In this document: positions 1-64,000 of the stretch, piece by piece
Position numbering within the stretch: position 1 is the first letter of the stretch
Layout of the letters: each line of letters starts with the position of its first letter
Virus record (IMG/VR): IMGVR_UViG_3300025288_000013
Span: 32,001 to 96,000 of that record
Reading direction: 5' to 3' (one strand)
Source of the DNA: a virus
Length of the DNA: 64,000 bases
Notes under the pieces: model-generated
The model's database searches: none
The model's input: the letters and a program-made list of their open reading frames with translations, nothing else
Told to the model about the DNA's origin: nothing
Made by a program: the position numbers and the translations under genes

Positions 1-833
1 CCATCTATGTAATTATAATCAACAACAATTATCTCGTCCTGATCATAATAATTTTGTTTATATTGCCATATCTTCCTTTTTGGGTTATCATCATATCTAC
101 CCTCTTTTAAGTAAATTACGTTTAATTTTTTGATACTATCTATACCAACAACAACAACACTATCATATTCAGCTTTTTCGTTTTCTTTGTCATAGCCAGT
201 CATTATAGTTTTATATTTTACACTTTCAAGAAGTTTAATTTTTTTTATTGAAGCGTTTTTGCTTTCAAACAATTTTTTTCTATTTGTCTTGTCTTTATTT
301 AAATCTATATCTACTAATTTCAGATGTTCTTTCGTTTTCTCTATCTCTTTTTCTATCTCTGATTTCTTTCTGTATTGAAATTTTATTCTATAGGCAAGTT
401 TACCATAACATGACCATTCAAAAAATCTTGACCATGCCTCTATATGATTGTCGAACCCAAGAAGAGATAATACCTTTTTGTCACTTTCTATTATTGTTTT
501 TTCTATTGATTCGCTAACCCCAGACACGCCCAATTCATAGAATCTTCCACTTGTGTCAGGAACAATGGCATTATCACACAATTTTTCTATTGTATCTTTT
601 AATTCGTTGTTCAAATCCACTTGTTTTCTTATATAATCATACTTTTCATCAACATTCATATCATGTGTATCATCATTCATGACATCTTGTGTATCATCAT
701 ACAATTCGTCATCATCAAGTTCTCTATCCATGCTGCTGCCAGACATTTTTGATACGGCACGTGAGTTATTGTTCAGCCTGCTCTTTGAAATCAATTTTGT
801 TGTGGAAATTCTGTTGTAATAATTATAGATCAT
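1..833 (-). CDS. portal protein, T4 gp20-like (5' part; runs off the left edge of the window)
   Basis: Manually translated ORF from ATG at 833, open to base 1 and absent from the ORF track. ELKDTIEKLCDNAIVPD and VLSLLGFDNHIEAWSRFFEWSCYGKLAYRI resemble the gp20 N-terminal pattern. A late-type box lies at 872-879. Confidence 0.65.
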   Translation of the reverse strand, partial: MIYNYYNRISTTKLISKSRLNNNSRAVSKMSGSSMDRELDDDELYDDTQDVMNDDTHDMNVDEKYDYIRKQVDLNNELKDTIEKLCDNAIVPDTSGRFYELGVSGVSESIEKTIIESDKKVLSLLGFDNHIEAWSRFFEWSCYGKLAYRIKFQYRKKSEIEKEIEKTKEHLKLVDIDLNKDKTNRKKLFESKNASIKKIKLLESVKYKTIMTGYDKENEKAEYDSVVVVGIDSIKKLNVIYLKEGRYDDNPKRKIWQYKQNYYDQDEIIVVDYNYID

Positions 834-897
834 AATGTTTGTGTGTATGTTGATACATAAATAATAAAATATATTTATTAGTTTTTGTTACAACAAG

Positions 898-1638
898 ATG
901 GAAGTACTAAAAGGCACAATTGTTAAAATAAGCGATGACACGTTTTCTGGTATCATAAAATGTAGGATCAATGGGTTGTACAACAGTGAATCAATAGGAA
1001 ACATAAGCGACAATGATTTGCCAAACATATACCCAATGTACTCACCCAACCAAAATTCTTTTTATACGCCAAAATTGGGTGATGAGGTATATGTTGTTAT
1101 GGATAGGGATAACAAGTATTCTGGGTTGTGGTTCGCTAAATCAAAATTAACAGAATATCTTAAAAACAAATTGAGCAGTGATTATGAGGGATTTAAATCA
1201 ATAGTTGTGGACGAAGAAGAAAAATTAGAAATATATTATTCGAGGGGGGATGGCGTTATTATAAAATTGGATAAAACATTTATAAACATAAAAAACAACG
1301 AAATTGTTTCCACAAACGAAAATAGGACTCTTCATATAAAAGACGACATGATATCTCTTGGTACATTAGACATATCCGCAGAACCATGTACTCTTGGCAA
1401 TAAAAATGTGGATGCTTTAAATGAAATTTCTGATGAAGTAATAAGTTTTGCTGATGAAGTAATAAAGTATTGTTTAGCACAAAAATCTGTAACATCGTCA
1501 ATAGCGTATTTAGCTCCATTAAATGCTGGGTATTTGCCATTAGAACTTGGAGCAACTCTAATAAAAAATATAATAGAGAACAAAATAAAATCAGTAACGA
1601 TACCAAAAACTTTAAGTGAATTAACGTCTTTGGATTAA
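898..1638 (+). CDS. baseplate hub/spike, gp5/VgrG OB-fold protein
   Basis: GTIVKISDDTFSGIIKCRINGL...DLPNIYP...FYTPKLGDEVYVV matches the gp5 OB-fold pattern, followed by beta-rich repeats. Confidence 0.75.
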   Translation: MEVLKGTIVKISDDTFSGIIKCRINGLYNSESIGNISDNDLPNIYPMYSPNQNSFYTPKLGDEVYVVMDRDNKYSGLWFAKSKLTEYLKNKLSSDYEGFKSIVVDEEEKLEIYYSRGDGVIIKLDKTFINIKNNEIVSTNENRTLHIKDDMISLGTLDISAEPCTLGNKNVDALNEISDEVISFADEVIKYCLAQKSVTSSIAYLAPLNAGYLPLELGATLIKNIIENKIKSVTIPKTLSELTSLD

Positions 1639-2024
1639 GGAGTATCTTTTTTTATATACTTCATAATTTCTTCAGACAATTTTATTGACGGTCTATCGTC
1701 ACCACTATTTTGTGAAGCAAACCCCCCAGCTGCATTTTTAAATATACCATTGTTTCTTATGGGGTTGTTTTCATCATTATATGGTTTGTTACTATTTTCA
1801 CGTATGGCAAAAGCCGCTCTAATGTATTCATCTATAATGGTTGACATAGAATCATGTATAAGTTCAGAAAATTTTGTGCCAAATCTGACAGACATTCTTG
1901 TTATATGGTGTTCTGGCTTACCAATTGTATATGGCGTTTTCATGGCAAATTCAAACGCTTCCCTTGAACTTTTGTCCACAACAGATTTTATATTAATTGA
2001 TAGTTTGTTTTTGTCTAATCCCAT
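1635..2024 (-). CDS. hypothetical protein
   Basis: ORF tightly packed in a minus-strand operon. Confidence 0.6.
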   Translation of the reverse strand: MGLDKNKLSINIKSVVDKSSREAFEFAMKTPYTIGKPEHHITRMSVRFGTKFSELIHDSMSTIIDEYIRAAFAIRENSNKPYNDENNPIRNNGIFKNAAGGFASQNSGDDRPSIKLSEEIMKYIKKDTP

Positions 2025-2351
2025 TTATTTTATTTTATATATAACATCTGATATAACATAATATGTTTTGTCTATCTTTATATGAGTAGGTATTATCAAT
2101 TCATTGTATATGACAACCACAACATTTTTTTGTTTTTCATCAGAATATTCATGTATTATCATTTTCTTTTGTTTGTTTTCTTTTGTAAATGAAGAAAAAA
2201 TAAAAAAAGATTGTTCTCCAAACAAATTTAATGTATCATTTGATACCACTATGCTGCCACCATCTGTCACATAGGTAACGTCATCTGTTTGTTGGGAAAA
2301 TAGCTGTGAGGAAATTATGAGTGTTGAAATTAATGTTATTATTTTTTTCAT
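2025..2351 (-). CDS. hypothetical secreted protein
   Basis: Signal-peptide-like N-terminus MKKIITLISTLIISSQLFSQ. Confidence 0.6.
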   Translation of the reverse strand: MKKIITLISTLIISSQLFSQQTDDVTYVTDGGSIVVSNDTLNLFGEQSFFIFSSFTKENKQKKMIIHEYSDEKQKNVVVVIYNELIIPTHIKIDKTYYVISDVIYKIK

Positions 2352-2812
2352 AAAAATTCTGGGGGTTTATAATTTATGCTTTTTAATATTTTATGATCTG
2401 ACACCCTATATATAACATAGATATTGTGCTTTTCATTAAACCTATAATAAGTTTTTATACCATCTAAACCATATTTATTAACTGATTCAATGGCTTCATC
2501 TATGGTTTTACAAAATTTTGACATATTGCTTTTGTGGACTTTTTCCAGATCTCCAAAAACCATATCAGCTATACCTCTTTCGTGTGCGAAACCAATGATA
2601 ACATATATTAAATCAGCTATGGCATCTCTTTGTTCAATATGATTGTTATTTATTGTCGCCATTGATAATTCGAAAAATTCTTCTTCTATCAAGTCAAGTC
2701 TAAGATTTGTTCTTTCTTCTGACATGTCTGTCAATTTATTGGAAATTGGTTGTTCACCACATTCCATGAATTCTCTTACCATACTAATTAGTTTGTTCAT
2801 TTTATTATTCAA
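2348..2812 (-). CDS. MazG-like / DR2231-type NTP pyrophosphohydrolase
   Basis: LRLDLIEEEFFEL...DAIADLIYVIIG...VHKSNMSK motifs. Confidence 0.8.
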   Translation of the reverse strand: MNNKMNKLISMVREFMECGEQPISNKLTDMSEERTNLRLDLIEEEFFELSMATINNNHIEQRDAIADLIYVIIGFAHERGIADMVFGDLEKVHKSNMSKFCKTIDEAIESVNKYGLDGIKTYYRFNEKHNIYVIYRVSDHKILKSINYKPPEFL

Positions 2813-3161
2813 TTATGTTTATGTGGAGTTCATTTTTTATAAATTTGAACCCTATTTCTAAAAATTCTGTTGATATATTAAATCTCCTTTTTGTTTCAGA
2901 TAAACCCAAGAGAGATATATGGTTTAATAACAATGGATATGTAGTCATGTTTGTCCTTTTATACCCATTTTTTGTTTTACACGCAATAATTATAGATTCT
3001 ATCAGATTACTGTTTTCACACAAGTTCGATTTGAAAAATTTTTTGTCCCATTGTGGCAACAATGATGGTGTGTGACATTCGCCCACAACATCTTTTAATT
3101 CCAGTGCCATTATTGGGTGCTCTTTTTTTACCACATTATAATCATATAATTTCATAATCAA
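2805..3161 (-). CDS. hypothetical protein
   Basis: Operon packing with overlapping neighbours. Confidence 0.55.
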   Translation of the reverse strand: MIMKLYDYNVVKKEHPIMALELKDVVGECHTPSLLPQWDKKFFKSNLCENSNLIESIIIACKTKNGYKRTNMTTYPLLLNHISLLGLSETKRRFNISTEFLEIGFKFIKNELHINIIE

Positions 3162-3628
3162 AATTTTAGTTTTATGTTACGCAATATTATCGCATAATCG
3201 CTATTTTCTGGACAATAACCCCTTTTCAACAAATAATCCAAATAATCTTCGCCATTTTTTATGGGTCTATAATTTTGCCATAATTTATAATCATCTATAC
3301 TTTCTTTCCAAGAGTTATATATAGAGTGATTATCGTTAGTCTTTCCTATTGAAGTTGTTTCTCTTAATTTTGGTACTTTCATGCCAAACAAATTGTTATA
3401 TTTTAAACATTTCTTGCTTTTTAAGTGACCTGTTTCCAACATGATTTGTTTCCAAATTATATCTGGGTTATCAAAATTTTGTTTGCAATATTCATAAACA
3501 TTTTTCTTTGTTAATTCGTTATCGATTTTATTTTCGACAACCACAAACGATTCTGTTTTAGCATCAATTGATCCAACGCTGTTCAATAAAAAGGTGGTGA
3601 TTAGTAATAGAATTACCATTTTTTTCAT
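3158..3628 (-). CDS. secreted glucosaminidase (GH73-like) peptidoglycan hydrolase
   Basis: Signal peptide; QIMLETG, NNLFGMK, YNSWKESIDDY and GY motifs. Confidence 0.8.
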   Translation of the reverse strand: MKKMVILLLITTFLLNSVGSIDAKTESFVVVENKIDNELTKKNVYEYCKQNFDNPDIIWKQIMLETGHLKSKKCLKYNNLFGMKVPKLRETTSIGKTNDNHSIYNSWKESIDDYKLWQNYRPIKNGEDYLDYLLKRGYCPENSDYAIILRNIKLKF

Positions 3629-3654
3629 AACTTGGAGCTTTTATTAAAAAATAA

Positions 3655-3682
3655 TAAACCCACTTATGTTCATCTTGTTACA
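3655..3682 (-). promoter_or_regulatory. ECF-type promoter TGTAACAA-N15-GTTTA
   Basis: TGTAACAA gatgaacataagtgg GTTTAT upstream of 3628. Confidence 0.75.
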
Positions 3683-3697
3683 TTACAAATATATGTT

Positions 3698-3745
3698 TTT
3701 TTTATTATATGTCGCCTATTTTATAGGGTTGCATTTGTGACAGTT
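3698..3745. repeat. 48-bp direct repeat, copy 1 (38-bp core TATGTCGCCTATTTTATAGGGTTGCATTTGTGACAGTT)
   Basis: Identical to 6481-6528; the core also occurs at 62486-62523. Confidence 0.95.
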
Positions 3746-6443
3746 AAACTATGTCGTTGCTGTTCTTGACTTTTATTGTTTTATTTAACCTTTGGTTTAT
3801 TTTTTCCAAAGACGAACCATTGTCGGAAACAGACGAATTTATATTCGTCAAAAGAGTTGACAAATTTTCTATGGCTGACAGAAGTTTAGTGCTGCCATTG
3901 GCGTCACCATTGTCTGAAACCAACGGTTGATCTGACGGTTGATCTGACGGTGCTTTGTCCACTTCTGGTATGTTTATACCATTAACAGAGCCAATCACTT
4001 CGTGTGTTACTTCGTTTATGTTTTTGTTTTGTAATTCTAATGATTTGACCCCACCAAGATTTTCCATAGCCGATGTTAGTAAATCAAATTTTTCTATGGT
4101 ATCTTTATCAAGTGTATTCAAAACAGATATGGTTTCACCAAGATTTTTGTTGAACAGCGGTAAACTTTTTGAAAACTTTGATAATGGATCAGCCATCATT
4201 TTCAATTTTACTATTGATTCGATCTCGATCAATTTCAAGCCATTCTGTAGACCAGCAAACATATAACTTATTGATAAGCCCAAATCCTTTGCATCGCTGC
4301 CTGTTTCAGATGAAGATGATAATGATGATATCAAATCAGATACAGTTTTTAGTGGGGCTGATAAATCATTAACCAAACCTATGCCCTTTTCTATGTCACC
4401 ACCACCCCAATCAAAGAATCCATCTGTTTCAGAATCAGCCCTACCAACAGATGCAAACAATGATGGTATAACATCTAAAATTGATGCTATGTTTGTTCTA
4501 ACTGTGCCTATATCAAAATCAATAACTTGCCAGGCTTTTATGCCATCTGCCAAGTCTATCAAATTTTTTCCTAAACCCATTGTAGAACTTATACCCTTTT
4601 CTACATCGCCTTGACCCCAACCAAAAAAACTTTCACCTGCTTCATCTTCTCTGCCAACAGATGCAAACAATGATGGTATAACATCTAAAATAGATTTAAC
4701 ATTTGTTCTAACCAAATTTATATCAAAATCGATGGTTTCCCACGCCTTTATGCCGTCTGCTAATTTTATCAGGTTTTCACCCATATCCATTGTAGAACTT
4801 ATACCCTTTTCTACATCGCCTTGACCCCAACCAAAAAATCCTTCGCCAGCTTCATCGCTTTTGCCAATTTCTGAAAATATGAATGGCAACGTGTTTAACA
4901 CCGTTGATACGTTGTCTTTAACTAATTCGATATCAAATGTTAAACTCTCCCATGCCTTTATGCCGTCTGCTAATTTGTGCAAATTCTCGCCCAAATCCAT
5001 AGTCGCATCTATACCATCTTCAACATCATCCCAATCAATCCCATCCTGTGAAAAAGCTTCAGCAAACGAACTTATCGAATAATTAAATTCGTCTGCATTT
5101 TCTCTTGACCACCCACCAGCATCTTTGTATGTTTCCATACCATAACCAAGAGTGGATAAAGCTAAAGCCATTGATAATATGGCTGGTATTTTAAATGGTA
5201 TTGTTAGTGTATCCTTTAGACTTATCTGATTAAATCCACCCGTTATACCAGATATTATGTTAGAAAATTTGTCCCCCTCAAAATCGCCAACCTCATTTAA
5301 TTTTTTTAATCCAAATGATAGTGGTATCAAAGAAGCACCAACCGCAGCGAACGCCAAAGCACCCAATACCATAAACCCAGCCACCACCGGTATACCAGCT
5401 AATGCATATACACCACCAAGTGCAGTTAACATAATTGGTAGTTTCCACAGCATATCACTATTGTCTTTCATAACGTCTGAAATTGTTTGTAGTGGTGACG
5501 ATATTATCCACAAAGATATACCAATTGCAGCAAATGCCAGTGACCCAAGCAATATGTTTTTTGCAAATTCTCCTGCTATACCAAAAATAATGGCTGTGCC
5601 ACCAAGTGCCAACGCTAATAATCCCAAGTTAGCCAATCCAACGTCTGCCACATTGTTGGACGATATACCTAACATATAGCTAAAAGCCAATAATGATAAT
5701 CCCATACCAAACACTGAAAGCGATCCTTTATTTATGTTATCATTGTGTTCCCCAATCAATGAAAAAACTATGGCTGACAACGCCATAAAACCAAATGCAG
5801 CCATAAGTCCGATTATACCACTACCAGACAAAGTTGTACCAAGTATTAGTGCAGATAGCCCCAAAGAGCCACTAAATGCCAGTAAACCTATACCAACACT
5901 TTTTAGTGCATCACCACCCCTATCCATACTATCCAATGTTTCTGGCGTTAGAAAAGAAAAAGCTTTTGATAATGACCACATTATTGGTATTAATAAAAAT
6001 GAACCAATAGCAGAAATGGATAATAGGGGTGTTGCGATACCTATTAGTGCAGCAGTACCCAATATACCTTTCGTTGCTGTTGATAAATCATTTAGCGATT
6101 GTATCTTGTCTTTGTCCAAATCAACCTTGTTTATAGCGTTGCTTATTGATGATATTGTAGAAGTTAATGATTCTGAATTTACAGAGAGTGATTTTGAATC
6201 TATGTCGCTTATTGATTTAACTAAATCTATTATTGATTTACTTTTTTCCTTGTCTAAACCATTTATAGATTCTATCATAGATTCTACTGAACCCGATGAA
6301 AGCGGTGAACCAACTTGACTTGGTTGGCTGCCCTGTGGTTGTTCGTTTGGTTTAGAAGACACGAATTGTTCAAGAATATTATTTAACGCATCATTTGTTT
6401 TTGATGTTTCTTCAACAATTCTTTCTAATAAGTCTATATACAT
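3744..6443 (-). CDS. tape-measure-like protein with a hydrophobic Gly/Ala-rich segment and 70-aa repeats
   Basis: 899 aa; 210-nt periodic repeats at 4381, 4591, 4801 and 5011; Trp/Phe-spaced helical repeats. Confidence 0.55.
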   Translation of the reverse strand: MYIDLLERIVEETSKTNDALNNILEQFVSSKPNEQPQGSQPSQVGSPLSSGSVESMIESINGLDKEKSKSIIDLVKSISDIDSKSLSVNSESLTSTISSISNAINKVDLDKDKIQSLNDLSTATKGILGTAALIGIATPLLSISAIGSFLLIPIMWSLSKAFSFLTPETLDSMDRGGDALKSVGIGLLAFSGSLGLSALILGTTLSGSGIIGLMAAFGFMALSAIVFSLIGEHNDNINKGSLSVFGMGLSLLAFSYMLGISSNNVADVGLANLGLLALALGGTAIIFGIAGEFAKNILLGSLAFAAIGISLWIISSPLQTISDVMKDNSDMLWKLPIMLTALGGVYALAGIPVVAGFMVLGALAFAAVGASLIPLSFGLKKLNEVGDFEGDKFSNIISGITGGFNQISLKDTLTIPFKIPAILSMALALSTLGYGMETYKDAGGWSRENADEFNYSISSFAEAFSQDGIDWDDVEDGIDATMDLGENLHKLADGIKAWESLTFDIELVKDNVSTVLNTLPFIFSEIGKSDEAGEGFFGWGQGDVEKGISSTMDMGENLIKLADGIKAWETIDFDINLVRTNVKSILDVIPSLFASVGREDEAGESFFGWGQGDVEKGISSTMGLGKNLIDLADGIKAWQVIDFDIGTVRTNIASILDVIPSLFASVGRADSETDGFFDWGGGDIEKGIGLVNDLSAPLKTVSDLISSLSSSSETGSDAKDLGLSISYMFAGLQNGLKLIEIESIVKLKMMADPLSKFSKSLPLFNKNLGETISVLNTLDKDTIEKFDLLTSAMENLGGVKSLELQNKNINEVTHEVIGSVNGINIPEVDKAPSDQPSDQPLVSDNGDANGSTKLLSAIENLSTLLTNINSSVSDNGSSLEKINQRLNKTIKVKNSNDIV

Positions 6444-6480
6444 TCTTATCTTTTGATTATATATTCATATGTGCTTTATG

Positions 6481-6528
6481 TTTTTTATTATATGTCGCCT
6501 ATTTTATAGGGTTGCATTTGTGACAGTT
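6481..6528. repeat. 48-bp direct repeat, copy 2
   Basis: Identical to 3698-3745. Confidence 0.95.
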
Positions 6529-6556
6529 CAACTACAAAAACCATAAACAAACATGG

Positions 6557-6584
6557 TGTAACAAGATTATTTATAAAATGTTTA
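6557..6584 (+). promoter_or_regulatory. ECF-type promoter TGTAACAA-N15-GTTTA
   Basis: TGTAACAA gattatttataaaat GTTTAT upstream of the guanylate kinase gene. Confidence 0.75.
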
Positions 6585-6602
6585 TACTAACAAAATTGTA
6601 GC

Positions 6603-7262
6603 ATGATAAAAAAAGAAAAAATAAGATTTGGTCTTGAAAGAATAACCAATACGCATTGTTTTATAAAAACTTATATAAATGGCGTTATAGAATATGCAAA
6701 TGTTTCTGATGGTATTTCTAGTGGGTTCAACTTTATACCAGAGGAAGAGTATGATACAATAAATCACTATTTTGTTGAAAAGAAAATTGTTCTTGTTGGC
6801 GGAGGTGCTTGTGGTAAGGATTATTACAAAGATTATATGATTGGCGTTGGGTTGATACCGGACATATCGTACACAACAAGACAAAAAAGACAAAAAGAAG
6901 TTGATGGAGTATCATATAATTATATATCAAGAGAAAAATTTGAAAGCATGATTGTTGGAGCAGAATTTTTGCAATGGAACAAATTTGGAAATGACAATTA
7001 TTATGGTACTACAAAAGAATCATTTAAAAGCAGTGATATCTTTATAATGACACCAAATGTTCTTAATTGTATGGATAACAGTGTTAGAGAAAAATTTTTT
7101 GTCATATTTTTCGACATAGACGAAGGCTTAAGAAGAGAGAGGCTTAAGAAGAGAGGTTATTCAGATAAAGATTGTGAAAAAAGATTTGATATAGATAAAA
7201 AAACCTTTGATAATTTTAATAGCTTTGATATGGTTGTAACAAATCCAAATTTTATACCTTAG
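6603..7262 (+). CDS. gmk: guanylate kinase-like protein
   Basis: P-loop GGGACGKD; SYTTRQKRQKEVDGVSYNYIS; YYGT. Confidence 0.85.
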   Translation: MIKKEKIRFGLERITNTHCFIKTYINGVIEYANVSDGISSGFNFIPEEEYDTINHYFVEKKIVLVGGGACGKDYYKDYMIGVGLIPDISYTTRQKRQKEVDGVSYNYISREKFESMIVGAEFLQWNKFGNDNYYGTTKESFKSSDIFIMTPNVLNCMDNSVREKFFVIFFDIDEGLRRERLKKRGYSDKDCEKRFDIDKKTFDNFNSFDMVVTNPNFIP

Positions 7263-8737
7263 TCTGGCTTGAAATTAGATTCTATTGCTCTTGGGTTATT
7301 ATTTATGTCTTGTGCATCGTCTATTATATAAGCTAAACTTGGTTTTTCAACCATCGTTTTGCTCATTAATCTTGCTGTTATTTCTTTTGGCACCACCTTT
7401 TTGAAAATTCTTATCATACCTATATCGTGGTCACCAAACATCAGGCTAACACTACCAAGTTCTATTGTTTTTGGTCTAATTATGTTATCATCATATGTGA
7501 TCTGTTTAAAAACATTCTCTACTTTTTCCAGTATTTGTATAGAATTCAAGTGATCCGATATGTTTATTGCTACATAAATTTTTTTGTCGTTTGGTATAAT
7601 TATGTTTGTATTTCTACCGAAAATTACCATTTTGTTGTCAATGATTTCTATATAACCATTGCCTATTTTTATCAACCTCGTATCAGAGTAAATTCTTGTG
7701 TGGAAAACAATACCAAATTCTTTATTTGTTATTTTATTTATATACTTAACAGATTCACCATCACCACCAAACATTGTGTACCCATCAGAATTAAACACAA
7801 CACCCTCAATGACTTCTTCTCTACTCATATCTCTATATATTTGTGGTGACATGTTTTGTCTTAAGTTTATGTGGTCTTCTTCTTCATTGTTGAACTCCTC
7901 TCTGAATATATCATCATCTATATCAATATTCTCATGTAACCCATCGTTTTTGTTCAGAACTGATTTGTCATCGACATAATTCCCAAAAGTGAGATTCCAA
8001 AATGTTGGTTTGCCATTTATTCCTCTTTGTAAAATTGAACTCTCAACAACATACATACTGTTTGTTTGTTTTATATATATATAATCACCATCAAATGGTT
8101 TTTCACCATTACCAAAAATTGATTGGAAGTAATAATAGTCAATTTGTGCATCAAAGGTGTTGAACTCTGCCCCCCACTCACTTATAACTATTTCATCTAT
8201 TTTTGGTAATTCGTTGTCTTCTGTTATTAAATTTAGCTCTTTTTGTTCCACAAATTCTTTTTCTGCGTACTCTTTAAATCTATTATCTTGCGACATTGGC
8301 TTTATTCTGTTATATAGAACACATGTTATACCGTCATTAGCATTTATAAAGGAGTTTAAGTCCCTTTCTATTTTTTCTGCCAGAATGCCAAATTTGTGTA
8401 ATCCTATATTGTTTGTAAATTTAAAATCACTGAATTCTTTTGTCGGTAAGACATTTTTATATTTTATGATAAACCCAATAATTTTATCAACATTTGATGT
8501 GTTTTTTATGTAGAGTTTTATGCTATCTGGCGAACCGATTGAGTTTATTTTGTCTATGTTATTTTCTTTAGATATTTTGTTGTTTGTTGTTTCAGAAAAT
8601 GTGAATAATATATCATTATCATAACCATCTGTGAACTTTATGTTGAAATCAGTGATACTGAAATCAAACTTTATATTAATGGTTTCAAGTCTGTTTGGAC
8701 CAATTGTTATTTCTTTTGTTATTATTTCTATATCCAT
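7259..8737 (-). CDS. neck protein, T4 gp14-like, with extra domains (start probably 8737; ORF track starts at 8758)
   Basis: SEWGAEFNTFDAQID...GEKPFDGDYIYIKQTNSMYVVE resembles gp14 (FG...P.EGDLIYF...LFEI); late box at 8777-8784. Confidence 0.55.
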   Translation of the reverse strand: MDIEIITKEITIGPNRLETINIKFDFSITDFNIKFTDGYDNDILFTFSETTNNKISKENNIDKINSIGSPDSIKLYIKNTSNVDKIIGFIIKYKNVLPTKEFSDFKFTNNIGLHKFGILAEKIERDLNSFINANDGITCVLYNRIKPMSQDNRFKEYAEKEFVEQKELNLITEDNELPKIDEIVISEWGAEFNTFDAQIDYYYFQSIFGNGEKPFDGDYIYIKQTNSMYVVESSILQRGINGKPTFWNLTFGNYVDDKSVLNKNDGLHENIDIDDDIFREEFNNEEEDHINLRQNMSPQIYRDMSREEVIEGVVFNSDGYTMFGGDGESVKYINKITNKEFGIVFHTRIYSDTRLIKIGNGYIEIIDNKMVIFGRNTNIIIPNDKKIYVAINISDHLNSIQILEKVENVFKQITYDDNIIRPKTIELGSVSLMFGDHDIGMIRIFKKVVPKEITARLMSKTMVEKPSLAYIIDDAQDINNNPRAIESNFKPD

Positions 8738-8740
8738 TTT

Positions 8741-8768
8741 TGTAACAAAATAAATCATTTACAGTTAA
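8741..8768 (+). promoter_or_regulatory. ECF-type promoter (variant -10 GTTAA)
   Basis: TGTAACAA aataaatcatttaca GTTAAT upstream of 8786. Confidence 0.55.
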
Positions 8769-8785
8769 TGTAAAAATTATTTATT

Positions 8786-9238
8786 ATGGAATTTACAAAA
8801 ATTATGTTTTACATAAATTTGCTTGGACAAATACAGACATATAGACTTGCTCGTGAAATATTAAAACAATCATATGAAAATGTGGGAATGTTTGATTATT
8901 ACAAACTAATTGATAACAATGGCAGAAAAATAGAGAACCCTGTCATAACCAACAACAACATAAAACTTATGTTACCAATACCAGATGACATAAGGGATGA
9001 AAAAACAATTGATATCTACATAAACGATCAAAAACAAATAATAGACGTTCTCATATACGAGGCTGGTGTCGGTTCTATGTTTTATATAACTTTTGATAAC
9101 ATGTTCACAGAAGATGATGAAAAATTGGTTGTTGTTATAAATTATAAATTAGAAATGAAAAATCTGTTGATTTCCACTCTTCTGTGGATTTTTATTCTTT
9201 TGTCTTTCCTTGCTGAATCTATGTTATATTTTAAATAA
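8786..9238 (+). CDS. hypothetical protein with C-terminal transmembrane helix
   Basis: ORF with hydrophobic C-terminus. Confidence 0.6.
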   Translation: MEFTKIMFYINLLGQIQTYRLAREILKQSYENVGMFDYYKLIDNNGRKIENPVITNNNIKLMLPIPDDIRDEKTIDIYINDQKQIIDVLIYEAGVGSMFYITFDNMFTEDDEKLVVVINYKLEMKNLLISTLLWIFILLSFLAESMLYFK

Positions 9239-9256
9239 ATAACATAAATTCTATTT

Positions 9257-10135
9257 ATGATACCATATAACCTAACAAAGGGTAATTGCAAGCCCAAAAA
9301 TAAATCAAACATATTCAGATTTATATCTGGCGGCATATTAAATTTATCAGAAGAGTTGTTTTTTGATTTATCAGAATCAGATATGTTTATATGTAGTAGC
9401 ACAAGGCAGAAAATAAAATTAGATCCGAAACAAGTTGTGAGAATCGATTGCAATTTCATAGCATTACATGATAAATGTGACAATTTTTTATTGGCAAACG
9501 CCATAAAAAATAGGACAAACGACTCCAGAATAGAGGTTAGTATAACCTCTATCGTTAATGATAATGTGGAGGATTTCTCTCTTGATATTGTTTATGAAAA
9601 CATGTTAGATGAAAATGTTTATAATTGGTCTAATTTTGATAATCAACCATATAATTATTCTATAACCAATTGGGATGAAATTGTTGGATCATGGAGTTTT
9701 TATTCTACCATTAATTCTACCACCAATATAATAATGTTTAAAGATTTTACAATTTCTGGCTATGAGTTTCAGGTTGTTAATGGTGCTGACACAATTTTTT
9801 ATGTTGAAAAAATAGAAAACAACAGTAGAATGGTTCTTGAACTTAAATACTCATCTGGGTTAATAACACTGATATCAATATCAATTAATGGCAGATTTGT
9901 CGTTGATGAAACAAAAATAGTTTATGGTTTAACTGATCAAACCAATTCAAATAGCGAGGTATTTTTTAGATATGTTAGTGTTTTTGATGAAATCATAAAG
10001 CATTTTGTATCACATTCTCTTAATAAAAAAGAATACTATATCTATAATCACAATGATTCATCAACAACAATAGATTCACTTAGTGGAACTTTGTGTGAAG
10101 ACGAAGATTTATTGTTGGATTCTGATTGTTTGTAA
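9257..10135 (+). CDS. hypothetical, probably virion protein
   Basis: ORF preceded by ATAAATAA (9235-9242). Confidence 0.55.
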   Translation: MIPYNLTKGNCKPKNKSNIFRFISGGILNLSEELFFDLSESDMFICSSTRQKIKLDPKQVVRIDCNFIALHDKCDNFLLANAIKNRTNDSRIEVSITSIVNDNVEDFSLDIVYENMLDENVYNWSNFDNQPYNYSITNWDEIVGSWSFYSTINSTTNIIMFKDFTISGYEFQVVNGADTIFYVEKIENNSRMVLELKYSSGLITLISISINGRFVVDETKIVYGLTDQTNSNSEVFFRYVSVFDEIIKHFVSHSLNKKEYYIYNHNDSSTTIDSLSGTLCEDEDLLLDSDCL

Positions 10136-10146
10136 AAACAAATACT

Positions 10147-10174
10147 TGTAACAATCTAACACTACAAAGGTTTT
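10147..10174 (+). promoter_or_regulatory. ECF-type promoter
   Basis: TGTAACAA tctaacactacaaag GTTTTT upstream of HU. Confidence 0.7.
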
Positions 10175-10221
10175 TTATGGGTAAATAATTTAAATATTAA
10201 TCAATTAAAAACAGAAAAATT

Positions 10222-10527
10222 ATGACAAAAGCTGATTTAATTACTGGCGTAAAAGCTGCAGTAGAAAAAGAAACTGGTAAAGACGTTTCAAAAAAAATGG
10301 TAAAATCCGTAATCGATTCCACGTTGGAAGCTATTAATGGATGTATGGAAAAAGGTGAAGAATTATTGTTACAACCTGTCGGAAGATTTGGTGTAAAATT
10401 CAGAAACCCTCGTAAAGCAACTAACATGACAACTGGTGAGCCTATTGCTGTTCCAGCCAAATATGTTCCCCATTTTTCTCCAACTAGCAAATTGAAAGAT
10501 GCTGTTGCCTCACTACCTGTTGAGTAA
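10222..10527 (+). CDS. hup: HU/IHF family DNA-binding protein
   Basis: MTKADLI...GRFGVKFRNPRKATNMTTGEPIAVPAKYVPHFSPTSKLKDAV. Confidence 0.95.
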   Translation: MTKADLITGVKAAVEKETGKDVSKKMVKSVIDSTLEAINGCMEKGEELLLQPVGRFGVKFRNPRKATNMTTGEPIAVPAKYVPHFSPTSKLKDAVASLPVE

Positions 10528-10549
10528 CTACAAATTTACAGTTTAAGTT

Positions 10550-10583
10550 AAAAGCCTATGGTAAAAATATCATAGGCTTTTTT
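10550..10583 (+). terminator. intrinsic terminator
   Basis: AAAAGCCTATG-loop-CATAGGCTTTTTT. Confidence 0.85.
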
Positions 10584-10610
10584 GTAACAATCTATTCATA
10601 AAACAGTTTA
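10583..10610 (+). promoter_or_regulatory. ECF-type promoter; the primase mRNA is probably near-leaderless
   Basis: TGTAACAA tctattcataaaaca GTTTAT; the GTTTA box ends 6 nt before ATG 10617. Confidence 0.75.
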
Positions 10611-10616
10611 TAACAT

Positions 10617-11666
10617 ATGTTAAACTTACAAATAGATTTCACAAAACATGATACTGAAAATGTTGTAAAAATATCAACAGATAACATAAGAAAAGAAATC
10701 GAAAGCATATTATTAAGGGTTCACACACAATCACAAAAACAAGAAGTTGTTGATAGGGATGGCGGTTTCAATATAGCTTGTCCCTTTTGTGGTGATTCAA
10801 AAGATAACCCAAACAAAAAAAGAGGAAACATATATTTGGACACAAACACGTTCAAATGCTACAATTGTACAATATGGATGCCTCTTGAGGAATTTTTCCT
10901 AAAATTCAACTCTGATGTTGGTTTTAAAATAGCCAAGTTTGATCTTGAAAATTTTGTGTCCAAAACAAAAACAAAAATTTCGTTGTATGATATATATGAT
11001 ATAGGCAACCAATACATAGAAAGAGGGTCACTAATGAAAGAAATGAAATTGAAAAATATAGTAGACGATTATAAGACGGCAAAATATTTGGAAAGTAGAA
11101 AGATAGATATAAATGATAGAAGATTGGCTGTTAATAGTTTTTCAAGAAGTATAGTATTTTTTAATATGCATGATGATAAGGTCATAGGTTTACAAAAAAG
11201 AATACATGAGCCAACAAATGGCAACAGATTCATATCATATGATTATGGTAGCATAATGGAAAAAATTATTAAAAGTGATTATGACAAAGATAGAGCCTTA
11301 AAGATAAAACGCATATCGTTACTGTATAACATATTAAATGTTGATTTTTCTAAGAAAATTAACACATTCGAATCATCAATAGACAGCCATCATTTTACTA
11401 ACAGCATTGCGTGTTGGGGTTCAAATTCCATACTTAAATTACCAAATTGTCAGTATGGCATGGATGATGACGTTGCCGGTAGGAAAGCGTCTATAAAATT
11501 ATTAAAATCTGGCTATAAAGTGTTCATGTGGGGTGAGTTCAAACATAACAATACAATTTATCGTAATTGCAAAGATTTTAATGACATATTTAAATTAAAA
11601 CCAATAAGCCAAAAAACATTTGAAAGTTATTTAACAGATTCAGAATTAGACATAATATCATTATGA
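10617..11666 (+). CDS. DNA primase, T4 gp61-like
   Basis: Zn finger CPFCGDS...KKRG...FKCYNC; TOPRIM FESSIDS...DDDVAG...KDFND. Confidence 0.9.
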   Translation: MLNLQIDFTKHDTENVVKISTDNIRKEIESILLRVHTQSQKQEVVDRDGGFNIACPFCGDSKDNPNKKRGNIYLDTNTFKCYNCTIWMPLEEFFLKFNSDVGFKIAKFDLENFVSKTKTKISLYDIYDIGNQYIERGSLMKEMKLKNIVDDYKTAKYLESRKIDINDRRLAVNSFSRSIVFFNMHDDKVIGLQKRIHEPTNGNRFISYDYGSIMEKIIKSDYDKDRALKIKRISLLYNILNVDFSKKINTFESSIDSHHFTNSIACWGSNSILKLPNCQYGMDDDVAGRKASIKLLKSGYKVFMWGEFKHNNTIYRNCKDFNDIFKLKPISQKTFESYLTDSELDIISL

Positions 11667-12256
11667 AAAAAACAATAATATTCGACACAGAAACAACAGG
11701 CATTGTGCCAAAAGGTATGATGTACAAAGACCCAAATTATCCAAGATTATTACAACTTGCATGGGTAATATTAGATGAAGATGGGAACGAATTAGACAAA
11801 AGAAAAAACTATATAAAACCGAATGGGTTTTTAGTACCAAACACAGAATTTCACAAAGCAAATGGTTTGACACAAGAGGTGTGTGACAAAGGTGAAAACC
11901 CAATAGACGAATTGAATTTTTTGCTTGATGCTATTGAAAAATCAGAAGTTTTGTTGGCACATAATATGTTATTTGATTATTTTATAATAGCTTCAGAATT
12001 ACACAAAAACAACATAATTAGGAAAATAGAAAGGAAACCTAAGTATTGTACAATGATGTCAACAATAGATTTTTGCCAACTACCGTCACCATATGGAAGA
12101 GGATTTAAATTTCCTCGTTTGGAAGAACTTTATAAAAAATTGTTCAACGAAACTTTTGAAAATGCACATGATGCGTTTGCTGATGTAAAGGCTACCGCAA
12201 GATGCTATGTTGAATTAAATAGACTTGGTGTACCAATAAAAGAAGTATTAAAATGA
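11663..12256 (+). CDS. DEDDh 3'-5' exonuclease (DnaQ-like)
   Basis: FDTETTG, AHNMLFD, AHDAFADV. Confidence 0.9.
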   Translation: MKKTIIFDTETTGIVPKGMMYKDPNYPRLLQLAWVILDEDGNELDKRKNYIKPNGFLVPNTEFHKANGLTQEVCDKGENPIDELNFLLDAIEKSEVLLAHNMLFDYFIIASELHKNNIIRKIERKPKYCTMMSTIDFCQLPSPYGRGFKFPRLEELYKKLFNETFENAHDAFADVKATARCYVELNRLGVPIKEVLK

Positions 12257-12624
12257 GAGTACCAGGAACCAACATAATAGTTGAACAAAATAGCGATCCA
12301 AATAAGGTTATTGGTAATATCATATTTGATCATAGCAAGAAATATACAAAAAATATGGGTGTTGTTAAATACCTTAGTAAGTTTTGTGAAACAAATCGTG
12401 GAACAATTTGTGATATAAATATTGGCGATATAGTTCACTTTTCTGATGAAGCTGGTGTATATATTGACAAAAAAAACATGAAAAACATTCTATTGATAGA
12501 TTACAGAGAAATAATACTAATATCTGAATCAGAAGAAAACGAAATTTTTGTTGGCGAGGACATGAGATTTTATTTAGAAGAGGACATAGCAAACAGACAA
12601 ATGGAAAAAACATCTAATAATTAA
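12253..12624 (+). CDS. GroES-like co-chaperonin
   Basis: MRVPGTNIIVE...GVVKYL...INIGDIVHFSDEAG...LLIDYREII. Confidence 0.6.
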   Translation: MRVPGTNIIVEQNSDPNKVIGNIIFDHSKKYTKNMGVVKYLSKFCETNRGTICDINIGDIVHFSDEAGVYIDKKNMKNILLIDYREIILISESEENEIFVGEDMRFYLEEDIANRQMEKTSNN

Positions 12625-12635
12625 ACAAACACAAA

Positions 12636-13919
12636 ATGAAACAAACAAAACGAACAAAAACGAACAATTTCTTTAAAAATGGTAAAATATCATTTGTAAT
12701 GGATGGTGCAGCTGGTAGTTCAGGCAAAAGCTTAATATCGTCGTATTTAGTGAAACATGCTAACAATGTTGATTTTATATTATCAGCCTTTACGCCAAAC
12801 GCAAGTCACACAGTTATAGATGATGATGGCAAAGAATTTGTTTTTAAAATTTTTGCAGGTGGTTCACAATACCACGAAAAACTAAAAGCTGTTTATATAA
12901 CAGATAATGCTGCAATAGAGTTAAAAACTCTGTGGAAAGAGATTGACTATCTTGGTATACCAAAAGAAAAGGTTAGAATTTCTCCAATGTGCATGATAGT
13001 TCAACAAATAGACATTGATTATGAAGCTGGACTGTGTGATCTTGATGGAAATTATTATTCAAAGAACGAGTTGAGGGATGGTACTGTTAAAACAGGGAGC
13101 ACTTGTTCTGGTAGTGGCACTGTTTTGGCTAAAAAGGTTCTTAGAAATAAGACACTGGTAAAAGCCAAAGATGTTGAAGAACTGAAAGAGTTTTTGTATG
13201 AAATGGATGAAATAATTTCAAGACTTGAAACAGGTGATAGAGGTTTAATGGAAATGGCACAAGGGTTTCCATTGTCAGTGAATCATCACATGTTTGCACC
13301 GCATACAACAAGTAGAAATGTTACAGTTACTAATGCTATGAATGATGCTATGATACCACCAAGATTTGCTGGTAACGTTTTAATCAACTTTAGAACGTAT
13401 CCAATCAAAATTCATAGTAATAAGTATAAATGTAACAAAACCGGTAAGTTTCTTACATGGGATGAGGTGAACAAGATGAAGACTGATATTGATTATGTTG
13501 TTGTTGAATCAAATTCTGGCGACTTTTATCCTGATCAAACAGAAATGAGTTGGGATCAAATAACCAAAGAATCTGGGTCTGAAAAGAAACTCATGGAATG
13601 CACAACACTTACAAAATTACCAAGAAGAATAGCTTCATTTAGTAAACAAAATCTTGTAGAGGCAATTAGATTCAATGACACAGGTGGTCAAATTTGGTTA
13701 TGTGTTAATTTTGTTAATTATGTTGTTTCTGGAATCTATGGTGAAAGGGAGTATTTTAACTTACACATTGACTTTGAAAAATATGAAAAACTTCACAATT
13801 GGATTCATGAAAACATAACCAGAGTTATATATGCAGACAATTCTATAGACGAAACAAGAGTTTCTCTTAAATATCTTGGTACAGGTGAAAAAATCGAAGA
13901 TAGAATAGAAATGCCATAA
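12636..13919 (+). CDS. purZ: PurZ, N6-succino-2-amino-2'-deoxyadenylate synthase (PurA paralogue)
   Basis: GAAGSSGK (Ser at the PurA Asp13 position), NASHT, GSTCSG, EMAQGF, TSR, RTYPI, NSG, TTLTKLPRR, NFVNY (in place of TKLD). Confidence 0.8.
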   Translation: MKQTKRTKTNNFFKNGKISFVMDGAAGSSGKSLISSYLVKHANNVDFILSAFTPNASHTVIDDDGKEFVFKIFAGGSQYHEKLKAVYITDNAAIELKTLWKEIDYLGIPKEKVRISPMCMIVQQIDIDYEAGLCDLDGNYYSKNELRDGTVKTGSTCSGSGTVLAKKVLRNKTLVKAKDVEELKEFLYEMDEIISRLETGDRGLMEMAQGFPLSVNHHMFAPHTTSRNVTVTNAMNDAMIPPRFAGNVLINFRTYPIKIHSNKYKCNKTGKFLTWDEVNKMKTDIDYVVVESNSGDFYPDQTEMSWDQITKESGSEKKLMECTTLTKLPRRIASFSKQNLVEAIRFNDTGGQIWLCVNFVNYVVSGIYGEREYFNLHIDFEKYEKLHNWIHENITRVIYADNSIDETRVSLKYLGTGEKIEDRIEMP

Positions 13920-13979
13920 CCAAAATCATTTCACAAAACAACGCTCATAAAATAAATAACTAAACAGTAAATCTATTTT

Positions 13980-15773
13980 ATGAGCGTTGTTGTAAATGAG
14001 CGTTGGTCAACAAAAAGAATTGATGAACTTATAAAGAATTTCAATAAAATTGGCGTTATACCAGACAAGCATCCATTCTTTAATAGAAAAATAGGTAAAA
14101 GGAAAGGTGAAATCAACTTCAGTTGGACACAAGAAGAACTTTTAGAATTATCAAGATGTGAAAATGATATAGTTTACTTCGCAAATACTTTTTGTAAAAT
14201 TCTTACTGATGGTCACGGAAGACAATTTTTAAAAGATGTTGGCGGTATAAGAGATTATCAGGAAGATCTTTTAAAAATGTTTCAGGACAGCCAATTCAAC
14301 ATTGTTTTGGCTTCAAGACAAATTGGTAAGTCTATTACAGTTGCTATATATGTGTGTTGGTATTTGTTGTTTAATGATGATGCTAACATACTTCTTTTAT
14401 CAGAAACAGGTACAAAAGCAAAAGATTTACTTAAAAAGATAAAAGACATACAGGACAACTTACCATTTTACATGCAAGTTGGTTTATTATATGATTCAAC
14501 ACAACGAAGAATTTATGATAATGGTTGCACACTTATTAGTGAAAACACAACAGAAAATAGCGGTGTTTCTGGGTCGTATCAATTCGTTTATTGGGATGAA
14601 ATGGCATTATTAGACGCACCAACACAAGAAAAGATTTTTACTGGTGTATTCCCAACAATGGCAAGTTTTGGTAATAAAGCCAAGTTTATTATAACAAGCA
14701 CACCAAGAGGAAGAAACAATAAATTTCATAACATATGGAACGGTGCTACAAGTGAACTAGATTCACCAGAATATGTGCCGTTTTCATATGCAAAGGTCAT
14801 GTGGCATCAGGTCAAGGGTAGGGGTGAAGAATGGGAAAGAAAAGAAAGGAAAATAATGGGGGATGATGGTTTTGATAGAGAGTATGGATTATCTTTTGAT
14901 GCTGATGGCGATTTGCTTATAAGTGACGAAAATAAAAAGAAAATAAGCAGCAATTTTGTTAAATATGTAAGATATGAAAAAGATCACAAATTTTACAAAT
15001 TATTCAGTCATCACCCAGATTTCAAAGTATCCATGTTATCTGATCCAGAAAGAAAATTTCATATATCAATCGACATAGCTGGTGGAAAGAAGAGAGATTA
15101 TACTGTGTTTAATATATTTGAATTGAAATTCAAATCTTATGATGAAATAAAAGATATGGATTTTATCGTTGACGAAATGGACTTCTTTAAATTAGAACAA
15201 GTTGCTATAATAAGAAGTAATGTTATAAAAACAGAAATAATGGCTATGTACCTTTATGACTTTATCATAAAGTATATGATTCCACATAATATTAGAATAA
15301 CCATAGAAATTAATTTTGAGGGCAAGTTTTTTCTAAAGAATTTGTTTGATTATAAAGGTAGAAAGAATGAACTTAATAATTCAAGAGAAGATATGATTGT
15401 AGAATATCCACTGAACATGAATTTTGATAAAGACAATGCCATATATGAATTTGGAATAGTTCAAAACGAAAAAACTAAACAAGATACATGCAAGACCATA
15501 AACACGGTTATTCGTGACAACCATATTGTTATAAACCACAGTGTAACTGTTGAGGAGGGTTTGGCGTTTGGCTTGAACAAAAAAGGCAAATATCAAGGTT
15601 TATCAAAAAACGATGATTGCTTCATGACTGTTTTGAATATAGCAAATTATAAAAAAACAGATGAATATGAAGAGCAGGTTAATGAAATAATAAATAATTT
15701 GGATTCTTATCAATTAGAACTAATAAGCAAAATAGTTGGTGAAGATGATGAAGAAGATGATGACATATATTAA
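13980..15773 (+). CDS. terL: terminase large subunit, T4 gp17-like
   Basis: RDYQ; Walker A SRQIGKS; Walker B VYWDE; ITSTPRG; nuclease DIAGG...DYT; NDD. Confidence 0.95.
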   Translation: MSVVVNERWSTKRIDELIKNFNKIGVIPDKHPFFNRKIGKRKGEINFSWTQEELLELSRCENDIVYFANTFCKILTDGHGRQFLKDVGGIRDYQEDLLKMFQDSQFNIVLASRQIGKSITVAIYVCWYLLFNDDANILLLSETGTKAKDLLKKIKDIQDNLPFYMQVGLLYDSTQRRIYDNGCTLISENTTENSGVSGSYQFVYWDEMALLDAPTQEKIFTGVFPTMASFGNKAKFIITSTPRGRNNKFHNIWNGATSELDSPEYVPFSYAKVMWHQVKGRGEEWERKERKIMGDDGFDREYGLSFDADGDLLISDENKKKISSNFVKYVRYEKDHKFYKLFSHHPDFKVSMLSDPERKFHISIDIAGGKKRDYTVFNIFELKFKSYDEIKDMDFIVDEMDFFKLEQVAIIRSNVIKTEIMAMYLYDFIIKYMIPHNIRITIEINFEGKFFLKNLFDYKGRKNELNNSREDMIVEYPLNMNFDKDNAIYEFGIVQNEKTKQDTCKTINTVIRDNHIVINHSVTVEEGLAFGLNKKGKYQGLSKNDDCFMTVLNIANYKKTDEYEEQVNEIINNLDSYQLELISKIVGEDDEEDDDIY

Positions 15774-15801
15774 TGTAACAAAAGTTAATATTGTGGGTTT
15801 T
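15774..15801 (+). promoter_or_regulatory. ECF-type promoter
   Basis: TGTAACAA aagttaatattgtgg GTTTTT upstream of 15837. Confidence 0.7.
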
Positions 15802-15836
15802 TTATTAAATTATTATTAACTAAAACAGTAAAAATT

Positions 15837-16364
15837 ATGAAAAACATTAAATTTAACATATCATCATTGGTGATATGGACCAGGTTTCTTTGGCTAATAC
15901 CATACAAAAAAGAAACAAAAACTTGTATTGATTCCATAACAATTGATGGTGTCGATAAAACAGCTGAAGATGGAATAAGAAGTATTGATGAAGCACTTGC
16001 AGATTGGTCTTCAATAAATCAATCTGTTAATAGGGAATTATCACAAGCCAAAGATATATGTAATAAGCTATCAAATCACATAGCCATAAAATCATGTGAC
16101 CCAATACTACCAAGTTTCAGATCTCTTGTTGCAGAATTATTTGTCGCACAAACCATTAGAGAGTTTGAAAAAGGAACAAAAATTGGTGAAAATTTGAAAA
16201 CCTTTATGTCACTAAACCGAATTGATACCAATAAAAACCTGGACATTTCTGTTTATGAAGATATTTGGGCAATAACCAAGAAAAAATTACATGTTTTTCA
16301 TAGAAACGTTTATTGTTTCAAGATGATAATGGATGATAAAATGTTTACCATAACTTTCAAGTGA
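15837..16364 (+). CDS. hypothetical protein
   Basis: ORF downstream of the promoter motif. Confidence 0.6.
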   Translation: MKNIKFNISSLVIWTRFLWLIPYKKETKTCIDSITIDGVDKTAEDGIRSIDEALADWSSINQSVNRELSQAKDICNKLSNHIAIKSCDPILPSFRSLVAELFVAQTIREFEKGTKIGENLKTFMSLNRIDTNKNLDISVYEDIWAITKKKLHVFHRNVYCFKMIMDDKMFTITFK

Positions 16365-16966
16365 TAATTATTGTGGACGACAGAAAAGACATAAATTATA
16401 AAACGGTTGAACTATTTGATGATAGTTCAACCGTTTTTATAAATAAGAATGTTGTGTCCTCTGAATACCTATCATCTGATGAAATCCAAAAATACCAAGA
16501 CAACGAATTATTTGAAAGCATAGTAAAAACGTTTTACAAAATAAATCACAAAATAAATCCAAAATATAGAACTTGTATTGATTCTATTTTAACAGATGCT
16601 TATTTAGTTAACACACCAATTTCTTACGACAATTGTAACGACTATAAAATTTTGTACAGAAGAGATAATACGTGCATAATATCAAATGGAAAAAATGTCT
16701 TAGAGGTTAATATCAACAACATTAGTATAGAACATGGCAATATAGGTTCAGAAGTTATATCATATATTTTTTCAGAGATTTACAAAATTTTAAAAAACGA
16801 CATAAATGATTATACAAAATTTTTCATTTATTTTTCAGACATTTTTAACATAGAATACAAAGATTTGTATGACAATGTGTCATATAAACATAGAACAACC
16901 ATAGAATCAACCATAAAAAACAAATTCAAGTATTTGTTTTCAAACACAGATGCAGCAATGTGGTAA
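16361..16966 (+). CDS. hypothetical protein
   Basis: GTGA overlap with the upstream ORF. Confidence 0.6.
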   Translation: MIIIVDDRKDINYKTVELFDDSSTVFINKNVVSSEYLSSDEIQKYQDNELFESIVKTFYKINHKINPKYRTCIDSILTDAYLVNTPISYDNCNDYKILYRRDNTCIISNGKNVLEVNINNISIEHGNIGSEVISYIFSEIYKILKNDINDYTKFFIYFSDIFNIEYKDLYDNVSYKHRTTIESTIKNKFKYLFSNTDAAMW

Positions 16967-16986
16967 AGCTTGGCACGATTTTTGCT
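16966..16986 (+). promoter_or_regulatory. sigma54 (-24/-12) consensus promoter, copy 1
   Basis: AAGCT TGGCAC GATTT TTGCT upstream of the sigma-like gene at 17038. Confidence 0.8.
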
Positions 16987-17037
16987 GTGTTATAGTATGA
17001 ATTTAAAACTTAACTTAAACTTAACTTAAACTTAAAC

Positions 17038-18120
17038 ATGGAACAAGAAAAAATTTATGTGAACAATTTCACAAAACTATCACAAAATTATTTTGAATCA
17101 AGATCACAAAAAGATTTTGCCAAAATTTATGCAGAAATAAGAATAATAGCCATGTCTGCAGCTAAAGGGCTAACAGTAGATTCACATGATTACGAAAGTA
17201 TAGTTGACGATATTTCTATGAAGCTTTATTTGAACTTTGATAAATATTATCAAGAAAATAAAAGTCTTTTATCTTTTGTCTTTGTTTCATGTAAACGAAA
17301 GTATTATACACTCAAGAAGACATACAACAAAAGTATTTGTGAATCAGACATGATAATAATAAATGACAAAGACGGTGGAGAAACATCAAAATTTAATCAG
17401 GCTTTGACAAATTATTATGGCGATTTTGTTGACCAAGAAAATGTGGAGGTTGATGCAGCCGATAACATGTTGCATTTATCGACAGATAGACAGATAGACA
17501 GAGTTAAAGAAATTGTTAAAGAAATGTGCTATAACGATAAAGGTGAGTTTAATGAAGACGAACATACCAAAATGATAGATATTCTTACACTAAGAAACGG
17601 CGAGTTTTCTCTTGGTGAAAATTTGGAAGAGTTAATACCATATATAAAAAATGAAGAAGTTGGAAGCGTGTCAGACTTTATTAGTCCAACCATAATTTCT
17701 AATAAATATGGTATAAAGAACAGAGCAACTGTGTCGGCAAAAAGAACAAGAGCCATAGAAAAAATAAGAAACATAATTTTGTCTGATATATCAAATTCAG
17801 AGATTTTTGACAAAGTAAATTATACAGGGACAAAAATTGTTAAAAAAGACATAAATGGCAAAATATACACACACACATATGAACTCATAGATGGTGTTGC
17901 AAATGGGGAATACAAAAAAGAAATTTTGATTAATTCAAAGAAAACAACTCTAACAATAGGAAAATTTGAAAATGGTAAAAAAATAGGCATATGGCATCAT
18001 TTTTTTGTTGAAAACGGATCTTATATGGGATATGTAGATTATAATAGTGGTAAAAGTTTTGAATATACTGATATGGACGAAACAAGTATGGAAACACGTA
18101 TAATGAAATTGTCTGTGTAA
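17038..18120 (+). CDS. phage sigma70/ECF-like RNA polymerase sigma factor with C-terminal MORN-variant repeats
   Basis: Region-2-like DFAKIY...DYESIVDDISMKLYLNFDKY...LLSFVFVSCKRKY; region-4 HTH SPTIISNKYGIKNRATVSAKRTRAIEKIR; tail GKFENGKKIGIWHHF. Confidence 0.65.
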   Translation: MEQEKIYVNNFTKLSQNYFESRSQKDFAKIYAEIRIIAMSAAKGLTVDSHDYESIVDDISMKLYLNFDKYYQENKSLLSFVFVSCKRKYYTLKKTYNKSICESDMIIINDKDGGETSKFNQALTNYYGDFVDQENVEVDAADNMLHLSTDRQIDRVKEIVKEMCYNDKGEFNEDEHTKMIDILTLRNGEFSLGENLEELIPYIKNEEVGSVSDFISPTIISNKYGIKNRATVSAKRTRAIEKIRNIILSDISNSEIFDKVNYTGTKIVKKDINGKIYTHTYELIDGVANGEYKKEILINSKKTTLTIGKFENGKKIGIWHHFFVENGSYMGYVDYNSGKSFEYTDMDETSMETRIMKLSV

Positions 18121-18121
18121 T

Positions 18122-18769
18122 ATGAAGTATAACGAATTTTATGACGCTATTTTTTCTGTTGGTGAGAATCTTATTGTTAAGGCAGATTGCTCAAACAGTT
18201 GTTTTAAGCAATCTTCTGACTATGTTACCATAATAGATATTTTTATAGATAATGGTATCATATGTTTCCATGTTGAATGTGAGGGAGAAGTGTTGCAAGA
18301 TACTGATATGTGTCTGGAAACAAATGGCGTGTTTGATATAACAGCTGATGACATATTGAGTGTAGAAACCAACCAATATACAACAAAATACCTTAGCGAT
18401 CTTGTTGATAGCAACAATGTTATAAACATTGATTTGGTTGATATATCTGATATTACATTGACATCAATTATAGATATAAAAATGGATGTGGATATTGAGA
18501 TAAAGAACTTGTCTGAATTAATAAATAAAACCATAAACAACATAACATATTTGTCAAATAATTTGTTGTTTAATTTTACTGAAAAACAAATTATGATTTT
18601 GAACAAAAATGGAACCAATTATTATGGTTATGATGAATTGGTTGGCGTGCCAGAATCATGTGAACCATGTGACCACATGGTTTTATATAATAAACTTAAA
18701 CAACAAAAATCTTATTTAAGATCATTAAAAACAATAAAAACAATAATTAAAAACAACAAAAATGGATAA
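18122..18769 (+). CDS. hypothetical protein
   Basis: In an operon with the sigma-like gene. Confidence 0.6.
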   Translation: MKYNEFYDAIFSVGENLIVKADCSNSCFKQSSDYVTIIDIFIDNGIICFHVECEGEVLQDTDMCLETNGVFDITADDILSVETNQYTTKYLSDLVDSNNVINIDLVDISDITLTSIIDIKMDVDIEIKNLSELINKTINNITYLSNNLLFNFTEKQIMILNKNGTNYYGYDELVGVPESCEPCDHMVLYNKLKQQKSYLRSLKTIKTIIKNNKNG

Positions 18770-19253
18770 AGTTAAAAAAAGAGATTTAAGCAACATTAAA
18801 CAAAAATTAAACAAGGCAAACTCAATAGAGTGCACGAAATTAGCATTAGCTTTGATGGAAAACCACAAAATAATTGATAAAGAACTCAATAAGTTATCAC
18901 ATCAAGTAACTTCTAATAGTTTGACTGAAAAAACAGAAGGATATGAACAAATTGTTGAATTTGAAGAACAAATGAGAGGATCATATCCAACATTTTGCAA
19001 AGAGGTTCCAGGTGGTGGATTGCAACTTGTTGATAAAGATGGCTGGACAAAAAAACTTGAAGAGTTAAAAGAAAAATACCCTTTGGGTAGAAAATTTTTT
19101 GATGAGAATGAAATCAGAATAAATGGTATACTTGAAGAAGAAGTTGAACTTAATTTTAAAAAATTAAACATAAATTCTATACCAGATTTGAGTTTGGACA
19201 TGATTAATACAATAAGTTTCATGTTTAGTGTAAACCTTGTTAAATTAAGTTAA
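18762..19253 (+). CDS. hypothetical protein
   Basis: Operon packing. Confidence 0.6.
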   Translation: MDKVKKRDLSNIKQKLNKANSIECTKLALALMENHKIIDKELNKLSHQVTSNSLTEKTEGYEQIVEFEEQMRGSYPTFCKEVPGGGLQLVDKDGWTKKLEELKEKYPLGRKFFDENEIRINGILEEEVELNFKKLNINSIPDLSLDMINTISFMFSVNLVKLS

Positions 19254-19265
19254 TCGTATCATCAT

Positions 19266-19295
19266 AAAGGACATATAATAAAAATGTGTCCTTTT
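19266..19295 (+). terminator. intrinsic terminator
   Basis: AAAGGACATAT...ATGTGTCCTTTT hairpin. Confidence 0.65.
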
Positions 19296-19306
19296 ATCAC
19301 ACTAAT

Positions 19307-19741
19307 ATGAACAATAATAATTATAATTACAATTTATCAAAGATAATGGATTCTTTGATTGAAGATTATAAAGACAACAAAATCAACAAATCTTTAATAG
19401 ATAACTGTGTAATCTCATCAATAATAAGAAGTATTGGATATTATAACTCTGATTGGTATCAAAAATTGGATTTGTATAGAAACAAAATGTGTGACAACAT
19501 ATCAAATTTTTATGGTACCGGTATGACATTGGAACAAATTGATAAAATAGAGAGAGTGTTTATGTCAAAATACGTGAACAATAAATTGGCTACATTAGAA
19601 GCAAATTTTAGGGCGACATTATCTTTGGTTTCTTATTGTAAGGGTCTTAGGGGCAGCATGATTGAAAATGAAATAAATAAAAGAATGAATCCACCAAATG
19701 TCAATAAAAAATTTCAAACCAATACGAAACAGTCCATATAA
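19307..19741 (+). CDS. hypothetical protein (ATG 19307 preferred to GTG 19286, which lies inside the terminator)
   Basis: ORF. Confidence 0.5.
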   Translation: MNNNNYNYNLSKIMDSLIEDYKDNKINKSLIDNCVISSIIRSIGYYNSDWYQKLDLYRNKMCDNISNFYGTGMTLEQIDKIERVFMSKYVNNKLATLEANFRATLSLVSYCKGLRGSMIENEINKRMNPPNVNKKFQTNTKQSI

Positions 19742-20192
19742 TCAGGGTTATTACAAGTGCAAAAACCCACAAAAATATATTGGCGACTTAAAGAAAATAA
19801 TCTATAGATCTTCCCTTGAGTTAAAGGCGTACACAGAGTTTGATCTTGATGATACAGTTGTGCGTTGGTCTGTAGAACCGCCACAATTGAAGATATCATA
19901 TTTGTATGTTGTTGATGGCAAAAGACACTCTTATAATCCAGATGCATATATAGAAAAAATCAACAAAAACGGTTTCTTAAACAAATTTGTCATAGAAATA
20001 AAGCCAAAGAGTTTACTTATAAAGCCAAATAAACCAATCGTGGCTGATAGGAAAAAATATGTGGCATATAAAAAAAGATTGGCATTTTGGCTAAAGATAA
20101 TGAACAAAAAAATGGCTGCAGAAAAATTTTGTGAATCAAAAGGTATGAAATATATCTTTATGACAGAATCTTATATTAACAGAAATCTTTAA
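19698..20192 (+). CDS. head completion nuclease, T4 gp4-like (TnsA fold)
   Basis: NPQKYIGD...IYRSSLE...WSVEP...YNPDAY...IEIKP. Confidence 0.85.
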   Translation: MSIKNFKPIRNSPYNQGYYKCKNPQKYIGDLKKIIYRSSLELKAYTEFDLDDTVVRWSVEPPQLKISYLYVVDGKRHSYNPDAYIEKINKNGFLNKFVIEIKPKSLLIKPNKPIVADRKKYVAYKKRLAFWLKIMNKKMAAEKFCESKGMKYIFMTESYINRNL

Positions 20193-22234
20193 ACACCAAA
20201 TTTTTGTATGGTGCAATCCACACTTAGCGATGTTGTTCTATGACCCATAGTTATTCTATATCTTATGTCGGCTGGTATAATTACAGTAGCACTACCATAT
20301 CCAACCACTCTTCCAACCACTCTGAATATATTAGTTCCTATACCTGTTTCCAAAAATATCTGTATGTCAGTGTCACCAACGCCTTGTGTATAGGTATATA
20401 ATATTCTATCATATTCTTTTGCTGACAAAGACGTAATAGAAGTTGAAACAGAACCAGATGTATTAGTAAGATAAACCAAAGAACCAGATGTGTTTCCAAC
20501 TATGTTCCAACTAGCATCAAATGTTGGATTTATCGTGCTGACATTATTTATCAATTTTACTCTGCCTTTTGTTGAACCAGCCCCACCAACTAAGTTTATA
20601 TGCCCTCCTCTACTTGTTTGGCTTGAACCACCAGCAATATTAATATCACCGCCTCTACCAACTCCAAATCCACTGTTAACATTATATCCGCCAATAACAT
20701 TTATGTCACCTCCATCAAATCCACTTTTTCTACCTATGATATTTAGAACATTAGATATTGATGTGTATATGTTTGCTTGGAAACCATCTGGCGTTAACTT
20801 TGCTAAATGTACGCTTGGTATCGGTATAAGCGTTTCACCAGCAATGGTTTGTGCTGATCCAAAAACAGACATCAAAAACTCTCCATTTTTAGATGCTGCA
20901 TAATTTGAACTGTTGAACTTTATCCTACTTTCAGATGATGTTATTTCTAAGCCAACGCTATTATTAAAAATAATGGTTATAGAAGTTAACCCAATATCAA
21001 TTTTCTGATTAGCCGAGTTTGATAAAACAACATTGGTTGAATTCATGGAGAGATTTCTATTAGTATCATATATCATACTAATAATTGTTGGTGTTATTTC
21101 AAATTTGTGTGACGAATGTTCCATCAACAGTTTTGTTCCATCCATTGTCATATCACCAATATTTGTTGGGAATGATGGGTTTGGATAAACGAATCTAAAA
21201 GTCCCCATACCATGCAATGTGTGTGTTGGTACGCCTGTCCCAGTACCAATACCAACTCTGTCATTGTGTATTGTGATGTTATTTTGATTACCAATTCTTA
21301 ATTTTTCTGTGGTTGGGAATGTTAACAACCAAATGGATTGTGATTTTGAAAATATTAATGAATTTGTGGTGCCCATATTTTCTATATCAGACACTCCGCC
21401 AGAGAATACTAGTCTATTGGTATTAATCATTTTGCTGGTTACACCAGAATTTATGTCATTTTTTGTGCCAAATTCTGCTTGGTTATTTTTTATAACAGAC
21501 CATTCAACATTTGATTTTATATAATATATGAAATCCATAGATGTTAAACTTGCTGATCCAGTGGGGGTGTTTCTAAATTTTAAATTTAATTGTGAGAACG
21601 GTTTAGAATCAGTACCAAACGCATCGGCTATTTGGCTGGGGGTTGTGTTTGATTCTCCCAATATGTTACACAACGTCAACGTGTCCAGATCTGAACCCAC
21701 AAACGTGTTATTACCAATAATCAATCTCATGTATTCAGCATCGCCACCTATTCTTTTTGCCAATAATATATTTGATTCAGCATTTATTGTGTCAAAATGC
21801 CTCAATTTATGATTGGAAATGATACCCTGCGTACCAAAAATTAATTCATCAACAAAATCTGATGGAACATTTGGTGTATAAGCCAAATCATATTTCAAAA
21901 TACCATTGTCATCTATGATTTCAAAATATTGACCAGCATCATTAACCACTATGTCACCCAAATTATAGTTTGGATTCAAAACCAAACCACCATCTGTTGG
22001 AATATTATCAAAATGAAAGACACTACCAACATCCCCCTTATCCCCCTTATCCCCCTTAATTGATAAACCAGACCAACCTATGTCACCTTTGCTACCTTTG
22101 TTCATAACATTGACCGTGTGAAGATATATCTGATCAAAGTTGTGTTGAATTTTTTCTTTCAATGTCGATAGGGCATCACCATCTTGCAATTTCTTTAAAG
22201 TGATGTCTGGGTATGATGTAAAATTGTCAACCAT
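20189..22234 (-). CDS. tail fibre/baseplate structural protein with a short collagen-like GXY segment
   Basis: GSKGDIG...KGDKGDKGDVG (9-bp tandem repeats at about 22031-22058); Gly-rich GGDINI repeats. Confidence 0.6.
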   Translation of the reverse strand: MVDNFTSYPDITLKKLQDGDALSTLKEKIQHNFDQIYLHTVNVMNKGSKGDIGWSGLSIKGDKGDKGDVGSVFHFDNIPTDGGLVLNPNYNLGDIVVNDAGQYFEIIDDNGILKYDLAYTPNVPSDFVDELIFGTQGIISNHKLRHFDTINAESNILLAKRIGGDAEYMRLIIGNNTFVGSDLDTLTLCNILGESNTTPSQIADAFGTDSKPFSQLNLKFRNTPTGSASLTSMDFIYYIKSNVEWSVIKNNQAEFGTKNDINSGVTSKMINTNRLVFSGGVSDIENMGTTNSLIFSKSQSIWLLTFPTTEKLRIGNQNNITIHNDRVGIGTGTGVPTHTLHGMGTFRFVYPNPSFPTNIGDMTMDGTKLLMEHSSHKFEITPTIISMIYDTNRNLSMNSTNVVLSNSANQKIDIGLTSITIIFNNSVGLEITSSESRIKFNSSNYAASKNGEFLMSVFGSAQTIAGETLIPIPSVHLAKLTPDGFQANIYTSISNVLNIIGRKSGFDGGDINVIGGYNVNSGFGVGRGGDINIAGGSSQTSRGGHINLVGGAGSTKGRVKLINNVSTINPTFDASWNIVGNTSGSLVYLTNTSGSVSTSITSLSAKEYDRILYTYTQGVGDTDIQIFLETGIGTNIFRVVGRVVGYGSATVIIPADIRYRITMGHRTTSLSVDCTIQKFGV

Positions 22235-22235
22235 C

Positions 22236-25200
22236 TTAATTTATATTTATATTTTTATTTAGTACTAAGCTTAATTTTGTCAATATGTTAACTGTGTCCC
22301 ACGTTTTGTCTTCTTCGTCCCACGTTTTATAATGAGTATACCAGTTATCATATACTGTGTCACCATTTATTAACGATAAGTTTTTGTTTGATATTATGTA
22401 TCCATCATTATATTTATTATTCGAACTTGGTTTTATGAACTTTATTTTTCCTATTTCAGAAGTATAATTAACATTTTCATCTGATATTATGTCTTTTATG
22501 TTAGAAAACGACAATATTGATTTCATTGATTCATAACATCTTGTAACATCAGATACCTGATACCAATCAAATTTTCTAAGGTCAATGAATCCTTTAACAT
22601 AACTGAATAGCATAACAGAATTTATAAGACTACCATTTAGTGCCAAAACAAAAATTTTATCATCAACAAATCTAATTGTGTTATTTGTTACATTAAATGG
22701 TAATGGGTTTGACGGATTCCATAATCCCAATCCATCAGCGTTAACGAATGTTGTTATTACTGATAAATCTTTATTATTTATACCAACCAAAGACCCAAAT
22801 TCACCATTTGATTGTTTTATCCAATTTGATACTTTCATTATATTACCATCGAATTCAATAGAATCTGGCGGTGTTGGCGAAACCGATAATTTGTTTTGCA
22901 ATTTAATACCTCTAAATTTGTCTGTTGGATTACTTAATGAATCTTGATAAACTAAATTTGGTATTGGTGGATATTCAAATTCGTCACCAAATAGAAAAGT
23001 TCCATTTGTGTATTTCTTTATGCCAAGCATAACATGTAAATATAAATAATCAAGTATTATCTCACCAGAATCAGTTATGGATTTCCAATCAGATATGCCT
23101 ATTTCTATAACAAGCACTATGGCTTTGTGATTATCGTTTTTTATGGTTTTTATTTCAAATGGTTTATTGCTGCCTTGATAGATTTCATGTATATCCCTTG
23201 TATTTAACACAACAGAAAATCTGTAACCATCCAATGACATATCAAAAGACAATTTAACGCCTCTGAATATTGTTTCGGATATATCAAAATCATTATTCAA
23301 TACTATGTTTGAATAATTTTTATCAAAATACTCCCTAAAATAGTCATATTTGGCACTTTTAAATAAACTTTCATCAAATATTCCCCCCATTAGATTTGAT
23401 ATGTGATACCAACTGTGTGTGTATAGTGATGTGTCTGATTCTTTTGTATCAAAATCTGGAGTTGTTATGCCATCCATATACATATTACCACCGTTTATGC
23501 TTATTGCGTTTCTTATGCACCAATTATATTCATTGTTAACTTGTTTGCCAAAATTTAACAAGGGTTTCACATTATCAACAAAAAATTGTACCTCATTATC
23601 ATCATTATAACTTTTTATCATAACTTTTGGGTTACCAGATATGATGGTAAAATTTTCATCTGTTGCCGCAAACGTATCAACCAACGTCACATTGTTTGAT
23701 ACACCATATTGAACGCCATCTGATTCAACAATAAATTCTGAAGAATCTCCTATTACTACATATGTTTCGCCAATTGTTAGTTTTGTCTGCTCTATATAAT
23801 TACTTAGATAATCTACAACATTTGATCTGTTTATTAGTATTTCTGATTCGATTTCTGATTCAGGATAAACAGATAACACACCATATTCAATTTTTTCTCT
23901 TTGGAATACTCTAATATCGTCCACAAAACCATTATAGTCACTTTCTGCACATGATATTATTTTGTTATTCATGTCAACTAATTCATCTAAGCCATTTGTG
24001 TTTTGGATATCAACGAATGTCAAGAATTTTGTTATTTTATGATATCCTATTTTACTTTTCATATAACCGCCCAAAACTTTATTTTTATTATCTATATCAA
24101 TGATAGATGTTATATAATTGTTGGTGAAACTTATGTCTGTATTATTAACAATTGTCAAGTCAACATTTGTTGATATGTTTTTTATGTCAAATGATAGGAA
24201 TTCGTTTGTTGATGATACTATTATTTTATTATCAATTGCTTTGGCTAATAAATTGTTGCTGTAGCCTACTTCGTTATTAAATGCTTTTGATATTGATATA
24301 CATTGTTCTGGTAACGTACCACTTGGATTAAACACAAATCTTTCTGCATCTGTTTTACCAAAATTTGGATTATTAAATAATTCATCAGCCAATAATATGA
24401 TGGACGTATTTTCAAAATCAAAACGTATAGTATCGCTTTGTGACGTTGATGAATTCAATTCTAGAACTATTAACCTGGTGTAATTTTCAAGTATTTCAAA
24501 ATCAATTGGTTCTTTTTCTTTGAATTTTGATAGCAATTGATCTGTTATGGTTATTTCGTTTTCTATTATTTTTGATGATGATGATATCTTGTTATCGCAT
24601 TTACAATAATTATATGGAACATCACTAAGTTCGTTTATTACTATACCATCAAAATCTTCTATTTCTATGTTCCCACTTACCAATGCATCATATATGGTTG
24701 GAACAAAATCCTTATTGTGTGTTTTTTTATAGAATTCACCAAGTTTTATATCATCCACAAATAACCAATAATCATCTTCTTCTAAATCATCTATGTAGAA
24801 TGCAAATTGGAAAATTGAATTCGGTATGATTTTGTTTTCCAAAAAAGTGTTGGTTATCGTATCATTTGTTATTAAATCAAACCCAGAAACTTTTGATACA
24901 ATAGATCCATTCAACAAATCAACTCCGTTAACAGTTATGGATTTGTTATCAAAATCTATGTTTATGGGATCATATTTTATATTAAGTTCTGATAGGTGAT
25001 TTGTTATATACTTACCTATTTTAGAGTTTATGGATAAGTCATATGTCTTTTTTATCGTATGATCATTTTTATTATCACTACCATTTTTTGACATAACAAC
25101 AAATCTACTTGGTAAAGATTCATTTACAACAAGAGTAACTATTATTCTGTTCTCAATAGTTTCAAAATCATCGCCAGAAAACAAAATTTTGTTCTCCACT

Positions 25201-25388
25201 TCACCAAATATCCTATGTAAATCTGATGAATATCTTCCGTCTGGATTAACAATCGCATCTTTAAATTGATGATCTGATAATGAACTCTCTGACAAAGCTG
25301 ATGAAAGTTTTATTGTATTATCGTCTACCATTAATAATATGTTTCCACATATTTTAGATATTTTTCTATTTAGATAAAATGTACCCAT
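22236..25388 (-). CDS. large virion structural protein (baseplate?)
   Basis: 1050 aa, in a late-type operon. Confidence 0.5.
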   Translation of the reverse strand: MGTFYLNRKISKICGNILLMVDDNTIKLSSALSESSLSDHQFKDAIVNPDGRYSSDLHRIFGEVENKILFSGDDFETIENRIIVTLVVNESLPSRFVVMSKNGSDNKNDHTIKKTYDLSINSKIGKYITNHLSELNIKYDPINIDFDNKSITVNGVDLLNGSIVSKVSGFDLITNDTITNTFLENKIIPNSIFQFAFYIDDLEEDDYWLFVDDIKLGEFYKKTHNKDFVPTIYDALVSGNIEIEDFDGIVINELSDVPYNYCKCDNKISSSSKIIENEITITDQLLSKFKEKEPIDFEILENYTRLIVLELNSSTSQSDTIRFDFENTSIILLADELFNNPNFGKTDAERFVFNPSGTLPEQCISISKAFNNEVGYSNNLLAKAIDNKIIVSSTNEFLSFDIKNISTNVDLTIVNNTDISFTNNYITSIIDIDNKNKVLGGYMKSKIGYHKITKFLTFVDIQNTNGLDELVDMNNKIISCAESDYNGFVDDIRVFQREKIEYGVLSVYPESEIESEILINRSNVVDYLSNYIEQTKLTIGETYVVIGDSSEFIVESDGVQYGVSNNVTLVDTFAATDENFTIISGNPKVMIKSYNDDNEVQFFVDNVKPLLNFGKQVNNEYNWCIRNAISINGGNMYMDGITTPDFDTKESDTSLYTHSWYHISNLMGGIFDESLFKSAKYDYFREYFDKNYSNIVLNNDFDISETIFRGVKLSFDMSLDGYRFSVVLNTRDIHEIYQGSNKPFEIKTIKNDNHKAIVLVIEIGISDWKSITDSGEIILDYLYLHVMLGIKKYTNGTFLFGDEFEYPPIPNLVYQDSLSNPTDKFRGIKLQNKLSVSPTPPDSIEFDGNIMKVSNWIKQSNGEFGSLVGINNKDLSVITTFVNADGLGLWNPSNPLPFNVTNNTIRFVDDKIFVLALNGSLINSVMLFSYVKGFIDLRKFDWYQVSDVTRCYESMKSILSFSNIKDIISDENVNYTSEIGKIKFIKPSSNNKYNDGYIISNKNLSLINGDTVYDNWYTHYKTWDEEDKTWDTVNILTKLSLVLNKNININ

Positions 25389-27406
25389 TAACCTATTATT
25401 ATAAATTCATAATTGGTTTTGTTTATGCAAACAACTTCAACAACATTTGATGTTGGTTTTATACTACCTATTTCAAGACCAAGAGAGGTATTTGTGAATT
25501 GTGAATTTATGTCAGTAAAGATTCTAACACTTTTACCATTTATATCTATATTCCTTGATAAAACTATTTTGAAAGATTGATTAATATCCCATTTCATATC
25601 GTCTTCTATGTAAACATTTATATCGTCTTGTGCAATAATTGGGTCTGAACTCAAATAACCAATTTTATTCCTCTTGCCAAGTTTAAAATTGTTTTTGTTG
25701 TTATATTTAACATCAGCCATTTTATTAGAAACGCCATTATAAAAACTGTTAGAAAGTGCAATAGACAATGTGCTTCCAAGTAATTTAGCATCAACTCCAT
25801 CCTTTCCTATTATTGATAGAATTATTTCGCTACTTATTTTTGTCTTATTTGTTAATATGTCAACTATCAACTTGCTATTTTTGTTAACAAGTTCTGATAT
25901 AGTATCAAATTCTGTGCTTGTTAATAATTTTGAATTTATTTGGTTTAATATAGTTTCTATGTTTGATTCTCGTGAAGCTATTATCATGTTCAATAATTCT
26001 TCATTTTTGTTTCTCAAATTAACATTCTCTGATATTATGTTTTCATAATTGTCTGTTATTTCAGCCATCCTTGAAACAGCTTCAGAGAATAATTGCATAG
26101 AAAACACATTATAATCGTTTATATCATGGAACACATCAACAGCCACATTCGCATTTGTTGTGTCTATTCTAAAATTCAACTTATATCCATATCCATTACC
26201 AGATTGATTTAATACGCTTGAATTTTTTATTTTTGGTTGTGTTCTTATTATAGATTGACCACCTGTAACTTCCACAACATCGTCTAAAAATAAAACTCCA
26301 TATAAATTTCTTTCAACAACTCCGTTTTCTTCAACTTCATAATACAATGCAACACAATTAAAATCAAATCCAAATGACGTATTTGATGAATTAAATTGGT
26401 TGAACGACTTTAAACTTTGATCGTTGAATGCAACATATGATGTTTTATCAAAGTCTATGCCAACACCATCAAGTCTATTTCTTATATAAGTTTTTTGCAA
26501 AGCACTTGTCGGGTGCGTAACGGTGATTTCATCATTTGATGGATCGGAAAATGTTTTATCAGTTAAATAAGCATCCGCCCCAGTATAATAATCAAACCAT
26601 AAATCTGTATCATTATTATCAACATCATTTACAGAAGAATAAACAAGTCCAACAACATCTATGTCATATTGTGCTAATAAATCAAGTCCATTGGCTGGTG
26701 GTGGTGATAATGAGTTATATCCCTCTATATACTCTCTGTCTGGCATACTGTTCCTCTGCATAATCATATTTTCGTTATAATTATTATCAGAAAGAGTATT
26801 AAACAAAACAACTGGGGTGTAACCAGCTTGTGACGGCACTAACATATAAATTTCTTCAAAGTTATTTTTGTTTGAAGTGTTTTTGTTTTGCATTTCAATT
26901 TCACCAACATATTGGATCAATCTTGAGTATAAATTGCCTGAACCAACATTAGAGTTATCATCCTCTTCTACATAATTTGGTGTTAGGTTATTGCTTTCTG
27001 AATTTGTTGCACTTCTATATCTAACAGCACCAATTTCTTTTAACCACTTAAAAAAAATACGCTCTGATGTGGTTTTTAAATTATTATTATTGTATTCTGG
27101 TTTTGAGGTCAAAATTTCTTCAAAGTTTAAAACATAGTTTTGTAATGATTCTGATAAATCTATGGAATCACCAAGTGATGGTGGTGTAACGACAGAGTTA
27201 CCAACAATAAATCTTGATTGTATTCTTTCAAAATCTGATACATTTTCATTGTTTGATGCTGTTTTTATTTCTGGTACGTTTAATAACACAAAATGTGAAA
27301 ATCTGAATTTCTTATCACTTCTATTAAATAATTCTATATCTTCTAAACCACTCTTAAATGTGATTAATGAATCTTTTTTTATCCTTGTTATTAATGAAGT
27401 CGACAT
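25388..27406 (-). CDS. virion structural protein (baseplate?)
   Basis: 672 aa; late box at 27438-27445. Confidence 0.5.
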   Translation of the reverse strand: MSTSLITRIKKDSLITFKSGLEDIELFNRSDKKFRFSHFVLLNVPEIKTASNNENVSDFERIQSRFIVGNSVVTPPSLGDSIDLSESLQNYVLNFEEILTSKPEYNNNNLKTTSERIFFKWLKEIGAVRYRSATNSESNNLTPNYVEEDDNSNVGSGNLYSRLIQYVGEIEMQNKNTSNKNNFEEIYMLVPSQAGYTPVVLFNTLSDNNYNENMIMQRNSMPDREYIEGYNSLSPPPANGLDLLAQYDIDVVGLVYSSVNDVDNNDTDLWFDYYTGADAYLTDKTFSDPSNDEITVTHPTSALQKTYIRNRLDGVGIDFDKTSYVAFNDQSLKSFNQFNSSNTSFGFDFNCVALYYEVEENGVVERNLYGVLFLDDVVEVTGGQSIIRTQPKIKNSSVLNQSGNGYGYKLNFRIDTTNANVAVDVFHDINDYNVFSMQLFSEAVSRMAEITDNYENIISENVNLRNKNEELLNMIIASRESNIETILNQINSKLLTSTEFDTISELVNKNSKLIVDILTNKTKISSEIILSIIGKDGVDAKLLGSTLSIALSNSFYNGVSNKMADVKYNNKNNFKLGKRNKIGYLSSDPIIAQDDINVYIEDDMKWDINQSFKIVLSRNIDINGKSVRIFTDINSQFTNTSLGLEIGSIKPTSNVVEVVCINKTNYEFIIIG

Positions 27407-27526
27407 GTTATTTCTTTATTGATAGTTTATACAAAAGTTATTTATTAAATGAACATTACTAAAATATATAAGATTTAATCAAAATCAGATAAATAACAAA
27501 AATTATAAATATAAAATCTAACTAAA

Positions 27527-28087
27527 ATGGCAAAAAAATTATATTCGTTTTCTGCATCAAAAACAAATCAAAATAAAGACATGCCGTTATTCTTAACGAA
27601 ATATGTCATAACATTTATCCTACCAGATGCATTAAAGGCTAAATATGGATCAGAAATTTTGTCAGAAGCCATAAACGAAATAGATGGTATGGAATTTGAT
27701 AAAATGCCAGAACCAGTTGAACAAAAATATAAAGGTATATCAAGAAGATTTGGTGGTTCTGTTGCTGATACAAATGTTGACTTAGCTATGGTATTTGCTG
27801 TTAATGTTGATAAAGAGGGTAGAATTTATCCGTTAAATGTGATACGTGATTGGTGTAGATTGATTTACAATAGTGATGGAATCGTTTTAACCAAAGAAGA
27901 ATATGCTGGTGCTGCGGTTATAGAAGTTCACAATGTTAAAGGTGAAATTTTAAGAAAGGTAAAAATTCCTATATTTTTCCCAATGACTAACATTGCTGCG
28001 ATGAAACTTGATTATCACAATGATGAAATTTTCGAATTACCAATGACATGGGTTGCGGAAAATGCCGCAGACACATACATAGATTAA
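27527..28087 (+). CDS. tail tube protein, T4 gp19-like
   Basis: QKYKGISRRFGG, RDW, KEEYAG, FFPMTNIAAMKLDY...FELPMTW; late box at 27489-27496; strong terminator. Confidence 0.7.
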   Translation: MAKKLYSFSASKTNQNKDMPLFLTKYVITFILPDALKAKYGSEILSEAINEIDGMEFDKMPEPVEQKYKGISRRFGGSVADTNVDLAMVFAVNVDKEGRIYPLNVIRDWCRLIYNSDGIVLTKEEYAGAAVIEVHNVKGEILRKVKIPIFFPMTNIAAMKLDYHNDEIFELPMTWVAENAADTYID

Positions 28088-28119
28088 GAATTTAAGTTTG
28101 AGTAGTTTTTTTAATAGGT

Positions 28120-28156
28120 AAAAGCCGAACAACTTTATCAATTGTTCGGCTTTTTT
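28120..28156 (+). terminator. intrinsic (possibly bidirectional) terminator
   Basis: AAAAGCCGAACAA-loop-TTGTTCGGCTTTTTT between convergent genes. Confidence 0.9.
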
Positions 28157-28208
28157 GTGTAGAAAAGACCCCTCAAGTGTGCTTCTATGATAGGCAAGAA
28201 GAGTTTAT

Positions 28209-29288
28209 TTACTGTCTTTCACCATTTACATAAGATTCAACAGTGTTATCAGAATCATAAAAATCATCTAATTTATAATGTCCGTTTTTAGTTTTATTTA
28301 TGTGTTGAATAACACCACCCTCTTTGGTTGTTATTTCTATGGCTTCTTTTCTAACTTCGTCCAAATTGTTATTGTCTGATTCGTTCATTTTTATCAGTTC
28401 GTTCAACGGTTCATAATCTTCAGCATAATCACCCATAAAATCTTTCTTAAACAATACAGATAAGAATGCTCTCATATCCCCCTCATTATCGGTGCACCAA
28501 CTATCATTTTTGCTTATTATTTTTAACGCTCTATCTGTGTACTTTTTATCATATGTTGAACTAACAAAATTTTTGAAAGCATCTTTGTCCTTTTTGTTGT
28601 CTAAACAATACCACCCAGCATTTTGTTTTATTGACCTTAATAATGAATCAACAAAATTGCTATCGTTTTCCAACAAATCTTCATATTTTTCACCAGAACC
28701 CTTTGATTTGTCTGTTTGATTTGATGGATCGTTACCAAATGATGCTTCACCTCTGCCTGGAACAGTTGAAGTGGCTGATTCTGATTCAACCATTTTGGTA
28801 ATATCTTTCAATTTATTAATATCTGATTCTGTTAATTTTATCCCTCTGTTAATTTTGTTACCAATACTATCATTCTCAAGAATTTTACCAATTGCATTTT
28901 TAAAATTCGTTTCATATTTTTTCCTTAATCTCATTGACACAGGTTTATATGATTCTTTTAATTCAACCAATGCCTTTTTGGCTTCATCACCAGTTTTACC
29001 AATCAATTCTTCAGTTCCATCAAGTTCCATTTCTTCAAATAATGAAACCTTATCAGATAGTTTTGATACGTCATCAAGCATTTGAAGAAAATCATCTGTT
29101 GATTTACCATCATAATCTTCACCAAATAGATCAAAATCTTTATTATCACGTGCAAACACATTCAGCTTTCCATTAAAATTTTCAAGCATTTCATAGGTAA
29201 TATCTTTTTCACTAAATACTTTACCTCTCACATTGTTTAGTGTGAATAGTTTTGCTAATTCTTCTTTTGTTATTGATTTTGGTGTCAT
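28209..29288 (-). CDS. hypothetical acidic protein, possibly an internal head protein
   Basis: Several L/V-x-E-S/N motifs. Confidence 0.55.
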   Translation of the reverse strand: MTPKSITKEELAKLFTLNNVRGKVFSEKDITYEMLENFNGKLNVFARDNKDFDLFGEDYDGKSTDDFLQMLDDVSKLSDKVSLFEEMELDGTEELIGKTGDEAKKALVELKESYKPVSMRLRKKYETNFKNAIGKILENDSIGNKINRGIKLTESDINKLKDITKMVESESATSTVPGRGEASFGNDPSNQTDKSKGSGEKYEDLLENDSNFVDSLLRSIKQNAGWYCLDNKKDKDAFKNFVSSTYDKKYTDRALKIISKNDSWCTDNEGDMRAFLSVLFKKDFMGDYAEDYEPLNELIKMNESDNNNLDEVRKEAIEITTKEGGVIQHINKTKNGHYKLDDFYDSDNTVESYVNGERQ

Positions 29289-29306
29289 AGTAAGTTATTT
29301 TTGTGA

Positions 29307-29334
29307 TAAACTTTTAAATTTGGTTTTTGTTACA
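29307..29334 (-). promoter_or_regulatory. ECF-type promoter
   Basis: TGTAACAA aaaccaaatttaaaa GTTTAT upstream of 29288. Confidence 0.75.
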
Positions 29335-32300
29335 TTAATCTTTTAATAATTCATCAGCTAGATCACCAATGCCTTTTATCAACGGATTGTTTTCAAATGC
29401 TTTAACGATTTTATCTTTCTTTTCTTTCAAATCATCAATAGCCAATTTTATCTTTTCTTTAGCTGTTGGGTCTTCTTCACCAGCCAATTCTTTCTTTAAA
29501 TCTTCTATTTCTTTGTCAAGTTTTAACTTATCTTCAAGATTTTTTATAACCAACTCCTCTTTTTCTATATTAGTTTTTAACTTTTCAATAGATTCTTCAT
29601 TGGTTTCATCAGCTAATTTTTGTTTAAGTTCAAGTATATCTTCTTTTGATTCTTTGATTCTTTGTTCAATTTTAACCAATTTTTCCTCACGTTTTTTAAC
29701 TGCCTCTGAATCTTCTGCCTCTGTTAATTCTTTATTTTCAAATACCATACTTGCTAATTCCTTGTATCTATCAACGTTACCAAAAATGATATCATAATTA
29801 CCAAGTTGTTCAGGTTTCACCCAAGCATATTCAGAATGTTCTTCTGACAAAACAACCTCTTCACTATTTGATAAACCAGAATAATAGTGGGAAACGCTAC
29901 CATCATTTGTGAATTCTTTTAATCGCTTCACATCGCTAAATGTTAGCCCAGATTCCTCATTTGCCTCACGAATAGCAGCTTCTTCAGTTGTTTCACCGTC
30001 TTCAACTTTACCACCAGCTAAACCCCATTGGTTCGGTGCAACTTCTTCATCAACTGTTCTTTTTAATAACAAAAGTTCGCCCTTATCATTATAAATGACC
30101 ATATCAGCATAAGTTTTTATCTCTCCAACACCATTTTCATTTTCAACTAATTTCTTTAATATACCACTTATTTTTGTTTGACACGATTCAGTTAATTTAC
30201 CAAATTTGGTTGACGAACCCTCTTTCATTTCTATTAACGCATCATATACTTCGTTAACATCTTCGTTTTCTGATAATTCTGATATGAGTTGTAAATCTTC
30301 ATCGTCTAATTGATTAACAATTTCAATTTCTGATACAATTTCTGTTGGTTCAACGATTTCGTTTTCTACCAATGGCGTCTTAAAAATCACGCCAGTCATT
30401 GTGTCGTAATCCCATATACCAATAAAGTTACCATCTTGGTCTTTAAACCAATCTTGGTCACCTCTTGATTCTATGCTACCATCACCAACATAAGATAAAC
30501 CTTGTGAAAATGAATTAAAGTTATCATATTTGTCACCACCAAGTTTTGATATGTCTTTAAATGATTCAGTCAATTTTGCTGATTCTAATACCTTATGTTT
30601 TTTTAATAATTCAATATCATCAACAGTCACAGGAAACCCAAATCCGTCACTTAATGTTTTCATAAGTTTCTTTTCATTACTTGCAGCATCAGTAACTTGT
30701 GGTATCAGTTTACCATACTGATCAAGTATTGCTTTGTCTGTGTTGGTTCCATCTTCAAACCCCCCCAAAACCTTTATAATTTTAAAGCCAATTGAATTCT
30801 TAAGATCACCATCACTTTCAGTTAATTTTGCTGATTCTGTTAGTTCAACAATAACTTCAACATCTTCTTTATCATCATAAATTGATAGAGTTTTGTTTTC
30901 AACATCAAAATCCAATTCAAAATCGCCAAAGTCTGATCGCCATGATTCTTTCGTACCATATTTTTTGAATAACGATTTTATACCATCAATATCTTTTTTC
31001 CCAAAATGTAATCTTGAATTATCATCTTCAATTGATGAATTTTTTTCTATATGTTTTATAATTTTATCAATTGGTGTTGATTCACTTTCAGTTAATTTTG
31101 ATTCAACAAATCTCAAATCTGAAGATGGCACATTAAGTTTGTTTTCATTTTCTATTTCTAGTTCATTTTCAGTTAACTTGTTTATTGGTGTTACAGAATA
31201 TTTGTTTTCATCTATGGCAAATACGTCATAATCTTTACCATCAACTCCTAATTGTACACCTGCACTACCGTTTATTGGTGTCCCCAATATCATTGATAAT
31301 TCAGAACCACTAAACATTTTTTTGACCTTATCTTTATCAACAACAATTTCTTTACTTTCAGTTAACTTTTTTGGTTTAAAATGAATTGGGTGTGCCTTTT
31401 CCTTAGTATTTTTATCAATTATCCAATTATCTTTAGTTATTTCACCGATTTCAAACGGTTCACCAAGAACTGTACCAACATCACCAACTTTTAAACCACG
31501 TCCTTTGATATTGGTTTCTCTTTGGTGATTATCAGCATAGCCCTCATTCAAAACCGTTAAATAATCAAATGCTATTGTTTCTACACCAAGAAATTTTCCA
31601 TTTTTGTCAAACACAGACACATCAACATCATAATCGTTTTGACCAGTTTTATCAAGTCTATCAACAATACCATAATAATCTGGATATTTTTTATCACCTA
31701 TAAGAATTTTAACTTTGTCATTAACTTTTGGTAATACTGCTTCAGTTAGTTTATCTACACCGTTCACTTCAACATCACCAATTTTATAAGTACCATTTTC
31801 TTTCAGTGCTTTTATAATTTTGTTGCTTTCAACAAGCATAACAAATTTACCTTTTTGTATTTTGGCTGCTTCCGTTAGTCCAACCACTTCAACCACTTCA
31901 GATATAGTCATTTCATTTTCATTATCTAAGTTTGATAAAATCTGTGCAACAGTTGAATCATTGCTCATTTCTAAATGTTGATAAATGTGATCTCTGAATT
32001 CTGGTTTGTATTCGAAATCACCATCATTATATATGATGTTGTGTAAAATTCCTATTTGATTTTCATCAAGTACATTGTACACCAAATTTTTTATGTCTGT
32101 TGGATCGATCCCATCATTTTCTTTCAGTTTGTATTGTTCAGACATTTTTACCATACCATCAACAAAATGGTCAACTGCTTCGTCATTTTTTATATTTGTT
32201 TTATCAATTTGTATACCATCCTCATTTATAGAAAACCCATCAAACATATAACAACAACTTGCTATGTGTTTACAAACATCATTTATATAACTGTTAAGAT

Positions 32301-32529
32301 TGGCTTCATCGAGATTGATTTCTTTTCCACCAGCCTGTTCGTTAATTTTAACTATCATTTCTGGTGTCAAGTCTTGACATTTAACAAGATGATCAACCTT
32401 TGATTCATCAACATCTCTTATGGTTTCTTTGTCCAAATAATATTTAGCAACACCATTGTTAGCAAAATTTTCTTCTACTATTGATTTACCAAATGATTCC
32501 AATAATTTTACAGTTATCTTTTTGTTCAT
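29335..32529 (-). CDS. large acidic protein with a NUDIX hydrolase domain and repeated (K)LTE motifs; putative internal head polyprotein
   Basis: Nudix box GGKVEDGETTEEAAIREANEESG; about ten LTE(S/A/N) motifs; late box at 32551-32558. Confidence 0.7.
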   Translation of the reverse strand: MNKKITVKLLESFGKSIVEENFANNGVAKYYLDKETIRDVDESKVDHLVKCQDLTPEMIVKINEQAGGKEINLDEANLNSYINDVCKHIASCCYMFDGFSINEDGIQIDKTNIKNDEAVDHFVDGMVKMSEQYKLKENDGIDPTDIKNLVYNVLDENQIGILHNIIYNDGDFEYKPEFRDHIYQHLEMSNDSTVAQILSNLDNENEMTISEVVEVVGLTEAAKIQKGKFVMLVESNKIIKALKENGTYKIGDVEVNGVDKLTEAVLPKVNDKVKILIGDKKYPDYYGIVDRLDKTGQNDYDVDVSVFDKNGKFLGVETIAFDYLTVLNEGYADNHQRETNIKGRGLKVGDVGTVLGEPFEIGEITKDNWIIDKNTKEKAHPIHFKPKKLTESKEIVVDKDKVKKMFSGSELSMILGTPINGSAGVQLGVDGKDYDVFAIDENKYSVTPINKLTENELEIENENKLNVPSSDLRFVESKLTESESTPIDKIIKHIEKNSSIEDDNSRLHFGKKDIDGIKSLFKKYGTKESWRSDFGDFELDFDVENKTLSIYDDKEDVEVIVELTESAKLTESDGDLKNSIGFKIIKVLGGFEDGTNTDKAILDQYGKLIPQVTDAASNEKKLMKTLSDGFGFPVTVDDIELLKKHKVLESAKLTESFKDISKLGGDKYDNFNSFSQGLSYVGDGSIESRGDQDWFKDQDGNFIGIWDYDTMTGVIFKTPLVENEIVEPTEIVSEIEIVNQLDDEDLQLISELSENEDVNEVYDALIEMKEGSSTKFGKLTESCQTKISGILKKLVENENGVGEIKTYADMVIYNDKGELLLLKRTVDEEVAPNQWGLAGGKVEDGETTEEAAIREANEESGLTFSDVKRLKEFTNDGSVSHYYSGLSNSEEVVLSEEHSEYAWVKPEQLGNYDIIFGNVDRYKELASMVFENKELTEAEDSEAVKKREEKLVKIEQRIKESKEDILELKQKLADETNEESIEKLKTNIEKEELVIKNLEDKLKLDKEIEDLKKELAGEEDPTAKEKIKLAIDDLKEKKDKIVKAFENNPLIKGIGDLADELLKD

Positions 32530-32550
32530 GTCTATATGATTTTCTTTATG

Positions 32551-33489
32551 TTATTTATTGTTGTCCTCTTCAACTTCATCAAATTCTCCATCATCTATAT
32601 CTTGTTTCATTTTCCTCAACTCTTTCATCAATTCTTTTCTACTTGATGTGCTTATTATTGTACCATCATCGATTTCATCAAATTTTTCTTCACTTTTTAT
32701 CTCCTTTTGTCTTTCTTTTACTCTTTTGAAATCATCCGTTATTTCCTTTATGAGTATTGATTGATATTTATTAACGTCTAACACTATTCTTTGTATTGTT
32801 GCTAATGCCTCTATATCTTTTGTTGTTGATGAACCTATATAAATTTTTTTTGATATATCATGTATGGCTTTTTTACTAACATCTATTTGAAAAATCAAAG
32901 TAGATAAACTATTTTCTTCAAGTTGCATCTTGAATTTTATATAATCATTTTTTTCTATAAACTCACTACCTAAATAATAATCTGCTATGTTCATCAATAA
33001 ACCTTTTGCTATTGTTGCACATCTTGTAGCTTTTTCCTCAAATTCATCCTCAAATTCTTTTATCTGTTGCTCAAGGTCTTCATCCTCAAACTCTCCAAGT
33101 TCACCCATATCAATTTTAGCCAAACTTTCAAGTGTCATGGTTTGTCTTGATTCAACCGCTTCAGCTTTCTTTTTGATCTCCTCTAAGTCACTTTTCCCCA
33201 TTGATTTTGTGTATTTTTCCATTGTTTTTATTGTGTGGAAAAATGCTTCGTCAATGGTTTTACCGTTTTCACTTATTATTGGTAATTTTATGAGTTGTAT
33301 TGTTTTGCCTCTAAGTGATTTAAATCTTATAGCTTCATCTTTTGTAGAAAAAATGATTCTATATAGTGTTTTTTTATCATCTTTTATAGAAATGTTAAAG
33401 TATTCTTGTTTTGGTAATCTGTATGGATCAGTAACAGAAAGATTTCCTCTTTCAACTTCTATTTGTTCATGATTACCTGCTATTCTCAT
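32551..33489 (-). CDS. possible terminase small subunit (T4 gp16-like C-terminal half)
   Basis: KDIEALATIQRIVLDVNK and STSSRKELMKELRK weakly resemble gp16 motifs. Confidence 0.4.
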   Translation of the reverse strand: MRIAGNHEQIEVERGNLSVTDPYRLPKQEYFNISIKDDKKTLYRIIFSTKDEAIRFKSLRGKTIQLIKLPIISENGKTIDEAFFHTIKTMEKYTKSMGKSDLEEIKKKAEAVESRQTMTLESLAKIDMGELGEFEDEDLEQQIKEFEDEFEEKATRCATIAKGLLMNIADYYLGSEFIEKNDYIKFKMQLEENSLSTLIFQIDVSKKAIHDISKKIYIGSSTTKDIEALATIQRIVLDVNKYQSILIKEITDDFKRVKERQKEIKSEEKFDEIDDGTIISTSSRKELMKELRKMKQDIDDGEFDEVEEDNNK

Positions 33490-34055
33490 TAGTAATTTAT
33501 TTTAGGATTTTCACCTTTTGGAAATTCGTTATGATCCAATGATGTTATAATAGTTCCCATTTGTGAATCGCTTGGATTATATTGTCTTCTATATTTACTG
33601 AACTTCTTTTTCATGTTTGTCATAGATTCTATACCATCAAGTCTGAACAATCTCCATCGGTTTCTTTTATCTGATACAGATACAGATTTTCTTCTTGTGA
33701 ATCTTGTTTTTATTTGTTCATCTTTACTGCTATCCATAATAACAAACGCTCTTATGTAATATCTGTCATTGTGTAAAACTTTATTACCCATTCTATAGCC
33801 TCTACCAATCGCATATGGTTCTAATAGTCTATGACCTTTACCACCATCCCTATCCTCATAATAAACTGATATGTATTCTCTGTTCTTTATTGCATTTGAT
33901 ATTTCATTTATACCAACATTTGTTCTTTCTACTCTTGGTACACCACGTTCTGTTAAAGGTATATATATGGATTTTATGAGTTCATATTCTTCTTCTGATA
34001 AATCTATGTCATTTACGCCAAAGTGGAAGTTGAATGGTTTGTATATCTTAAACAT
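33489..34055 (-). CDS. stand-alone WYL-domain protein (ATG 34055 preferred, since the promoter overlaps TTG 34073)
   Basis: NAIKNREYISVYY...RLLEPYAIG...YIRAF...WRLFRLDGIESM. Confidence 0.75.
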   Translation of the reverse strand: MFKIYKPFNFHFGVNDIDLSEEEYELIKSIYIPLTERGVPRVERTNVGINEISNAIKNREYISVYYEDRDGGKGHRLLEPYAIGRGYRMGNKVLHNDRYYIRAFVIMDSSKDEQIKTRFTRRKSVSVSDKRNRWRLFRLDGIESMTNMKKKFSKYRRQYNPSDSQMGTIITSLDHNEFPKGENPKINY

Positions 34056-34065
34056 ATTATTAAAA

Positions 34066-34093
34066 TAAACCAACAGATTTGGTTATTGTTACA
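34066..34093 (-). promoter_or_regulatory. ECF-type promoter
   Basis: TGTAACAA taaccaaatctgttg GTTTAT. Confidence 0.75.
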
Positions 34094-34096
34094 TAA

Positions 34097-34783
34097 CTAT
34101 TTTAATAATATGTTTGGTACAACTGAAGATTGTTTTTTGAAAGTTATGGTTGTCATGAATCCAATTCTGTGTGATTGATCAAGAAACCCATATTGATATT
34201 GGAACATATTATTTTTCTTATCCATGTATCCTATACTTCCACCAATATTAAATGCATCCATTTTGTCACCAACAAATCCACCAACCAACAATTTCCTTTT
34301 TGTTGGATCAATTGTTACAACTCTGTCTTCTCTAAGATTTTTTAAATAAAACTTTCTATCAGTTATTCTATTCATTGTTACTGAATCATTTATTATAGCC
34401 TCATAATCGTTTTCACCAATTATTGTGTCAGAATAATACTTTACATAAAAATAATCAGAATAAACTGCTAATAATCTTCTTTCACCTATCATACCAACAA
34501 GTGAATCAACTGATATTCCTTTTAGATATTCATTGAACAATGCTGATGTATCGATTTTAGCTTTATCATAAAATGTATCAATTTTTGTCTTCCAATCAGT
34601 TTTAACTATGGTAATCGGTTCTAATGGTTTCTCTCTTATGTGTTCAACATGTGTTGAATCGGCTGGTTTTATAACATCTATTGTGACGTTTCCATTATTT
34701 TTATCACCACAACCTCTTGTTAGATACAAAATAATACAAAGACAAAACAAAGCCATTATAATTATGTTTTTTATGTCTTTCAT
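34097..34783 (-). CDS. membrane-anchored lysis protein (spanin-like)
   Basis: N-terminal TM/lipobox-like LTRGC; C-terminal beta strands; adjacent to the endolysin. Confidence 0.45.
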   Translation of the reverse strand: MKDIKNIIIMALFCLCIILYLTRGCGDKNNGNVTIDVIKPADSTHVEHIREKPLEPITIVKTDWKTKIDTFYDKAKIDTSALFNEYLKGISVDSLVGMIGERRLLAVYSDYFYVKYYSDTIIGENDYEAIINDSVTMNRITDRKFYLKNLREDRVVTIDPTKRKLLVGGFVGDKMDAFNIGGSIGYMDKKNNMFQYQYGFLDQSHRIGFMTTITFKKQSSVVPNILLK

Positions 34784-35325
34784 TATCCTATGGTTTTTAC
34801 ATCCATTTCAATCCAACCACATTCAGATTTCAAAATCAAATCCCTAATTTTTGGGTAGACTATTTTATATGCATCAGCTGATTTTCCAATAAAATCTTTG
34901 TTAACTTCTGATGTCAATCCAACCAATACACAAGCATCTGTGTTCTTACTTGTGTTGCCTATATGAATTAGCACATACTGAAATGACATGTTCGGGTAGA
35001 CCAACTTCCAATTTGGTTCATTGTATATACATAACATACCTTTATGCCAATCAGCACCCATAAAGTCTTTAGAAGTTTTGTCGTTGAATTTCTTTTTATA
35101 ATTATTGTGGTATCCACCCTCTGATCTAAGAGCGATTTTGACTTTTCCGTCTGGTATACGTGTTTCACCAGCTTTCTTAACTTCTCTGCCCTCATCTTCT
35201 ATGGTGAAAGCTTCAAAATTTTTTTTTACATATATCATCCCACTGGAAAATGCTGGGTTGCTATCAAATCTTAATAGTGTTACATCTGAATTTATCATTG
35301 TCATTACGTTTTGGTTAATGTTCAA
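34783..35325 (-). CDS. DUF5675 family putative endolysin
   Basis: FTIED...GETRIPDG...VLIHIGNTSKNTDACVLVG. Confidence 0.75.
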   Translation of the reverse strand: MNINQNVMTMINSDVTLLRFDSNPAFSSGMIYVKKNFEAFTIEDEGREVKKAGETRIPDGKVKIALRSEGGYHNNYKKKFNDKTSKDFMGADWHKGMLCIYNEPNWKLVYPNMSFQYVLIHIGNTSKNTDACVLVGLTSEVNKDFIGKSADAYKIVYPKIRDLILKSECGWIEMDVKTIG

Positions 35326-35330
35326 ATTAT

Positions 35331-35615
35331 TTATCTTTCTGATCTATCAAAATCTTCTTCTTTGTTATTCAATTTTGTGTCTTTATCTTTTAATATCTTC
35401 TTGGTTGTCACTGATTCAATTGTAGAAACCGCCATGAGTGATCCAACAAATGACAACAAATAAAACAAAACTGTTAGATTATCAACATGTTCAACCAACA
35501 TGCTATAGAACACAACAATTGTTATCAAACACATTGTCCATATAGCCATGAATCTTTTTGAACTTTCCTTTGATGATCCCTCTATTATTTTCTTTATATA
35601 ATTTATGAATTCCAT
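35331..35615 (-). CDS. holin-like membrane protein
   Basis: SSKRF followed by two TM helices and a charged tail; immediately upstream of the lysin. Confidence 0.65.
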   Translation of the reverse strand: MEFINYIKKIIEGSSKESSKRFMAIWTMCLITIVVFYSMLVEHVDNLTVLFYLLSFVGSLMAVSTIESVTTKKILKDKDTKLNNKEEDFDRSER

Positions 35616-36305
35616 TTATTCGTATTTAATGTTTCTAAAATAACCATTCATTTCTTCAAAGCTTCTAATACCATCAGTTGTTGCAAGTTCAACAGCCATA
35701 GCAAAAATTTCCATGACTGCTATGGTTTTGTGGTAATTAGTTTTGTGATAAGTACCAGACAAAACCATATTTATTCTGTTATACACAGCTTTCAGAGTGT
35801 CATCATGCCACTTATCAAACATTTTTAATGTGTGATAGCACTGATCATTTGACAAACCTTTTTTCCTAAATGTTTCCAAAGCTTTTCTATTACATTCTAT
35901 TGTTGTTTTTGTAACCAAAGATCTCATAATATTTGCATAATCAGATTTTGAACACGTCAATGTTTTTTTGTCATTTATAATTTGTATAATTTGCTCACCT
36001 ATTTCTGTTAATTTTATTTTTATGAAATCTTTGAAAATTTGCGTTTTGGCTTCATCATTTTCAAAAGTTATTTTATGTATGTCGTCAGCAAGAATTTTGT
36101 TGATTGTTGTAAATAAATCGTGATTTTTTAATTGTTCCCTGGTACCCATTATACCAATCAATAACATAAAGTTTATTTTGTCCTTAAAAATATAAGATAA
36201 ACTTACAAGTACTAATAATATTAATGTTACTATTGGTGACAAACCTTTTACTAATGTTTCTATTAACTTCTCCATTCTATTGTGATATTTAAAGTTCCTT
36301 AACAA
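35616..36305 (-). CDS. membrane-anchored hypothetical protein
   Basis: N-terminal TM helix. Confidence 0.55.
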   Translation of the reverse strand: MLRNFKYHNRMEKLIETLVKGLSPIVTLILLVLVSLSYIFKDKINFMLLIGIMGTREQLKNHDLFTTINKILADDIHKITFENDEAKTQIFKDFIKIKLTEIGEQIIQIINDKKTLTCSKSDYANIMRSLVTKTTIECNRKALETFRKKGLSNDQCYHTLKMFDKWHDDTLKAVYNRINMVLSGTYHKTNYHKTIAVMEIFAMAVELATTDGIRSFEEMNGYFRNIKYE

Positions 36306-37710
36306 TTACATTAAGGTCAACAGTCGCATTTGTTGCATCTGTTGCGTTTCTTATATGTATTTCTATAAAATCATCCAGTGTGTGATCTATCACCCCCATT
36401 ATTGATATTGGGGTTGCCTTACCTACACCATCAGTAGTAACCTTTAATTTTGATGACGGAATAATGCCACTTATTTTGCTATCATATATACCAAATTCAA
36501 GGGTTTTATTGTTTCCAGCTGTAAAACTAATCGTACAATAAACCGCCAATTTTCGTTTTATGGCTGTTTTACACATTAAGTTATTTGATGAATGTGCGTA
36601 TTTAAACAAAAAACTACCGGCAATTGTAGCACCGGCAATTTTTACAAATGATATTGTATCTGGTATAACTGTGGCAACAACGTTGCCAACCATATACATT
36701 GTGCCTATCACACTTGTATTGTCTATTGGACGACAATTGACAAATAATGATTTATCTGATGTGTGATCTATGCCTTGCAGATAAATTCCATTACCGCTAA
36801 AATGAATATCATTTAGTATATAACTTTCAGAACCAATAACAGTATCAACATTGAAATCTATGCCAATTGCTGTTTCTGTTGGTGCAAATGCTGAATCTGT
36901 TACTCTAAATCTTCTATTGATTGTGGTTGTGGCAAGTGTTTTTAAAATTGTTGTGTTTGATGAAAGGAATAATGCTGTAAAAAATGATATTGTGTTACAA
37001 AACCCATCAAAAATTAACCCACCACTGTTTATAAATGTTCCATTGCTGAAGATAAAATCAGAAAAATTTTTTATGACACCAATATTGGGACAATTAACAA
37101 AACTTACGCCTCTCCATATCATGATGGCATTACTTCCGCCAGCACCATCTACACAATTTATGTCAAAAACTTTTGTGATATCTTTTATGGTTATATCTTG
37201 TATTGTCAGATCTTTTGTTGATGTTATTATGGCGAAATCAGCACCTAAACCAGTTGATGTTATAGAATTACTACCGCCAGCTGTTCCATGAATGACATTG
37301 TTTATTCCACAAACTATTCTATCACCACCCAAATCTACTGCTTTTGTTACAAAATATGTGATATTGTCAACAAGTGTTATAACACCACCAACCGCTTCTG
37401 GGAAATCAAAATTATTATTTATCCACACTATGTTTTCTGGAGCATTTCCTGTATTTTGTAATGTTATTGTATTAATACCGTCTGTGTATTTATAAACGTG
37501 TTGCGTTGTGTTATACCACAACGCACCATCAACCAATACTTCTGGGTCTGTTGCGTATTTCGGTATAACTGACCCTGTTGCTGTTTCTATATCAGAATCA
37601 ACTTGTGATTTTGTAGTTGGCTGGCTATTTGTTGTAGCATTTGGTACATTTTCTATTGATTTATTATTTACATCTAATCCGAATATACTTAATTTTCCTC
37701 TAATTTTCAT
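36289..37710 (-). CDS. tail fibre/spike protein (beta-helix-like)
   Basis: SIENVPNATTNSQPTTKSQV neck motif; ALWYNTT; beta-rich body. Confidence 0.6.
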   Translation of the reverse strand: MKIRGKLSIFGLDVNNKSIENVPNATTNSQPTTKSQVDSDIETATGSVIPKYATDPEVLVDGALWYNTTQHVYKYTDGINTITLQNTGNAPENIVWINNNFDFPEAVGGVITLVDNITYFVTKAVDLGGDRIVCGINNVIHGTAGGSNSITSTGLGADFAIITSTKDLTIQDITIKDITKVFDINCVDGAGGSNAIMIWRGVSFVNCPNIGVIKNFSDFIFSNGTFINSGGLIFDGFCNTISFFTALFLSSNTTILKTLATTTINRRFRVTDSAFAPTETAIGIDFNVDTVIGSESYILNDIHFSGNGIYLQGIDHTSDKSLFVNCRPIDNTSVIGTMYMVGNVVATVIPDTISFVKIAGATIAGSFLFKYAHSSNNLMCKTAIKRKLAVYCTISFTAGNNKTLEFGIYDSKISGIIPSSKLKVTTDGVGKATPISIMGVIDHTLDDFIEIHIRNATDATNATVDLNVIVKEL

Positions 37711-37720
37711 AACAAATTTT

Positions 37721-38902
37721 TTAAGATTTCATAACTGATATATAAACACCATCAGTTGCAGATGGATAAACAACATCAAATATAACATGTAATGTATTAA
37801 CATCAACCGCAAAAACAGCATCAGCTATAATCACCTCACTTGTTAATTTATCAACTAAATTAAACAAAAATCTCTCCTTTGCCGTTAAATTTAAATTGTG
37901 TATAACTATATATCTTTGTTCAGTACCAATTGGCACATAAGTCCCATCAACATCAGTTGATAATATCTCTTTGAAAAATGTTGGCGGTGAACCAAGTAGT
38001 GCTTGTGCTTGTGCTAATGGTACTAAATCTTGTGCACCAATGGCGTTAACACCAATTTGTGGATTTACAAAAGGCGTAGAACCATCTGTTTGAACAGCAT
38101 TATTGACTTTTGATAAATTAACATCTTCATTTGGTATAATTAGATTTCTTAACACACCTGTTGCGATTGCTGTTGTTGTAAATCCAACTTTCTTTGTTGC
38201 ATCAGCACCATCAAATACCCTGAAAACACTATTATCAAACGTATCTTTTCCGACAGGTATTTCGAAAAAATCATTTGCGACTGCCGTATTACCACTGCCT
38301 GTACCCCACGTCAAATTGGTTCTCAATCCCACCCACACATAAAACTTTATAATAACTCCGTTAGTCCATTTTATGAAAATCGTATCATATTCATTAATTG
38401 TTATTTGTGTAGAATTGTTGAATGCACTTTGTATGTTTGACTGAACAACTGTTATATCGTGTAGATGTACTTTTGAATCGAATATAACCTTTGTTATAAC
38501 ATTTGTTGGAAATGTTCCGTTGTTGTGATATTGAAGAATTTTGTTACCAACTTTTATTGAAAAAAGTGTGTTGTTTGGTATAACTGCTACATTCCACACA
38601 TTATTCCAATACAAAGCAACATTGTTAGTGTTACCAGATAAAATTCCTATCGGTGCATTACCTATTAGATATTTATCACCATTTTTTGGTGAAACTACTG
38701 TGGAAACATCGTTAATTGTACCAAGTAGATTCAATCCATCAGTAAGTTTTAATGAATCTATGTCATTTAGTTGTATGATTGTTCCATTATCGGTTTTTAT
38801 GTAACCTTTCTTATTAGAAGAATCTATAAAGAATGTCACAAATCCAGCTGGCGGAGTTGGTATAGCACTTTGACTTCTTGGTATTAATGTTAAAACTGAC
38901 AT
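37721..38902 (-). CDS. tail fibre protein
   Basis: PKNGDKYLIG...WNNVW motif; N-terminal module shared with neighbouring fibres. Confidence 0.6.
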   Translation of the reverse strand: MSVLTLIPRSQSAIPTPPAGFVTFFIDSSNKKGYIKTDNGTIIQLNDIDSLKLTDGLNLLGTINDVSTVVSPKNGDKYLIGNAPIGILSGNTNNVALYWNNVWNVAVIPNNTLFSIKVGNKILQYHNNGTFPTNVITKVIFDSKVHLHDITVVQSNIQSAFNNSTQITINEYDTIFIKWTNGVIIKFYVWVGLRTNLTWGTGSGNTAVANDFFEIPVGKDTFDNSVFRVFDGADATKKVGFTTTAIATGVLRNLIIPNEDVNLSKVNNAVQTDGSTPFVNPQIGVNAIGAQDLVPLAQAQALLGSPPTFFKEILSTDVDGTYVPIGTEQRYIVIHNLNLTAKERFLFNLVDKLTSEVIIADAVFAVDVNTLHVIFDVVYPSATDGVYISVMKS

Positions 38903-38905
38903 GTT

Positions 38906-39466
38906 TTATAAATCTAATAATTTGTAAAAAAGTTTTATTGTTATTGTTGATGATGCCGATCCACCAATTATATCTGTTGATGTTATTAAAATTTTTATAG
39001 CATGATTTTCTGTGACAATTTTTGCAAACGACATAGCGGTTTCATTAACAGCTGATTTTATTGATTTTATGGTTTTTTCTTTAAATATTTCAGCACCCAC
39101 CGTGCCAATTACCTGAACATAATTGTTTTGGATGATTATGTTATCTGTAACAATTATATCAACGCCATCTGGATCAACTGTTACAAGTGTTTTATCTTGT
39201 TCAAATATAGCAGCTTGTCCATTTACTATACCAAGATCAACTTCAGTTAGTTTTATATTGTTACCAACCAAATTAGTGTAAGTTGCCCTATCCATTATTA
39301 TTTCAACAGATAGAACGTCATTCAATTTGTTGCCTATTATTATTGAATTACCGTTTGGTTTTTTTATACCAATTTCATCATTATCAGTAGCAAACAACGT
39401 AATATCATCACCAAGTGGTGAAATTATCTGTGCTGGGTTTGTTTTCCTTAGAGTAATAGATGACAT
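38906..39466 (-). CDS. tail fibre-associated protein
   Basis: N-terminus paralogous to those of 37721-38902 and 43581-44042. Confidence 0.55.
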   Translation of the reverse strand: MSSITLRKTNPAQIISPLGDDITLFATDNDEIGIKKPNGNSIIIGNKLNDVLSVEIIMDRATYTNLVGNNIKLTEVDLGIVNGQAAIFEQDKTLVTVDPDGVDIIVTDNIIIQNNYVQVIGTVGAEIFKEKTIKSIKSAVNETAMSFAKIVTENHAIKILITSTDIIGGSASSTITIKLFYKLLDL

Positions 39467-39473
39467 AATATCT

Positions 39474-39911
39474 TTATTTTTGTATATTTATTGTTTCGCC
39501 AACAGCATCAATATACAATTTGTTGTCAATTATTTTTGCGTTTCTTAATCCAATAGAAAATAATTCGTCTTTGTTCCTCAATAATTTTGATATTGCTGAA
39601 TTAAGATCACGTTTTGTTGGTTTTATGCCTATTGTTAATAAGAACCCATCACCACTATTACAAGTTTTGAGTTTTTTACTTTTGATAACTTTTTTTATTG
39701 ATATACCGTTTTTAACTTGTTTCTCAAATTCGTCCCACCATGTGTTCACAAATACCGGTTTATCAAGAATAACTCTTATGAGTTCTATTGATATAATGAG
39801 TTTAGGATCAATTTCACCAAGTCCATTATTTATACCATTAACATATGATTCTGGGCTAACGAATTCATCAGCATAAAAATTGTCAAATATCTTTCTTCTT
39901 TCTAATTTCAT
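39474..39911 (-). CDS. peptidase M15-like fold, apparently lacking the Zn ligands
   Basis: NFYADEFV...IDPKLI...LIRVILDKPVFVNTW; no SxH...D or HxD motifs. Confidence 0.45.
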   Translation of the reverse strand: MKLERRKIFDNFYADEFVSPESYVNGINNGLGEIDPKLIISIELIRVILDKPVFVNTWWDEFEKQVKNGISIKKVIKSKKLKTCNSGDGFLLTIGIKPTKRDLNSAISKLLRNKDELFSIGLRNAKIIDNKLYIDAVGETINIQK

Positions 39912-39923
39912 TGGGTTTTGTTT

Positions 39924-40349
39924 TTAATAATTTACGTATCTCTTTACATCACGAGAATCTCTATAATAATAAAAACCTGTTGATGATTCATATAATACAG
40001 GTCGTAATTCTTTATATTCATCTCTAAAATAAACACGCTTCTTGTTTATATCGTATCTTAATCCTAATGAAAATGTGTGTTGTTCACTTGGAAATCTTTG
40101 TCCTATTAATATTTCAAGTTCTTTTATTTTATTGTCTTGGTAAGCATGGATTGAATCTGACTTAGGTAACAAAACTTCTTTAGCATAATAACCGTATTCT
40201 ACTACTTTAATAAACTCTTTGTAAGTTTCGGTATTCTTTATAGCTAAACCACCTAAGAATATTACAAGTGTAAAAATGGGACCAGCTACAAATAGAACAT
40301 CTTTTACTTTACTTATTATTTCTGATAGTTTTAAATCAAACATGGGCAT
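39924..40349 (-). CDS. membrane protein
   Basis: Single TM helix. Confidence 0.55.
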   Translation of the reverse strand: MPMFDLKLSEIISKVKDVLFVAGPIFTLVIFLGGLAIKNTETYKEFIKVVEYGYYAKEVLLPKSDSIHAYQDNKIKELEILIGQRFPSEQHTFSLGLRYDINKKRVYFRDEYKELRPVLYESSTGFYYYRDSRDVKRYVNY

Positions 40350-40402
40350 AAAAATTTTATCCTAATAATGCTTTTAATTCTGTTCTTTTTTCGTTCATTC
40401 CT

Positions 40403-40639
40403 TTAAATTTCTTCTACTTTAATATCATTTATATTTATTTCAGTCCAATCTAAATGGGCAACTTTTTCTTGATGTTCTTTTTTGTCGGGGTAAGGAATTG
40501 CAAAATTTCCATTTTTCAGCCTAATATCAGGGTTTTCAAAACGTCCAGAATATCTACAACTTATTGCTAATAAATCAACAATCTCTTGCTGTTTAGTTTC
40601 AAATTCTTTAACCGAATTTACTATTATTGCTCTTATCAT
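40403..40639 (-). CDS. hypothetical protein
   Basis: Operon packing. Confidence 0.55.
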   Translation of the reverse strand: MIRAIIVNSVKEFETKQQEIVDLLAISCRYSGRFENPDIRLKNGNFAIPYPDKKEHQEKVAHLDWTEININDIKVEEI

Positions 40640-41361
40640 GCTATTCCGTAAAGTGCTTTAAGCGTGTTTGAATTATTCGTTAATTTCGTTGAGTTGTAGC
40701 TACCAAATGAAGCATATCCCTCATCGGTTAGAAATGAAAGTAAAGTATTAGAACTTGTCGCTATCCTGCCTATTAAAGATAAATTAGTTGTTGCTGTTGG
40801 TATTAATAATGGATTTGATGCTGGTGCATTAACTCTTAAAATTCCATTTGTGTATATTTGAATATTTGTCCCTGTGTATGCAAATATGATTAATATTTTG
40901 CCGCTACCAATTGCTGAGCCAAATGAGATTGGAAATGAACTTGTTCCAGCAGAGTTAAATGTCTGCATTATAATTCCACCCGTTGTTACAATAAATTCAA
41001 AACCTTCATTATTTGGATTGGCGGTATTAAAGCAAGTTAACATTCTGTAAACAGATGAAGCATTGTAATTTATAACAAAGTTAGCCATCCAGCCGCTATA
41101 ACTCCTTCCGAAATTAGTAATATTTTTTGTTATAATATCGTCAATCGCATCTCCTTTATAACTCTTCAAACCATTTATAGTAGTTGCTGTTGGCTTATTC
41201 GCTAAAGCAGGATTTTGTAAATTCAATCCTCCAACACTTCCACTATCGGGAATGGTTATAATATTCCCATCGGCATTTTGAACATTAGGCATAAACCATT
41301 CATTCTCAATGTCTAATATTTGAGTTAAACTTACGTATCTATATGGATTAATTATGTTCAT
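40636..41361 (-). CDS. LamG/ConA-like virion protein (start probably MNIINPYRY at 41361)
   Basis: IINPYRY N-terminus; YTGTNIQIYTNG motif. Confidence 0.55.
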   Translation of the reverse strand: MNIINPYRYVSLTQILDIENEWFMPNVQNADGNIITIPDSGSVGGLNLQNPALANKPTATTINGLKSYKGDAIDDIITKNITNFGRSYSGWMANFVINYNASSVYRMLTCFNTANPNNEGFEFIVTTGGIIMQTFNSAGTSSFPISFGSAIGSGKILIIFAYTGTNIQIYTNGILRVNAPASNPLLIPTATTNLSLIGRIATSSNTLLSFLTDEGYASFGSYNSTKLTNNSNTLKALYGIA

Positions 41362-42155
41362 TAGGCTATTAATTTTACTTTTAAGCCAGCACCAGCAATT
41401 GTGCTGCCCACTTGTGTTATAAAACATTCTATTTTATCTCCTTGCACAAATGCTTCTGTACCATTTAAAACATAAGGAACAGAAGCGGTTAAACTTGTGT
41501 TTTCAGTTGTATCAATGCTTATTAGTGTGCTAAAAATAGATGTTCCGTTTTTCTTAATATCTACTATTATTTTAGCTCCTGTTGGTGCGGTATTTACGTT
41601 TGTCATTACTGATGTTGGTGTTATTGGCACTGCTATATAATCTGTATAAACAGATGTTGTTGCATCTGCCCCTAAATCAGAGGTTTCGTCTGATGCAGCA
41701 AACATATATGAGTGTTTTGGTATATCATCCAAATGAGCAACCACACCTGATTTCGCCCTCCATGTTTGAGTGAAGTTAAGACCGGGAAAAGCAATAGCAT
41801 TATAGTCATGTGTGATTTTACCAATACCATCATAAGTCCACTCTAGTAATCGAGATACTGTTTCTATAATATTAGATTTAAGAGATTTACCATTGGTAGA
41901 TAAATCTAAATCTCCTGTCATTGGAGTTGTTCCATCTAATTTTAAGTAGGGAGATAAATCTTCGTTAATGATATTCTTGAAAATTGTTCCATTCCACACA
42001 AAATATAAAAGTTGCGTATTGTTCCAAATGACATAGGGCTTTGTATCGCCAGCACCGATTAAAGAGAATTTTAAAGCCAACATTTCTGCATCGGTAACTT
42101 CAACCGTTTTGATGGGTCTTATCTGTCCTTGTATGTTAGAATCTGTTTGTTTCAT
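41361..42155 (-). CDS. tail fibre-associated protein
   Basis: YLKLDGTTPMTGDL; AASDETSDL...TAPTGAKIIVDIKKNGTSIFST...AGAGLKV. Confidence 0.6.
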   Translation of the reverse strand: MKQTDSNIQGQIRPIKTVEVTDAEMLALKFSLIGAGDTKPYVIWNNTQLLYFVWNGTIFKNIINEDLSPYLKLDGTTPMTGDLDLSTNGKSLKSNIIETVSRLLEWTYDGIGKITHDYNAIAFPGLNFTQTWRAKSGVVAHLDDIPKHSYMFAASDETSDLGADATTSVYTDYIAVPITPTSVMTNVNTAPTGAKIIVDIKKNGTSIFSTLISIDTTENTSLTASVPYVLNGTEAFVQGDKIECFITQVGSTIAGAGLKVKLIA

Positions 42156-42169
42156 TTTTATTTTTTATT

Positions 42170-43576
42170 TTATTCAATACCACTATCAAATATAAAGTTA
42201 GTACCACTAATGGTATTTGTTATGTTCGTATTCACGTCAACATTACTAAATACACTTCCAAGTATTTTTATGTTTTTAGGCGAACCAGCTGCTATGGATT
42301 CTGGTGTTCCAGCTGCGACGTTCATAACCATTTTTACATTATCCATGATGATATTAGTACTGCCAGCAATGTCAATACATGAAACTGTTATACCAATGTT
42401 TGCAAGATTTTGGTATATTTTTGTATTTTCAAGTATGAGTTTTGATGTTGTGCCAGATTCTTGTATTGCTGTTAATGATGAATCTGTGTGTACTTCAGAA
42501 TTTTTAATTTTGAGAATTTGGTCAACACTTATATTGATAGGTGCTAATGCACCTGTTGTATAAATCTTGCCCTCAAAATTTGTTGTGCTGCCAGACGAAT
42601 CACCAAATATCGCATGCTTATTTAGTGAATAAATATCACCCCGTAAAATAAGACTCCCGAATTGTATTGTTCGTATTGCTGCGGTTCCCCAAAATCCTGA
42701 TGGTGATGTAATGACTTCTTGGTAAACATTACCGTTTATTGTTAGTGTGCCACCATTATTTGTGGTACCAGATATCATGACTACTGGGTAACTTGATGTT
42801 CCCCCATTTGATTCAGACTTTCCATAAATATTACCAATTATCTTTGGGTTGCCGCCCATATTGAACATACTTACTGCAGCGTTCAAACTTATTGTTGTAT
42901 TATCTGTTGATATTTTTGGGCAAATAAAAGTTCCCTCTGCAAAATTTGATAATTGTATTGTATAAATATTGCCACTAATGCCTGTTGTGTGTATAAAATC
43001 AGTTGCTTCAAAGACACTATCAGACGTTCCACCAGACGAATCTATAACTCTTGCTGCACTACCATCAACAGTAACACTTTTACATTTTATATTAAATTTT
43101 GTTAGGGCGTTATCAACATCCATGAACTTTTTGTTGGATCCTGTTACATAAAATATTATGTCACCTTTAACGTCTATTGTTATTTGTAAACCATTATCAG
43201 CAAATGCCGTTGTTCCAAAAAAATTTATAGTTGGGCTTCCAATACCAACCATTTTTACACCATTTTTTGCAAGATTTGTAAAACTTGAGTAAGTTCCTCC
43301 AACTATCATTATAGTATCACCACTAACAGCCACAGAAATTGCCTCGTCTATATTAATAAATTTTTTTGATAAACTACCCTTTGTAGCACCATTAGCAATT
43401 GATACTCCGTTCGGTGCAACAAACAAAACATTATCAAAATTTGTTGATATAGAAGTTAGTTGCTGCATTGTTGCTGCATCATTTGGGTCTGTGCCATCAG
43501 CGACATTTTTGATTTGTTTTTGTGTAGTAAAAACAATTGCTTCATCAAAATTTATAAATTTGTTGCTTGGTTTCAT
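42170..43576 (-). CDS. tail spike, pectin-lyase-like beta-helix
   Basis: IKNVADGTDPNDAATMQQL neck; LFVAPNG...GSLSKKFINIDEAI...SGDTIMIVGGTY. Confidence 0.65.
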   Translation of the reverse strand: MKPSNKFINFDEAIVFTTQKQIKNVADGTDPNDAATMQQLTSISTNFDNVLFVAPNGVSIANGATKGSLSKKFINIDEAISVAVSGDTIMIVGGTYSSFTNLAKNGVKMVGIGSPTINFFGTTAFADNGLQITIDVKGDIIFYVTGSNKKFMDVDNALTKFNIKCKSVTVDGSAARVIDSSGGTSDSVFEATDFIHTTGISGNIYTIQLSNFAEGTFICPKISTDNTTISLNAAVSMFNMGGNPKIIGNIYGKSESNGGTSSYPVVMISGTTNNGGTLTINGNVYQEVITSPSGFWGTAAIRTIQFGSLILRGDIYSLNKHAIFGDSSGSTTNFEGKIYTTGALAPINISVDQILKIKNSEVHTDSSLTAIQESGTTSKLILENTKIYQNLANIGITVSCIDIAGSTNIIMDNVKMVMNVAAGTPESIAAGSPKNIKILGSVFSNVDVNTNITNTISGTNFIFDSGIE

Positions 43577-43580
43577 ACCT

Positions 43581-44042
43581 TTATATGTTATATTTTATGG
43601 TTATAGAATCTGTTGTACTCAAATTTACTCCCAATATAGATGGATTGACATGTAAAGTATCGCCGACGTCCACTTTGCCATTGGCGTGTGACGAATTGAA
43701 CCCCTTAGCGGTATTACCACCATCATTTGAGAAATAAAAAGGTTTTGTTTTTGTACCGTCGCCAACATTAAATTTTATACCGTCTATATAAATGGAAATA
43801 TTATCTCCATCAGTTGGTATTTTGTCTATTGTTTCATTTACAGCCTTATCACCGTCATTTAATGATACCAAAGTTTGTAAATCTTGTTGTTCATAATTTT
43901 TGCCACCCCCAATTGGTATAACTGATCCATTTGATTTTTTTATTGCAAGTGTGTCAGTATTTGTTATGAATAATTTTATATAATCACCATCTGGTAATTG
44001 AACGTTTATTGGATCATTGGGTTTTAATGTTAAATGTGACAT
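43581..44042 (-). CDS. tail fibre-associated protein
   Basis: Shared N-terminal module; late box at 44061-44068. Confidence 0.55.
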   Translation of the reverse strand: MSHLTLKPNDPINVQLPDGDYIKLFITNTDTLAIKKSNGSVIPIGGGKNYEQQDLQTLVSLNDGDKAVNETIDKIPTDGDNISIYIDGIKFNVGDGTKTKPFYFSNDGGNTAKGFNSSHANGKVDVGDTLHVNPSILGVNLSTTDSITIKYNI

Positions 44043-44098
44043 AAATTTATTGTATTTGATTTATTTATTGTTTAATATATAAATCAAAGAATTTTCAT

Positions 44099-45742
44099 AT
44101 GGCATTTATACCAGGCAATACAACCATAGAATCAGAACAATCAAATGAATTTGACGATCAAGATATAAATGCTATAAATGAATCGAACATATCAAACGAC
44201 GGCGAATCATCACAACAACCAGAAAGTGAAATTGTTGAAAACAACGATGGAGTATTGTATAGGGAAGCCACACTAAAAAACAATGTGTTTGGTTATGAAA
44301 GATCGGTTAGAACATCACAACTTGAAGACGTTTATGGATCGCCGTCAATATTCAACAAAGGGACTTTGTTTGTTTATCCATCAAGTAGCAGCAGAAACGG
44401 TATAAGAAGATTCCATGATATAGATGGTGAAACAAACATGTTTCCAAACATGAATCCAACCTATTCACAAATAATAGAATTATCAAAAATAAAATTTGGT
44501 GGGAATCATACAAACACAGAACTGAAATGGGCAGACTTTGTTTATTGTAAACACTTTGAAAAAATACCAACAAATAGATTGCTGATTTTGAGGCGGTATC
44601 CTTTTCCAACCTATAATAACTTACAATTTCCATTGGATGAAGAGGTTAGACCACTTTCAACAGGTATAACTTATTTTGGTGGTGAAACTGGCAATACATT
44701 ATCAGAATTTTTTAAACTTAGTGGTTATAAAAATTACAAAGATCTTACTGCATCATTGGAAGTTATAAGTGGTCAAGGACAAAACAAATCGATGGGTGAC
44801 ACACCTTTGATTGGTGCAGCTGGTAGTACCGTTAACAAAGGTTTAAAAGTTGTTAGTGCAGCAAGTGGTCGTGGTGACATAAGTGGTCGTGAAAGAGTGA
44901 AAAATGAAGCATTGGCTGGGAAGAATTGGGAAAATGAAAGAAAGGGCGAGGAAAATGTAATACACAAAACTGTAATAGCTGATGTGGGTGTTGGGGTAGA
45001 ATTAGCATTTGATATCATTTTTGAATATAAATTAAGAAGTTACAATGGTATAAATCCAAGAATAGCTATGCTTGATTTAATAACCAATTTGATGACATTA
45101 ACCCACACAAATGCTTCTTTTTGGGGTGGCACAAACATAGTGTTACCAAACAGTCCAAAATTCCCATTTATTGGCGATCAAGATTCTTATTATCGTGGTG
45201 ACTATTCATCTTATTTGGGAAGTGTGATGGATTCGTTTTCTGGCGTTGGCGAGGGGTTATCCAATCTACTAGATGGAATATTGTCTGGGGATTTAAGTTC
45301 AATCGGTGCTGCTCTTGGTAGTGCGGGTAGCAAGGTTTTAGATTTACAATCAAGTAAGTCCAGATCATCTGTAATTGGATTGAAAGCGTTGCTTGATGCC
45401 TCACCTGTTGGTAATTATCATCTTACCATTGGTAACCCTTTAGAACCAATAGGAAAAATAGGCAATTTAATTTGCCCAAAATTTGAACTTAGCTTTGGCG
45501 ATGAAATTGGCTACAACGGATTTCCAACCACCGTTAAACTAAATGTTTCACTTAAACTTGCCACCCCACTTGATTCTACTGGGGTTCAATCAATTTTTGC
45601 CAATGGTATTAGTTCAAACAGAATGTATATGAAACCAGAAACTTTTATCAGTGAAGACGGCAAAAATAATGAAGATGCAACATTCAATGGAACAAAATAT
45701 AGGAAAGATGATATTGATAGGATGGATGGTGTTATATTCTAG
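44099..45742 (+). CDS. probable virion (baseplate/tail hub) protein
   Basis: 547 aa; TATAAATC upstream; Gly/Ser-rich middle segment. Confidence 0.45.
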   Translation: MAFIPGNTTIESEQSNEFDDQDINAINESNISNDGESSQQPESEIVENNDGVLYREATLKNNVFGYERSVRTSQLEDVYGSPSIFNKGTLFVYPSSSSRNGIRRFHDIDGETNMFPNMNPTYSQIIELSKIKFGGNHTNTELKWADFVYCKHFEKIPTNRLLILRRYPFPTYNNLQFPLDEEVRPLSTGITYFGGETGNTLSEFFKLSGYKNYKDLTASLEVISGQGQNKSMGDTPLIGAAGSTVNKGLKVVSAASGRGDISGRERVKNEALAGKNWENERKGEENVIHKTVIADVGVGVELAFDIIFEYKLRSYNGINPRIAMLDLITNLMTLTHTNASFWGGTNIVLPNSPKFPFIGDQDSYYRGDYSSYLGSVMDSFSGVGEGLSNLLDGILSGDLSSIGAALGSAGSKVLDLQSSKSRSSVIGLKALLDASPVGNYHLTIGNPLEPIGKIGNLICPKFELSFGDEIGYNGFPTTVKLNVSLKLATPLDSTGVQSIFANGISSNRMYMKPETFISEDGKNNEDATFNGTKYRKDDIDRMDGVIF

Positions 45743-45831
45743 ATCGTTTTTTTGTTCCACAATACATACACACCTTTAACTCCCCAATGTTCTTAAAGAA
45801 ATGTAAAACTCTGCAACCTATTGGAAAATTC

Positions 45832-46476
45832 TTATCCATCTATATATTGTGCTGATACAAGTAAAGGCGTTAGTGTTGAAACTTCTAATGCTTGTTGTAC
45901 AATATAGGTATCTATGGTTTGTTTCATAACTTCTTCTATTCCACCAATTCGTGTTGATACTATAAATTGGCTATCAACAAGATTTTCAAACAAATTATCA
46001 TTGATTTTGGCTATCATTTCAACTTTGTATACATTGGCAATTGTACCTGTTGAACCATTGGCGAATGAAACAACTGTATTGGTCATGGTTCCAATAATAA
46101 CGGTAGCAAGTATATAAGTATTAGAAGATGCACCTGCAAGAACTGAAGCTGTTATGGCAACAACATTTGTGTTTGATGTTGATGAATAACCATGAGTTTC
46201 AGTATTAGAATTGATATCAATTGATAAACCATTAGCAATATCATCAGTCGTGTCGCCAATTTGTTTTACATAAGTCCCAATATCAAAAGCACCAGCACCC
46301 TCATTAACATTTGCTGTAATTCTATCACCGTCAGCGCCAGCAACATTAATAGTTATTGAACCTGTAGCAGCAACATTAGAAATTTTACCGCTCCCACTAC
46401 CCCAATCAGACACAGGATATTTAACTTCTATTTTTATCTTGTGGTTTTTGTATGTGTACTCTCTAACTTTGTGCAT
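45832..46476 (-). CDS. structural protein with a sheath/whisker-like Ig-type insertion domain
   Basis: AATGSITI...GDTTDDIANGL...NVVAITA pattern. Confidence 0.45.
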   Translation of the reverse strand: MHKVREYTYKNHKIKIEVKYPVSDWGSGSGKISNVAATGSITINVAGADGDRITANVNEGAGAFDIGTYVKQIGDTTDDIANGLSIDINSNTETHGYSSTSNTNVVAITASVLAGASSNTYILATVIIGTMTNTVVSFANGSTGTIANVYKVEMIAKINDNLFENLVDSQFIVSTRIGGIEEVMKQTIDTYIVQQALEVSTLTPLLVSAQYIDG

Positions 46477-46512
46477 TTCTAATATTTTGTTTATAAACTT
46501 TATATATCATAA

Positions 46513-47217
46513 CTACAATAAATGTTTATTTATCCATTTGTCTTGACCAATTATATTTGATTGACCATCAGAATATGCTTTTCTACATAATTCTTCAACT
46601 TCTGTGCGATGATAAAATTTTCTAATAATGCCTATGTTAGCATAACCATTTTCATCAGTTTTAACCGTTTGAATTTTTGGATTAGCACATTGGGTGTCAC
46701 AACTTAACATGTTACATTCTATTTCGTTACATTCTATATCATTCATTTCAACAAAAACAACTGTATTAACGTGACCATCATTGTGAAGCATAATGTATGA
46801 TTTTATAAATTCTTCGGTTGGTTTTGGTAATTCAATATCAAATGATACATCTGGTAACAATTCGCCTCTGTAACCGTCTATATGAATTTTTAGTTTCTTA
46901 TTGGTTGTAATAGTTATTTTATTGCATTTATCTTTTTGGTAAATTAAACCGTTATCACAATATATGTCACCACCAACAAGTCCATAACTAAAACCGACAC
47001 ATTTTTGGTAAGTTGTGTGTCCCTCTACATATATATAATCGCCAATTTCTATTTTATCACAAGACAAAAGATACATGTGGTTGCCAACACCTCTTGGCAA
47101 GTCATCACTTGTTCTATAAATTAAATCATTAGAGTCAAAAAATCTACCTATTGGTGCTTGTGCCTCATTTTCTATTGCTTCCAATAATACTATTATGTGT
47201 TTACTGCGATTTTTCAT
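46513..47217 (-). CDS. hypothetical protein, paralogue family A
   Basis: HMYLLSCDKIEIGD...KITITTN...LPKPTEEFIKSY. Confidence 0.65.
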   Translation of the reverse strand: MKNRSKHIIVLLEAIENEAQAPIGRFFDSNDLIYRTSDDLPRGVGNHMYLLSCDKIEIGDYIYVEGHTTYQKCVGFSYGLVGGDIYCDNGLIYQKDKCNKITITTNKKLKIHIDGYRGELLPDVSFDIELPKPTEEFIKSYIMLHNDGHVNTVVFVEMNDIECNEIECNMLSCDTQCANPKIQTVKTDENGYANIGIIRKFYHRTEVEELCRKAYSDGQSNIIGQDKWINKHLL

Positions 47218-47306
47218 CTTATATATCTTTTAGTGCAACTAATGTCATTATGTTAGAGTGTGTTTCACTATCAAGTTCCATTTGTTTAAGCGATGCAACA
47301 AAACAA

Positions 47307-47471
47307 TTAAATTTCACATTTTATCAAATCCGAACTTGTAAGTTGATCAATAAGCTTATTGTGTCCAAAATAATTATGGACACATTTTTGTTTGCTTATC
47401 CCTGTCTTTGAATGCAATGGTAGATTGTTCCACCACTTAGACGCCTTCATTATTTTACTAAAATCTACCAT
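47307..47471 (-). CDS. small hypothetical protein (54 aa, not in ORF track)
   Basis: Manual translation MVDFSKIMKASKWWNNLPLHSK... Confidence 0.4.
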   Translation of the reverse strand: MVDFSKIMKASKWWNNLPLHSKTGISKQKCVHNYFGHNKLIDQLTSSDLIKCEI

Positions 47472-47473
47472 TT

Positions 47474-48115
47474 TTATAAATATTTGTCAACCAATTCTAA
47501 AAATGCCTCATTGAATCCATTGGGAGTTTTATCACGTTCAGTTTTTGATCCAGCAATACCACATTTCATACCAAAATCAAGCATTTCTTCTCTTGTGAAA
47601 TTTTGTTTTATGAATTTTATATCAATGTCACCATTTTCTTTTGGTCTGAAATATTTTATTCCACCAATAGGTAATTTAGCAAACGCTTCATCAATTATAA
47701 CCTTTGAACTAAATTTGGATTCATCATTCTCATACAATTCATTAAATTTACAGACAAATTCAATTATGAAATCTATCGGTATTAACATTGTACCAAACAA
47801 ATCCTTATCGGTTGTAGCAATAATTTTGTGTATAGAATTACTCAAATTACTTTTGTTAATGATTCTTCTTGAAAAGGTTTCATAATTACCAAAATTATTT
47901 TTTAAAAAACTACCACCATCATCTATTTCGACAGGTTTTGTTGATAAAATGTGCATATGAAATGGAACACAGTTTTCAACATTGCTGAATTTATCGACAT
48001 TCAGCAAATCATTAAAAAGTACCCCATCGCCATAATTGTCCCTCCACACAATAGAAGATTGATTTTTAGTATTTTCAATTGGAATTAATAGTATTTTAAC
48101 TTTCTCGTTGCACAT
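47474..48115 (-). CDS. hypothetical protein, paralogue family A (start MCNEK at 48115)
   Basis: HMHILSTKPVEIDD...KIIATTD...IPIDFIIEF; the promoter at 48134-48161 fixes the start. Confidence 0.65.
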   Translation of the reverse strand: MCNEKVKILLIPIENTKNQSSIVWRDNYGDGVLFNDLLNVDKFSNVENCVPFHMHILSTKPVEIDDGGSFLKNNFGNYETFSRRIINKSNLSNSIHKIIATTDKDLFGTMLIPIDFIIEFVCKFNELYENDESKFSSKVIIDEAFAKLPIGGIKYFRPKENGDIDIKFIKQNFTREEMLDFGMKCGIAGSKTERDKTPNGFNEAFLELVDKYL

Positions 48116-48133
48116 TTTGTTTTCATTTTTATA

Positions 48134-48161
48134 AAAACTTTTATCAGTTCTATTTGTTACA
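48134..48161 (-). promoter_or_regulatory. ECF-type promoter
   Basis: TGTAACAA atagaactgataaaa GTTTTT. Confidence 0.7.
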
Positions 48162-51011
48162 GTCATTAACAATTTCCACAAATAGAACTCCCTCGTTTTT
48201 ATCAGTTTTATCAGTGAATCTCTTATCATCTGTTTCAACCATATCACGTTTTAATCTTGCTTTAGAATTTTCATTGTCATAATTGGTAAACAGAACACCA
48301 TCAATCAATCTTTTCTCTCTGTCTTGGTTACCAAATAATTTTTTATAAATAGCTTCGACAAATTTTGATTTACTTAAACCCTTTGCAAAACAATTAGCCT
48401 TATAATATTTATACACTCTTTCAACTTGATCCCATGACCTAGCCTCAACTTGTACTATCAGTGTTTTTCCTGCACTGTTATTACTAACATCAAGTTTCTT
48501 AAGCTTAAATCGTTTCTTAAGAATTCTCATTGTTTGGAGTTCTACACTGTTGATATTTTTATTGATAGTTGGATCAAATGGTCGTTTTATAACAACATTT
48601 AATGTATTTTTCCAATAATCTATGGCTTCTTTTATAGCAATTTCACAATCTTTTTCACCAATACCTGTCTTTTTCATTATTGTGAATTTGTAATTTTCTA
48701 TAAAATGTTTCTCAACTTTTATCTCTTCAATAAGTGCATCCCTTAAACCAATCAATATAGGCAACATGTTTAGATAATGTTTTCTGTGTAACCTTGAAGT
48801 TATATAATAATCAATTTCTTCAAGAACCAATGCATCATAATTTATGACAAAATTATCATCATTAAAAATCTTGAACCTTGTCCATGTGTCACCATTATAG
48901 TCTTTCTTGATTCCCAACTCTTCTGCATAATATCTATATTTGTCTTTACCTTTTCTTGTTTCTCCACTAGATTCATTGAAACTTATTGACATTTCGGTAT
49001 AACTTTCTTCATAAGACCACATACCATTTTTATCAGAATAATTTATTTTTGTTAACAACTTGCCATCAACTTCTTTGGTTTTATCCATCAATCTTATACC
49101 ATCCATATTACCTTTTAACAACTTGTATTTTTCCTCTTCTGTTACCCATTTTACATATTCAACACGTCTTGTTTTTTTAATTGGTTTTACAAAATAAACG
49201 CTTGAATAAGGCATTCTTGGTGCAGACCATTTATTTGACCAATATTTTGTAAACCTATCAGAATTGTCTTCAGCACTACCATCCATGTTTTCAGAAGAAT
49301 AGTAAATTCTACTTCCAACTTTTATATCTTTGTTAATACATTTTAACCATTCTTTAAATGTTGGTTTACCATCAGACAAAACATTCTCTTCATCATAAAT
49401 CATTTGTACAACTCCTTTATGTTGTTCAACATTCATTATATTAAACTCTGAACTAACATTAAAGATATTGGTTCTTGATATTATACCATGAAGAAGTAAG
49501 AAGTTTTTCTTGTATGAAAATAATTTTCCGTCTGAATTCTCAAGTTCTTGTAGTGCCGTTTTTGAATTATAATCATCACCTGTTATTTTTTGTTGTGAAC
49601 TTGATATGTTTTCAAACAATTGTTGGAGTTCTTCTTTCTTTGGGAACAATCTATTAGAACCAATGTGATCAGTGAAAATTCTATAAACATTTCCACCATT
49701 TCTTATCATTATGTATGTCTTATCATCCATATCAGCCAACATTGCTCGTTCAAATGCGTTTTCTATATGTTCACGTTTCTTACTATTTCGTCTTAATCCC
49801 ATTATCACAACACATTTTTCGTCTGGAACAAGCTTGGTATAATTTTCTGATTTACCTGCCCACAAATCAAATTCTGGCAAATCTTTTAACTCCAATCCCT
49901 CGTTTTCATAAATTGCTATTTCTTCGTCCATAAACAATTTCATTTGTCTTAAACAAATTTCTTGTGTATCTGGTGCATCTTGTCCAACAGCTATTTGGAC
50001 TATATCTTCATTTATTCCAGCAAAGATTTCAATGGTTTGTATGAGTTTATTAATTTTGTTGATTTTTGTTGATAATTCTGCAACAGAAACAGCAAGTAAA
50101 TTTTTGATACCGTCAAATTTAGCCATTTCTTCTGAAATCTTCTTCTGCATTTCATTGGTCTTTAACATTATGCTTCTTCTTGTTGACCTTGAATAAAGTG
50201 TTGCGTTATCTTTTGATATAGCCATTTTATCCCTCATTAATTCATAATGTTTTGTTGAACCCATGTGAACAAGTCCATTATCAACATCAACAGATTTATC
50301 GTCTGATCCAATAAGTATAACATCTTCTGATAAACTTGATATGTCACCAGATTCAATAAACATCTTTATCTTGCTCTCATATCCACCAAGTGATGATTCG
50401 TTTAATTTAATAAGATTTAGTTCGTCAAATTCTTTTTTTGTTATCAACTCTTCTTTATCAAATTCTTCTGGATAAAACGAATCCTTTTCATATTTGATTT
50501 TTATAACAGGTTCATCCATGTTGATATTGATTCTGTGTGGATTAAAAATTGTATCATATGACAAATCCCCATTAATTGTCTTTCTTGTGGTTATATCACA
50601 AACATTATAATATCTACCACTTTCATGTAAATAAAACGCACCTATTGTGACACCACCATTTATCCAATCTCTTCTTATTTCAGTTAACTCCTCATTGGAA
50701 ATAATTTTGCCTTTTTTAAGATAATCATCACTAATCGCTTCAAATTTTATGTTGTATTTTTGACCCTTATTATCAATTTTTATGAATGATACCAATTTCC
50801 ATGCTTTTTTTGGATAGAGTTGTTCTGATTTATTTGATGGTTTATAATGAAAAATTTGATTATCTTTTATGGAAACACCATGACTCAATTCTATGTTTTC
50901 ATCGATAAGTGTGTGACCATTTGTTTCAGCATCAACCAAAAGATTTTTTATCCTTTCTATATATATGACATTATCTCTGTCGTAGGATGATATTTTTATG
51001 TTAAATCCCAT
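48150..51011 (-). CDS. large hypothetical protein with a coiled coil
   Basis: 953-aa ORF. Confidence 0.7.
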   Translation of the reverse strand: MGFNIKISSYDRDNVIYIERIKNLLVDAETNGHTLIDENIELSHGVSIKDNQIFHYKPSNKSEQLYPKKAWKLVSFIKIDNKGQKYNIKFEAISDDYLKKGKIISNEELTEIRRDWINGGVTIGAFYLHESGRYYNVCDITTRKTINGDLSYDTIFNPHRININMDEPVIKIKYEKDSFYPEEFDKEELITKKEFDELNLIKLNESSLGGYESKIKMFIESGDISSLSEDVILIGSDDKSVDVDNGLVHMGSTKHYELMRDKMAISKDNATLYSRSTRRSIMLKTNEMQKKISEEMAKFDGIKNLLAVSVAELSTKINKINKLIQTIEIFAGINEDIVQIAVGQDAPDTQEICLRQMKLFMDEEIAIYENEGLELKDLPEFDLWAGKSENYTKLVPDEKCVVIMGLRRNSKKREHIENAFERAMLADMDDKTYIMIRNGGNVYRIFTDHIGSNRLFPKKEELQQLFENISSSQQKITGDDYNSKTALQELENSDGKLFSYKKNFLLLHGIISRTNIFNVSSEFNIMNVEQHKGVVQMIYDEENVLSDGKPTFKEWLKCINKDIKVGSRIYYSSENMDGSAEDNSDRFTKYWSNKWSAPRMPYSSVYFVKPIKKTRRVEYVKWVTEEEKYKLLKGNMDGIRLMDKTKEVDGKLLTKINYSDKNGMWSYEESYTEMSISFNESSGETRKGKDKYRYYAEELGIKKDYNGDTWTRFKIFNDDNFVINYDALVLEEIDYYITSRLHRKHYLNMLPILIGLRDALIEEIKVEKHFIENYKFTIMKKTGIGEKDCEIAIKEAIDYWKNTLNVVIKRPFDPTINKNINSVELQTMRILKKRFKLKKLDVSNNSAGKTLIVQVEARSWDQVERVYKYYKANCFAKGLSKSKFVEAIYKKLFGNQDREKRLIDGVLFTNYDNENSKARLKRDMVETDDKRFTDKTDKNEGVLFVEIVNDCNK

Positions 51012-51016
51012 GATTG

Positions 51017-51388
51017 TTAGTTTATCAATTTTAGTGCCTCTTGTAGTCCATCTTCTAATGCCTCTTCGTAAGTTTTATATTCTTTGGCATCAATTGGCGA
51101 ACTAAATGCGATATTTCGTACAACTCTAAAAACATGTTTATTATACTCAAAGGAATTAAGTAGATGAATTTCGTATACTTCTCTTAACCATTTTTGTAGC
51201 AAGGATTGAGTTGGTGCTGATAATAAAGTAATATTCCACAAACTTTGTTCTTCGTCACTATTATGATTATATAAACTACCATCAATTATCGTGTCTTTGT
51301 CCCCTTGATATCTATGTTGTGTTTTACAATCAAAACCTTTTTCTTTGGCTAATTTGGCTGTTTCAAAACTTATTAGTTGATCTTTCAT
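51017..51388 (-). CDS. hypothetical protein, paralogue family B
   Basis: ISFETAKLAKEKGF...SAPTQSLLQKWLRE. Confidence 0.7.
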   Translation of the reverse strand: MKDQLISFETAKLAKEKGFDCKTQHRYQGDKDTIIDGSLYNHNSDEEQSLWNITLLSAPTQSLLQKWLREVYEIHLLNSFEYNKHVFRVVRNIAFSSPIDAKEYKTYEEALEDGLQEALKLIN

Positions 51389-51399
51389 GATTACTGTTT

Positions 51400-51744
51400 T
51401 TAGTATAATTGTTCGTTAATTCTTTTTCTACATTCTTTGCATCTGTATCTTAAATCAATTACAGATTTGACAATATCAACTTTTGCGTTCGCATTTTCTC
51501 CAAGATAACTAACATCAGGTTGTACAAATGGTGATTTATGATTCATACCACGTTCTATAATTTCTTCAACAAGATAATCATGTCTGATTTGCATTGACAT
51601 TGGTTCGATTTGTATAATTGGTGCTAATCTACCATCCATTTTGTGCTTCTTCTCAAAATTGTGCTTGTGCTTATGGATCTCACCGTGTTCACCAAGTAAA
51701 TGTTTATCACACATCAACTTTGGGTTTATCATCCACATTTTCAT
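51400..51744 (-). CDS. pyrimidine-dimer DNA glycosylase / DenV-like protein
   Basis: MWMINPKLMCDKHLLGEHGEIH...RHDYLVEEIIERGMNHKSP. Confidence 0.7.
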   Translation of the reverse strand: MKMWMINPKLMCDKHLLGEHGEIHKHKHNFEKKHKMDGRLAPIIQIEPMSMQIRHDYLVEEIIERGMNHKSPFVQPDVSYLGENANAKVDIVKSVIDLRYRCKECRKRINEQLY

Positions 51745-51875
51745 ATTTCAAACTGTTTGTTGAATATTTTTGTTGCACCAGTTCCAACAACGAAACCAAT
51801 TATTGTGTTTTCATCAAGTTCAGAACAATTTCTCAACACAAACTCATTTCCTTGTAAATCTCTAAATTTTCTCAT
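51741..51875 (-). CDS. small hypothetical protein (44 aa, not in ORF track)
   Basis: MRKFRDLQGNEF...; ATGA overlap with 51744; directly downstream of a sigma54-type promoter. Confidence 0.55.
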   Translation of the reverse strand: MRKFRDLQGNEFVLRNCSELDENTIIGFVVGTGATKIFNKQFEI

Positions 51876-51908
51876 TTTATATAATTTAATTGGTTTATGT
51901 TATATACA

Positions 51909-51930
51909 TTGCAAAAATCGTGCCAAGCTT
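51909..51930 (-). promoter_or_regulatory. sigma54 (-24/-12) consensus promoter, copy 2
   Basis: AAGCT TGGCAC GATTT TTGCA. Confidence 0.8.
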
Positions 51931-52109
51931 TATTTTGAATTTAAATCTGATAATTCAGACCAAAATAGATACAATATGATACCTAAAGCAATTGTTCGTT
52001 GGATACTTTCAATAATAAAATTTGATAATCCAATAAAAACACCTATTCTAAAAATATATACCAATGGTTTAGTGATTTTATTCATGGTTCCAATTGTTTG
52101 TTGTATTTT

Positions 52110-52187
52110 GTAGGAAAGATAGGACTTGAACCTATCACCTCTTACCAACTTTCATCAATAAGCGTACTGCCCTTATATTATTTCCTA
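52110..52187 (-). ncRNA. tRNA-like element with a non-canonical anticodon arm
   Basis: Acceptor TAGGAAA/TTTCCTA; T-arm (G)ATAGG-TTCAAGT-CCTAT(C); D-loop GG; CTTATTGAT-GAAA-GTTGGTAAG at the anticodon position. Confidence 0.6.
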
Positions 52188-52192
52188 TGTAA

Positions 52193-52223
52193 AATGAAAC
52201 CAACTACAATAGTTGGTTTCATT
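52193..52223 (-). terminator. intrinsic terminator hairpin
   Basis: AATGAAACCAACTA-caa-TAGTTGGTTTCATT perfect inverted repeat after gene 52227-52505. Confidence 0.8.
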
Positions 52224-52226
52224 GTT

Positions 52227-52505
52227 TTAACGAATTTCTTCGATTCTTTTCAAAAGATTCTCTTTGGTGTTCTTGTTACTTTTGTAAGCAATTTGAATCT
52301 TTTTGTCATCTTTGGCGATTCTTATGAAGTTTTGACCAAAAGTCACATCATATTTTTTACGCCCCATGAATAAGTCAACTTTGTTTTCTTCTTCATTTTT
52401 GATTCTTATGTTAATCCCAAAACCCTCTAAAACTGTTGTTAAGCTTTCAGTGGTTTTATCAAAATTAACTGTTTCTTTTACTGTTACTGTTTCTGTTTTT
52501 GTCAT
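52227..52505 (-). CDS. hypothetical protein, paralogue of the N-terminus of 63358-63993
   Basis: TFGQNFI...KIQIAYKSNKNT versus NFGATFI...KIQISYKSKKNT. Confidence 0.7.
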   Translation of the reverse strand: MTKTETVTVKETVNFDKTTESLTTVLEGFGINIRIKNEEENKVDLFMGRKKYDVTFGQNFIRIAKDDKKIQIAYKSNKNTKENLLKRIEEIR

Positions 52506-52566
52506 TGGTTTATGCTTATTTCTAAGACTTTATTGGTTTATGATTAAAATTTTTATATAATATACA

Positions 52567-52588
52567 TTGCAAAAATCGTGCCAAGCTT
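52567..52588 (-). promoter_or_regulatory. sigma54 (-24/-12) consensus promoter, copy 3
   Basis: AAGCT TGGCAC GATTT TTGCA. Confidence 0.8.
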
Positions 52589-52779
52589 TATATAAGACGA
52601 ATATCTTCTATTAGTACGTATTGGTGGTGTGTTTCGTACTCATATCTTACTCTAACTGTGTCATTTATTTTAGACCCATAATCGATGTGAGCAATAGTGT
52701 GACCGTTTATGTGGACAATTTCACCACCATTTGATACATGTGATTTGATATCTTTTAGTGTTCTTACTGACTGTGCCAT
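52588..52779 (-). CDS. small hypothetical protein
   Basis: Lies between two sigma54-type promoters. Confidence 0.65.
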   Translation of the reverse strand: MAQSVRTLKDIKSHVSNGGEIVHINGHTIAHIDYGSKINDTVRVRYEYETHHQYVLIEDIRLI

Positions 52780-52811
52780 TTTATTTAAGTTTTAAGTTTA
52801 TATAATATACA

Positions 52812-52833
52812 TTGCAAAAATCGTGCCAAGCTT
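52812..52833 (-). promoter_or_regulatory. sigma54 (-24/-12) consensus promoter, copy 4
   Basis: AAGCT TGGCAC GATTT TTGCA. Confidence 0.8.
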
Positions 52834-52856
52834 TATATAAAACATAAATACTGCCC

Positions 52857-53030
52857 TTAAATGTCTATGTCATTCAATATTTCCTCATAAGAATCCTTAA
52901 ACAAATTATCAATTGTTGATAGGTCTTTCATGGTTTCAATGATTTCTCTAAGTCTTACCCCTGAAGTCTTTGGGTTATCAAACTCACTTCTAAGTGAATC
53001 AATGATACTTTTTATAGTTGTCTTTTTCAT
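52857..53030 (-). CDS. small hypothetical protein (57 aa, not in ORF track)
   Basis: MKKTTIKSIIDSLRSEF...; ATGA overlap with the stop at 53027. Confidence 0.55.
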   Translation of the reverse strand: MKKTTIKSIIDSLRSEFDNPKTSGVRLREIIETMKDLSTIDNLFKDSYEEILNDIDI

Positions 53031-53254
53031 ACCAATCTTTCCTCCATATGTTCTTTTAGACGTTCATTAAGTGTCATTAATAAATTGTTTGATAATTCAC
53101 AAACACCGAACATACTTTCGAAGTTTCTTATCATTCTGTTTGATACCAATAAATGCATGTAATCATTTTTCTTATTGTTTATGATGCTTAGTATTCTTTG
53201 GAAATGATCGTTTTTTGTTTTATTGATGTTTCTTGTTGGTATTGCTGATAACAT
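53027..53254 (-). CDS. hypothetical protein
   Basis: ORF downstream of an ECF-type promoter. Confidence 0.6.
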   Translation of the reverse strand: MLSAIPTRNINKTKNDHFQRILSIINNKKNDYMHLLVSNRMIRNFESMFGVCELSNNLLMTLNERLKEHMEERLV

Positions 53255-53291
53255 AACTTTAAGTTTTTGTTAATAAAAATTTTATATGTAA

Positions 53292-53319
53292 TAAACTGCC
53301 ATATATTTAGGTTGTTACA
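53292..53319 (-). promoter_or_regulatory. ECF-type promoter
   Basis: TGTAACAA cctaaatatatggca GTTTAT. Confidence 0.75.
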
Positions 53320-53323
53320 GAAA

Positions 53324-53554
53324 TTAGAAATTTATCTTGTGACCAAGTTTTTTGTATTTCTCTACAACCGATTTTAAATCGTTTGCAAATGTTAGCACAT
53401 CAACATACATATAACCTATAATAACATTTTCATTGTTTTTCAGATGCATAACAGGTATATTCGTGTTTGAATAATTACCAAATTCAAGCACAATATCGCT
53501 TTTCTGCGTTAAAGCACCAACATTTATTATTTTTTCTATTGGTTGGCTACCCAT
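53324..53554 (-). CDS. hypothetical protein
   Basis: Operon packing. Confidence 0.6.
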   Translation of the reverse strand: MGSQPIEKIINVGALTQKSDIVLEFGNYSNTNIPVMHLKNNENVIIGYMYVDVLTFANDLKSVVEKYKKLGHKINF

Positions 53555-53783
53555 TTGAATTTTTATTACGTTTTATATGATAACAACCAAGTAAAATACC
53601 TGATATTGCTAAAACCCATATATGAGTGTTTATAGACACTTTGACTTTTACACATTGTGGATTATATGGGTTTTGCTCACACCAACATGGTGAAAAGGGT
53701 AAACAATTTGGATTTGGTGGTTGGCAAAACAAATCGTTGGGCAAAACGAATAAAAACAATGATATAACTAATAAATGTTTCAT
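53547..53783 (-). CDS. small secreted Cys/Pro-rich peptide with a PID-CTERM-like sorting tail
   Basis: Signal peptide, Cys/Pro-rich core, SINTHIWVLAISGILLGCYHIKRNK tail. Confidence 0.55.
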   Translation of the reverse strand: MKHLLVISLFLFVLPNDLFCQPPNPNCLPFSPCWCEQNPYNPQCVKVKVSINTHIWVLAISGILLGCYHIKRNKNSNG

Positions 53784-54094
53784 ACGTCTGGTATTTCTAC
53801 TGTTTGCCCTTTAAACTCGTGTTTACAATCGCTCAAATACTCTATCATACCATTTTTTACAAATGAATGACAAATTGTTTCATTTATATTGCTCCCAGAT
53901 CTTTGTCTTTTTATGTGTATTGATGGTGTGAATGTTGGTTTGTCCACATCACCATTAAACGACCAAATATGGGGTTTTCCATCAACTATAATTGGTTTTG
54001 TTGTCCAAACTCCATGATGGCATCTGCATCCGATGCAATAAAATATCCAATCTGGACTATTCTCTGACGGTTCTTGTGTGAATACTTTAGCCAT
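53780..54094 (-). CDS. DUF6527-like Zn-binding protein
   Basis: FYCIGCRCHH...WSFNGDVDKPTFTPSI...CHSFV...YLSDCKH. Confidence 0.65.
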   Translation of the reverse strand: MAKVFTQEPSENSPDWIFYCIGCRCHHGVWTTKPIIVDGKPHIWSFNGDVDKPTFTPSIHIKRQRSGSNINETICHSFVKNGMIEYLSDCKHEFKGQTVEIPDV

Positions 54095-54095
54095 A

Positions 54096-54347
54096 TTAAA
54101 AGGGTAATAGTTGAGTTGATTTTATATTCAGTGCCTTACAAATAAGATAAAGATTTTTCATTGATAATTGTTGTCTTCCACTTTCTATATTAACAATTGA
54201 AACCCTTGTTAAACCGATATTATTAGCCAATTGTTCTTGTGTTAATTTTTTATCTTTTCTTAGTTGTTCAATTTGTATAGCAATATATTTATTGTAACTC
54301 ACCTCTTGTTCTATTACTACTTTTCTTTTAATTGTGAACTTTTCCAT
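54096..54347 (-). CDS. XRE-family HTH transcriptional regulator
   Basis: LRKDKKLTQEQLANNIGLTRVSIVNIESGRQ. Confidence 0.9.
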   Translation of the reverse strand: MEKFTIKRKVVIEQEVSYNKYIAIQIEQLRKDKKLTQEQLANNIGLTRVSIVNIESGRQQLSMKNLYLICKALNIKSTQLLPF

Positions 54348-54361
54348 AATTTAAAATTCTT

Positions 54362-54715
54362 TCATATTAATTCTTTTAAAATATAATCAAATGCTACTGA
54401 ATAAGCTTCTTGTGGAGTTTTATTACCATTAAATGATTGTTTCTTATTATTTGTTTGAATAAATGAAGAAAATAATTTACCATCCATATTATGATATAAT
54501 TCTACTCCTATCCAAATACCATAATTAATTCGTAGCCATTCAATTACTTGCCATTGTTCTGGTGCTGAACATATTATATCTACACTATTAAAATTTGTTT
54601 CTATTTCTGTTATAAACCTATAACTATTACTTGAATAATATAATTTACATTTTACATCAAATCCTTTACCTTTAAGGAGTTTAGCTTGTTCAAATGTTAC
54701 AAAAATTCTTTCCAT
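54362..54715 (-). CDS. hypothetical protein, paralogue family B
   Basis: VTFEQAKLLKGKGF...SAPEQWQVIEWLR. Confidence 0.7.
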   Translation of the reverse strand: MERIFVTFEQAKLLKGKGFDVKCKLYYSSNSYRFITEIETNFNSVDIICSAPEQWQVIEWLRINYGIWIGVELYHNMDGKLFSSFIQTNNKKQSFNGNKTPQEAYSVAFDYILKELI

Positions 54716-54749
54716 TTCGTTTAAGTTTTATTTATTTCACAAAATTTCA

Positions 54750-54771
54750 TTGCAAAAATCGTGCCAAGCTT
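54750..54771 (-). promoter_or_regulatory. sigma54 (-24/-12) consensus promoter, copy 5
   Basis: AAGCT TGGCAC GATTT TTGCA upstream of 54715. Confidence 0.8.
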
Positions 54772-54995
54772 TAAATTGATTTTCCATCAATAAGTATTTG
54801 TCTTAAGTTTTGTACCGCTTCCATAACCTTTGTGTTGTGTTCACCAAGTTGTTTGTATTTGGTTTGTTTATTACCTTTTGATGGGTGGCAATAATCCAAT
54901 TGACTTTGTGCTACTTCTTTTGCTGCATTTATATCACCATCTGTTAAATCTAAAATTGAATTACAAGCATTATTCACTTTTGTTACTGAATCCAT
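54771..54995 (-). CDS. hypothetical protein
   Basis: ORF. Confidence 0.6.
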   Translation of the reverse strand: MDSVTKVNNACNSILDLTDGDINAAKEVAQSQLDYCHPSKGNKQTKYKQLGEHNTKVMEAVQNLRQILIDGKSI

Positions 54996-55338
54996 AATTT
55001 TTATTTTTTTTATTTTGCTCTATAACATTTATATCAAGATAATAATCAGCATATATGTGGATTGTGTAGACAACCCTGTTATTTGGTCTTAATGTCCTTT
55101 CAGTCACAAAACACATTTTATCGGGTTCTGTTAAACAGTTTTCTAATGAACATATCATTTCTTTGACTGGTTTGGCATCTTCAGTCCAAGCCATAGCCAT
55201 TATATCCATATCAGCATTTAAACTACCATGAAGCCCTAAAGCCCACCCACAATCTAATGCAGCTTGTCTAAGATCACCATAAATTGAAGCATAAAATGCT
55301 GCTCTACCATTTGTAACAATTGATTTTCTATCTTTCAT
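54970..55338 (-). CDS. hypothetical protein with a nucleotidyltransferase-like GS..D.D motif
   Basis: LHGSLNADMDIMA. Confidence 0.45.
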   Translation of the reverse strand: MKDRKSIVTNGRAAFYASIYGDLRQAALDCGWALGLHGSLNADMDIMAMAWTEDAKPVKEMICSLENCLTEPDKMCFVTERTLRPNNRVVYTIHIYADYYLDINVIEQNKKNKNYGFSNKSE

Positions 55339-55507
55339 TTATTTGTTTTTTAATAACATCCATATTATCTTCTATATAGACTTTCACTTGTTCTGAATAT
55401 TTATCGTTATCATATAACCACATTAAATAATCAGCTGGAACATCTTCCATTGGTTTTCCCTGATACTTGCCAAATGGCATTAAACTTTTATCTGTTAAAA
55501 CAATCAT
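55328..55507 (-). CDS. DUF3820-like small protein (59 aa, not in ORF track)
   Basis: MPFGKYQGKPMEDVPADYLMWL. Confidence 0.75.
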   Translation of the reverse strand: MIVLTDKSLMPFGKYQGKPMEDVPADYLMWLYDNDKYSEQVKVYIEDNMDVIKKQINER

Positions 55508-55764
55508 AATCTTTTAGTTATTTTAAACTTTTTTAAACAATATTCTTCTTTTGCGTTTTTTATAAGTCTTATGAATTTTATTTGTTCATAAACCTCCATA
55601 TCAGATACCCATTTATCCATTTCTTTCTGAAATTTCTTATATGCTTCAACATAATCAAGCCTTTCATATATTGGTTGTCCTAAAAAATTTTTCCCAGTTG
55701 GTTCTTTTGGTGATGGATAATCTTTTATACTAGGTTCTATTGGTTTTTTTGGTTTTGCCATCAT
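55504..55764 (-). CDS. hypothetical protein
   Basis: Operon packing. Confidence 0.6.
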   Translation of the reverse strand: MMAKPKKPIEPSIKDYPSPKEPTGKNFLGQPIYERLDYVEAYKKFQKEMDKWVSDMEVYEQIKFIRLIKNAKEEYCLKKFKITKRL

Positions 55765-56031
55765 TTAAATTTCTGAATATAGGGGATTATCATAATCTGT
55801 ATAACCAATTCCACATTTTGAACAAGTAACTTCACCACCAGCAACATTTAATTTGTTTTGTTCATCTTTGTTCATCAACTCAAACTCAACTTTGTTCATA
55901 ACTTTATCACTATTATGAAACGTATATCTTGTATCACCATCCCACACATGTTCACCACCTTTCTCACAATCTGGTTTATTTTTTGTTACAAATGCTGTAA
56001 ACGTGTCGGTTTGTATAAATTTTTCAGCCAT
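55765..56031 (-). CDS. hypothetical Zn-ribbon-like protein
   Basis: C...H...CSKC. Confidence 0.55.
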   Translation of the reverse strand: MAEKFIQTDTFTAFVTKNKPDCEKGGEHVWDGDTRYTFHNSDKVMNKVEFELMNKDEQNKLNVAGGEVTCSKCGIGYTDYDNPLYSEI

Positions 56032-56034
56032 AAT

Positions 56035-56943
56035 TTATTGGTTTTGTGTTAATAATTCAATAACTCTTTCTAATTTCTTTATTCTAAGATTTTTGCTTTC
56101 TATAACAACCATCAATTGATTTATGTTATCATGTAACCCTTTTATCTCTTCATCAACCAATTCATGTTTACTTGATGGTAGTTTCACCCATTCTTCAATA
56201 ATAACTTCATCAACTATATCTTTTAATTTTTGATCACGTATATCTGAATCTTCTGATATAAGGTTCTTTGTAAAATTTGATGGTTTCCTATCAAGTTTTA
56301 ATTTTGGTTGTTTCTTAACTTCTATTCTTTCACTAACACCCAAGAAATCCTTCCATCCTTTCCATCCTTTCCCTTTATATGTTATGTGTGGCATTTTTGG
56401 TACACCAATAGGTAGTTCTCCAAGATCTTTTAATTTCATGAAATCTCTACACCTAAACAATATCAGTTTTGGATTTTCTTCACGTAGTTCTTTTAACAAA
56501 TATTTGGCTTTGCCGTATGGAACAGTTGTCTTTCTACCATCATATTCAGATTTCATAAGTTCGTTTTTGTGTTTCTTTTGTAGTGTTGTATCATACTTAC
56601 CAAGTGGTATTTTTGTGCTACCAACAGTTGTTGGTTTATTAGAAAATTCATTAAATGTTATGTTTGATAATCGTTTGGTTTTTCCAACCTTTCTGTCGCC
56701 CAATTCTAATAACAATTGATCAACCATTTTTTGGTTTGGTTTGGTTTTTTTATCGTTCCAAAAGAATTGATTTGGTTGTTTTTCTGATATTATTTGTTTT
56801 CTTATCAAAAGCGGTATTATCATTTCATCTATATCTCTTCTAACAGCTATTTTCTTTAGGTCTAAATATTTTGGTGAAAATAAAGCATAATAAACTTCAT
56901 CCAAAAATCTTAATTCTTTTGATATAAATTTCTCTTTAGCCAT
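56035..56943 (-). CDS. hypothetical protein with one integrase-repeat-like motif
   Basis: LPIGVPKMPHITYKGKGWKGWKDFLG. Confidence 0.55.
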   Translation of the reverse strand: MAKEKFISKELRFLDEVYYALFSPKYLDLKKIAVRRDIDEMIIPLLIRKQIISEKQPNQFFWNDKKTKPNQKMVDQLLLELGDRKVGKTKRLSNITFNEFSNKPTTVGSTKIPLGKYDTTLQKKHKNELMKSEYDGRKTTVPYGKAKYLLKELREENPKLILFRCRDFMKLKDLGELPIGVPKMPHITYKGKGWKGWKDFLGVSERIEVKKQPKLKLDRKPSNFTKNLISEDSDIRDQKLKDIVDEVIIEEWVKLPSSKHELVDEEIKGLHDNINQLMVVIESKNLRIKKLERVIELLTQNQ

Positions 56944-57181
56944 TTTTTAATTTATAGGTTCTAACACTTTTATTCAATCTTTCTCGTTTAAATTCTAATG
57001 CACCAAGTAATCTATCACCTTGTAGAAAATGTGCATCAGCTTTTATAACTATTGTGTCTTCTAATTTCGTATCTTTGTCAGTCATTTTAGAAGTTACACA
57101 TTGGAACGTATCAAACATGAACAATATCTCTTTACCAAGCAAAACTGTATCCAAAATGAACTCTTGTAAATTTTCAGCCAT
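56936..57181 (-). CDS. hypothetical protein
   Basis: Operon packing. Confidence 0.55.
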   Translation of the reverse strand: MAENLQEFILDTVLLGKEILFMFDTFQCVTSKMTDKDTKLEDTIVIKADAHFLQGDRLLGALEFKRERLNKSVRTYKLKNG

Positions 57182-57476
57182 TTTCCAATTTTTTAATTTG
57201 TTTGTTTAACCAATTTATCCTTGCCTCTCTATTATTCGATTTCCAATAAAACCACCCAAACTTGTCTTGTGGTTTTGTAATTTGTATTTCGAAACCACTA
57301 TATGCATACGCTCTGCTGGGAGAATTATCAAGCAAAAATTAACTAAATTTTTCATAATCATTAAATGTTAAAACCATCTTTGCAGCTTTACATAATCCAC
57401 TTGGTACAACAACTGATGTTGATGATACAAATTCGTCCTTAATTTTTTTTAATATGTGTAGCATTTCACCCATTAT

Positions 57477-57932
57477 TTAAATACCAAGACAACATTTTTT
57501 GAATTTTTTGCCAGAACCACAAATACATGTTTCATTTCTACCAACCTTTTTTTCGGTTCTTATTGATTCAATTGTTTGTAATAATTGTTTGTTTGTCAAG
57601 GGCGGATAGTGTTCAAGATGTTGATTCTCAAATTTGTACTCAATTATTTCTTTTTCCCATTCATTGATACTTTTTGTCTTTGGAGCAATATCATCTTTTG
57701 TTACCAATTTATCAGATAAAACGAAACCCTTTTCCTCAAGAAGTTTCTTTACTTCATCAGTCACATCACTTTGTAACAAGAATAATTCTTTACCGTTTGT
57801 GTCAACGTATACCCTTATATCTTGTTCAATTGTTGCCGCATTTAAAGTAGTCTTTCCATGACTAACTGTACCAATGTTTTTGTGTGCAATTTCTCGTGAA
57901 TCACCAACGATTGCAATAGTTTTCTTACTCAT
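57477..57932 (-). CDS. SEC-C motif protein (start probably MSKK)
   Basis: C-terminal KVGRNETCICGSGKKFKKCC. Confidence 0.8.
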   Translation of the reverse strand: MSKKTIAIVGDSREIAHKNIGTVSHGKTTLNAATIEQDIRVYVDTNGKELFLLQSDVTDEVKKLLEEKGFVLSDKLVTKDDIAPKTKSINEWEKEIIEYKFENQHLEHYPPLTNKQLLQTIESIRTEKKVGRNETCICGSGKKFKKCCLGI

Positions 57933-58044
57933 AATATGTGTTAAATATAAATTGTAAAGCGTAATATAAAATATGATATGCACAGAAAACGCCAAAAATA
58001 AGTGCCAAAAGTATTACATATTTCATTTTTAATTTCATTTTTAA

Positions 58045-58533
58045 TCAACTTTTATAATTGTTGTTGGTTACACACTGTTTAAATTTTATTTTTGTGTACC
58101 CACGCATGCATAAGTTCGGTTTTCTCATTTTATATTGTATAAACAAATCTTCATTTATTTTGCCCATATAATGTTTTATTATAAACGATTGTATAAAATC
58201 AATACTTGGCTGTGGATATGTTTGTGTATTCATATTATATTTATAGTTGATATTTTCTAAACTTGTATCAGTTGTTGAAGCAATTTTGTGAACAAAATCT
58301 CTATTATACCCAATCCTATCATCCATTTTTATAGAACCATCATTTAAATAGTTTAAACACTTAAGAGGTTTATCAACATTATCAACTATGCACCAATCAT
58401 TTGGCAAAACATGATCACTAACTGTTATATATAAATGAACAAAACAGATTTTATCAGTCTTTACCATAAAACTATCCAATCTGTTATTTGATTTTGCATG
58501 TAAAAGATATGCCACTGCTTGTTTTTCTAACAT
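58045..58533 (-). CDS. hypothetical protein, paralogue family A
   Basis: HLYITVSDHVLPNDW...KIASTTD...PQPSIDFIQSF. Confidence 0.65.
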   Translation of the reverse strand: MLEKQAVAYLLHAKSNNRLDSFMVKTDKICFVHLYITVSDHVLPNDWCIVDNVDKPLKCLNYLNDGSIKMDDRIGYNRDFVHKIASTTDTSLENINYKYNMNTQTYPQPSIDFIQSFIIKHYMGKINEDLFIQYKMRKPNLCMRGYTKIKFKQCVTNNNYKS

Positions 58534-58535
58534 TG

Positions 58536-58844
58536 TTATTTTTTCTTTAATTCTTTAATTTCTTTCTTTAAATCACAAATTATATGTCTTAAGAATCGTT
58601 TCCTTTCAACAAGTATACTTTTGTTCCACCAATAACTGAACACAGAACCAAATTTTTTGAAGTCTTTATTCCACCAAAATTTTGAAAAGATGTTTGGCTT
58701 CTTTTTGTTCAGATAATCACACATATCAGCCATTTCTGATTCATCATTACCTATATGTTTGTTATAAATCCGTTCTATATTTCCACAAAGTGTATATGAC
58801 CCAAGTGGATAATGTTTAATAACACAAATAAAGTGTTTTAACAA
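58536..58844 (-). CDS. hypothetical protein
   Basis: ORF. Confidence 0.5.
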   Translation of the reverse strand: MLKHFICVIKHYPLGSYTLCGNIERIYNKHIGNDESEMADMCDYLNKKKPNIFSKFWWNKDFKKFGSVFSYWWNKSILVERKRFLRHIICDLKKEIKELKKK

Positions 58845-58869
58845 TTTTTTACGTTTCTTTAATTTTTCT

Positions 58870-59436
58870 TTATTGTTTGCTATATAGCTGAATCTGTTGT
58901 GTCTGGCAAACTTTAAATGGTTCTTTTACAGCACCAGAAAAATGTTCAGCACATCTTAAGGCATTAACAATTATATCAACAGGATTTGTTTCGTTTGTTA
59001 AAAATATGCTACCAAGTGCATATTCACTACCACAACCAATTGCATCATACCCTCTTATTGTTTCAGCCACCTGAAAATCTTCATCTATTCTAAACAAATT
59101 GTTTTTATATCCAACCAAAAACATGTCAGTTTTATCTCCACCGCTGTCATATGTTTGTAAGTATCCACCATCTTTGAAACATTGACGAACAACTTTTATA
59201 AAGTCCGTACACATATATTCAAAGATTGATTTGTCAACTTTTGGTAATTCTAATGAGAATTGTAACAATTGCATCATTCTAAATGAACCCACACAACCTA
59301 TAACAAATTCGCCAACATAAAAAACTTTTTCATTTTTTCTTTGCGTAACATTATAATAGCAATCAATACTTGCACTATCACCACCAATGATGACGTTGCC
59401 GTTTTGTCTATCAATATAACCCACTATACAAGTCAT
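58870..59436 (-). CDS. HslV/proteasome beta-like Ntn hydrolase
   Basis: N-terminal (M)TCIVG, GGDS, KVF, AIGCGSEYALG. Confidence 0.75.
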   Translation of the reverse strand: MTCIVGYIDRQNGNVIIGGDSASIDCYYNVTQRKNEKVFYVGEFVIGCVGSFRMMQLLQFSLELPKVDKSIFEYMCTDFIKVVRQCFKDGGYLQTYDSGGDKTDMFLVGYKNNLFRIDEDFQVAETIRGYDAIGCGSEYALGSIFLTNETNPVDIIVNALRCAEHFSGAVKEPFKVCQTQQIQLYSKQ

Positions 59437-59744
59437 GATTTGTTATTTTCGTACCACTTATTGAATTTTTTCTTAGCATTTTTATTATTGAGTGCTGAAC
59501 ATATGAATATAGAATTATCAAAATCTGGAATTTTTGTTGAAGTGGTAAACAAATGATTTTTGTCAAAAGAATACCATTTGTGACCTTTGTGTAGAACTTT
59601 TAATTTTTTTAAATTCAAATTCTTGCCTATTGTGTCACCAATTTCGTCTGTTGAATCAAATTCAAGTTCTTGGTGGTTTTGATTTTGTGATGCCATAGCC
59701 ATAGCCATTGTGGCTAATAATGCACCTTTCATTTTGCTTTTCAT
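59433..59744 (-). CDS. hypothetical protein
   Basis: Operon packing. Confidence 0.6.
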   Translation of the reverse strand: MKSKMKGALLATMAMAMASQNQNHQELEFDSTDEIGDTIGKNLNLKKLKVLHKGHKWYSFDKNHLFTTSTKIPDFDNSIFICSALNNKNAKKKFNKWYENNKS

Positions 59745-59759
59745 ATTATATCTATTTTG

Positions 59760-60074
59760 TTAAAATAATTTTGGTTGTTCCATTGATTTTATTAGCTCTA
59801 TTAAAATGTCACCATGACACGATTTTGGTTTGCACCAACAACCAAGTGTTTTATCCTTTAATTCATGTAAATCGTTCAACAAATGCTTACCATCACCATT
59901 GGTTATATATAAACGATAAGATTCAATGGCTTCTTTCCTACTATTAACCATAAATTTTGCCAATGTGGCAGAATCTTTCTTATGTGTGAAAGGATTTCCC
60001 CACTTACTTGGTCTACCAATATAAACATCATATTCATCGGTTTTACAATTAACAACAAGAGTTTTATTCGCCAT
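59760..60074 (-). CDS. DUF4326 family protein (start probably MANK)
   Basis: VYIGRPSKWGNPF...ELKDKTLGCWCKPKSCHGDIL. Confidence 0.85.
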   Translation of the reverse strand: MANKTLVVNCKTDEYDVYIGRPSKWGNPFTHKKDSATLAKFMVNSRKEAIESYRLYITNGDGKHLLNDLHELKDKTLGCWCKPKSCHGDILIELIKSMEQPKLF

Positions 60075-60179
60075 TGTTTTAGTTATTATTTTCATTAGAA
60101 ATAAGGTCAAAGAATTTAGGTAGACACCATAATTATTTTTACCTTTCCTAGAATTCCTCAATTCAAGGTTTATGATTTA

Positions 60180-60207
60180 TAAACCATAACAAAACAGATT
60201 TGTTACA
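60180..60207 (-). promoter_or_regulatory. ECF-type promoter
   Basis: TGTAACAA atctgttttgttatg GTTTAT. Confidence 0.75.
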
Positions 60208-60238
60208 ATAAATAATGTGAATTTAAAGTGTAATAACC

Positions 60239-60850
60239 ATGATGTTGAGTGATCATATAATCAGCGATTTTATAATTCGTTTCTCGGACGATTTCTTTTA
60301 TGATGATGTTAAGAAAAAATTTCAAGATTACTTTGATGAAAATAATGGGATCTTTCGTTCTATCACAGATTCGTTTAACGCAACCATCATTGGTACAAAT
60401 ATTCTTGGGTATGATTCACAGTCAACAAGTCCGCAAGGACACCACAAAGGACAAGTAAGAACATTCCAAAATTCGTTAACCAATATACAAAAACATAAAA
60501 AAACACTTGATGTCAGTTTTGCCCTCAAGTATGGTTTGTTTAATTATTACATGTTATTTGAAAACATCATTCAGTTTAATGAAAATAACATAAATGATGG
60601 TATGGATATATTCTTACCACCGATAATAATGGATATAATTGATTCTAATGGTAACATTATTTATACATACATTTACAAAGAAATACAAGTGGAAAGTTTG
60701 TCTACATTAAGTCTTAAAAAAACTGACAATGGTATAGGATCAAAAGAATTTACATGTTCATTTCGATATAACATACTTGACATAAAAACTTATTTAAACA
60801 AAGACAAATCAAAAAGTTTAAACGATTCATTCAAACACAAATTTAAATGA
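60239..60850 (+). CDS. tail tube terminator / T4 gp3-like protein
   Basis: MDIIDSNGN...YKEIQVESLSTLSL...FTCSFRY; late box at 60208-60215. Confidence 0.5.
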   Translation: MMLSDHIISDFIIRFSDDFFYDDVKKKFQDYFDENNGIFRSITDSFNATIIGTNILGYDSQSTSPQGHHKGQVRTFQNSLTNIQKHKKTLDVSFALKYGLFNYYMLFENIIQFNENNINDGMDIFLPPIIMDIIDSNGNIIYTYIYKEIQVESLSTLSLKKTDNGIGSKEFTCSFRYNILDIKTYLNKDKSKSLNDSFKHKFK

Positions 60851-61203
60851 TAACAATTTTATCAGACAATAGAACCGATCAAAATTATGAACAAAACAAA
60901 TTTGTGATATCAAATCCAATTATCATATATGTTGAACAGATAAAAATGGCTTTACAAAGTGACACGGGTAGTATCATGGGTTCAGAAGATTTTTTTGACT
61001 TAGAAGATTTAGTGTTTGAACAGAATTTAAATGAACAACAAATACAAGACAGAGTTAGACAAACAATATCACATTTTTGTTCATTTTATGAAAATTTTGA
61101 CACAGAGATTGATGTAAGGTTCACAAAAGGAGAAGTTCGTGATATTTGTTTGGTAAATATCACAGTAAATAAAGAACATACATTGAACTTGTTAATTCAA
61201 TAA
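60847..61203 (+). CDS. baseplate wedge protein, gp25-like
   Basis: QIKMALQSDTGSIMGSEDFFDLEDLVFE. Confidence 0.6.
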   Translation: MITILSDNRTDQNYEQNKFVISNPIIIYVEQIKMALQSDTGSIMGSEDFFDLEDLVFEQNLNEQQIQDRVRQTISHFCSFYENFDTEIDVRFTKGEVRDICLVNITVNKEHTLNLLIQ

Positions 61204-61416
61204 AACCCCAAGAGTAATTCCAAGAAATAAAATAACTATTATTGATACCACATATTTGATATTTAATTCTTGTCTGACCCATTTTCTTCTGTTTTTTGTG
61301 AAAGAAAAAAAATTGTATACACAATAAAATGAAATAACAAATAAAATTATGAACAATAACACTAACATCATAAACAAAATAATGATACAACAAACAAGAC
61401 AGTTCTTGTATACCAA
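61192..61416 (-). CDS. small membrane protein
   Basis: Two hydrophobic segments. Confidence 0.45.
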   Translation of the reverse strand: MVYKNCLVCCIIILFMMLVLLFIILFVISFYCVYNFFSFTKNRRKWVRQELNIKYVVSIIVILFLGITLGVLLN

Positions 61417-61787
61417 TCAAATGAAAATATAGAAGTTGTCGTAGTTGATCTATCAAACCAGCCTTTCAAATAAACTGTATTGTTTGATAAAATTTTTCTT
61501 GTTTGATAATAAGCACCATCATGAATAAATGGAAATGATAAAACAAAAGCAATAGAATAATAAACTGTATCAATAATACCATGTGATACGTATATGGCTA
61601 ATATGAGTGGCGTAGCCCATAAAATTCTAACAAAAGTAAAAAGAATATGTATGTTGAATTTCCATTTATCTTTGAATTTTTTATCAAAATCCGCATCATC
61701 ATGAAAAATTTTGGCTTCAATTATACCAAAAGATAATGAAAACCAAATCCAGGTAAAAAAACATATATACATATTATATTGCATCAT
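61368..61787 (-). CDS. membrane protein
   Basis: Multiple TM helices; FPFIHDGAYY. Confidence 0.6.
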   Translation of the reverse strand: MMQYNMYICFFTWIWFSLSFGIIEAKIFHDDADFDKKFKDKWKFNIHILFTFVRILWATPLILAIYVSHGIIDTVYYSIAFVLSFPFIHDGAYYQTRKILSNNTVYLKGWFDRSTTTTSIFSFDWYTRTVLFVVSLFCL

Positions 61788-61794
61788 GATTTAT

Positions 61795-62106
61795 TTATTT
61801 TTTGCTCCATATTTTACTTGGTCTAACATCTATTAACAATTCTCCGAAATGTAATTTCATATGGTTTGTTAAAGACGTAAGTTTTCTGTTGTCTTTACCA
61901 ATCATAATTGATGGTTTATGACTTGTTATTTTTATAACAACTTTAGATTTCTTTTTATAAACTTTGACAGACGTAACATATTGATAAGCCAATAAGTCAT
62001 TTTTTTCCCAAAAATTCATTAATTCAACTCTTATTTGTGCTGAATCAATACTATTAGATTTCCATGTTTTGATGAATGATTTAATTGAACGTTTTAACCT
62101 TTCCAT
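61795..62106 (-). CDS. type II KH-domain protein (ribosomal protein S3 N-domain-like)
   Basis: IKITSHKPSIMIGKDNRKLTSL resembles S3 TIHTARPGIVIGKKGE. Confidence 0.55.
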   Translation of the reverse strand: MERLKRSIKSFIKTWKSNSIDSAQIRVELMNFWEKNDLLAYQYVTSVKVYKKKSKVVIKITSHKPSIMIGKDNRKLTSLTNHMKLHFGELLIDVRPSKIWSKK

Positions 62107-62134
62107 GTTTTAATAAATGTAGTTTAATCTTTTA

Positions 62135-62298
62135 ATTTTATTGAAACGAACAAAAATTGGGCAATTTTGTTCGTTTCAATTGGCTGTCGCACTATTTTAG
62201 TTCTATAAGCACATGATACGCTATGTTTATACTAAATTTCAAGTTTGCTACAAGTAAATTATCTTTGTATCAAGACAAAATACCAACTATCAATTCGT
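62135..62298 (-). ncRNA. candidate structured ncRNA (about 160 nt)
   Basis: ECF-type promoter upstream, hairpin downstream, no ORF, nested complementary segments. Confidence 0.4.
62140..62180 (-). terminator. strong hairpin / probable terminator
   Basis: ATTGAAACGAACAAAA...TTTTGTTCGTTTCAAT inverted repeat. Confidence 0.7.
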
Positions 62299-62304
62299 GT
62301 ATTA

Positions 62305-62332
62305 TAAACTATCCATATCTATTGTTGTTACA
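62305..62332 (-). promoter_or_regulatory. ECF-type promoter
   Basis: TGTAACAA caatagatatggata GTTTAT. Confidence 0.7.
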
Positions 62333-62485
62333 GCATATCTAACATATAAGGTAATAATTTGATTATAAAAATAGCACAATCAAAACAAGGGTCAAATTGT
62401 TTTGAAAATAATAAAACACCAAAATCAAATTTGTGATTGCTTTTGAAATAATGCCATGATGTATGTGAGTTATTTTTTTTATTTT

Positions 62486-62523
62486 TATGTCGCCTATTTT
62501 ATAGGGTTGCATTTGTGACAGTT
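62486..62523. repeat. 38-bp repeat core, copy 3
   Basis: Identical to 3708-3745 and 6491-6528. Confidence 0.95.
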
Positions 62524-62567
62524 CTATATGATTAGAAAGATTCTGCCTTTCTTGAGTGTTTTTTACT

Positions 62568-62595
62568 AAAACCAACAATATTTGATTTTGTTACA
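62568..62595 (-). promoter_or_regulatory. ECF-type promoter
   Basis: TGTAACAA aatcaaatattgttg GTTTTA. Confidence 0.65.
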
Positions 62596-62963
62596 ATACC
62601 ATTTTACCAAATCTTCAGTTTTGTATGAATTTTTGAATATAAAACTGAAGATATAAGAACAATATTTAAAGTTATTATATTAAATTATTGTCAGTTTTAT
62701 AAGCATGATACAACATTGTAACACATTTATAACAAATCTTTGAGTTTTGTTTAAGATTATTGAATTGCATTTTACTGTATCAATACACATTTATAATTAA
62801 GCACAATATATGTCCCTTTTATTGATTTTGTGTTATAGACACTAACATAGCAGAAATATGGTATTAAAATAATGGTAATATAGAGGAGTTTGTGGGAGAT
62901 ATGTCTGACTAATTTGAGTATGGGTGTATACAGATATGTTTAAGAACATATTGTTAATACAAT

Positions 62964-63311
62964 CTATTTATTATTTTGGTGAAACTTTGATATAACCGAT
63001 ATATTATCTTTTCCATAAAGTTCTTCCATAAAACATTTAACATTATCATTTTTACACTGATCAGCAACATATTCAACAAACAATCTGAAATCGTTCTTTG
63101 CTAATGCCAATCCAGCTGATAGACCGACTATATCTATGTGTTTTGAAATGGATGTTATGGCTTCAATAACCTTTATGTTTTTAACAACCTCATCAATTTG
63201 TGATATAGTCATTAATTGTCTTTGTGAATTTGGAAATTCTCTAAGCGATTTGTCATATAATTTCATTTTTTCTAACTCCAATTCTTCAAGATTTTTTGAT
63301 ATGTGTGCCAT
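62964..63311 (-). CDS. hypothetical protein
   Basis: Directly downstream of sigma54-type promoter copy 6. Confidence 0.65.
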   Translation of the reverse strand: MAHISKNLEELELEKMKLYDKSLREFPNSQRQLMTISQIDEVVKNIKVIEAITSISKHIDIVGLSAGLALAKNDFRLFVEYVADQCKNDNVKCFMEELYGKDNISVISKFHQNNK

Positions 63312-63336
63312 TTTTATTAAGTTTATATAAATACAC

Positions 63337-63357
63337 TTGCAAAAATCGTGCCAAGTT
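63337..63357 (-). promoter_or_regulatory. sigma54 (-24/-12) consensus promoter, copy 6
   Basis: AACT TGGCAC GATTT TTGCA. Confidence 0.8.
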
Positions 63358-64000
63358 TTATTTTACCAAATGTCTTACACCATTAATTGTTCTTACCAAT
63401 CTGAACCCCACTTTTGCACACATTTGTTTGAGATATGTTTTTGTTTCCAAATCATTGACATTTATAATCCACAAACCCTTATCGTCTTTCTTAAACTCAC
63501 AATCTTCTGATATCAGTGTTATTAATTTATCTCTTTTGATTCGTTGAGATTTTGTCAAACCCTTAGAATTCGATCTATAATGATTAACAACTTCACTGAT
63601 ATTTGATTGTTTTGATATTGGACAGACAAAAATTTGCTTAACGGCATCAAATACACAGCCAAGACTTATGAGTTCTTTTGTGAACCCCCAATTGTAATCA
63701 TCAAGATTTTCGACAACAAATTGGTCTTTTGATACAACAATTTTCTTTGGTTCAGAAGTTGGTTTATTTTCATTCATAATAATTGGTTGATTAACTTGGT
63801 CCTGTACACAAAACAATTTGTTGAATTTTTGTTGTAAAATTTCATCAGTGTTTTTCTTACTTTTATAACTGATTTGTATCTTGCAATCACCAACAAATAC
63901 ACCAATGAAAGTTGCTCCAAAGTTTGTTGTACATGTTTTACCATTCATTAGAAATTCGTGCTTACCATCTGATGCCTCTGATATGTAAAACAAAGATTTC
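63358..64000 (-). CDS. hypothetical protein (true start probably beyond the right edge of the window)
   Basis: Frame is open to the window edge; contains a domain paralogous to 52227-52505. Confidence 0.6.
   Translation of the reverse strand, partial: KSLFYISEASDGKHEFLMNGKTCTTNFGATFIGVFVGDCKIQISYKSKKNTDEILQQKFNKLFCVQDQVNQPIIMNENKPTSEPKKIVVSKDQFVVENLDDYNWGFTKELISLGCVFDAVKQIFVCPISKQSNISEVVNHYRSNSKGLTKSQRIKRDKLITLISEDCEFKKDDKGLWIINVNDLETKTYLKQMCAKVGFRLVRTINGVRHLVK

Follow-up and report, generated by a model that had tools for sequence, protein, structure and literature searches.

What reads a short, two-part sequence that recurs through a phage genome at a single internal spacing, mostly just ahead of a gene? 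The question is raised by a 64,000-nucleotide stretch of DNA, all of it analysed here and referred to as the window, which belongs to a contig of 110,222 bp. The source is a large uncultured T4-like groundwater phage. An earlier note on this DNA had read the repeated sequence as a class of promoters for an ECF-type sigma factor, a reading that is supported by our computation. We consider it likely that the phage's own ECF-type sigma reads TGTAACAA-N15-GTTT(A/T)T, as the promoter of a transcription class private to the phage. A phage-encoded sigma with its own promoter class is a familiar phage strategy, and the group of phages concerned here is little studied.

The motif is far more frequent than chance would give. 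Exact TGTAACAA-N15-GTT matches number 14 in the 64-kb window against an expectation of 0.21, as judged from 100 dinucleotide-preserving shuffles of the window (mean 0.21, maximum 2), none of which reached 14. The first box is also in excess by itself, with 26 copies of TGTAACAA in the window against 8.9 expected; the 12 of these 26 that lack GTT at N15 amount to roughly the chance number, in keeping with the earlier observation that TGTAACAA copies inside genes mostly lack the second box. Across the whole contig there are 22 copies of TGTAACAA-N15-GTT, whereas each other spacing tried between 8 and 23 gave only 0-3, so that the invariant 15-nt spacing first noticed in the window extends to all 22. 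A genome-wide check of the motif agreed, GTAAC-N17-GTTT being the top-scoring spaced pair in an unbiased dyad search. The contig copies extend the consensus to TGTAACAA-N14-(G/A)-GTTT(A/T)T: the base before GTTT is G in 10, A in 9, T in 2 and C in 1 of the 22 copies, and the second box takes the form GTTTWT in 20 phage copies in 110 kb. Against the background of a contig that is ~92% coding by a crude ORF call, 19 of the 22 copies are followed by a co-oriented ORF that starts 34-76 nt after the motif's first base, with a mode of 45-46 nt, and three have no ORF behind them. Some six one-mismatch variants are placed similarly relative to genes.

An exact-match search of the window recovered all 13 copies listed previously and added one that had been missed, at 57772-57797 (+); the minus-strand coordinates of the old list were 2 nt low, a 28-nt unit having been counted. 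The names given to the genes were likewise confirmed (Gmk, HU, primase, RNase_T-type exonuclease, Cpn10, PurZ, WYL and glucosaminidase). On the plus strand, the copy at 6557..6582 has an ATG at 46 nt, where the guanylate kinase (Gmk) gene begins (6603-7262); that at 8741..8766 has its ATG at 45 nt, opening a 150-aa ORF (8786-9238); and that at 10147..10172 has its ATG at 75 nt, at the HU gene (10222-10527). The copy at 10583..10608 (+) lies directly 3' of a hairpin and heads an operon of primase (10617-11666), RNase_T exonuclease (11663-12256), Cpn10 (12253-12624) and a PurZ-like, that is adenylosuccinate-synthetase-like, protein (12636-13919); its ATG follows at only 34 nt, and the mRNA is therefore possibly leaderless. 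At 15774..15799 (+) the motif adjoins the stop codon of the terminase large subunit (TerL), with an ATG at 63 nt that opens a 175-aa ORF (15837-16364), and transcription from it possibly reads on toward the sigma gene discussed below.

On the minus strand, the copy at 3657..3682 has an ATG 54 nt from its first base and precedes a glucosaminidase gene (3158-3628) and then further genes, including one for a MazG-like PRA-PH protein (2348-2812). The copies at 29309..29334 (-), 34068..34093 (-) and 53294..53319 (-) have ATGs at 46, 38 and 65 nt and precede, respectively, a 359-aa ORF without assigned function (28209-29288), a WYL-domain protein (33489-34055) and a 75-aa ORF (53027-53254). The copy at 48136..48161 (-) overlaps the 3' end of a 953-aa ORF and is followed at 46 nt by the ATG of a 213-aa ORF (47474-48115), and the one at 60182..60207 (-) is followed at 46 nt by the TTG start of a DUF4326 protein (59760-60161). 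In line with the earlier note, the last two (62332 and 62595) front some 850 nt in which there is no convincing ORF. Behind 62307..62332 (-) no ORF opens for ~190 nt, at the end of which stands a long hairpin (~62140-62184), and the start of the following gene (61795-62106) is 226 nt away; this copy is a candidate promoter for a small RNA or a long leader. The copy at 62570..62595 (-), followed by sequence without a convincing ORF, is a candidate source of a non-coding transcript. The added copy at 57772..57797 (+) lies antisense within an ORF (57477-57995), has GTTTGTG as its second box and is followed by no co-oriented ORF, so that it may have arisen by chance or may be an antisense promoter.

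That the motif might be something other than a promoter, such as a repeat that is bound by a repressor or used in replication, packaging or recombination, is extremely improbable: apart from the three copies without a downstream ORF nothing specific speaks for it, whereas the strict directionality with the downstream gene, the fixed distance to start codons, the two-box structure with one spacing, the intergenic positions and the retention of sites before orthologous genes in relatives whose surrounding sequence has diverged all speak against it.

TGTAAC is the -35 box of SigX. The geometry of the motif is also that of ECF promoters, in which AAC is shared at -35, the -10 boxes are group-specific and adherence to the consensus is close (PMC5758882). 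All 22 copies carry TGTAACAA and with it the AAC, and the register, AAC-N17-GT, equals the canonical ECF AAC-N16-CGT. The AAC and the rigid register are those of ECF promoters, but the -10 box is GTTT and not the canonical CGT: in place of the CGT-type box of the SigW/X/M and RpoE groups we find (G/A)GTTT(A/T)T, with its GT in register. Since -10 boxes are group-specific (PMC5758882), the GTTT box leaves the wider ECF class open.

A candidate for the cognate sigma is encoded at 17038..18120 (+), and the ECF-type assignment previously proposed for this product is borne out. The assignment rests on a family profile and an AF2 model of the 360-aa protein, which has sigma2, sigma4 and C-terminal MORN domains. 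Compared with ECF sigmas of the PDB, the profile matches SigK (4.3e-6, spanning profile positions 26-93), 5uxx (RpoE/NepR; 8.2e-6), RpoE (1.5e-3) and SigW (0.012). Among the 23 family members, 8 match Pfam Sigma70_r2, 16 match MORN_2 and 2 match Sigma70_r4_2; homologues also match TIGR02937 (sigma70-ECF) nearly full length, to position 164 of 165, and TIGR02985 (a Bacteroidetes ECF subfamily), in both cases below the cut-off. The 360-aa protein alone hits no Pfam family by hmmscan and itself falls under the curated cut-offs, with 12.5 bits against 24 for Sigma70_r2 and 16 against 42.9 bits for TIGR02937. It is a divergent ECF relative, not a curated member.

The AF2 model (pLDDT 80, pTM 0.42) lays out sigma2 at residues ~7-99, sigma4 at ~147-252 and the MORN repeat at ~259-360. 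The stretch between sigma2 and sigma4 (residues 100-146) is modelled with low confidence (pLDDT 45-59) as a linker that would be too short for sigma3, and the full-length fold matches of the model are two-domain ECF sigmas. The model aligns to CnrH (Z 9.6), SigW (Z 9.5) and SigK (Z 9.3). For sigma2 the matches are SigW (rmsd 3.3, 90 aa) and the -10-recognition domain of SigC (Z 8.5), and residues 147-252 superpose on region 4 of sigmaE with -35 DNA (2h27; Z 6.2, rmsd 2.6, 69/69 residues). No anti-sigma partner was identified, and the ORFs neighbouring the sigma gene have no family matches. The motif copy closest to the gene (15774) stands two ORFs before it, and between the two come a hairpin (16400-16437) and a sigma54-like box (16971).

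Phages related to this one bear on the connection of sigma and motif. Among those that encode the sigma, three show a box of their own lineage's form with the spacing the same, the -35 boxes across relatives being TGCAAC, GAAAC and TG(T/C)AAC. In Flavobacterium phage MaF61, whose homologue is 238 aa long and without the MORN domain, the box TGCAAC-N16-CATT occurs 40 times with a single spacing throughout; gmk of MaF61 has a promoter of this class, and the sigma gene comes downstream of gmk. A complete 129-kb IMG/VR phage, G001, encodes a homologue (E 7e-81) and has the box GAAAC-N17-ATT with a single spacing peak: 10 sites fall 30-80 nt ahead of a gene start, where the other spacings give 1.6 on average. 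One of these sites is directly 5' of the sigma gene of G001, and GAAAC boxes front 7 of 13 orthologues of the class genes of our phage. An 11-kb relative, L140, has three sites at orthologous positions, among them 5617- (corresponding to 8741..8766) and 4246-, before the HU gene (corresponding to 10147..10172). Sites before orthologous genes are kept in relatives though the surrounding sequence has diverged. A further relative, G002, encodes the sigma, yet no motif was found in it.

These relatives also bear on whether the boxes might belong to the host, being read by an ECF sigma of a probably Bacteroidota cell while the phage sigma serves otherwise. TGTAAC is widespread as a -35 box of ECF promoters, some single Bacteroidota genomes do contain conserved TGTAACC...CGTA sites, and the phage sigma family is closest to the Bacteroidetes subfamily TIGR02985, so that host and phage specificities could overlap. 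On the other hand, the box changes in step with the sigma-carrying phage lineage (TGTAAC/GTTT, TGCAAC/CATT, GAAAC/ATT), and a stress-gated host sigma would be a fragile basis for replication genes. Across a sample of 301 Bacteroidota genomes, exact copies of the motif stood at control level (51 matches against 38), in a test that is insensitive and in which the host is not knowingly among the sample; the maximum was 6 matches in one genome, that case being a repeat family, as against the 20 GTTTWT copies in 110 kb of phage DNA. The alternative is weakened by these results, and we regard it as unlikely.

Packaging and virion genes have a signal of another kind: the T4-type late box (A/T/G)ATAAATA lies 20-40 nt before the TerL, portal, head-closure and baseplate genes. 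The bipartite motif does not have the form of such a late promoter, which has one TATAAATA-like box near -10 and lacks a -35 box, and its genes are of a different kind, concerned with replication, nucleotide metabolism and DNA modification. Between this phage and MaF61, three orthologues have the ECF-type promoter in both and five the late type in both, one is ECF-type here and late in MaF61, and none shows the reverse. It might be argued that the sigma has been paired with the wrong class, that is, that the 360-aa protein reads (A/T/G)ATAAATA or some other class and that the bipartite box belongs to another phage factor. The sigma2 domain of the model does fit T4 gp55 as well as it fits ECF sigmas (7d7d_F, Z 9.0), no gp55 homologue was found in this contig, and the contig is ~64% complete, so that a second phage sigma could sit in the missing third of the genome. 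Nevertheless, the protein has a sigma4 domain, which is not needed at a late promoter that lacks a -35 box, and it is the product of the only Sigma70_r2-like ORF detectable in the contig. Moreover, MaF61, G001 and G002 each encode a gp55-like and an ECF-like sigma gene. With two sigmas for two promoter classes in complete relatives, the bipartite class would go with the ECF-like sigma and with genes of the pre-late set (PolB, SSB, the primase-PurZ operon, HU and Gmk), and we hold a mistaken pairing to be very unlikely.

At a T4-like phage, sigma appropriation must be weighed too, the T4 middle class being transcribed in this way (PMC2988021): TGTAACAA would then be the site of a MotA-like phage activator and the second box a weak -10 for the host primary sigma, and the motif does lie at about a fitting distance from gene starts. 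Set against this, MotA_activ is absent from the contig (~64% complete), and the second box resembles neither the Bacteroidetes sigmaA -7 box TAnnTTTG nor TATAAT, neither of which is enriched upstream of genes, whereas the AAC-N17-GT register and the near-invariant boxes are typical of ECF promoters. No signal of the T7-type RNA polymerase, MotA, sigma70 or Bacteroidetes sigmaA type was found to compete for the motif sites. Appropriation accordingly has a very small chance of being correct.

We therefore return to a promoter class read by the phage's own sigma, for which we infer the sigma-promoter link, the position of the transcription start and the temporal order; a search for RNA runs containing this sequence found none. 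The 360-aa sigma (17038-18120) would bind host core RNA polymerase, its sigma4 domain reading the -35 box TGTAAC(AA) and its sigma2 domain reading and melting the -10 box (G/A)GTTT(A/T)T, 17 nt after the AAC. Transcription would begin a few bases past the second box. With the usual distance of 45-46 nt between the motif's first base and the ATG, leaders would be very short, and a few mRNAs (ATG at 34 nt) would probably be leaderless. The class would turn on pre-late, or 'middle', functions: DNA polymerase B, SSB, the primase-exonuclease-Cpn10-PurZ operon, HU and guanylate kinase, with a dNMP phosphatase, a C5-methylase, WYL and HNH proteins and probably two small non-coding RNAs as further targets. 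Packaging and virion genes would use (A/T/G)ATAAATA, presumably read by a gp55-like sigma. More speculatively, and with considerable doubt, a T4-like lineage of Bacteroidota phages (this phage, MaF61 and IMG/VR relatives) may have swapped the MotA/AsiA switch for a private ECF-type sigma, with an orthogonal -35/-10 pair in each sublineage (TGTAAC/GTTT, TGCAAC/CATT, GAAAC/ATT) and, in most, a C-terminal MORN domain as a cis regulator or tether that times the switch; these being phages with PurZ, their promoters may contain 2-aminoadenine instead of adenine.

Among known systems, ECF group 4 (B. subtilis SigW/SigX/SigM and E. coli RpoE; PMC5758882) shares the sigma2 and sigma4 domains, AAC in the -35 box, GT 17 nt after AAC and near-consensus promoters. 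It differs in its -10 box, CGT(A/C) as opposed to (G/A)GTTTWT, and in its regulon of envelope stress genes, where ours consists of phage replication genes; in contrast to that group, our sigma is phage-encoded and below curated cut-offs, with a ~45-aa linker, a C-terminal MORN domain and no anti-sigma found. ECF41 (PMC3426412) similarly combines an ECF core with an extra C-terminal domain in place of a separate anti-sigma, although what is added here is a MORN repeat-variant beta domain, present in 16 of 23 family members and missing from the MaF61 homologue. Within T4, MotA/AsiA middle transcription (PMC2988021) likewise acts on genes of replication and nucleotide metabolism before the gp55-dependent late genes come on, from a conserved box near -30; no MotA was detected here, and we propose replacement of the host primary sigma and not its remodelling. 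The phiEco32 protein gp36 (PMC12276001) is also a distant phage sigma homologue acting on host core RNA polymerase, with its NTD on the -10 and its CTD on the -35 region, and drives many near-identical phage promoters after the early phase. Its consensus is AATGTA centred at -11.5, and together with the cofactor gp79 it acts on middle and late genes alike, whereas our promoter is clearly bipartite and is accompanied by a separate T4-type late class. Finally, the cascade of Bacillus phage SPO1 (host sigmaA to gp28 to gp33/34; PMC9429907, PMC13401047) belongs to another phage lineage and host phylum, and differs in that the late sigma here would be gp55-like and a sigma54-like box lies near the sigma gene, but it is likewise a temporal relay in which, as proposed here, one phage sigma serves the middle class and another the late.

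The earlier note proposed that TGTAACAA-N15-GTT marks a promoter class served by an ECF-like sigma factor (extracytoplasmic type, group 4), and this reading is supported by independent computational lines drawn from the box, the candidate sigma factor and the relatives of the phage. From these lines we infer the positions of the transcription starts, the "middle" timing of the class and a physical link between sigma factor and box. The source contig is linear, measures 110,222 bp at 30% G+C (CheckV completeness 64%; about 92% covered by a crude ORF call), and its DNA comes from groundwater and aquifer metagenomes. Its large terminase subunit (TerL) is of the T4 type. The nearest cultured relative is the Flavobacterium phage MaF61 (PQ858689), with 40% TerL identity and, in common with the source phage, a PurZ-type (adenylosuccinate-synthetase-like) gene adjoining TerL; megablast with a 20-kb query detected no nucleotide-level relative among phage records. 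No Rfam families or tRNAs were found in the window, and HU is uninformative as a host marker, its best matches being at most 42% identical and scattered over several phyla.

An exact motif scan of the window recovered all 13 copies of the box listed previously and one that had been overlooked, at 57772-57797(+), which runs antisense within ORF 57477-57995 and has GTTTGTG as its second box. This additional copy may have arisen by chance, as about 0.2 such matches are expected in the window, or else be an antisense promoter. The total of 14 compares with a mean of 0.21 and a maximum of 2 in dinucleotide shuffles. The 15-nt spacing, described before as invariant, is kept by 22 of 22 copies across the contig, where other spacings from 8 to 23 nt give 0-3 copies each. 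Likewise, intragenic copies of TGTAACAA do tend to lack the second box: there are 12 such solitary copies, approximately the chance number, among 26 in total against 8.9 expected. When all pairs of 5-mers and 4-mers at spacings of 12-20 nt were ranked genome-wide with no prior, GTAAC-N17-GTTT was the top dyad, and alignment of the copies extends the consensus to TGTAACAA-N14-(G/A)-GTTT(A/T)T followed by an A-rich stretch. In 19 of the 22 copies the distance from first base to co-oriented ORF start is 34-76 nt, being 45-46 nt in eight cases and exactly 34 nt in two; some six variants with one mismatch occupy equivalent positions. Across IMG/VR, the exact 14-base pattern gave single chance matches among the matches listed. 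The copies ahead of the C5-methylase gene and of the small ORF next to it, at contig 103347(-) and 104373(-), have near-identical spacers (cacataaacattgtR), which suggests a recent local duplication.

Within the window the box precedes guanylate kinase, HU, an operon encoding a primase, an RNase_T-type exonuclease, Cpn10 and a PurZ-like protein, a WYL protein, a glucosaminidase operon that includes a MazG-like protein, a DUF4326 protein, and ORFs of 75, 150, 175 (the one after TerL), 213 and 359 aa. Elsewhere on the contig it precedes an HD-type dNMP phosphatase, an HNH endonuclease, SSB, a family-B DNA polymerase and the C5 cytosine methylase. The functions of the class are those of replication, nucleotide metabolism and DNA modification. 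The two copies said to stand before non-coding DNA, 62332(-) and 62595(-), indeed head about 850 nt (62107-62963) with no convincing ORF and no Rfam match. A long hairpin at approximately 62140-62184 lies about 160 nt past the 62332(-) copy, and transcripts from these two sites are candidate small RNAs; the one from 62332(-) would be roughly 160 nt long and end in the hairpin. At 10583 (primase) and contig 24053(-) (HNH) the ATG lies 34 nt from the start of the box, that is, 4 nt past GTTTWTW, and the same distance recurs at the variant boxes of contig 21474(-) and 108523(+); mRNAs from these four sites would be leaderless or nearly so. The word AACTTAA(A) recurs in leaders directly before start codons (e.g., before 52779, 53254 and 54715), and stands in four tandem copies at 17003-17037 before the sigma gene. 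This word possibly signals the start of translation, the host then being one that does without Shine-Dalgarno sequences.

The candidate reader of the box is the 360-aa product of ORF 17038-18120. Taken alone, this protein yields no Pfam or PHROG match in hmmscan beyond weak resemblances to Sigma70_r2 (E 0.013) and TIGR02937 (E 0.007), and tblastn against phage records found none either; nor did queries with the sigma alignment or one close homologue detect related loci in viral and metagenome contigs. The protein belongs to a genuine, if small, family. Three homologues are close, one of which JGI calls a sigma-24 protein, and an exhaustive profile search gave 66 matches, about 25 of which cover the N-terminal 170 residues. 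The homologues match the sigma70-ECF model TIGR02937 nearly end to end (1e-9 to 3e-8) as well as TIGR02985, a Bacteroidetes ECF subfamily, in both cases below the curated cut-off. A 23-member alignment compared with solved ECF sigmas matches SigK (4.3e-6), Bartonella RpoE (8.2e-6), Rhodobacter sphaeroides SigE (1.5e-3) and SigW (0.012), and its C-terminal part matches the MORN repeats of SET7/9. Taken singly, 8 of the 23 members match Sigma70_r2 (best 8e-9), 2 match Sigma70_r4_2 and 16 match MORN_2.

Structural modeling points in the same direction. The AlphaFold model of the 360-aa product (mean pLDDT 80, pTM 0.42) comprises two helical domains, at 7-99 and about 147-252, joined by an ill-defined linker, and beta-hairpin repeats at 259-360. 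An exhaustive comparison with VIA-align is topped by two-domain ECF sigmas, namely CnrH (Z 9.6), SigW (9.5), SigK (9.3), BldN (9.0) and AlgU (8.4), and the tail of the model resembles MORN proteins. Whole-model Foldseek matches in the PDB are weak (E 0.01 at best), owing to the loose arrangement of the three domains, and it was VIA-align that resolved them. The first domain also resembles T4 gp55 (Z 9.0), so its fold alone cannot tell an ECF sigma from a gp55-type one; sigma4 does, and residues 147-252 are predicted to resemble region 4 of sigmaE on −35 DNA (Z 6.2, rmsd 2.6 over 69 residues). The family profile, the TIGR02937 matches and the structural comparison thus bear out the earlier suggestion that this ORF probably encodes an ECF-like sigma. 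The MORN repeat-variant domain fused at its C-terminus (about 259-360) is present in 16 of the 23 family members and absent from the MaF61 homologue. By analogy with ECF groups that carry C-terminal extensions, this domain might regulate or tether the sigma from within the same chain.

The box is in register with ECF promoters, which share AAC at −35, differ between groups in the −10 box and keep close to their consensus (PMC5758882). As had been noted, AAC and GT are rigidly spaced: the box reads AAC-N17-GTT, placing GT at the distance found in the classical AAC-N16-CGT, with G or A in place of the expected C. Most ECF sigmas are autoregulated (PMC5758882). The 15774 copy points toward the sigma gene, with a hairpin (16400-16437) and a sigma54-like box (16971) intervening. 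This hairpin has a perfect 16-bp stem, is followed at once by TATAAATA (16438) and falls within the predicted ORF 16361-16966, between the 15774 promoter and the sigma gene. Hairpin and TATAAATA may represent a terminator plus a late promoter, and the ORF may be miscalled.

If the phage sigma reads the box, sigma and box might be expected to vary together among relatives, and the comparison bears most directly on the leading alternative, that a host ECF sigma reads these sites. In MaF61 the sigma homologue has 238 aa and no MORN tail (HMM E 1.5e-12, reciprocal phmmer 1.5e-12), and TGTAAC-N17-GTT is at chance level. There, TGCAACA is the most enriched upstream word and GCAAC-N16-CATT the top genome-wide dyad; TGCAAC-N16-CATT has 40 copies, most of them 30-80 nt before gene starts, with none at other spacings from 10 to 19 and at most one at any other tested spacing. 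The registers are thus AAC-N16-C-ATT in MaF61, AAC-N16-R-GTT in the source phage and AAC-N16-C-GT classically. G001 (IMGVR_UViG_3300035698_031678), a complete 129-kb phage with terminal repeats and 38% TerL identity, has a sigma homologue with a MORN tail (E 7e-81), and GAAAC-N17-ATT stands 30-80 nt ahead of a co-oriented start at 10 sites; the ten other spacings yield 0-4 each (mean 1.6). One of these sites is directly before the G001 sigma gene. An unbiased spacing-peak scan of G001 upstream regions ranks AACC-N16-ATT first, and of 13 G001 orthologues of class genes 7 have a GAAAC box in front, the share among all genes of G001 being 24%. L140, an 11-kb contig (41% G+C, TerL identity 57%), has exactly three strong matches to the source-phage matrix, before HU, before the homologue of the 150-aa ORF and after that of an 899-aa ORF, all places with copies in the source phage. 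In G002 (246 kb), no bipartite box was found despite a more canonical-looking sigma homologue, the dyad statistics of this genome being dominated by a dispersed repeat.

This lineage-specific covariation with a phage gene is the stronger argument against a host ECF sigma, which we regard as unlikely. Bulk counts in Bacteroidota, which are insensitive to small degenerate regulons and may not sample the true host, carry less weight: the exact box occurs 51 times against 38 for the control in 301 sampled genomes, none with a regulon-like number (the maximum of 6 in one genome is a repeat family there), and TGTAAC-N16-CGTA, counted in 61 genomes, does not exceed its control. In one Bacteroidota genome, G276, five near-identical copies of TGTAACAAAATCGCCTCTATTTTGTTTAT on several contigs are a dispersed repeat that matches the phage box by chance. 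A MotA-like activator acting with the host primary sigma is less likely still, as the sites have no host-type −10 or −7 box and MotA was not found in the contig, which is 64% complete. Reading by a phage RNA polymerase has against it that no T7-type enzyme was found, in a search whose control was empty and on the same 64% of a genome. That the box is a non-promoter repeat is very improbable, given its directionality and fixed distance from start codons.

The ECF-like sigma would share the phage with a second, gp55-like one. By k-mer enrichment upstream of ORFs, two further classes emerged contig-wide. One, (A/T/G)ATAAATA, is found at 20-40 nt ahead of the genes for TerL, a portal homologue, a head-closure and a baseplate wedge protein and of many large unannotated ORFs (e.g., 8785(-), 9234(+), 13951(+), 19672(+), 22251(-), 27446(-), 27488/27504(+), 32559(-) and 44069(-)), and is by sequence of the T4 late-promoter type. 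MaF61 and G001 are similarly enriched, in GATAAATA / ATAAATA. The T4 gp55 PHROG family is present in G002 (1.2e-11) and weakly in MaF61, and an iterated search links these genes to a G001 ORF; all three genomes, complete or nearly so, have a gp55-like gene, an ECF-like gene and an ATAAATA-type box. A gp55 homologue was not detected in the source contig, which at 64% completeness carries little weight. The simplest assignment would give the single late box to the gp55-like sigma, as in T4, and the bipartite box to the ECF-like sigma, which has sigma4. The class directly upstream agrees for 8 of 9 assignable orthologues of MaF61 and the source phage (source/MaF61: ECF-type in both, 3; late in both, 5; ECF-type/late, 1; late/ECF-type, 0). 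The other class is a sigma54-like 22-mer, TAAAGCTTGGCACGATTTTTGC, with nine copies in the contig, mostly before small ORFs (16971, 51925, 52583, 52828, 54766, 63353 and three more), that at 16971 immediately preceding the sigma gene. In MaF61 a partial counterpart, AAAAGCTTGTACGATT..., is found at 68492(-), 52613(-) and 50479(-), and there too it occurs just before the sigma gene; its −24 box has no GG and its −12 box no TTGC, and TGGCAC-N5-TTGC is altogether absent from G001 and G002. The apparent sigma54 identity of the 22-mer merits re-examination. Matches to sigma70-type promoters are no more frequent than in shuffled sequence, and the −7 box TAnnTTTG of the Bacteroidetes primary sigma (sigmaA) is not enriched before genes.

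No publication dealing with sigma factors or promoters in Flavobacterium phages came to light, and the MaF61 paper mentions neither. The arrangement provides a predicted transcription map for a nearly unannotated group of large phages, separating pre-late from late genes and indicating where units start and which ORF acts as the switch. Because MaF61 is cultured, the model is directly testable, and lineage-specific sigma/promoter pairs could serve as orthogonal expression parts in Bacteroidota. A phage with its own sigma is of a well-known kind, and the source phage is one more case, comparable to the programmes of phiEco32 gp36, a distantly related sigma whose middle and late promoters have AATGTA at −11.5 as their consensus (PMC12276001), and of the other standard phage sigmas, SPO1 gp28 and gp34 and T4 gp55 (PMC9429907). 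It differs from T4 in the middle mechanism, which there is MotA/AsiA (PMC2988021): outside the enterobacterial clade, T4-like phages would use a sigma of their own for the presumptive middle genes rather than sigma appropriation.

Follow-up and report, generated by a model that had tools for sequence, protein, structure and literature searches.

The open reading frame at 12636..13919 (plus strand) of the window, the 64,000-nucleotide stretch analyzed here (positions 32,001 to 96,000 of IMG/VR record IMGVR_UViG_3300025288_000013), is a real gene that encodes, without interruption, a 427-aa enzyme of the PurA fold. The diagnostic residues of this enzyme, its best sequence, profile and fold matches and the genes that accompany it support a PurZ-like and not a PurA-like identity, i.e. 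a homologue of succino-(amino)deoxyadenylate synthase. It is a member of a "long" PurZ-like clade (400-480 aa) that is well supported and had not been described before. We consider it fairly probable that dGMP is converted to 2-aminoadenine (Z) deoxynucleotides in this system and that Z enters the DNA to some extent. The source is a large uncultured groundwater phage, and its record (110 kb, GC 29.9%) is 64% complete, which limits the negative results for the record accordingly.

Matches and diagnostic residues of the enzyme

PurZ was the closest match by several methods. Pfam detected an Adenylsucc_synt domain (3.9e-12), and the protein matched PHROG 1211, annotated as PurZ, at 1.2e-32. Among solved structures the top sequence matches were phiVC8 PurZ (1.6e-22) and then S-2L PurZ (8e-17), with Pyrococcus PurA (7e-14) and E. 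coli PurA (only 7e-4) below them. Foldseek searches with the AF2 model of the protein (pLDDT 89.5) ranked the PurZ structures 6tnh, 6fm1 and 7odx first. The best NCBIfam model was also that of PurZ (NF038379), with a score of 140 bits that did not reach the cut-off of 300; for comparison, this model gives phiVC8 PurZ 397, PurZ0 368 and E. coli PurA 127 bits. NF003295 was the second-best NCBIfam model, and the PurA models were far under their cut-offs (NF003295, 103 versus 368 bits; TIGR00184, 49 versus 395.6 bits).

All motifs quoted in an earlier sequence-only reading are present in the protein: GAAGSSGK (residues 24-31), NASHT (55-59), PIKI (256-259), TTLTKLPRR (323-331) and NFVNY (358-362). 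That reading had named Ser in place of Asp13, Leu at the Arg303-equivalent and NFVNY in place of the GTP motif as signs of PurZ, and alignment with reference sequences agrees. S28 pairs with phiVC8 PurZ S14, the Asp13 site of E. coli PurA. L328 pairs with phiVC8 K267, which is the Arg303-equivalent (PMC8342488). N358-F359-V360-N361-Y362 pairs with phiVC8 N294-F295-C296-N297-Y298, an ATP-type pocket, and a search of the protein for the GTP motif [NT]KxD found none. Serine occupies the Asp13 site in the window protein and in all 136 scorable clade members (136/136), and the ATP-type pocket extends across the clade (F in 136/137, N in 129/137 and Y in 110/137). The best 150 matches among 1.84 billion representative proteins, where scorable, had Ser (rarely Gly) and never Asp in this column. 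In addition, the window protein and the clade keep H43, P233, W252, T262, R269/R270, F295, N297 and Y298 (phiVC8 numbering), conserved residues which have been tied to dGMP and ATP use (PMC8342488; bioRxiv 10.1101/2025.10.22.683976). Features predicted to exclude a 2'-OH are also present: I259 aligns with the Val (S-2L V241) that crowds the sugar C2' in PurZ, approximately 35 residues are added between I259 and S294, where PurZ enzymes have their specific insertion, and the position of E. coli R303 is not occupied by Arg.

The fold is shared with the PurZ enzymes of phiVC8 (6FM1/6TNH), S-2L (7ODX), SH-Ab 15497 and PMBT28 (Foldseek 8.6e-24, TM 0.83 on the target). Also shared with known PurZ are the Ser at the PurA Asp13 site, the catalytic His of NAxHT, the NFxNY adenine pocket, W252, Y244, the TT(V/L)TK(L/K) Asp loop, which has Leu as in S-2L, and PI(R/K)(V/I) beside the sugar. 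The enzyme is nevertheless divergent, as had been noted from NASHT, PIKI and the insertion: it is approximately 28% identical to known PurZ, GSTGK has become GSSGK and NAGHT has become NASHT, and members of the long clade have 60-140 additional residues, most of them in a variable insertion that follows I259 and in an extension of the C-terminus. At the position of phiVC8 F12, part of the lining of the 2-amino pocket, the window protein and 91/137 clade members have Ala, so the base pocket differs. Other pocket departures from phiVC8 in the window protein are P144K and G256T.

These observations bear on whether the enzyme and PurB could instead serve as an auxiliary route to adenine nucleotides (IMP to AMP or dIMP to dAMP), which would enlarge the supply of A to a genome with 70% AT while the DNA stays canonical. 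An invariant Ser in place of the catalytic Asp13 found in every PurA, an ATP-type NFxNY with the GTP motif missing and the low scores of the PurA models argue against such a role, and the Gmk-derived kinase, MazG-type enzyme and adenosine-destroying deaminase described below are ill-suited to boosting A. The very AT-rich genome, the change of F12 to Ala, the failed PurZ cut-off and a clade that may branch outside PurZ and PurZ0 would all fit it; AMP synthesis suits PurB equally well, and inosine compounds are expected from the adenosine-deaminase homologue. On balance we regard an adenine-supplying role as quite improbable. The next-best sequence and fold match after PurZ was the archaeal short PurA of Pyrococcus horikoshii (5K7X/2D7U). 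The 5K7X enzyme is a true PurA, solved in complex with GTP, IMP and hadacidin, and archaeal PurA keeps the catalytic Asp, whereas the window enzyme has Ser and the ATP-type pocket.

The long clade and its placement

The long clade contains more than 240 clusters at 90% identity and occurs on viral contigs as long as 256 kb. Its sole cultured member is the Flavobacterium myovirus MaF61. Within a sample of 25 sequences from the clade, 56 columns are invariant, including the P-loop, the catalytic His and the Asp loop. Inteins are present in several homologues, which suggests a gene that phages cannot lose. Independent groundwater and hot-spring assemblies carry the gene intact, with M207I and one silent change as the only differences; the public runs contain the phage solely as assembled contigs, and the habitat labels are hints. 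The number of clusters, the invariant columns, the confident fold and the near-identical copies in independent samples make it extremely unlikely that the gene is a decaying or functionless relic of PurA, an idea favored by the divergence from curated models and nothing more.

In a quick maximum-likelihood tree with E. coli PurA as the sole outgroup, the 19 rows of the long clade (SH-aLRT 100) fell among PurZ, after the split of PurZ0 (SH-aLRT 89). Nesting inside PurZ was read from this tree and was dropped because the AU test showed the placement to be insecure: an alternative tree with the long clade outside PurZ and PurZ0 was 20 lnL units better (p-AU 0.64). Since the AU test slightly favors this outside position, a shared function by descent is not secured. 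The PurZ identity advanced in the sequence-only reading is upheld by the residues and best matches but not by the curated cut-off or by a secure place inside PurZ, and the phylogeny suggested there as a check points both ways.

PurZ0, from Wayne-like Arthrobacter and Microbacterium phages (7VF6), is also a Ser-bearing phage homologue of PurA and gave a fold match of 4.2e-19. Its signature sites, GSEAK and TMLDQ, are unlike those of the window enzyme, and it reportedly uses GTP.

Gene neighborhood and accessory genes

The PurZ-like gene had been placed in a primase operon, and a co-oriented run from primase to terminase was found, with every gene on the plus strand. The block begins with a DNA primase (10617..11666; phrog_47 DNA primase, 3.7e-13; 34% identity to MaF61 ORF118), followed by a DnaQ/RNase T-type 3'-5' exonuclease (11663..12256; Pfam RNase_T, 1.2e-14) and a Cpn10/GroES-like protein (12253..12624; Pfam Cpn10, 2.1e-5) directly upstream of the PurZ-like gene, and a T4-type large terminase (TerL; 13980..15773; Pfam Terminase_6N, 4.1e-13) lies directly downstream. 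Neighboring genes overlap or have very short gaps between them, and a search for terminator-like sites in the primase-to-TerL block gave none. The block is headed by a promoter-like motif, TGTAACAA-N15-GTT, at 10583..10608 (plus strand), 9 nt before the primase start, and the next plus-strand copy is at 15774, just past TerL. This motif occurs 14 times in the window versus 0.21 expected. Another copy (6557..6582, plus strand) stands 21 nt before the Gmk-like gene, and one at 3657..3682 (minus strand) heads a minus-strand block which ends with the MazG/HisE-like gene. The adjacency of PurZ and TerL is kept in MaF61 (ORF141-ORF142), and TerL is also near PurZ in the relative L040.

The description of an AT-rich, T4-like phage with a polymerase type unlike that of known Z phages held up. 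The polymerase of the record is of family B (PF00136, 3.3e-29; phrog_262, 9e-111) and not a PolA-type DpoZ or a PrimPol, and the record had no match to family A polymerase (PF00476). Many structural ORFs have no PHROG annotation, so the term T4-like is based on other genes, namely TerL, PolB, the clamp loader, a gp32-like SSB and a baseplate wedge, and on homology to MaF61. A megablast of 22 kb against the phage collection gave no match at the DNA level.

Four accessory genes, which are scattered and not clustered in the record, could act with the PurZ-like enzyme. First, a guanylate-kinase-like enzyme at 6603..7262 (plus strand; Pfam Guanylate_kin, 5.9e-15; TIGR03263, 68 bits, below cut-off; PDB guanylate kinases, 2.7e-11) has Gln ('FLQWNKF') at the guanine-binding Glu and is a candidate dZMP kinase. 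The guanine contacts of human GMPK are S37/E72/T83/D103 (PMC12297293). In an alignment, the change from E to Q at the guanine N1/N2 contact was found in 13 of 17 kinases from long-PurZ phages; Gln was also found at this site in one phage without a PurZ match. Secondly, an NTP pyrophosphohydrolase of the MazG/HisE superfamily at 2348..2812 (minus strand; Pfam PRA-PH, 1.2e-11, 45 bits versus a cut-off of 21; 6.4e-13 in a six-frame scan; weak PDB matches to the MazG-like DR2231; no BLAST similarity to MaF61 ORF62 or phiVC8 p26) is a candidate MazZ-like supplier of dGMP. Third, an HD_3/YfbR-like protein (G000:C1:5257-5955; HD_3, 2.8e-8; phrog_7076 'dATP triphosphohydrolase', 3.8e-4) shares only 19% identity with phiVC8 DatZ when three sequences are aligned with MAFFT and has RYNG where DatZ has its W20/I22 motif; its nearest structure is Atu1052. 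Lastly, the record encodes an adenosine-deaminase homologue.

Scans of the 110-kb record found no DatZ orthologue, no DUF550 (PF04447) or dUTPase (PF00692) and no PurB (PF00206), including at the position of PurB in the relative L007. BLAST searches of the record gave no match to DatZ (by BLASTP), p26 or DpoZ of phiVC8, nor to PurB, the MazG-like protein, ThyA, DHFR or RNR of MaF61, and neither PF01966 (HD) nor PF03819 (MazG) gave a match in six-frame scans. Such family scans depend on the model, since HD_3 and PRA-PH matched real ORFs where PF01966 and PF03819 failed. A search of the accessory genes, which the sequence-only reading had named as a check, recovered a MazG/HisE-type enzyme, a family B polymerase and HD_3 but neither a DatZ orthologue nor DUF550.

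Co-occurrence was analyzed in 40 viral records carrying the long clade, 8 of which are at least 90% complete. PurB was present in 17 of the 40 records (6 of the 8 most complete), Guanylate_kin in 14 (7 of 8), MazG in 13 (6 of 8) and the adenosine-deaminase homologue in 11 of the 40. Of the 50,697 records in the phage collection, just 14 have a PurB homologue and 25 a Gmk-like gene. For example, L040, a 151-kb relative, has the PurZ-like gene, PurB (Lyase_1 and ASL_C) and MazG within 6 kb, and L007 has PurB, Gmk and PurZ within 8.5 kb. Members of the long clade were found in PolB as well as PolA phages. In the published Z pathway, it is precisely PurB and GMP kinase that the host provides. Because the relatives encode these two later steps, which known Z phages borrow from the host, Z-DNA probably reaches large PolB phages.

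Proposed pathway and relation to known Z phages

The substrates, what the accessory enzymes do, and whether and how far Z is present in the DNA are inferred from these observations. The window gene product would act as a PurZ-type enzyme, and adenylosuccinate lyase, which is phage-encoded in many relatives, would then release dZMP; for the window phage this lyase may come from the host or from a gene in the third of the genome that is missing. The step to dZDP would fall to the phage Gmk-like enzyme, which has Gln in place of the Glu that binds guanine N1/N2; a host NDP kinase would convert dZDP to dZTP, and the T4-type family B polymerase would insert Z opposite T. The MazG/HisE-type pyrophosphohydrolase probably supplies dGMP to the pathway, and the HD_3 hydrolase and the adenosine-deaminase homologue are candidates for draining adenine deoxynucleotides.

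Known datZ-mazZ-purZ clusters likewise join a PurZ-type enzyme with a pyrophosphohydrolase of the MazG/HisE fold and an HD-type hydrolase of the same genome, and in relatives of the window phage the PurZ-like gene and MazG adjoin, as in those clusters. In contrast, the record has no DatZ orthologue, DUF550 or DpoZ and its genes are dispersed, and phages of the long clade bring their own PurB and a modified guanylate kinase, steps for which published Z phages depend on the host, and often an adenosine-deaminase homologue as well. The literature consulted reports Z-DNA from small sipho- and podoviruses with a PolA-type DpoZ or PrimPol, whose hosts are Pseudomonadota, Cyanobacteriota and Actinomycetota. 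Known PurZ carriers are sipho- or podoviruses of 40-60 kb with DpoZ or PrimPol, whereas the phages with the long clade measure at least 110-256 kb and have PolB (some PolA).

The extent to which Z would replace A has to be weighed against other uses of the enzyme. It may aminate another 6-oxopurine nucleotide (e.g. ribo-GMP or XMP), or Z nucleotides may serve in ways other than wholesale replacement, such as partial or local substitution, a further-modified purine or the poisoning of host replication. Ile259 and the insertion, at the place where PurZ excludes the 2'-OH, speak against such uses, and the HD_3 and adenosine-deaminase genes are a plausible alternative route of A removal. In addition, A is completely replaced in phiVC8, SH-Ab 15497 and S-2L, the PurZ phages whose dZTP pathway is worked out in the literature consulted. 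On the other side are the divergent pocket (F12A, P144K, G256T, PIKI and the larger insertion), a record with no recognised dATP-exclusion enzyme, a family B polymerase that proofreads, and a clade found in PolB and PolA phages alike. The sequence-only reading had also allowed for partial substitution or a different base. We judge these other uses rather unlikely.

Synthesis of dZ nucleotides from dGMP is the reading preferred here, and a wider form of it is offered tentatively, as a possibility. Widespread large T4-like PolB phages, including MaF61, which probably infect Bacteroidota, may replace A with Z by a largely self-contained pathway. This pathway would comprise a third deep PurZ-type lineage, a phage PurB and a guanylate kinase turned into a dZMP kinase by a Glu-to-Gln change, and adenine would be excluded by a new route of HD_3 nucleotidase and adenosine deaminase instead of DatZ. 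The MaF61 paper makes no mention of modified DNA, and a literature search with thin coverage of subscription journals found nothing relevant on a Z-genome myovirus, on adenylosuccinate synthetase in Flavobacterium phages or on dZMP with guanylate kinase. If true, the wider form would extend Z-DNA to T4-like phages of 110-250 kb and to a new host phylum, would mean that a Z genome can be copied by a proofreading family B replisome, and would show phages taking over host steps of the Z pathway. It would also provide a candidate dZMP kinase and new adenine-removal enzymes for synthetic ZTGC systems. The idea is open to immediate testing, since the relative MaF61 is in culture. The curated PurZ models miss the whole clade.

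Residues, fold and lineage of the PurZ-like enzyme

The 427-residue protein encoded at 12636-13919 (+) has the adenylosuccinate synthetase fold by Pfam (3.9e-12) and falls in PHROGs family 1211, annotated PurZ (1.2e-32). All of the motifs on which the sequence-only reading based its proposal of a PurZ-type enzyme are present in this ORF. When the protein was compared by sequence with solved structures, phiVC8 PurZ was the top match (1.6e-22); S-2L PurZ scored 8e-17, Pyrococcus PurA 7e-14 and E. coli PurA just 7e-4. An AlphaFold model, with 25 relatives as input, was confident (pLDDT 89.5, pTM 0.90), and the Foldseek ranking of its matches agreed with that of the sequence comparison, PurZ0 and bacterial PurA coming lower. 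The best NCBI curated model was PurZ, with a score of 140 bits where the cut-off is 300; on this model phiVC8 scores 397, a PurZ0 368 and E. coli PurA 127 bits. The enzyme appears PurZ-like on every criterion of sequence and predicted fold tested, yet lies below the curated family threshold.

The protein was aligned with PurZ of phiVC8, S-2L, SH-Ab 15497, PMBT28 and vB_OspP_OH, two PurZ0 sequences and E. coli PurA. S28 aligns with phiVC8 S14, the PurA Asp13 site. Likewise, H58 pairs with phiVC8 H43, P256-I257-K258-I259 with P233-I-R-V236, Y298 with Y244, W306 with W252, T323 with T262 and N358-F359-V360-N361-Y362 with N294-F295-C296-N297-Y298, while L328 stands at K267, a position that is also Leu in S-2L, SH-Ab 15497 and PMBT28. 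These paired residues are those treated by Czernecki et al. The protein contains no NKxD/TKxD motif. Three features make an ordinary AMP or dAMP route unlikely for this enzyme: Ser is invariant, the nucleotide pocket is of the ATP type, and the protein fails PurA models.

The enzyme differs from phiVC8 PurZ at F12 (Ala), P144 (Lys), G256 (Thr) and R235 (Lys). Its P-loop is GKS, and about 35 residues are inserted past I259, at the PurZ-specific insertion site. The GKS, the PIKI and the extra insertion agree with the earlier description of the enzyme as divergent. A different substrate, or Z use that is merely partial or non-genomic, is a minority possibility that carries some weight.

A word-index search returned 243 clusters at 90% identity (E <= 1e-5), the best 120 all below 1e-93, and an exhaustive search returned 74 clusters at 50% identity (E <= 1e-30). 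Among the best 150 matches, the Asp13 column, where scorable, holds Ser, rarely Gly and in no case Asp. The members of this long clade are 400-480 aa in length, with a variable insertion of up to about 100 residues. Across 137 members of at least 395 aa (phiVC8 numbering), S14 (136 of 136 scorable), H43, P233, W252 and R269/R270 are invariant, and F295 (136/137), T262 (135/137) and N297 (129/137) are nearly so. Seven metagenome homologues (P0129, P0131, P0133, P0136, P0145, P0146 and P0236) are long-clade PurZ genes of 750-850 aa interrupted by inteins; these contain LAGLIDADG homing endonucleases and occupy a minimum of three distinct insertion sites.

The phylogeny against PurA, PurZ and PurZ0 that the sequence-only reading had proposed recovered a separate Ser-type clade; a quick maximum-likelihood tree places the window protein in a 19-row clade (SH-aLRT 100) and all characterised PurZ in another, of 30 rows. 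That tree put the long clade within PurZ, branching after PurZ0, but the AU test showed this nesting to be insecure: placing the clade outside PurZ and PurZ0 improved the log-likelihood by 20 units (p-AU 0.64). From this test and the low score on the curated PurZ model, the long clade forms a deep Ser-type lineage of its own, outside the curated PurZ family.

The phage and companion genes in its record

The IMG/VR record of the window is 110,222 bp, with an estimated completeness of 64% and a GC content of 29.9%. A T4-type large terminase adjoins the PurZ-like gene, and the record also encodes a clamp loader, a gp32-like SSB, a baseplate wedge protein and a primase. It carries a family B polymerase (PF00136, 3.3e-29; phrog_262, 9e-111) and no PolA was found in its 110 kb, as the earlier presumption of a polymerase type other than family A had anticipated. 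Only one relative has been cultured, Flavobacterium phage MaF61; its genome is 167.8 kb, electron microscopy shows a myovirus, and its description does not mention modified DNA (PMC13269007). MaF61 shares 36 of 127 ORFs at 23-43% identity, and its PurZ-like gene, also adjoining TerL, is 43% identical to that of the window. MaF61 ORF123 is in part homologous to the 1063-aa protein at 29335-32529 (-), in which a NUDIX hydrolase domain spans roughly residues 786-964. The window phage occurs in groundwater, aquifer and hot-spring metagenomes, where M207I and one silent change are the sole differences in its PurZ-like gene; that the gene is a relic is highly improbable.

A PRA-PH/MazG-superfamily pyrophosphohydrolase lies at 2348-2812 (-; profile search, 1.2e-11) and a guanylate-kinase-like protein at 6603-7262 (+; 5.9e-15). 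Large conserved ORFs without a Pfam family flank the kinase gene at 3744-6443 (-), 7259-8758 (-) and 9257-10135 (+). Outside the window, on the record's contig (G000:C1), an HD_3/YfbR-like hydrolase is encoded beside the clamp loader at 5257-5955 (+), and an intact adenosine-deaminase homologue at 11115-12116 (+), about 19.9 kb before the window (Pfam A_deaminase 2.9e-45; TIGR01430 159 bits, under cut-off). The hydrolase has Pfam families in common with DatZ, but MAFFT alignment gives only 19% identity with the phiVC8 enzyme, and the W20/I22 motif of DatZ is absent. The suggested search for datZ, mazZ and DUF550 yielded MazG-superfamily and HD_3 proteins; BLASTP of phiVC8 DatZ against the record gave no match, nor did DUF550, dUTPase or PurB have one in this 64%-complete record. 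MaF61 keeps the hydrolase as ORF97; among solved structures, Atu1052 (2GZ4) comes closest, and PHROGs labels the family dNMP phosphatase.

Fourteen copies of the motif TGTAACAA-N15-GTT lie in the window, where 0.21 would be expected (3657, 6557, 8741, 10147, 10583, 15774, 29309, 34068, 48136, 53294, 57772, 60182, 62307 and 62570), mostly directly 5' of co-oriented genes. One copy each heads the primase-exonuclease-Cpn10-PurZ-TerL block, the kinase gene and the pyrophosphohydrolase-containing block. The motif resembles a class of phage-specific promoters linking these three units.

Companion genes in long-clade phages

Forty IMG/VR records with the long clade, whose contigs reach 256 kb, were surveyed, eight of them at least 90% complete. 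PurB was present in 17 of the 40 (6 of the 8), Guanylate_kin in 14 (7 of 8), MazG in 13 (6 of 8), A_deaminase in 11 (3 of 8) and PolB in 14 (7 of 8). PolA was present in 10 of 41 records, the window's own added, and in none of the eight. Since some carriers have PolA and others PolB, the long clade is spread over two or more kinds of large phage. Family A polymerase replaces PolB in G011 and G022 (loci L017 and L028), G008, G016, G017, G020, G023, G033 and G038, and several PolB carriers have their polymerase divided between two ORFs.

A 151.6-kb record with terminal repeats encodes the PurZ-like protein, PurB (Lyase_1 and ASL_C), MazG and TerL in that order within 8 kb. The closest relative (locus L007, 64% identity) has the order PurB, an 894-aa gene, Gmk and PurZ as in the window, where PurB is absent from the corresponding position; the order of the window's 899-aa and 499-aa ORFs is also maintained. 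Among 50,697 phage records, PurB homologues occur in 14 and kinase homologues in 25, and this rarity indicates a strong association with the long clade. The 14 include an annotated PurB-like gene of Streptomyces phage Galactica and several that look like short bacterial fragments.

The guanine contacts of human GMPK are S37, E72, T83 and D103 (PMC12297293). The window kinase has Gln at the E72 site (FLQWNKF versus FLEHAEV in E. coli), and the Asp pair of LDID has become I-MTP. Gln occupies this site in 13 of 17 kinases of long-clade phages versus 1 of 6 phage kinases from PurZ-negative records; record G018 has two copies, one Gln and one Glu. As a lead, the Gln amide could act as donor to the N1 of Z (or A), which is unprotonated, and as acceptor for the 2-amino group; this would suit a dZMP kinase. 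The kinases of L007 and L101-L114 are also without the LDID Asp pair. In the phage collection, the window kinase is matched best, apart from MaF61 in second place, by genomes of uncultured phages of 460-640 kb that have no annotation (LR756500, LR756502, LR756504 and LR745206); of the two examined, one has Glu and the other Ala at the Glu site.

Proposed route to dZTP

The best-supported reading, somewhat more likely than not, is a dGMP-to-dZTP pathway with Z incorporated by a family B polymerase. The pyrophosphohydrolase would supply dGMP, and the PurZ-like enzyme would convert it with ATP and Asp to dSMP. PurB, phage-encoded in relatives and here presumably from the host or the unsequenced third of the genome, would yield dZMP; the modified kinase would then form dZDP, host NDP kinase dZTP, and the family B polymerase would incorporate Z. 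As for adenine deoxynucleotides, candidates for draining them are the HD_3 hydrolase and the deaminase. In the published Z pathway, the host supplies exactly the PurB and GMP kinase steps.

Recent surveys describe seven Z-phage groups in Pseudomonadota, Cyanobacteriota and Actinomycetota, carrying DpoZ, DatZ, MazZ/DUF550 or DutZ/DmtZ. Within the surveys consulted, myoviruses, PurB, guanylate kinase and Flavobacterium are not mentioned. Members of the Ser-type long clade may already be present, unremarked, in existing lists.

What the first reader, a model, noticed from the sequence alone, without database searches (positions are those of the whole stretch)
16966..63357. Phage genes driven by repeated consensus sigma54 (RpoN, -24/-12) promoters
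Seen: TTGGCACGATTTTTGC(A/T) occurs six times (16966-16986 on +; 51909-51930, 52567-52588, 52812-52833, 54750-54771 and 63337-63357 on -). Each copy is intergenic, most sit immediately after the upstream stop codon, and all point at a start codon about 28-65 nt away. Established: this equals the sigma54 consensus YTGGCACG-N4-TTGCW with the obligatory GG-N10-GC spacing, and sigma54 holoenzyme normally needs an AAA+ enhancer-binding protein (bEBP) to open DNA. Inference: this phage runs its early programme on sigma54 rather than the housekeeping sigma. I do not know of this being described for a lytic phage. It would need a hijacked host bEBP, a phage-encoded or virion-delivered activator, or a phage RpoN homologue, and none of these is visible in this window. 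The phage HU could supply the DNA bend.
Basis: partly seen in the sequence, partly recalled or inferred. Interest (0 to 1): 0.92.

Follow-up and report, generated by a model that had tools for sequence, protein, structure and literature searches.

The report
Sigma-54 promoter cassettes in a phage
An uncultured T4-like groundwater phage, probably of Bacteroidia, puts identical perfect copies of the bacterial sigma-54 promoter in front of small accessory genes, its DNA ligase and its own sigma-factor gene, so part of its programme probably runs on a host route that published phage work has hardly described.

Summary
TGGCACGATTTTTGC occurs 6 times exactly in the window and 9 times in the 110-kb contig (chance about 0.2). 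Every copy is intergenic and points at a start codon 27-63 nt downstream. It matches the sigma-54 consensus TGGCACG-N4-TTGCW exactly.

Evidence for the sigma-54 reading:
- A phage sharing only 25 proteins at about 33% identity has six copies of the same box.
- In an unrelated phage with about 26 copies, only the spacer and two tolerated core positions vary.
- Neither contig uses Shine-Dalgarno sites or the Bacteroidetes sigma-A -7 box. The nearest cultured relative infects Flavobacterium, where TSS-mapped sigma-54 promoters drive chaperone genes (PMC9723704).
- One copy, before a gene I show to be an ECF-type sigma factor, has a TGACA-N3-TGTCA site at -101. This is the half-site type found upstream of Bacteroidia groES sigma-54 promoters.

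No RpoN or canonical enhancer-binding protein is encoded, but the contig is about 64% complete. No transcription start data exist, and "early" is inferred.

Phage sigma-54 promoters have a thin precedent (Pseudomonas phage YuA). This scan has already noted the pattern in at least 112 other genomes. Verdict: real, probably host-sigma-54 promoters; a new variant of a known kind.

The parts
16964..16986 (+). Sigma-54-type promoter cassette (TAAAGCTTGGCACGATTTTTGCT). GG is at 16972-16973 and GC at 16984-16985. Predicted +1 is near 16997. It heads the sigma-factor-like gene.
16870..16882 (.). TGACAATGTGTCA palindrome (two TGWCA half-sites 8 nt apart), 101 nt upstream of the box and inside the 3' end of the preceding gene. 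Candidate enhancer (UAS) of the Bacteroidia groES type.
   Evidence: Only 3 such paired sites occur in 110 kb (0.4 expected) and this is the only one near a box. The same 13-mer recurs in the phage G020 arrays. The half-site type lies upstream of groES in Bacteroidia.
17038..18120 (+). 360-aa protein: ECF-type sigma region 2 at the N-terminus, a probable region-4-like helix-turn-helix, and C-terminal MORN repeats. It is the likely reader of the TGTAAC-N17-GTT promoter class.
   Evidence: A profile of 5 homologues hits true ECF sigma factors. All 8 short hits tested carry Sigma70_r2 plus r4. JGI names one homologue 'sigma24 family'. MORN_2 is found in relatives.
51911..51925 (-). Sigma-54-type box. 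Predicted +1 near 51899. Heads a 44-aa ORF (51741-51875) and the genes behind it.
52569..52583 (-). Sigma-54-type box. Predicted +1 near 52557. Heads a 92-aa ORF (52227-52505).
52814..52828 (-). Sigma-54-type box. Predicted +1 near 52802. Heads a 63-aa ORF (52588-52779).
54752..54766 (-). Sigma-54-type box with a diverged downstream flank. Predicted +1 near 54740. Heads a 117-aa ORF (54362-54715, phrog_12005, function unknown).
63339..63353 (-). Sigma-54-type box. Predicted +1 near 63327. Heads a 115-aa ORF (62964-63311). This copy is conserved in the close relative L014.
10222..10527 (+). Phage HU/IHF-family DNA-bending protein (101 aa). It sits behind a promoter of the second class, not behind a sigma-54 box.
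   Evidence: PF00216, 79.7 bits; promoter class

Best explanation
The nine identical cassettes are promoters read by the host's sigma-54 (RpoN) RNA polymerase holoenzyme. The phage is a T4-like myovirus of a Shine-Dalgarno-less host, most likely Bacteroidia. It encodes no RNA polymerase that I could find, no RpoN and no canonical enhancer-binding protein.

Each box is the optimal sigma-54 site (TGGCACG-N4-TTGCA with a T-run before the GC). It should therefore hold the holoenzyme in a very stable closed complex, with transcription starting about 12 nt downstream of the GC.

Opening must come from a host AAA+ activator. In Flavobacteria, sigma-54 drives groESL, dnaK, grpE, lon, clpB and htpG, so holoenzyme and an at least partly active activator should be present in any growing cell. 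For the copy before the phage sigma gene, the activator is probably recruited by the TGACA-N3-TGTCA site at -101. For the other eight copies it would act from solution, or from sites I did not recognise.

That sigma gene encodes an ECF-type factor. It probably reads the second promoter class (TGTAAC-N17-GTT), which heads the replication genes and other genes. The order would then be host sigma-54, then phage ECF sigma, then later genes.

Shown: the sites, their positions, the match to consensus, the sharing between distant phages, the sigma homology, and the absence of sigma-A boxes. Inferred: that sigma-54 binds the sites, the timing, which activator acts, and the cascade.
For: 1. Exact match to the sigma-54 consensus, 9 copies against about 0.2 expected, all intergenic and co-oriented with the next gene.
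2. Phage G001 shares only 25 proteins with this phage, at a median 33% identity. It still has six co-oriented copies of TGGCACG(A/G)TTTTTGC. Its one variant copy changes only non-critical positions: the T before TGG, one spacer base and the W after TTGC.
3. The unrelated phage G020 has about 26 co-oriented copies in 19 kb. TGGCA and TTG never vary, the spacer varies, and the only core changes are C to T in TGGCA(C) and in TTG(C). This is the tolerance pattern of sigma-54 sites. The one decayed copy in this contig (TGGCATGATTTTTGT, just outside the window) carries exactly these two changes.
4. Host type. TerL is closest to Flavobacterium phage MaF61, then to the Prevotella Lak phages. Shine-Dalgarno use equals background at 2%. 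The Bacteroidetes sigma-A -7 box is not enriched before genes: 4 seen against 4.7 expected.
5. In F. psychrophilum, TSS-mapped -24/-12 promoters (motif SM4) drive groES/EL, lon, dnaK, grpE-dnaJ, htpG and clpB, and the genome has three activators (PMC9723704). The Bacteroidales genomes I tested carry Sigma54_DBD.
6. Upstream of groES in a sample of 30 Bacteroidia genomes, many carry a TGTCA-N3-TGTCA-N7-9-TGACA site, in the rows printed about 65 nt upstream of a TGGCAY-N6-TG site. G001 and G020 carry arrays of the same half-site 20-110 nt upstream of their boxes (enrichment p = 1.5e-23 and 1.8e-9). This contig has one such pair at -101 of the copy before the sigma gene.
7. Activators lacking DNA binding can activate from solution (PMC3844500).
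8. The gene behind that copy is homologous to ECF sigma factors. The second promoter class has ECF-type -35/-10 geometry.
Against: - There is no transcription start or expression data. No RNA run is available for this phage.
- The host is unknown, so the presence of rpoN and of an activator in it is assumed.
- All nine copies are identical. Within this genome nothing shows which bases matter; that argument rests on other phages.
- Eight of nine copies lack any recognisable enhancer, and k-mer enrichment upstream of them is not significant.
- The contig is about 64% complete. An activator gene, a phage factor for this site, or sigma-A-type early promoters could lie in the missing part.
- The closest cultured relative, MaF61, has no such sites, so the trait is not general in the wider group.
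Confidence: 0.68

Rival explanations
1. The 22-nt block is the site of a phage-encoded factor (a sigma, activator or repressor) and only resembles the sigma-54 consensus. Host sigma-54 plays no part.
For: All nine copies are identical over 22 nt, more than sigma-54 alone needs, as is usual for phage-specific promoters. The contig is incomplete and most of its proteins have no family match.
Against: The same 15-mer is used in promoter position by G001 at 33% protein identity. The TGGCAC-N5-TTGC frame is also used by unrelated phages G020, G023 and G029 with variable spacers. A shared, conserved host factor explains this better. The only sigma-like gene found fits the other promoter class, which is of ECF type.
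Confidence: 0.12
2. The boxes are docking sites that hold host sigma-54 holoenzyme without productive transcription. They would act as a sponge for the host stress regulon, or as roadblocks or insulators placed right after stop codons.
For: No activator and almost no enhancer is seen. Perfect-consensus sites with a T-run form very stable closed complexes (established knowledge). The sites abut the upstream stop codon. Other follow-ups in this scan raised the same idea for other phages.
Against: All nine copies point at the next gene, with leaders of 15-52 nt. Several head genes that have no other promoter candidate. One has a host-type upstream site at an enhancer-like distance.
Confidence: 0.1
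3. It is a housekeeping-sigma promoter: TTGGCA as -35 and TATTAT 16 nt downstream as -10.
For: The consensus scan scores two copies at 10 of 12 and a third at 9 of 12.
Against: The -10-like hexamer is missing in the copies at 16971 and 54766, whose downstream flank differs. The G001 variant copy reads ATGGCA. Sigma-70-like matches are not enriched in the region (23 found, 24.6 expected). A host without Shine-Dalgarno use points to Bacteroidia, whose sigma-A reads TTTG/TAnnTTTG rather than -35/-10 (PMC9723704), and that box is absent here.
Confidence: 0.04

Closest known systems
Sigma-54 (motif SM4) promoters of Flavobacterium psychrophilum, mapped by 5'-end RNA-seq and tested by mutagenesis (PMC9723704)
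   Same: Same -24/-12 architecture, in the bacterial group that most likely holds the host. The same upstream TGTCA/TGACA half-sites occur before groES in the Bacteroidia I sampled.
   Different: Host groES sites have a weak -12 element (TGA, TGT or TGC). The phage copies are perfect TTGC with a T-run. Eight of nine phage copies lack the upstream site. They are on a virus and head genes that are not stress genes.
Sigma-54-like promoter of Pseudomonas phage YuA (promoter trap, Ceyssens 2008, as cited in PMC10914365; ONT-cappable-seq promoter P015)
   Same: A phage promoter attributed to host sigma-54.
   Different: YuA has a single such promoter beside sigma-70 and phage-specific ones, in a Pseudomonas siphovirus. 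Here it is a repeated cassette of 9 or more copies in a T4-like phage that shows no housekeeping-type promoters.
High-affinity sigma-54 promoters such as Sinorhizobium meliloti nifH (TGGCACGACTTTTGCA), and the Klebsiella nifH -15 to -17 T mutants that allow activation without an upstream site (Buck and Cannon 1989). Recalled from memory, not checked here.
   Same: The phage box differs from the S. meliloti nifH core by one spacer base and has the same T-run before the GC. This is the feature said to give stable closed complexes and activation from solution.
   Different: Those are bacterial nitrogen-fixation promoters with dedicated NifA sites. The relevance to the phage is by analogy only.
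Repeated early-promoter cassettes (PeSL) that flank small ORFs in the plastic regions of T4-type phages (Arbiol et al. 2010). Recalled from memory.
   Same: Identical promoter cassettes sit between small, fast-evolving ORFs of a T4-like genome, so they could also serve as recombination points.
   Different: PeSLs are sigma-70 promoters with a stem-loop. No stem-loop or terminator is found here, and the promoter type is sigma-54.

Membership tests
Sigma-54 (RpoN) -24/-12 promoters | GG and GC dinucleotides exactly 10 bp apart within TGGCACG-N4-TTGCW | tested here: met
   All 9 copies match every specified base.
Sigma-54 (RpoN) -24/-12 promoters | Promoter position: intergenic, co-oriented, a short leader to the start codon | tested here: met
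   9 of 9 are intergenic and co-oriented. Box end to ATG is 27-63 nt.
Sigma-54 (RpoN) -24/-12 promoters | Across diverged copies, TGGCA and TTG stay fixed while the spacer varies | tested here: inconclusive
   Copies within this genome are identical. The one decayed copy has C to T at the two tolerated positions. The pattern is met in G001 and clearly in the unrelated G020.
Sigma-54 (RpoN) -24/-12 promoters | Transcription starts about 12 nt downstream of the GC and depends on rpoN | not testable with these tools
   No RNA run is listed for this DNA, and the phage and host are uncultured.
Sigma-54 (RpoN) -24/-12 promoters | An AAA+ enhancer-binding activator and an upstream enhancer | tested here: inconclusive
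   No PF00158 domain or GAFTGA loop in the contig. One copy has a groES-type palindrome at -101 and the other eight have none. G001 and G020 have strong upstream arrays.
Sigma-54 (RpoN) -24/-12 promoters | The host encodes RpoN | not testable with these tools
   The host is unknown. All three genomes tested, two of them titled Bacteroidales, carry Sigma54_DBD. F. psychrophilum has one sigma-54 (PMC9723704).
Bacteroidetes sigma-A promoters (-33 TTTG / -7 TAnnTTTG) | TAnnTTTG box upstream of genes | tested here: not met
   4 boxes in intergenic upstream DNA against 4.7 expected, and none inside the cassette in a usable position.
Sigma-70 -35/-10 promoters | Both hexamers present in every copy | tested here: not met
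   Detected in 3 of the 4 copies in the stretch scanned. The copies at 16971 and 54766 have a different flank and lack the hexamer. No enrichment over shuffles.
ECF (group 4) sigma factors, for the 360-aa gene product | Sigma-70 region 2 and region 4 homology | tested here: met
   Region 2 is met: the family profile hits 8 of 8 tested ECF sigmas at E 3e-6 to 1e-4 over 1.8 billion proteins. Region 4 is not detected by Pfam and only a helix-turn-helix-like stretch is seen, so membership is as a divergent relative.
T4-type PeSL promoter cassettes | Early promoter joined to a stem-loop | tested here: not met
   No terminator-like stem-loop in 51300-55200.

The most novel reading that the evidence does not exclude
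A lytic T4-like phage of Bacteroidia has given up housekeeping-sigma promoters and enters the host programme through sigma-54. It uses maximal-affinity, mostly enhancer-less -24/-12 cassettes that can be fired by whichever host chaperone-regulon activator is active. One of these promoters switches on a phage ECF-type sigma that takes over the middle genes. Together with the similar arrays in G001, G020, G023 and G029, this would make sigma-54 a main entry point for transcription in a whole set of Bacteroidota phages, and would tie phage gene expression to the host's protein-stress state.
Probability: 0.4. Interest if true: 0.8.

Novelty: new variant of a known kind. Interest (0 to 1): 0.62.

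Why it matters
Textbook phage transcription starts on the host's housekeeping sigma or on a phage polymerase. A phage class that starts on sigma-54 would depend on an ATP-driven host activator, so infection would be coupled to host stress signalling. In Flavobacteria the sigma-54 regulon is the chaperone and protein-quality-control regulon. This would explain how phages of Bacteroidia, whose sigma-A promoters are unusual, organise gene expression. It gives compact, very strong sigma-54 promoter parts for Bacteroidota genetics. It also predicts that rpoN or activator mutations change phage susceptibility. The idea can be tested with the existing Flavobacterium reporter system. Because this scan has met the pattern in many phage genomes, its value lies in the general phenomenon. 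This locus adds a clean case with a sigma-54-to-ECF-sigma link.

Tried and rejected
- Megablast of two large window segments against cultured phages: no match.
- tblastn of the 360-aa protein against cultured phages: no match.
- Sequencing runs: no RNA holder listed.
- AlphaFold2 model of the 360-aa protein: mean pLDDT 55, not usable, so no fold search was run. A profile against PDB sequences gave only E = 0.37 to a sigma factor.
- Weak PF00158 hits in other phages turned out to be an AAA_21/SMC-like ATPase (G001), ClpB (G024), a generic AAA (G020) and AAA_5 (G029). None is an enhancer-binding protein.
- Searches for more relatives through TerL and the sigma-like protein gave only G001, one 11-kb contig and distant hits. 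The 204-kb metagenome record behind L266 is not held for searching.
- The genome sample 'phylum of G031' proved to have Shine-Dalgarno sites and CIRCE elements. It is not Bacteroidia-like. I do not use it for host inference, and the zero-hit pattern search on it is uninformative.
- k-mer enrichment upstream of the nine copies in this contig: nothing significant after correction.
- A T4-late-like TATAAAT box before structural genes: 4 seen against 2.3 expected, not established.
- Rfam: no family in the window. tRNA: none.
- The 17-mer and 19-mer scans of viral and bacterial collections give numbers near or a few-fold above chance, spread over many phyla. This fits a universal optimum site and gives no host clue.


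Full report
**1. The observation**

The 15-mer TGGCACGATTTTTGC occurs six times exactly in the window: 16971-16985 on the + strand, and 51911, 52569, 52814, 54752 and 63339 on the - strand. Shuffles give a mean of 0.18 matches even with two mismatches allowed.

The window is bases 32001-96000 of a 110,222-base IMG/VR virus contig. The contig has 30% G+C and is estimated 64% complete. It holds nine exact copies.

- All nine copies lie in the 5.5% of the contig that is not coding.
- All nine point at the next gene.
- Each ends 27-63 nt before an ATG.
- The invariant block is AAA(G/A)CTTGGCACGATTTTTGC, and its TAA is the stop codon of the preceding gene.
- A further downstream block is shared by seven copies but not by those at 16971 and 54766.

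The only part common to all copies is therefore the box itself.

**2. The phage and its likely host**

The large terminase is closest to Flavobacterium phage MaF61 (40% identity), then to the Prevotella Lak megaphages, and then to T4-like phages. The following also have PHROG matches:

- portal protein
- baseplate wedge
- gp32-like SSB
- family-B DNA polymerase
- SbcC-like nuclease
- NAD-dependent ligase

No phage RNA polymerase was seen among the large proteins that could be named.

Shine-Dalgarno motifs before genes are at background level, 2%. This is the signature of Bacteroidia. The DNA is held by groundwater and aquifer assemblies, and no RNA run is listed.

**3. Is it a sigma-54 site?**

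The box equals TGGCACG-N4-TTGCW at every specified base. Because the nine copies are identical, the contig itself cannot show which bases matter. Other phages can.

*Phage G001.* This 126.6-kb contig shares only 25 proteins with the present phage, at a median 33% identity. It has six co-oriented intergenic copies of TGGCACG(A/G)TTTTTGC. Its one variant copy changes the base before TGG, one spacer base and the base after TTGC. None of these is critical for sigma-54.

*Other large viral contigs.* A scan of contigs that hold the 15-mer found strand-coherent arrays of TGGCAC-N5-TTGC:

| Contig | Copies |
|---|---|
| G020 | 15 in its first 19 kb |
| G023 | 10 |
| G029 | 9 |

*Phage G020 with relaxed matching.* Allowing two mismatches raises G020 to about 26 co-oriented sites. 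TGGCA and TTG never change and the five spacer bases vary. The only core changes are C to T in TGGCA(C) and C to T in TTG(C). This is the tolerance profile of sigma-54 promoters.

*The decayed copy in this contig.* It lies just outside the window, upstream of the gene ending at contig 96468. It reads TGGCATGATTTTTGT and carries exactly those two changes.

*Bacterial genomes.* The 19-mer also occurs in genomes of many phyla, about four times more often than chance. This fits a universal optimum site.

**4. The rivals**

*Sigma-70 reading (TTGGCA-N16-TATTAT).* It fits only the copies with the shared downstream block. It fails for 16971 and 54766. Such matches are not enriched in the region.

*Bacteroidetes sigma-A -7 box (TAnnTTTG).* It is not enriched before genes: 4 against 4.7 expected here, and 7 against 5.2 in G001. 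The only host-type promoter signal in either contig is therefore the sigma-54 box.

*RNA element or terminator.* No Rfam family and no terminator-like hairpin overlaps the cassettes.

*A phage-specific factor.* It remains possible because the contig is incomplete. It would have to be conserved between phages that share almost nothing else.

**5. The activator problem**

The contig has no match to the sigma-54 activator domain (PF00158), to the RpoN DNA-binding domain (PF04552), or to GAFTGA-type or activator-type Walker A motifs in six frames. The same holds for G001, G020, G023, G029 and G030. The weak hits there are an SMC-like ATPase, ClpB, a generic AAA and AAA_5. These phages must therefore use a host activator, an unrecognised one, or none.

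Two published results matter here.

- In Flavobacterium psychrophilum, 5'-end mapping defined a -24/-12 motif (SM4). It drives groES-groEL, lon, dnaK, grpE-dnaJ, htpG and clpB. The genome has one sigma-54 and three PF00158 proteins (PMC9723704).
- Activator domains without DNA binding still activate sigma-54 promoters from solution, at lower efficiency (PMC3844500).

I then sampled groES upstream regions in 30 genomes of the class that holds a Paludibacteraceae genome. These have no Shine-Dalgarno sites, so they are Bacteroidia-like. Many carry TGTCA-N3-TGTCA-N7-9-TGACA, in the rows printed about 65 nt upstream of a TGGCAY-N6-TG site.

The same half-site, in the same 8-nt phase, forms arrays 20-110 nt upstream of the boxes in other phages.

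- G001: TGACA enrichment p = 1.5e-23, and 4 of the 5 dense clusters in the genome abut a box.
- G020: 25 palindromes in 20 kb against 0.3 expected.

In the present contig there are only three paired sites (0.4 expected). One, TGACAATGTGTCA at window 16870-16882, lies 101 nt upstream of the box at 16971. The other eight copies have nothing comparable.

My reading is that the copy before the sigma gene is enhancer-dependent through the host chaperone-regulon activator. The rest would rely on very stable closed complexes and on activation from solution. That the palindrome binds an activator rather than a repressor is itself an inference.

**6. What the boxes drive**

| Location | Gene behind the box |
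|---|---|
| Window | 360-aa protein (17038-18120) |
| Window | ORFs of 44, 92, 63, 117 and 115 aa, no known family |
| Outside the window | 67-aa ORF |
| Outside the window | 232-aa ORF |
| Outside the window | NAD-dependent DNA ligase (618 aa, phrog_3869) |

The 360-aa protein belongs to a family of about 50 proteins. A profile of five members hits true ECF sigma factors through its residues 16-137. All eight short hits tested carry Sigma70_r2 plus r4. Relatives carry C-terminal MORN repeats. The structure model was too poor to use.

The contig also has 25 matches to TGTAAC-N17-GTT, about 20 of them TGTAACAA-N15-GTT(T/A) sites placed just upstream of, and co-oriented with, a gene. This is the geometry of ECF promoters. 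These sites lie before the polymerase, the SSB, the HU gene, the operon that contains the PurA-like gene, and others.

A cascade from host sigma-54 to phage ECF sigma to these genes fits the layout, but it is untested. It sits behind the ECF-type class.

**7. Comparison with what is known**

Full-text searches found one thin precedent. Pseudomonas phage YuA has one sigma-54-like promoter, from a promoter trap and ONT-cappable-seq (PMC10914365). A putative sigma-54-like protein is also reported in a Pectobacterium phage (PMC7693777). I found no paper describing repeated sigma-54 cassettes as a phage promoter class.

Within this scan the pattern is not new. 122 notes in at least 112 genomes mention it, and several follow-ups reached the same reading, including the link to Bacteroidota chaperone promoters. 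I checked that link myself. It holds strongly for G001 and G020, but for only one of the nine copies here.

**8. Verdict**

The feature is real and far beyond chance. It is most likely a set of host-sigma-54-dependent promoters (0.68). The claims that it is the early class, that a host chaperone-regulon activator fires it, and that it starts a cascade through a phage ECF sigma are inferences, ranked in that order of decreasing support.

It is a new variant of a known kind: a known promoter type in an almost undescribed viral role. Interest is moderate to high. It is tempered by the lack of any expression data, by the incomplete genome, and by the many parallel cases already recorded in this scan.

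Noticed in passing
window 3682(-), 6557(+), 8741(+), 10147(+), 10583(+), 15774(+), 29334(-), 34093(-), 48161(-), 53319(-), 58072(-), 60207(-), 62332(-), 62595(-); more outside the window: A second and larger promoter-like class, TGTAACAA-N15-GTT(T/A)T. The contig has 25 matches to TGTAAC-N17-GTT, and about 20 lie just upstream of and co-oriented with a gene. The geometry is of ECF type (TGTAAC -35, GTT -10). The sites head the polymerase, SSB, HU and the PurA-like operon. G001 lacks this motif (1 chance hit) although it has a 25%-identical sigma-like protein.
   Followed up: partly
window 17005-17037 (+): The leader between the sigma-54 box and the start of the sigma-like gene is a run of AACTTA/AACTTAA repeats. 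No other copy has this leader.
   Followed up: no
contig about 96520-96540 (-), i.e. window coordinate about 64520-64540, just outside the window: A decayed tenth copy, TGGCATGATTTTTGT, before a 111-aa gene. It has C to T changes at the two core positions that also vary in phage G020.
   Followed up: partly
loci L198 (G020:1-20000), L199 (G029), L200 (G023): Unrelated large viral contigs carry 9-26 co-oriented sigma-54-type boxes, each before a small ORF without a Shine-Dalgarno site. In G020 they come with dense TGACA-N3-TGTCA arrays. In G023 each box is followed by a G+C-rich hairpin-like block (GAGCGGCCCAAAGCGGCCGCTC).
   Followed up: partly
loci L016, L115, L129, L131, L133, L089 (other viral contigs): In several unrelated viral contigs the same 15-mer is followed within a few bases by its near reverse complement (...TTTTTGC NNNN CAAAAATCGTGCCAA). 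This gives head-to-head pairs rather than single promoters.
   Followed up: no
window 29335-32529 (-): A 1064-aa protein with a NUDIX hydrolase domain at residues 808-909. The rest has no family match, and one PHROG hit is to a portal-annotated family over the same stretch.
   Followed up: no
window 12636-13919 (+): A 427-aa gene just upstream of the terminase. Its counterpart in Flavobacterium phage MaF61 is annotated as adenylosuccinate synthetase, and it is 42% identical to a G001 protein. Other first-stage notes call it PurZ; I did not test that.
   Followed up: no
window 57477-57995 (-): A 172-aa protein ending in a SEC-C zinc-binding motif (PF02810), in the small-gene arm.
   Followed up: no
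contig 24723-26285 (-), window 27527-28087 (+), window 44099-45742 (+): TATAAAT(A) boxes 20-26 nt before the baseplate wedge gene, a 186-aa gene and the probable capsid gene resemble T4 late promoters. The count (4 against 2.3 expected) is not significant.
   Followed up: partly
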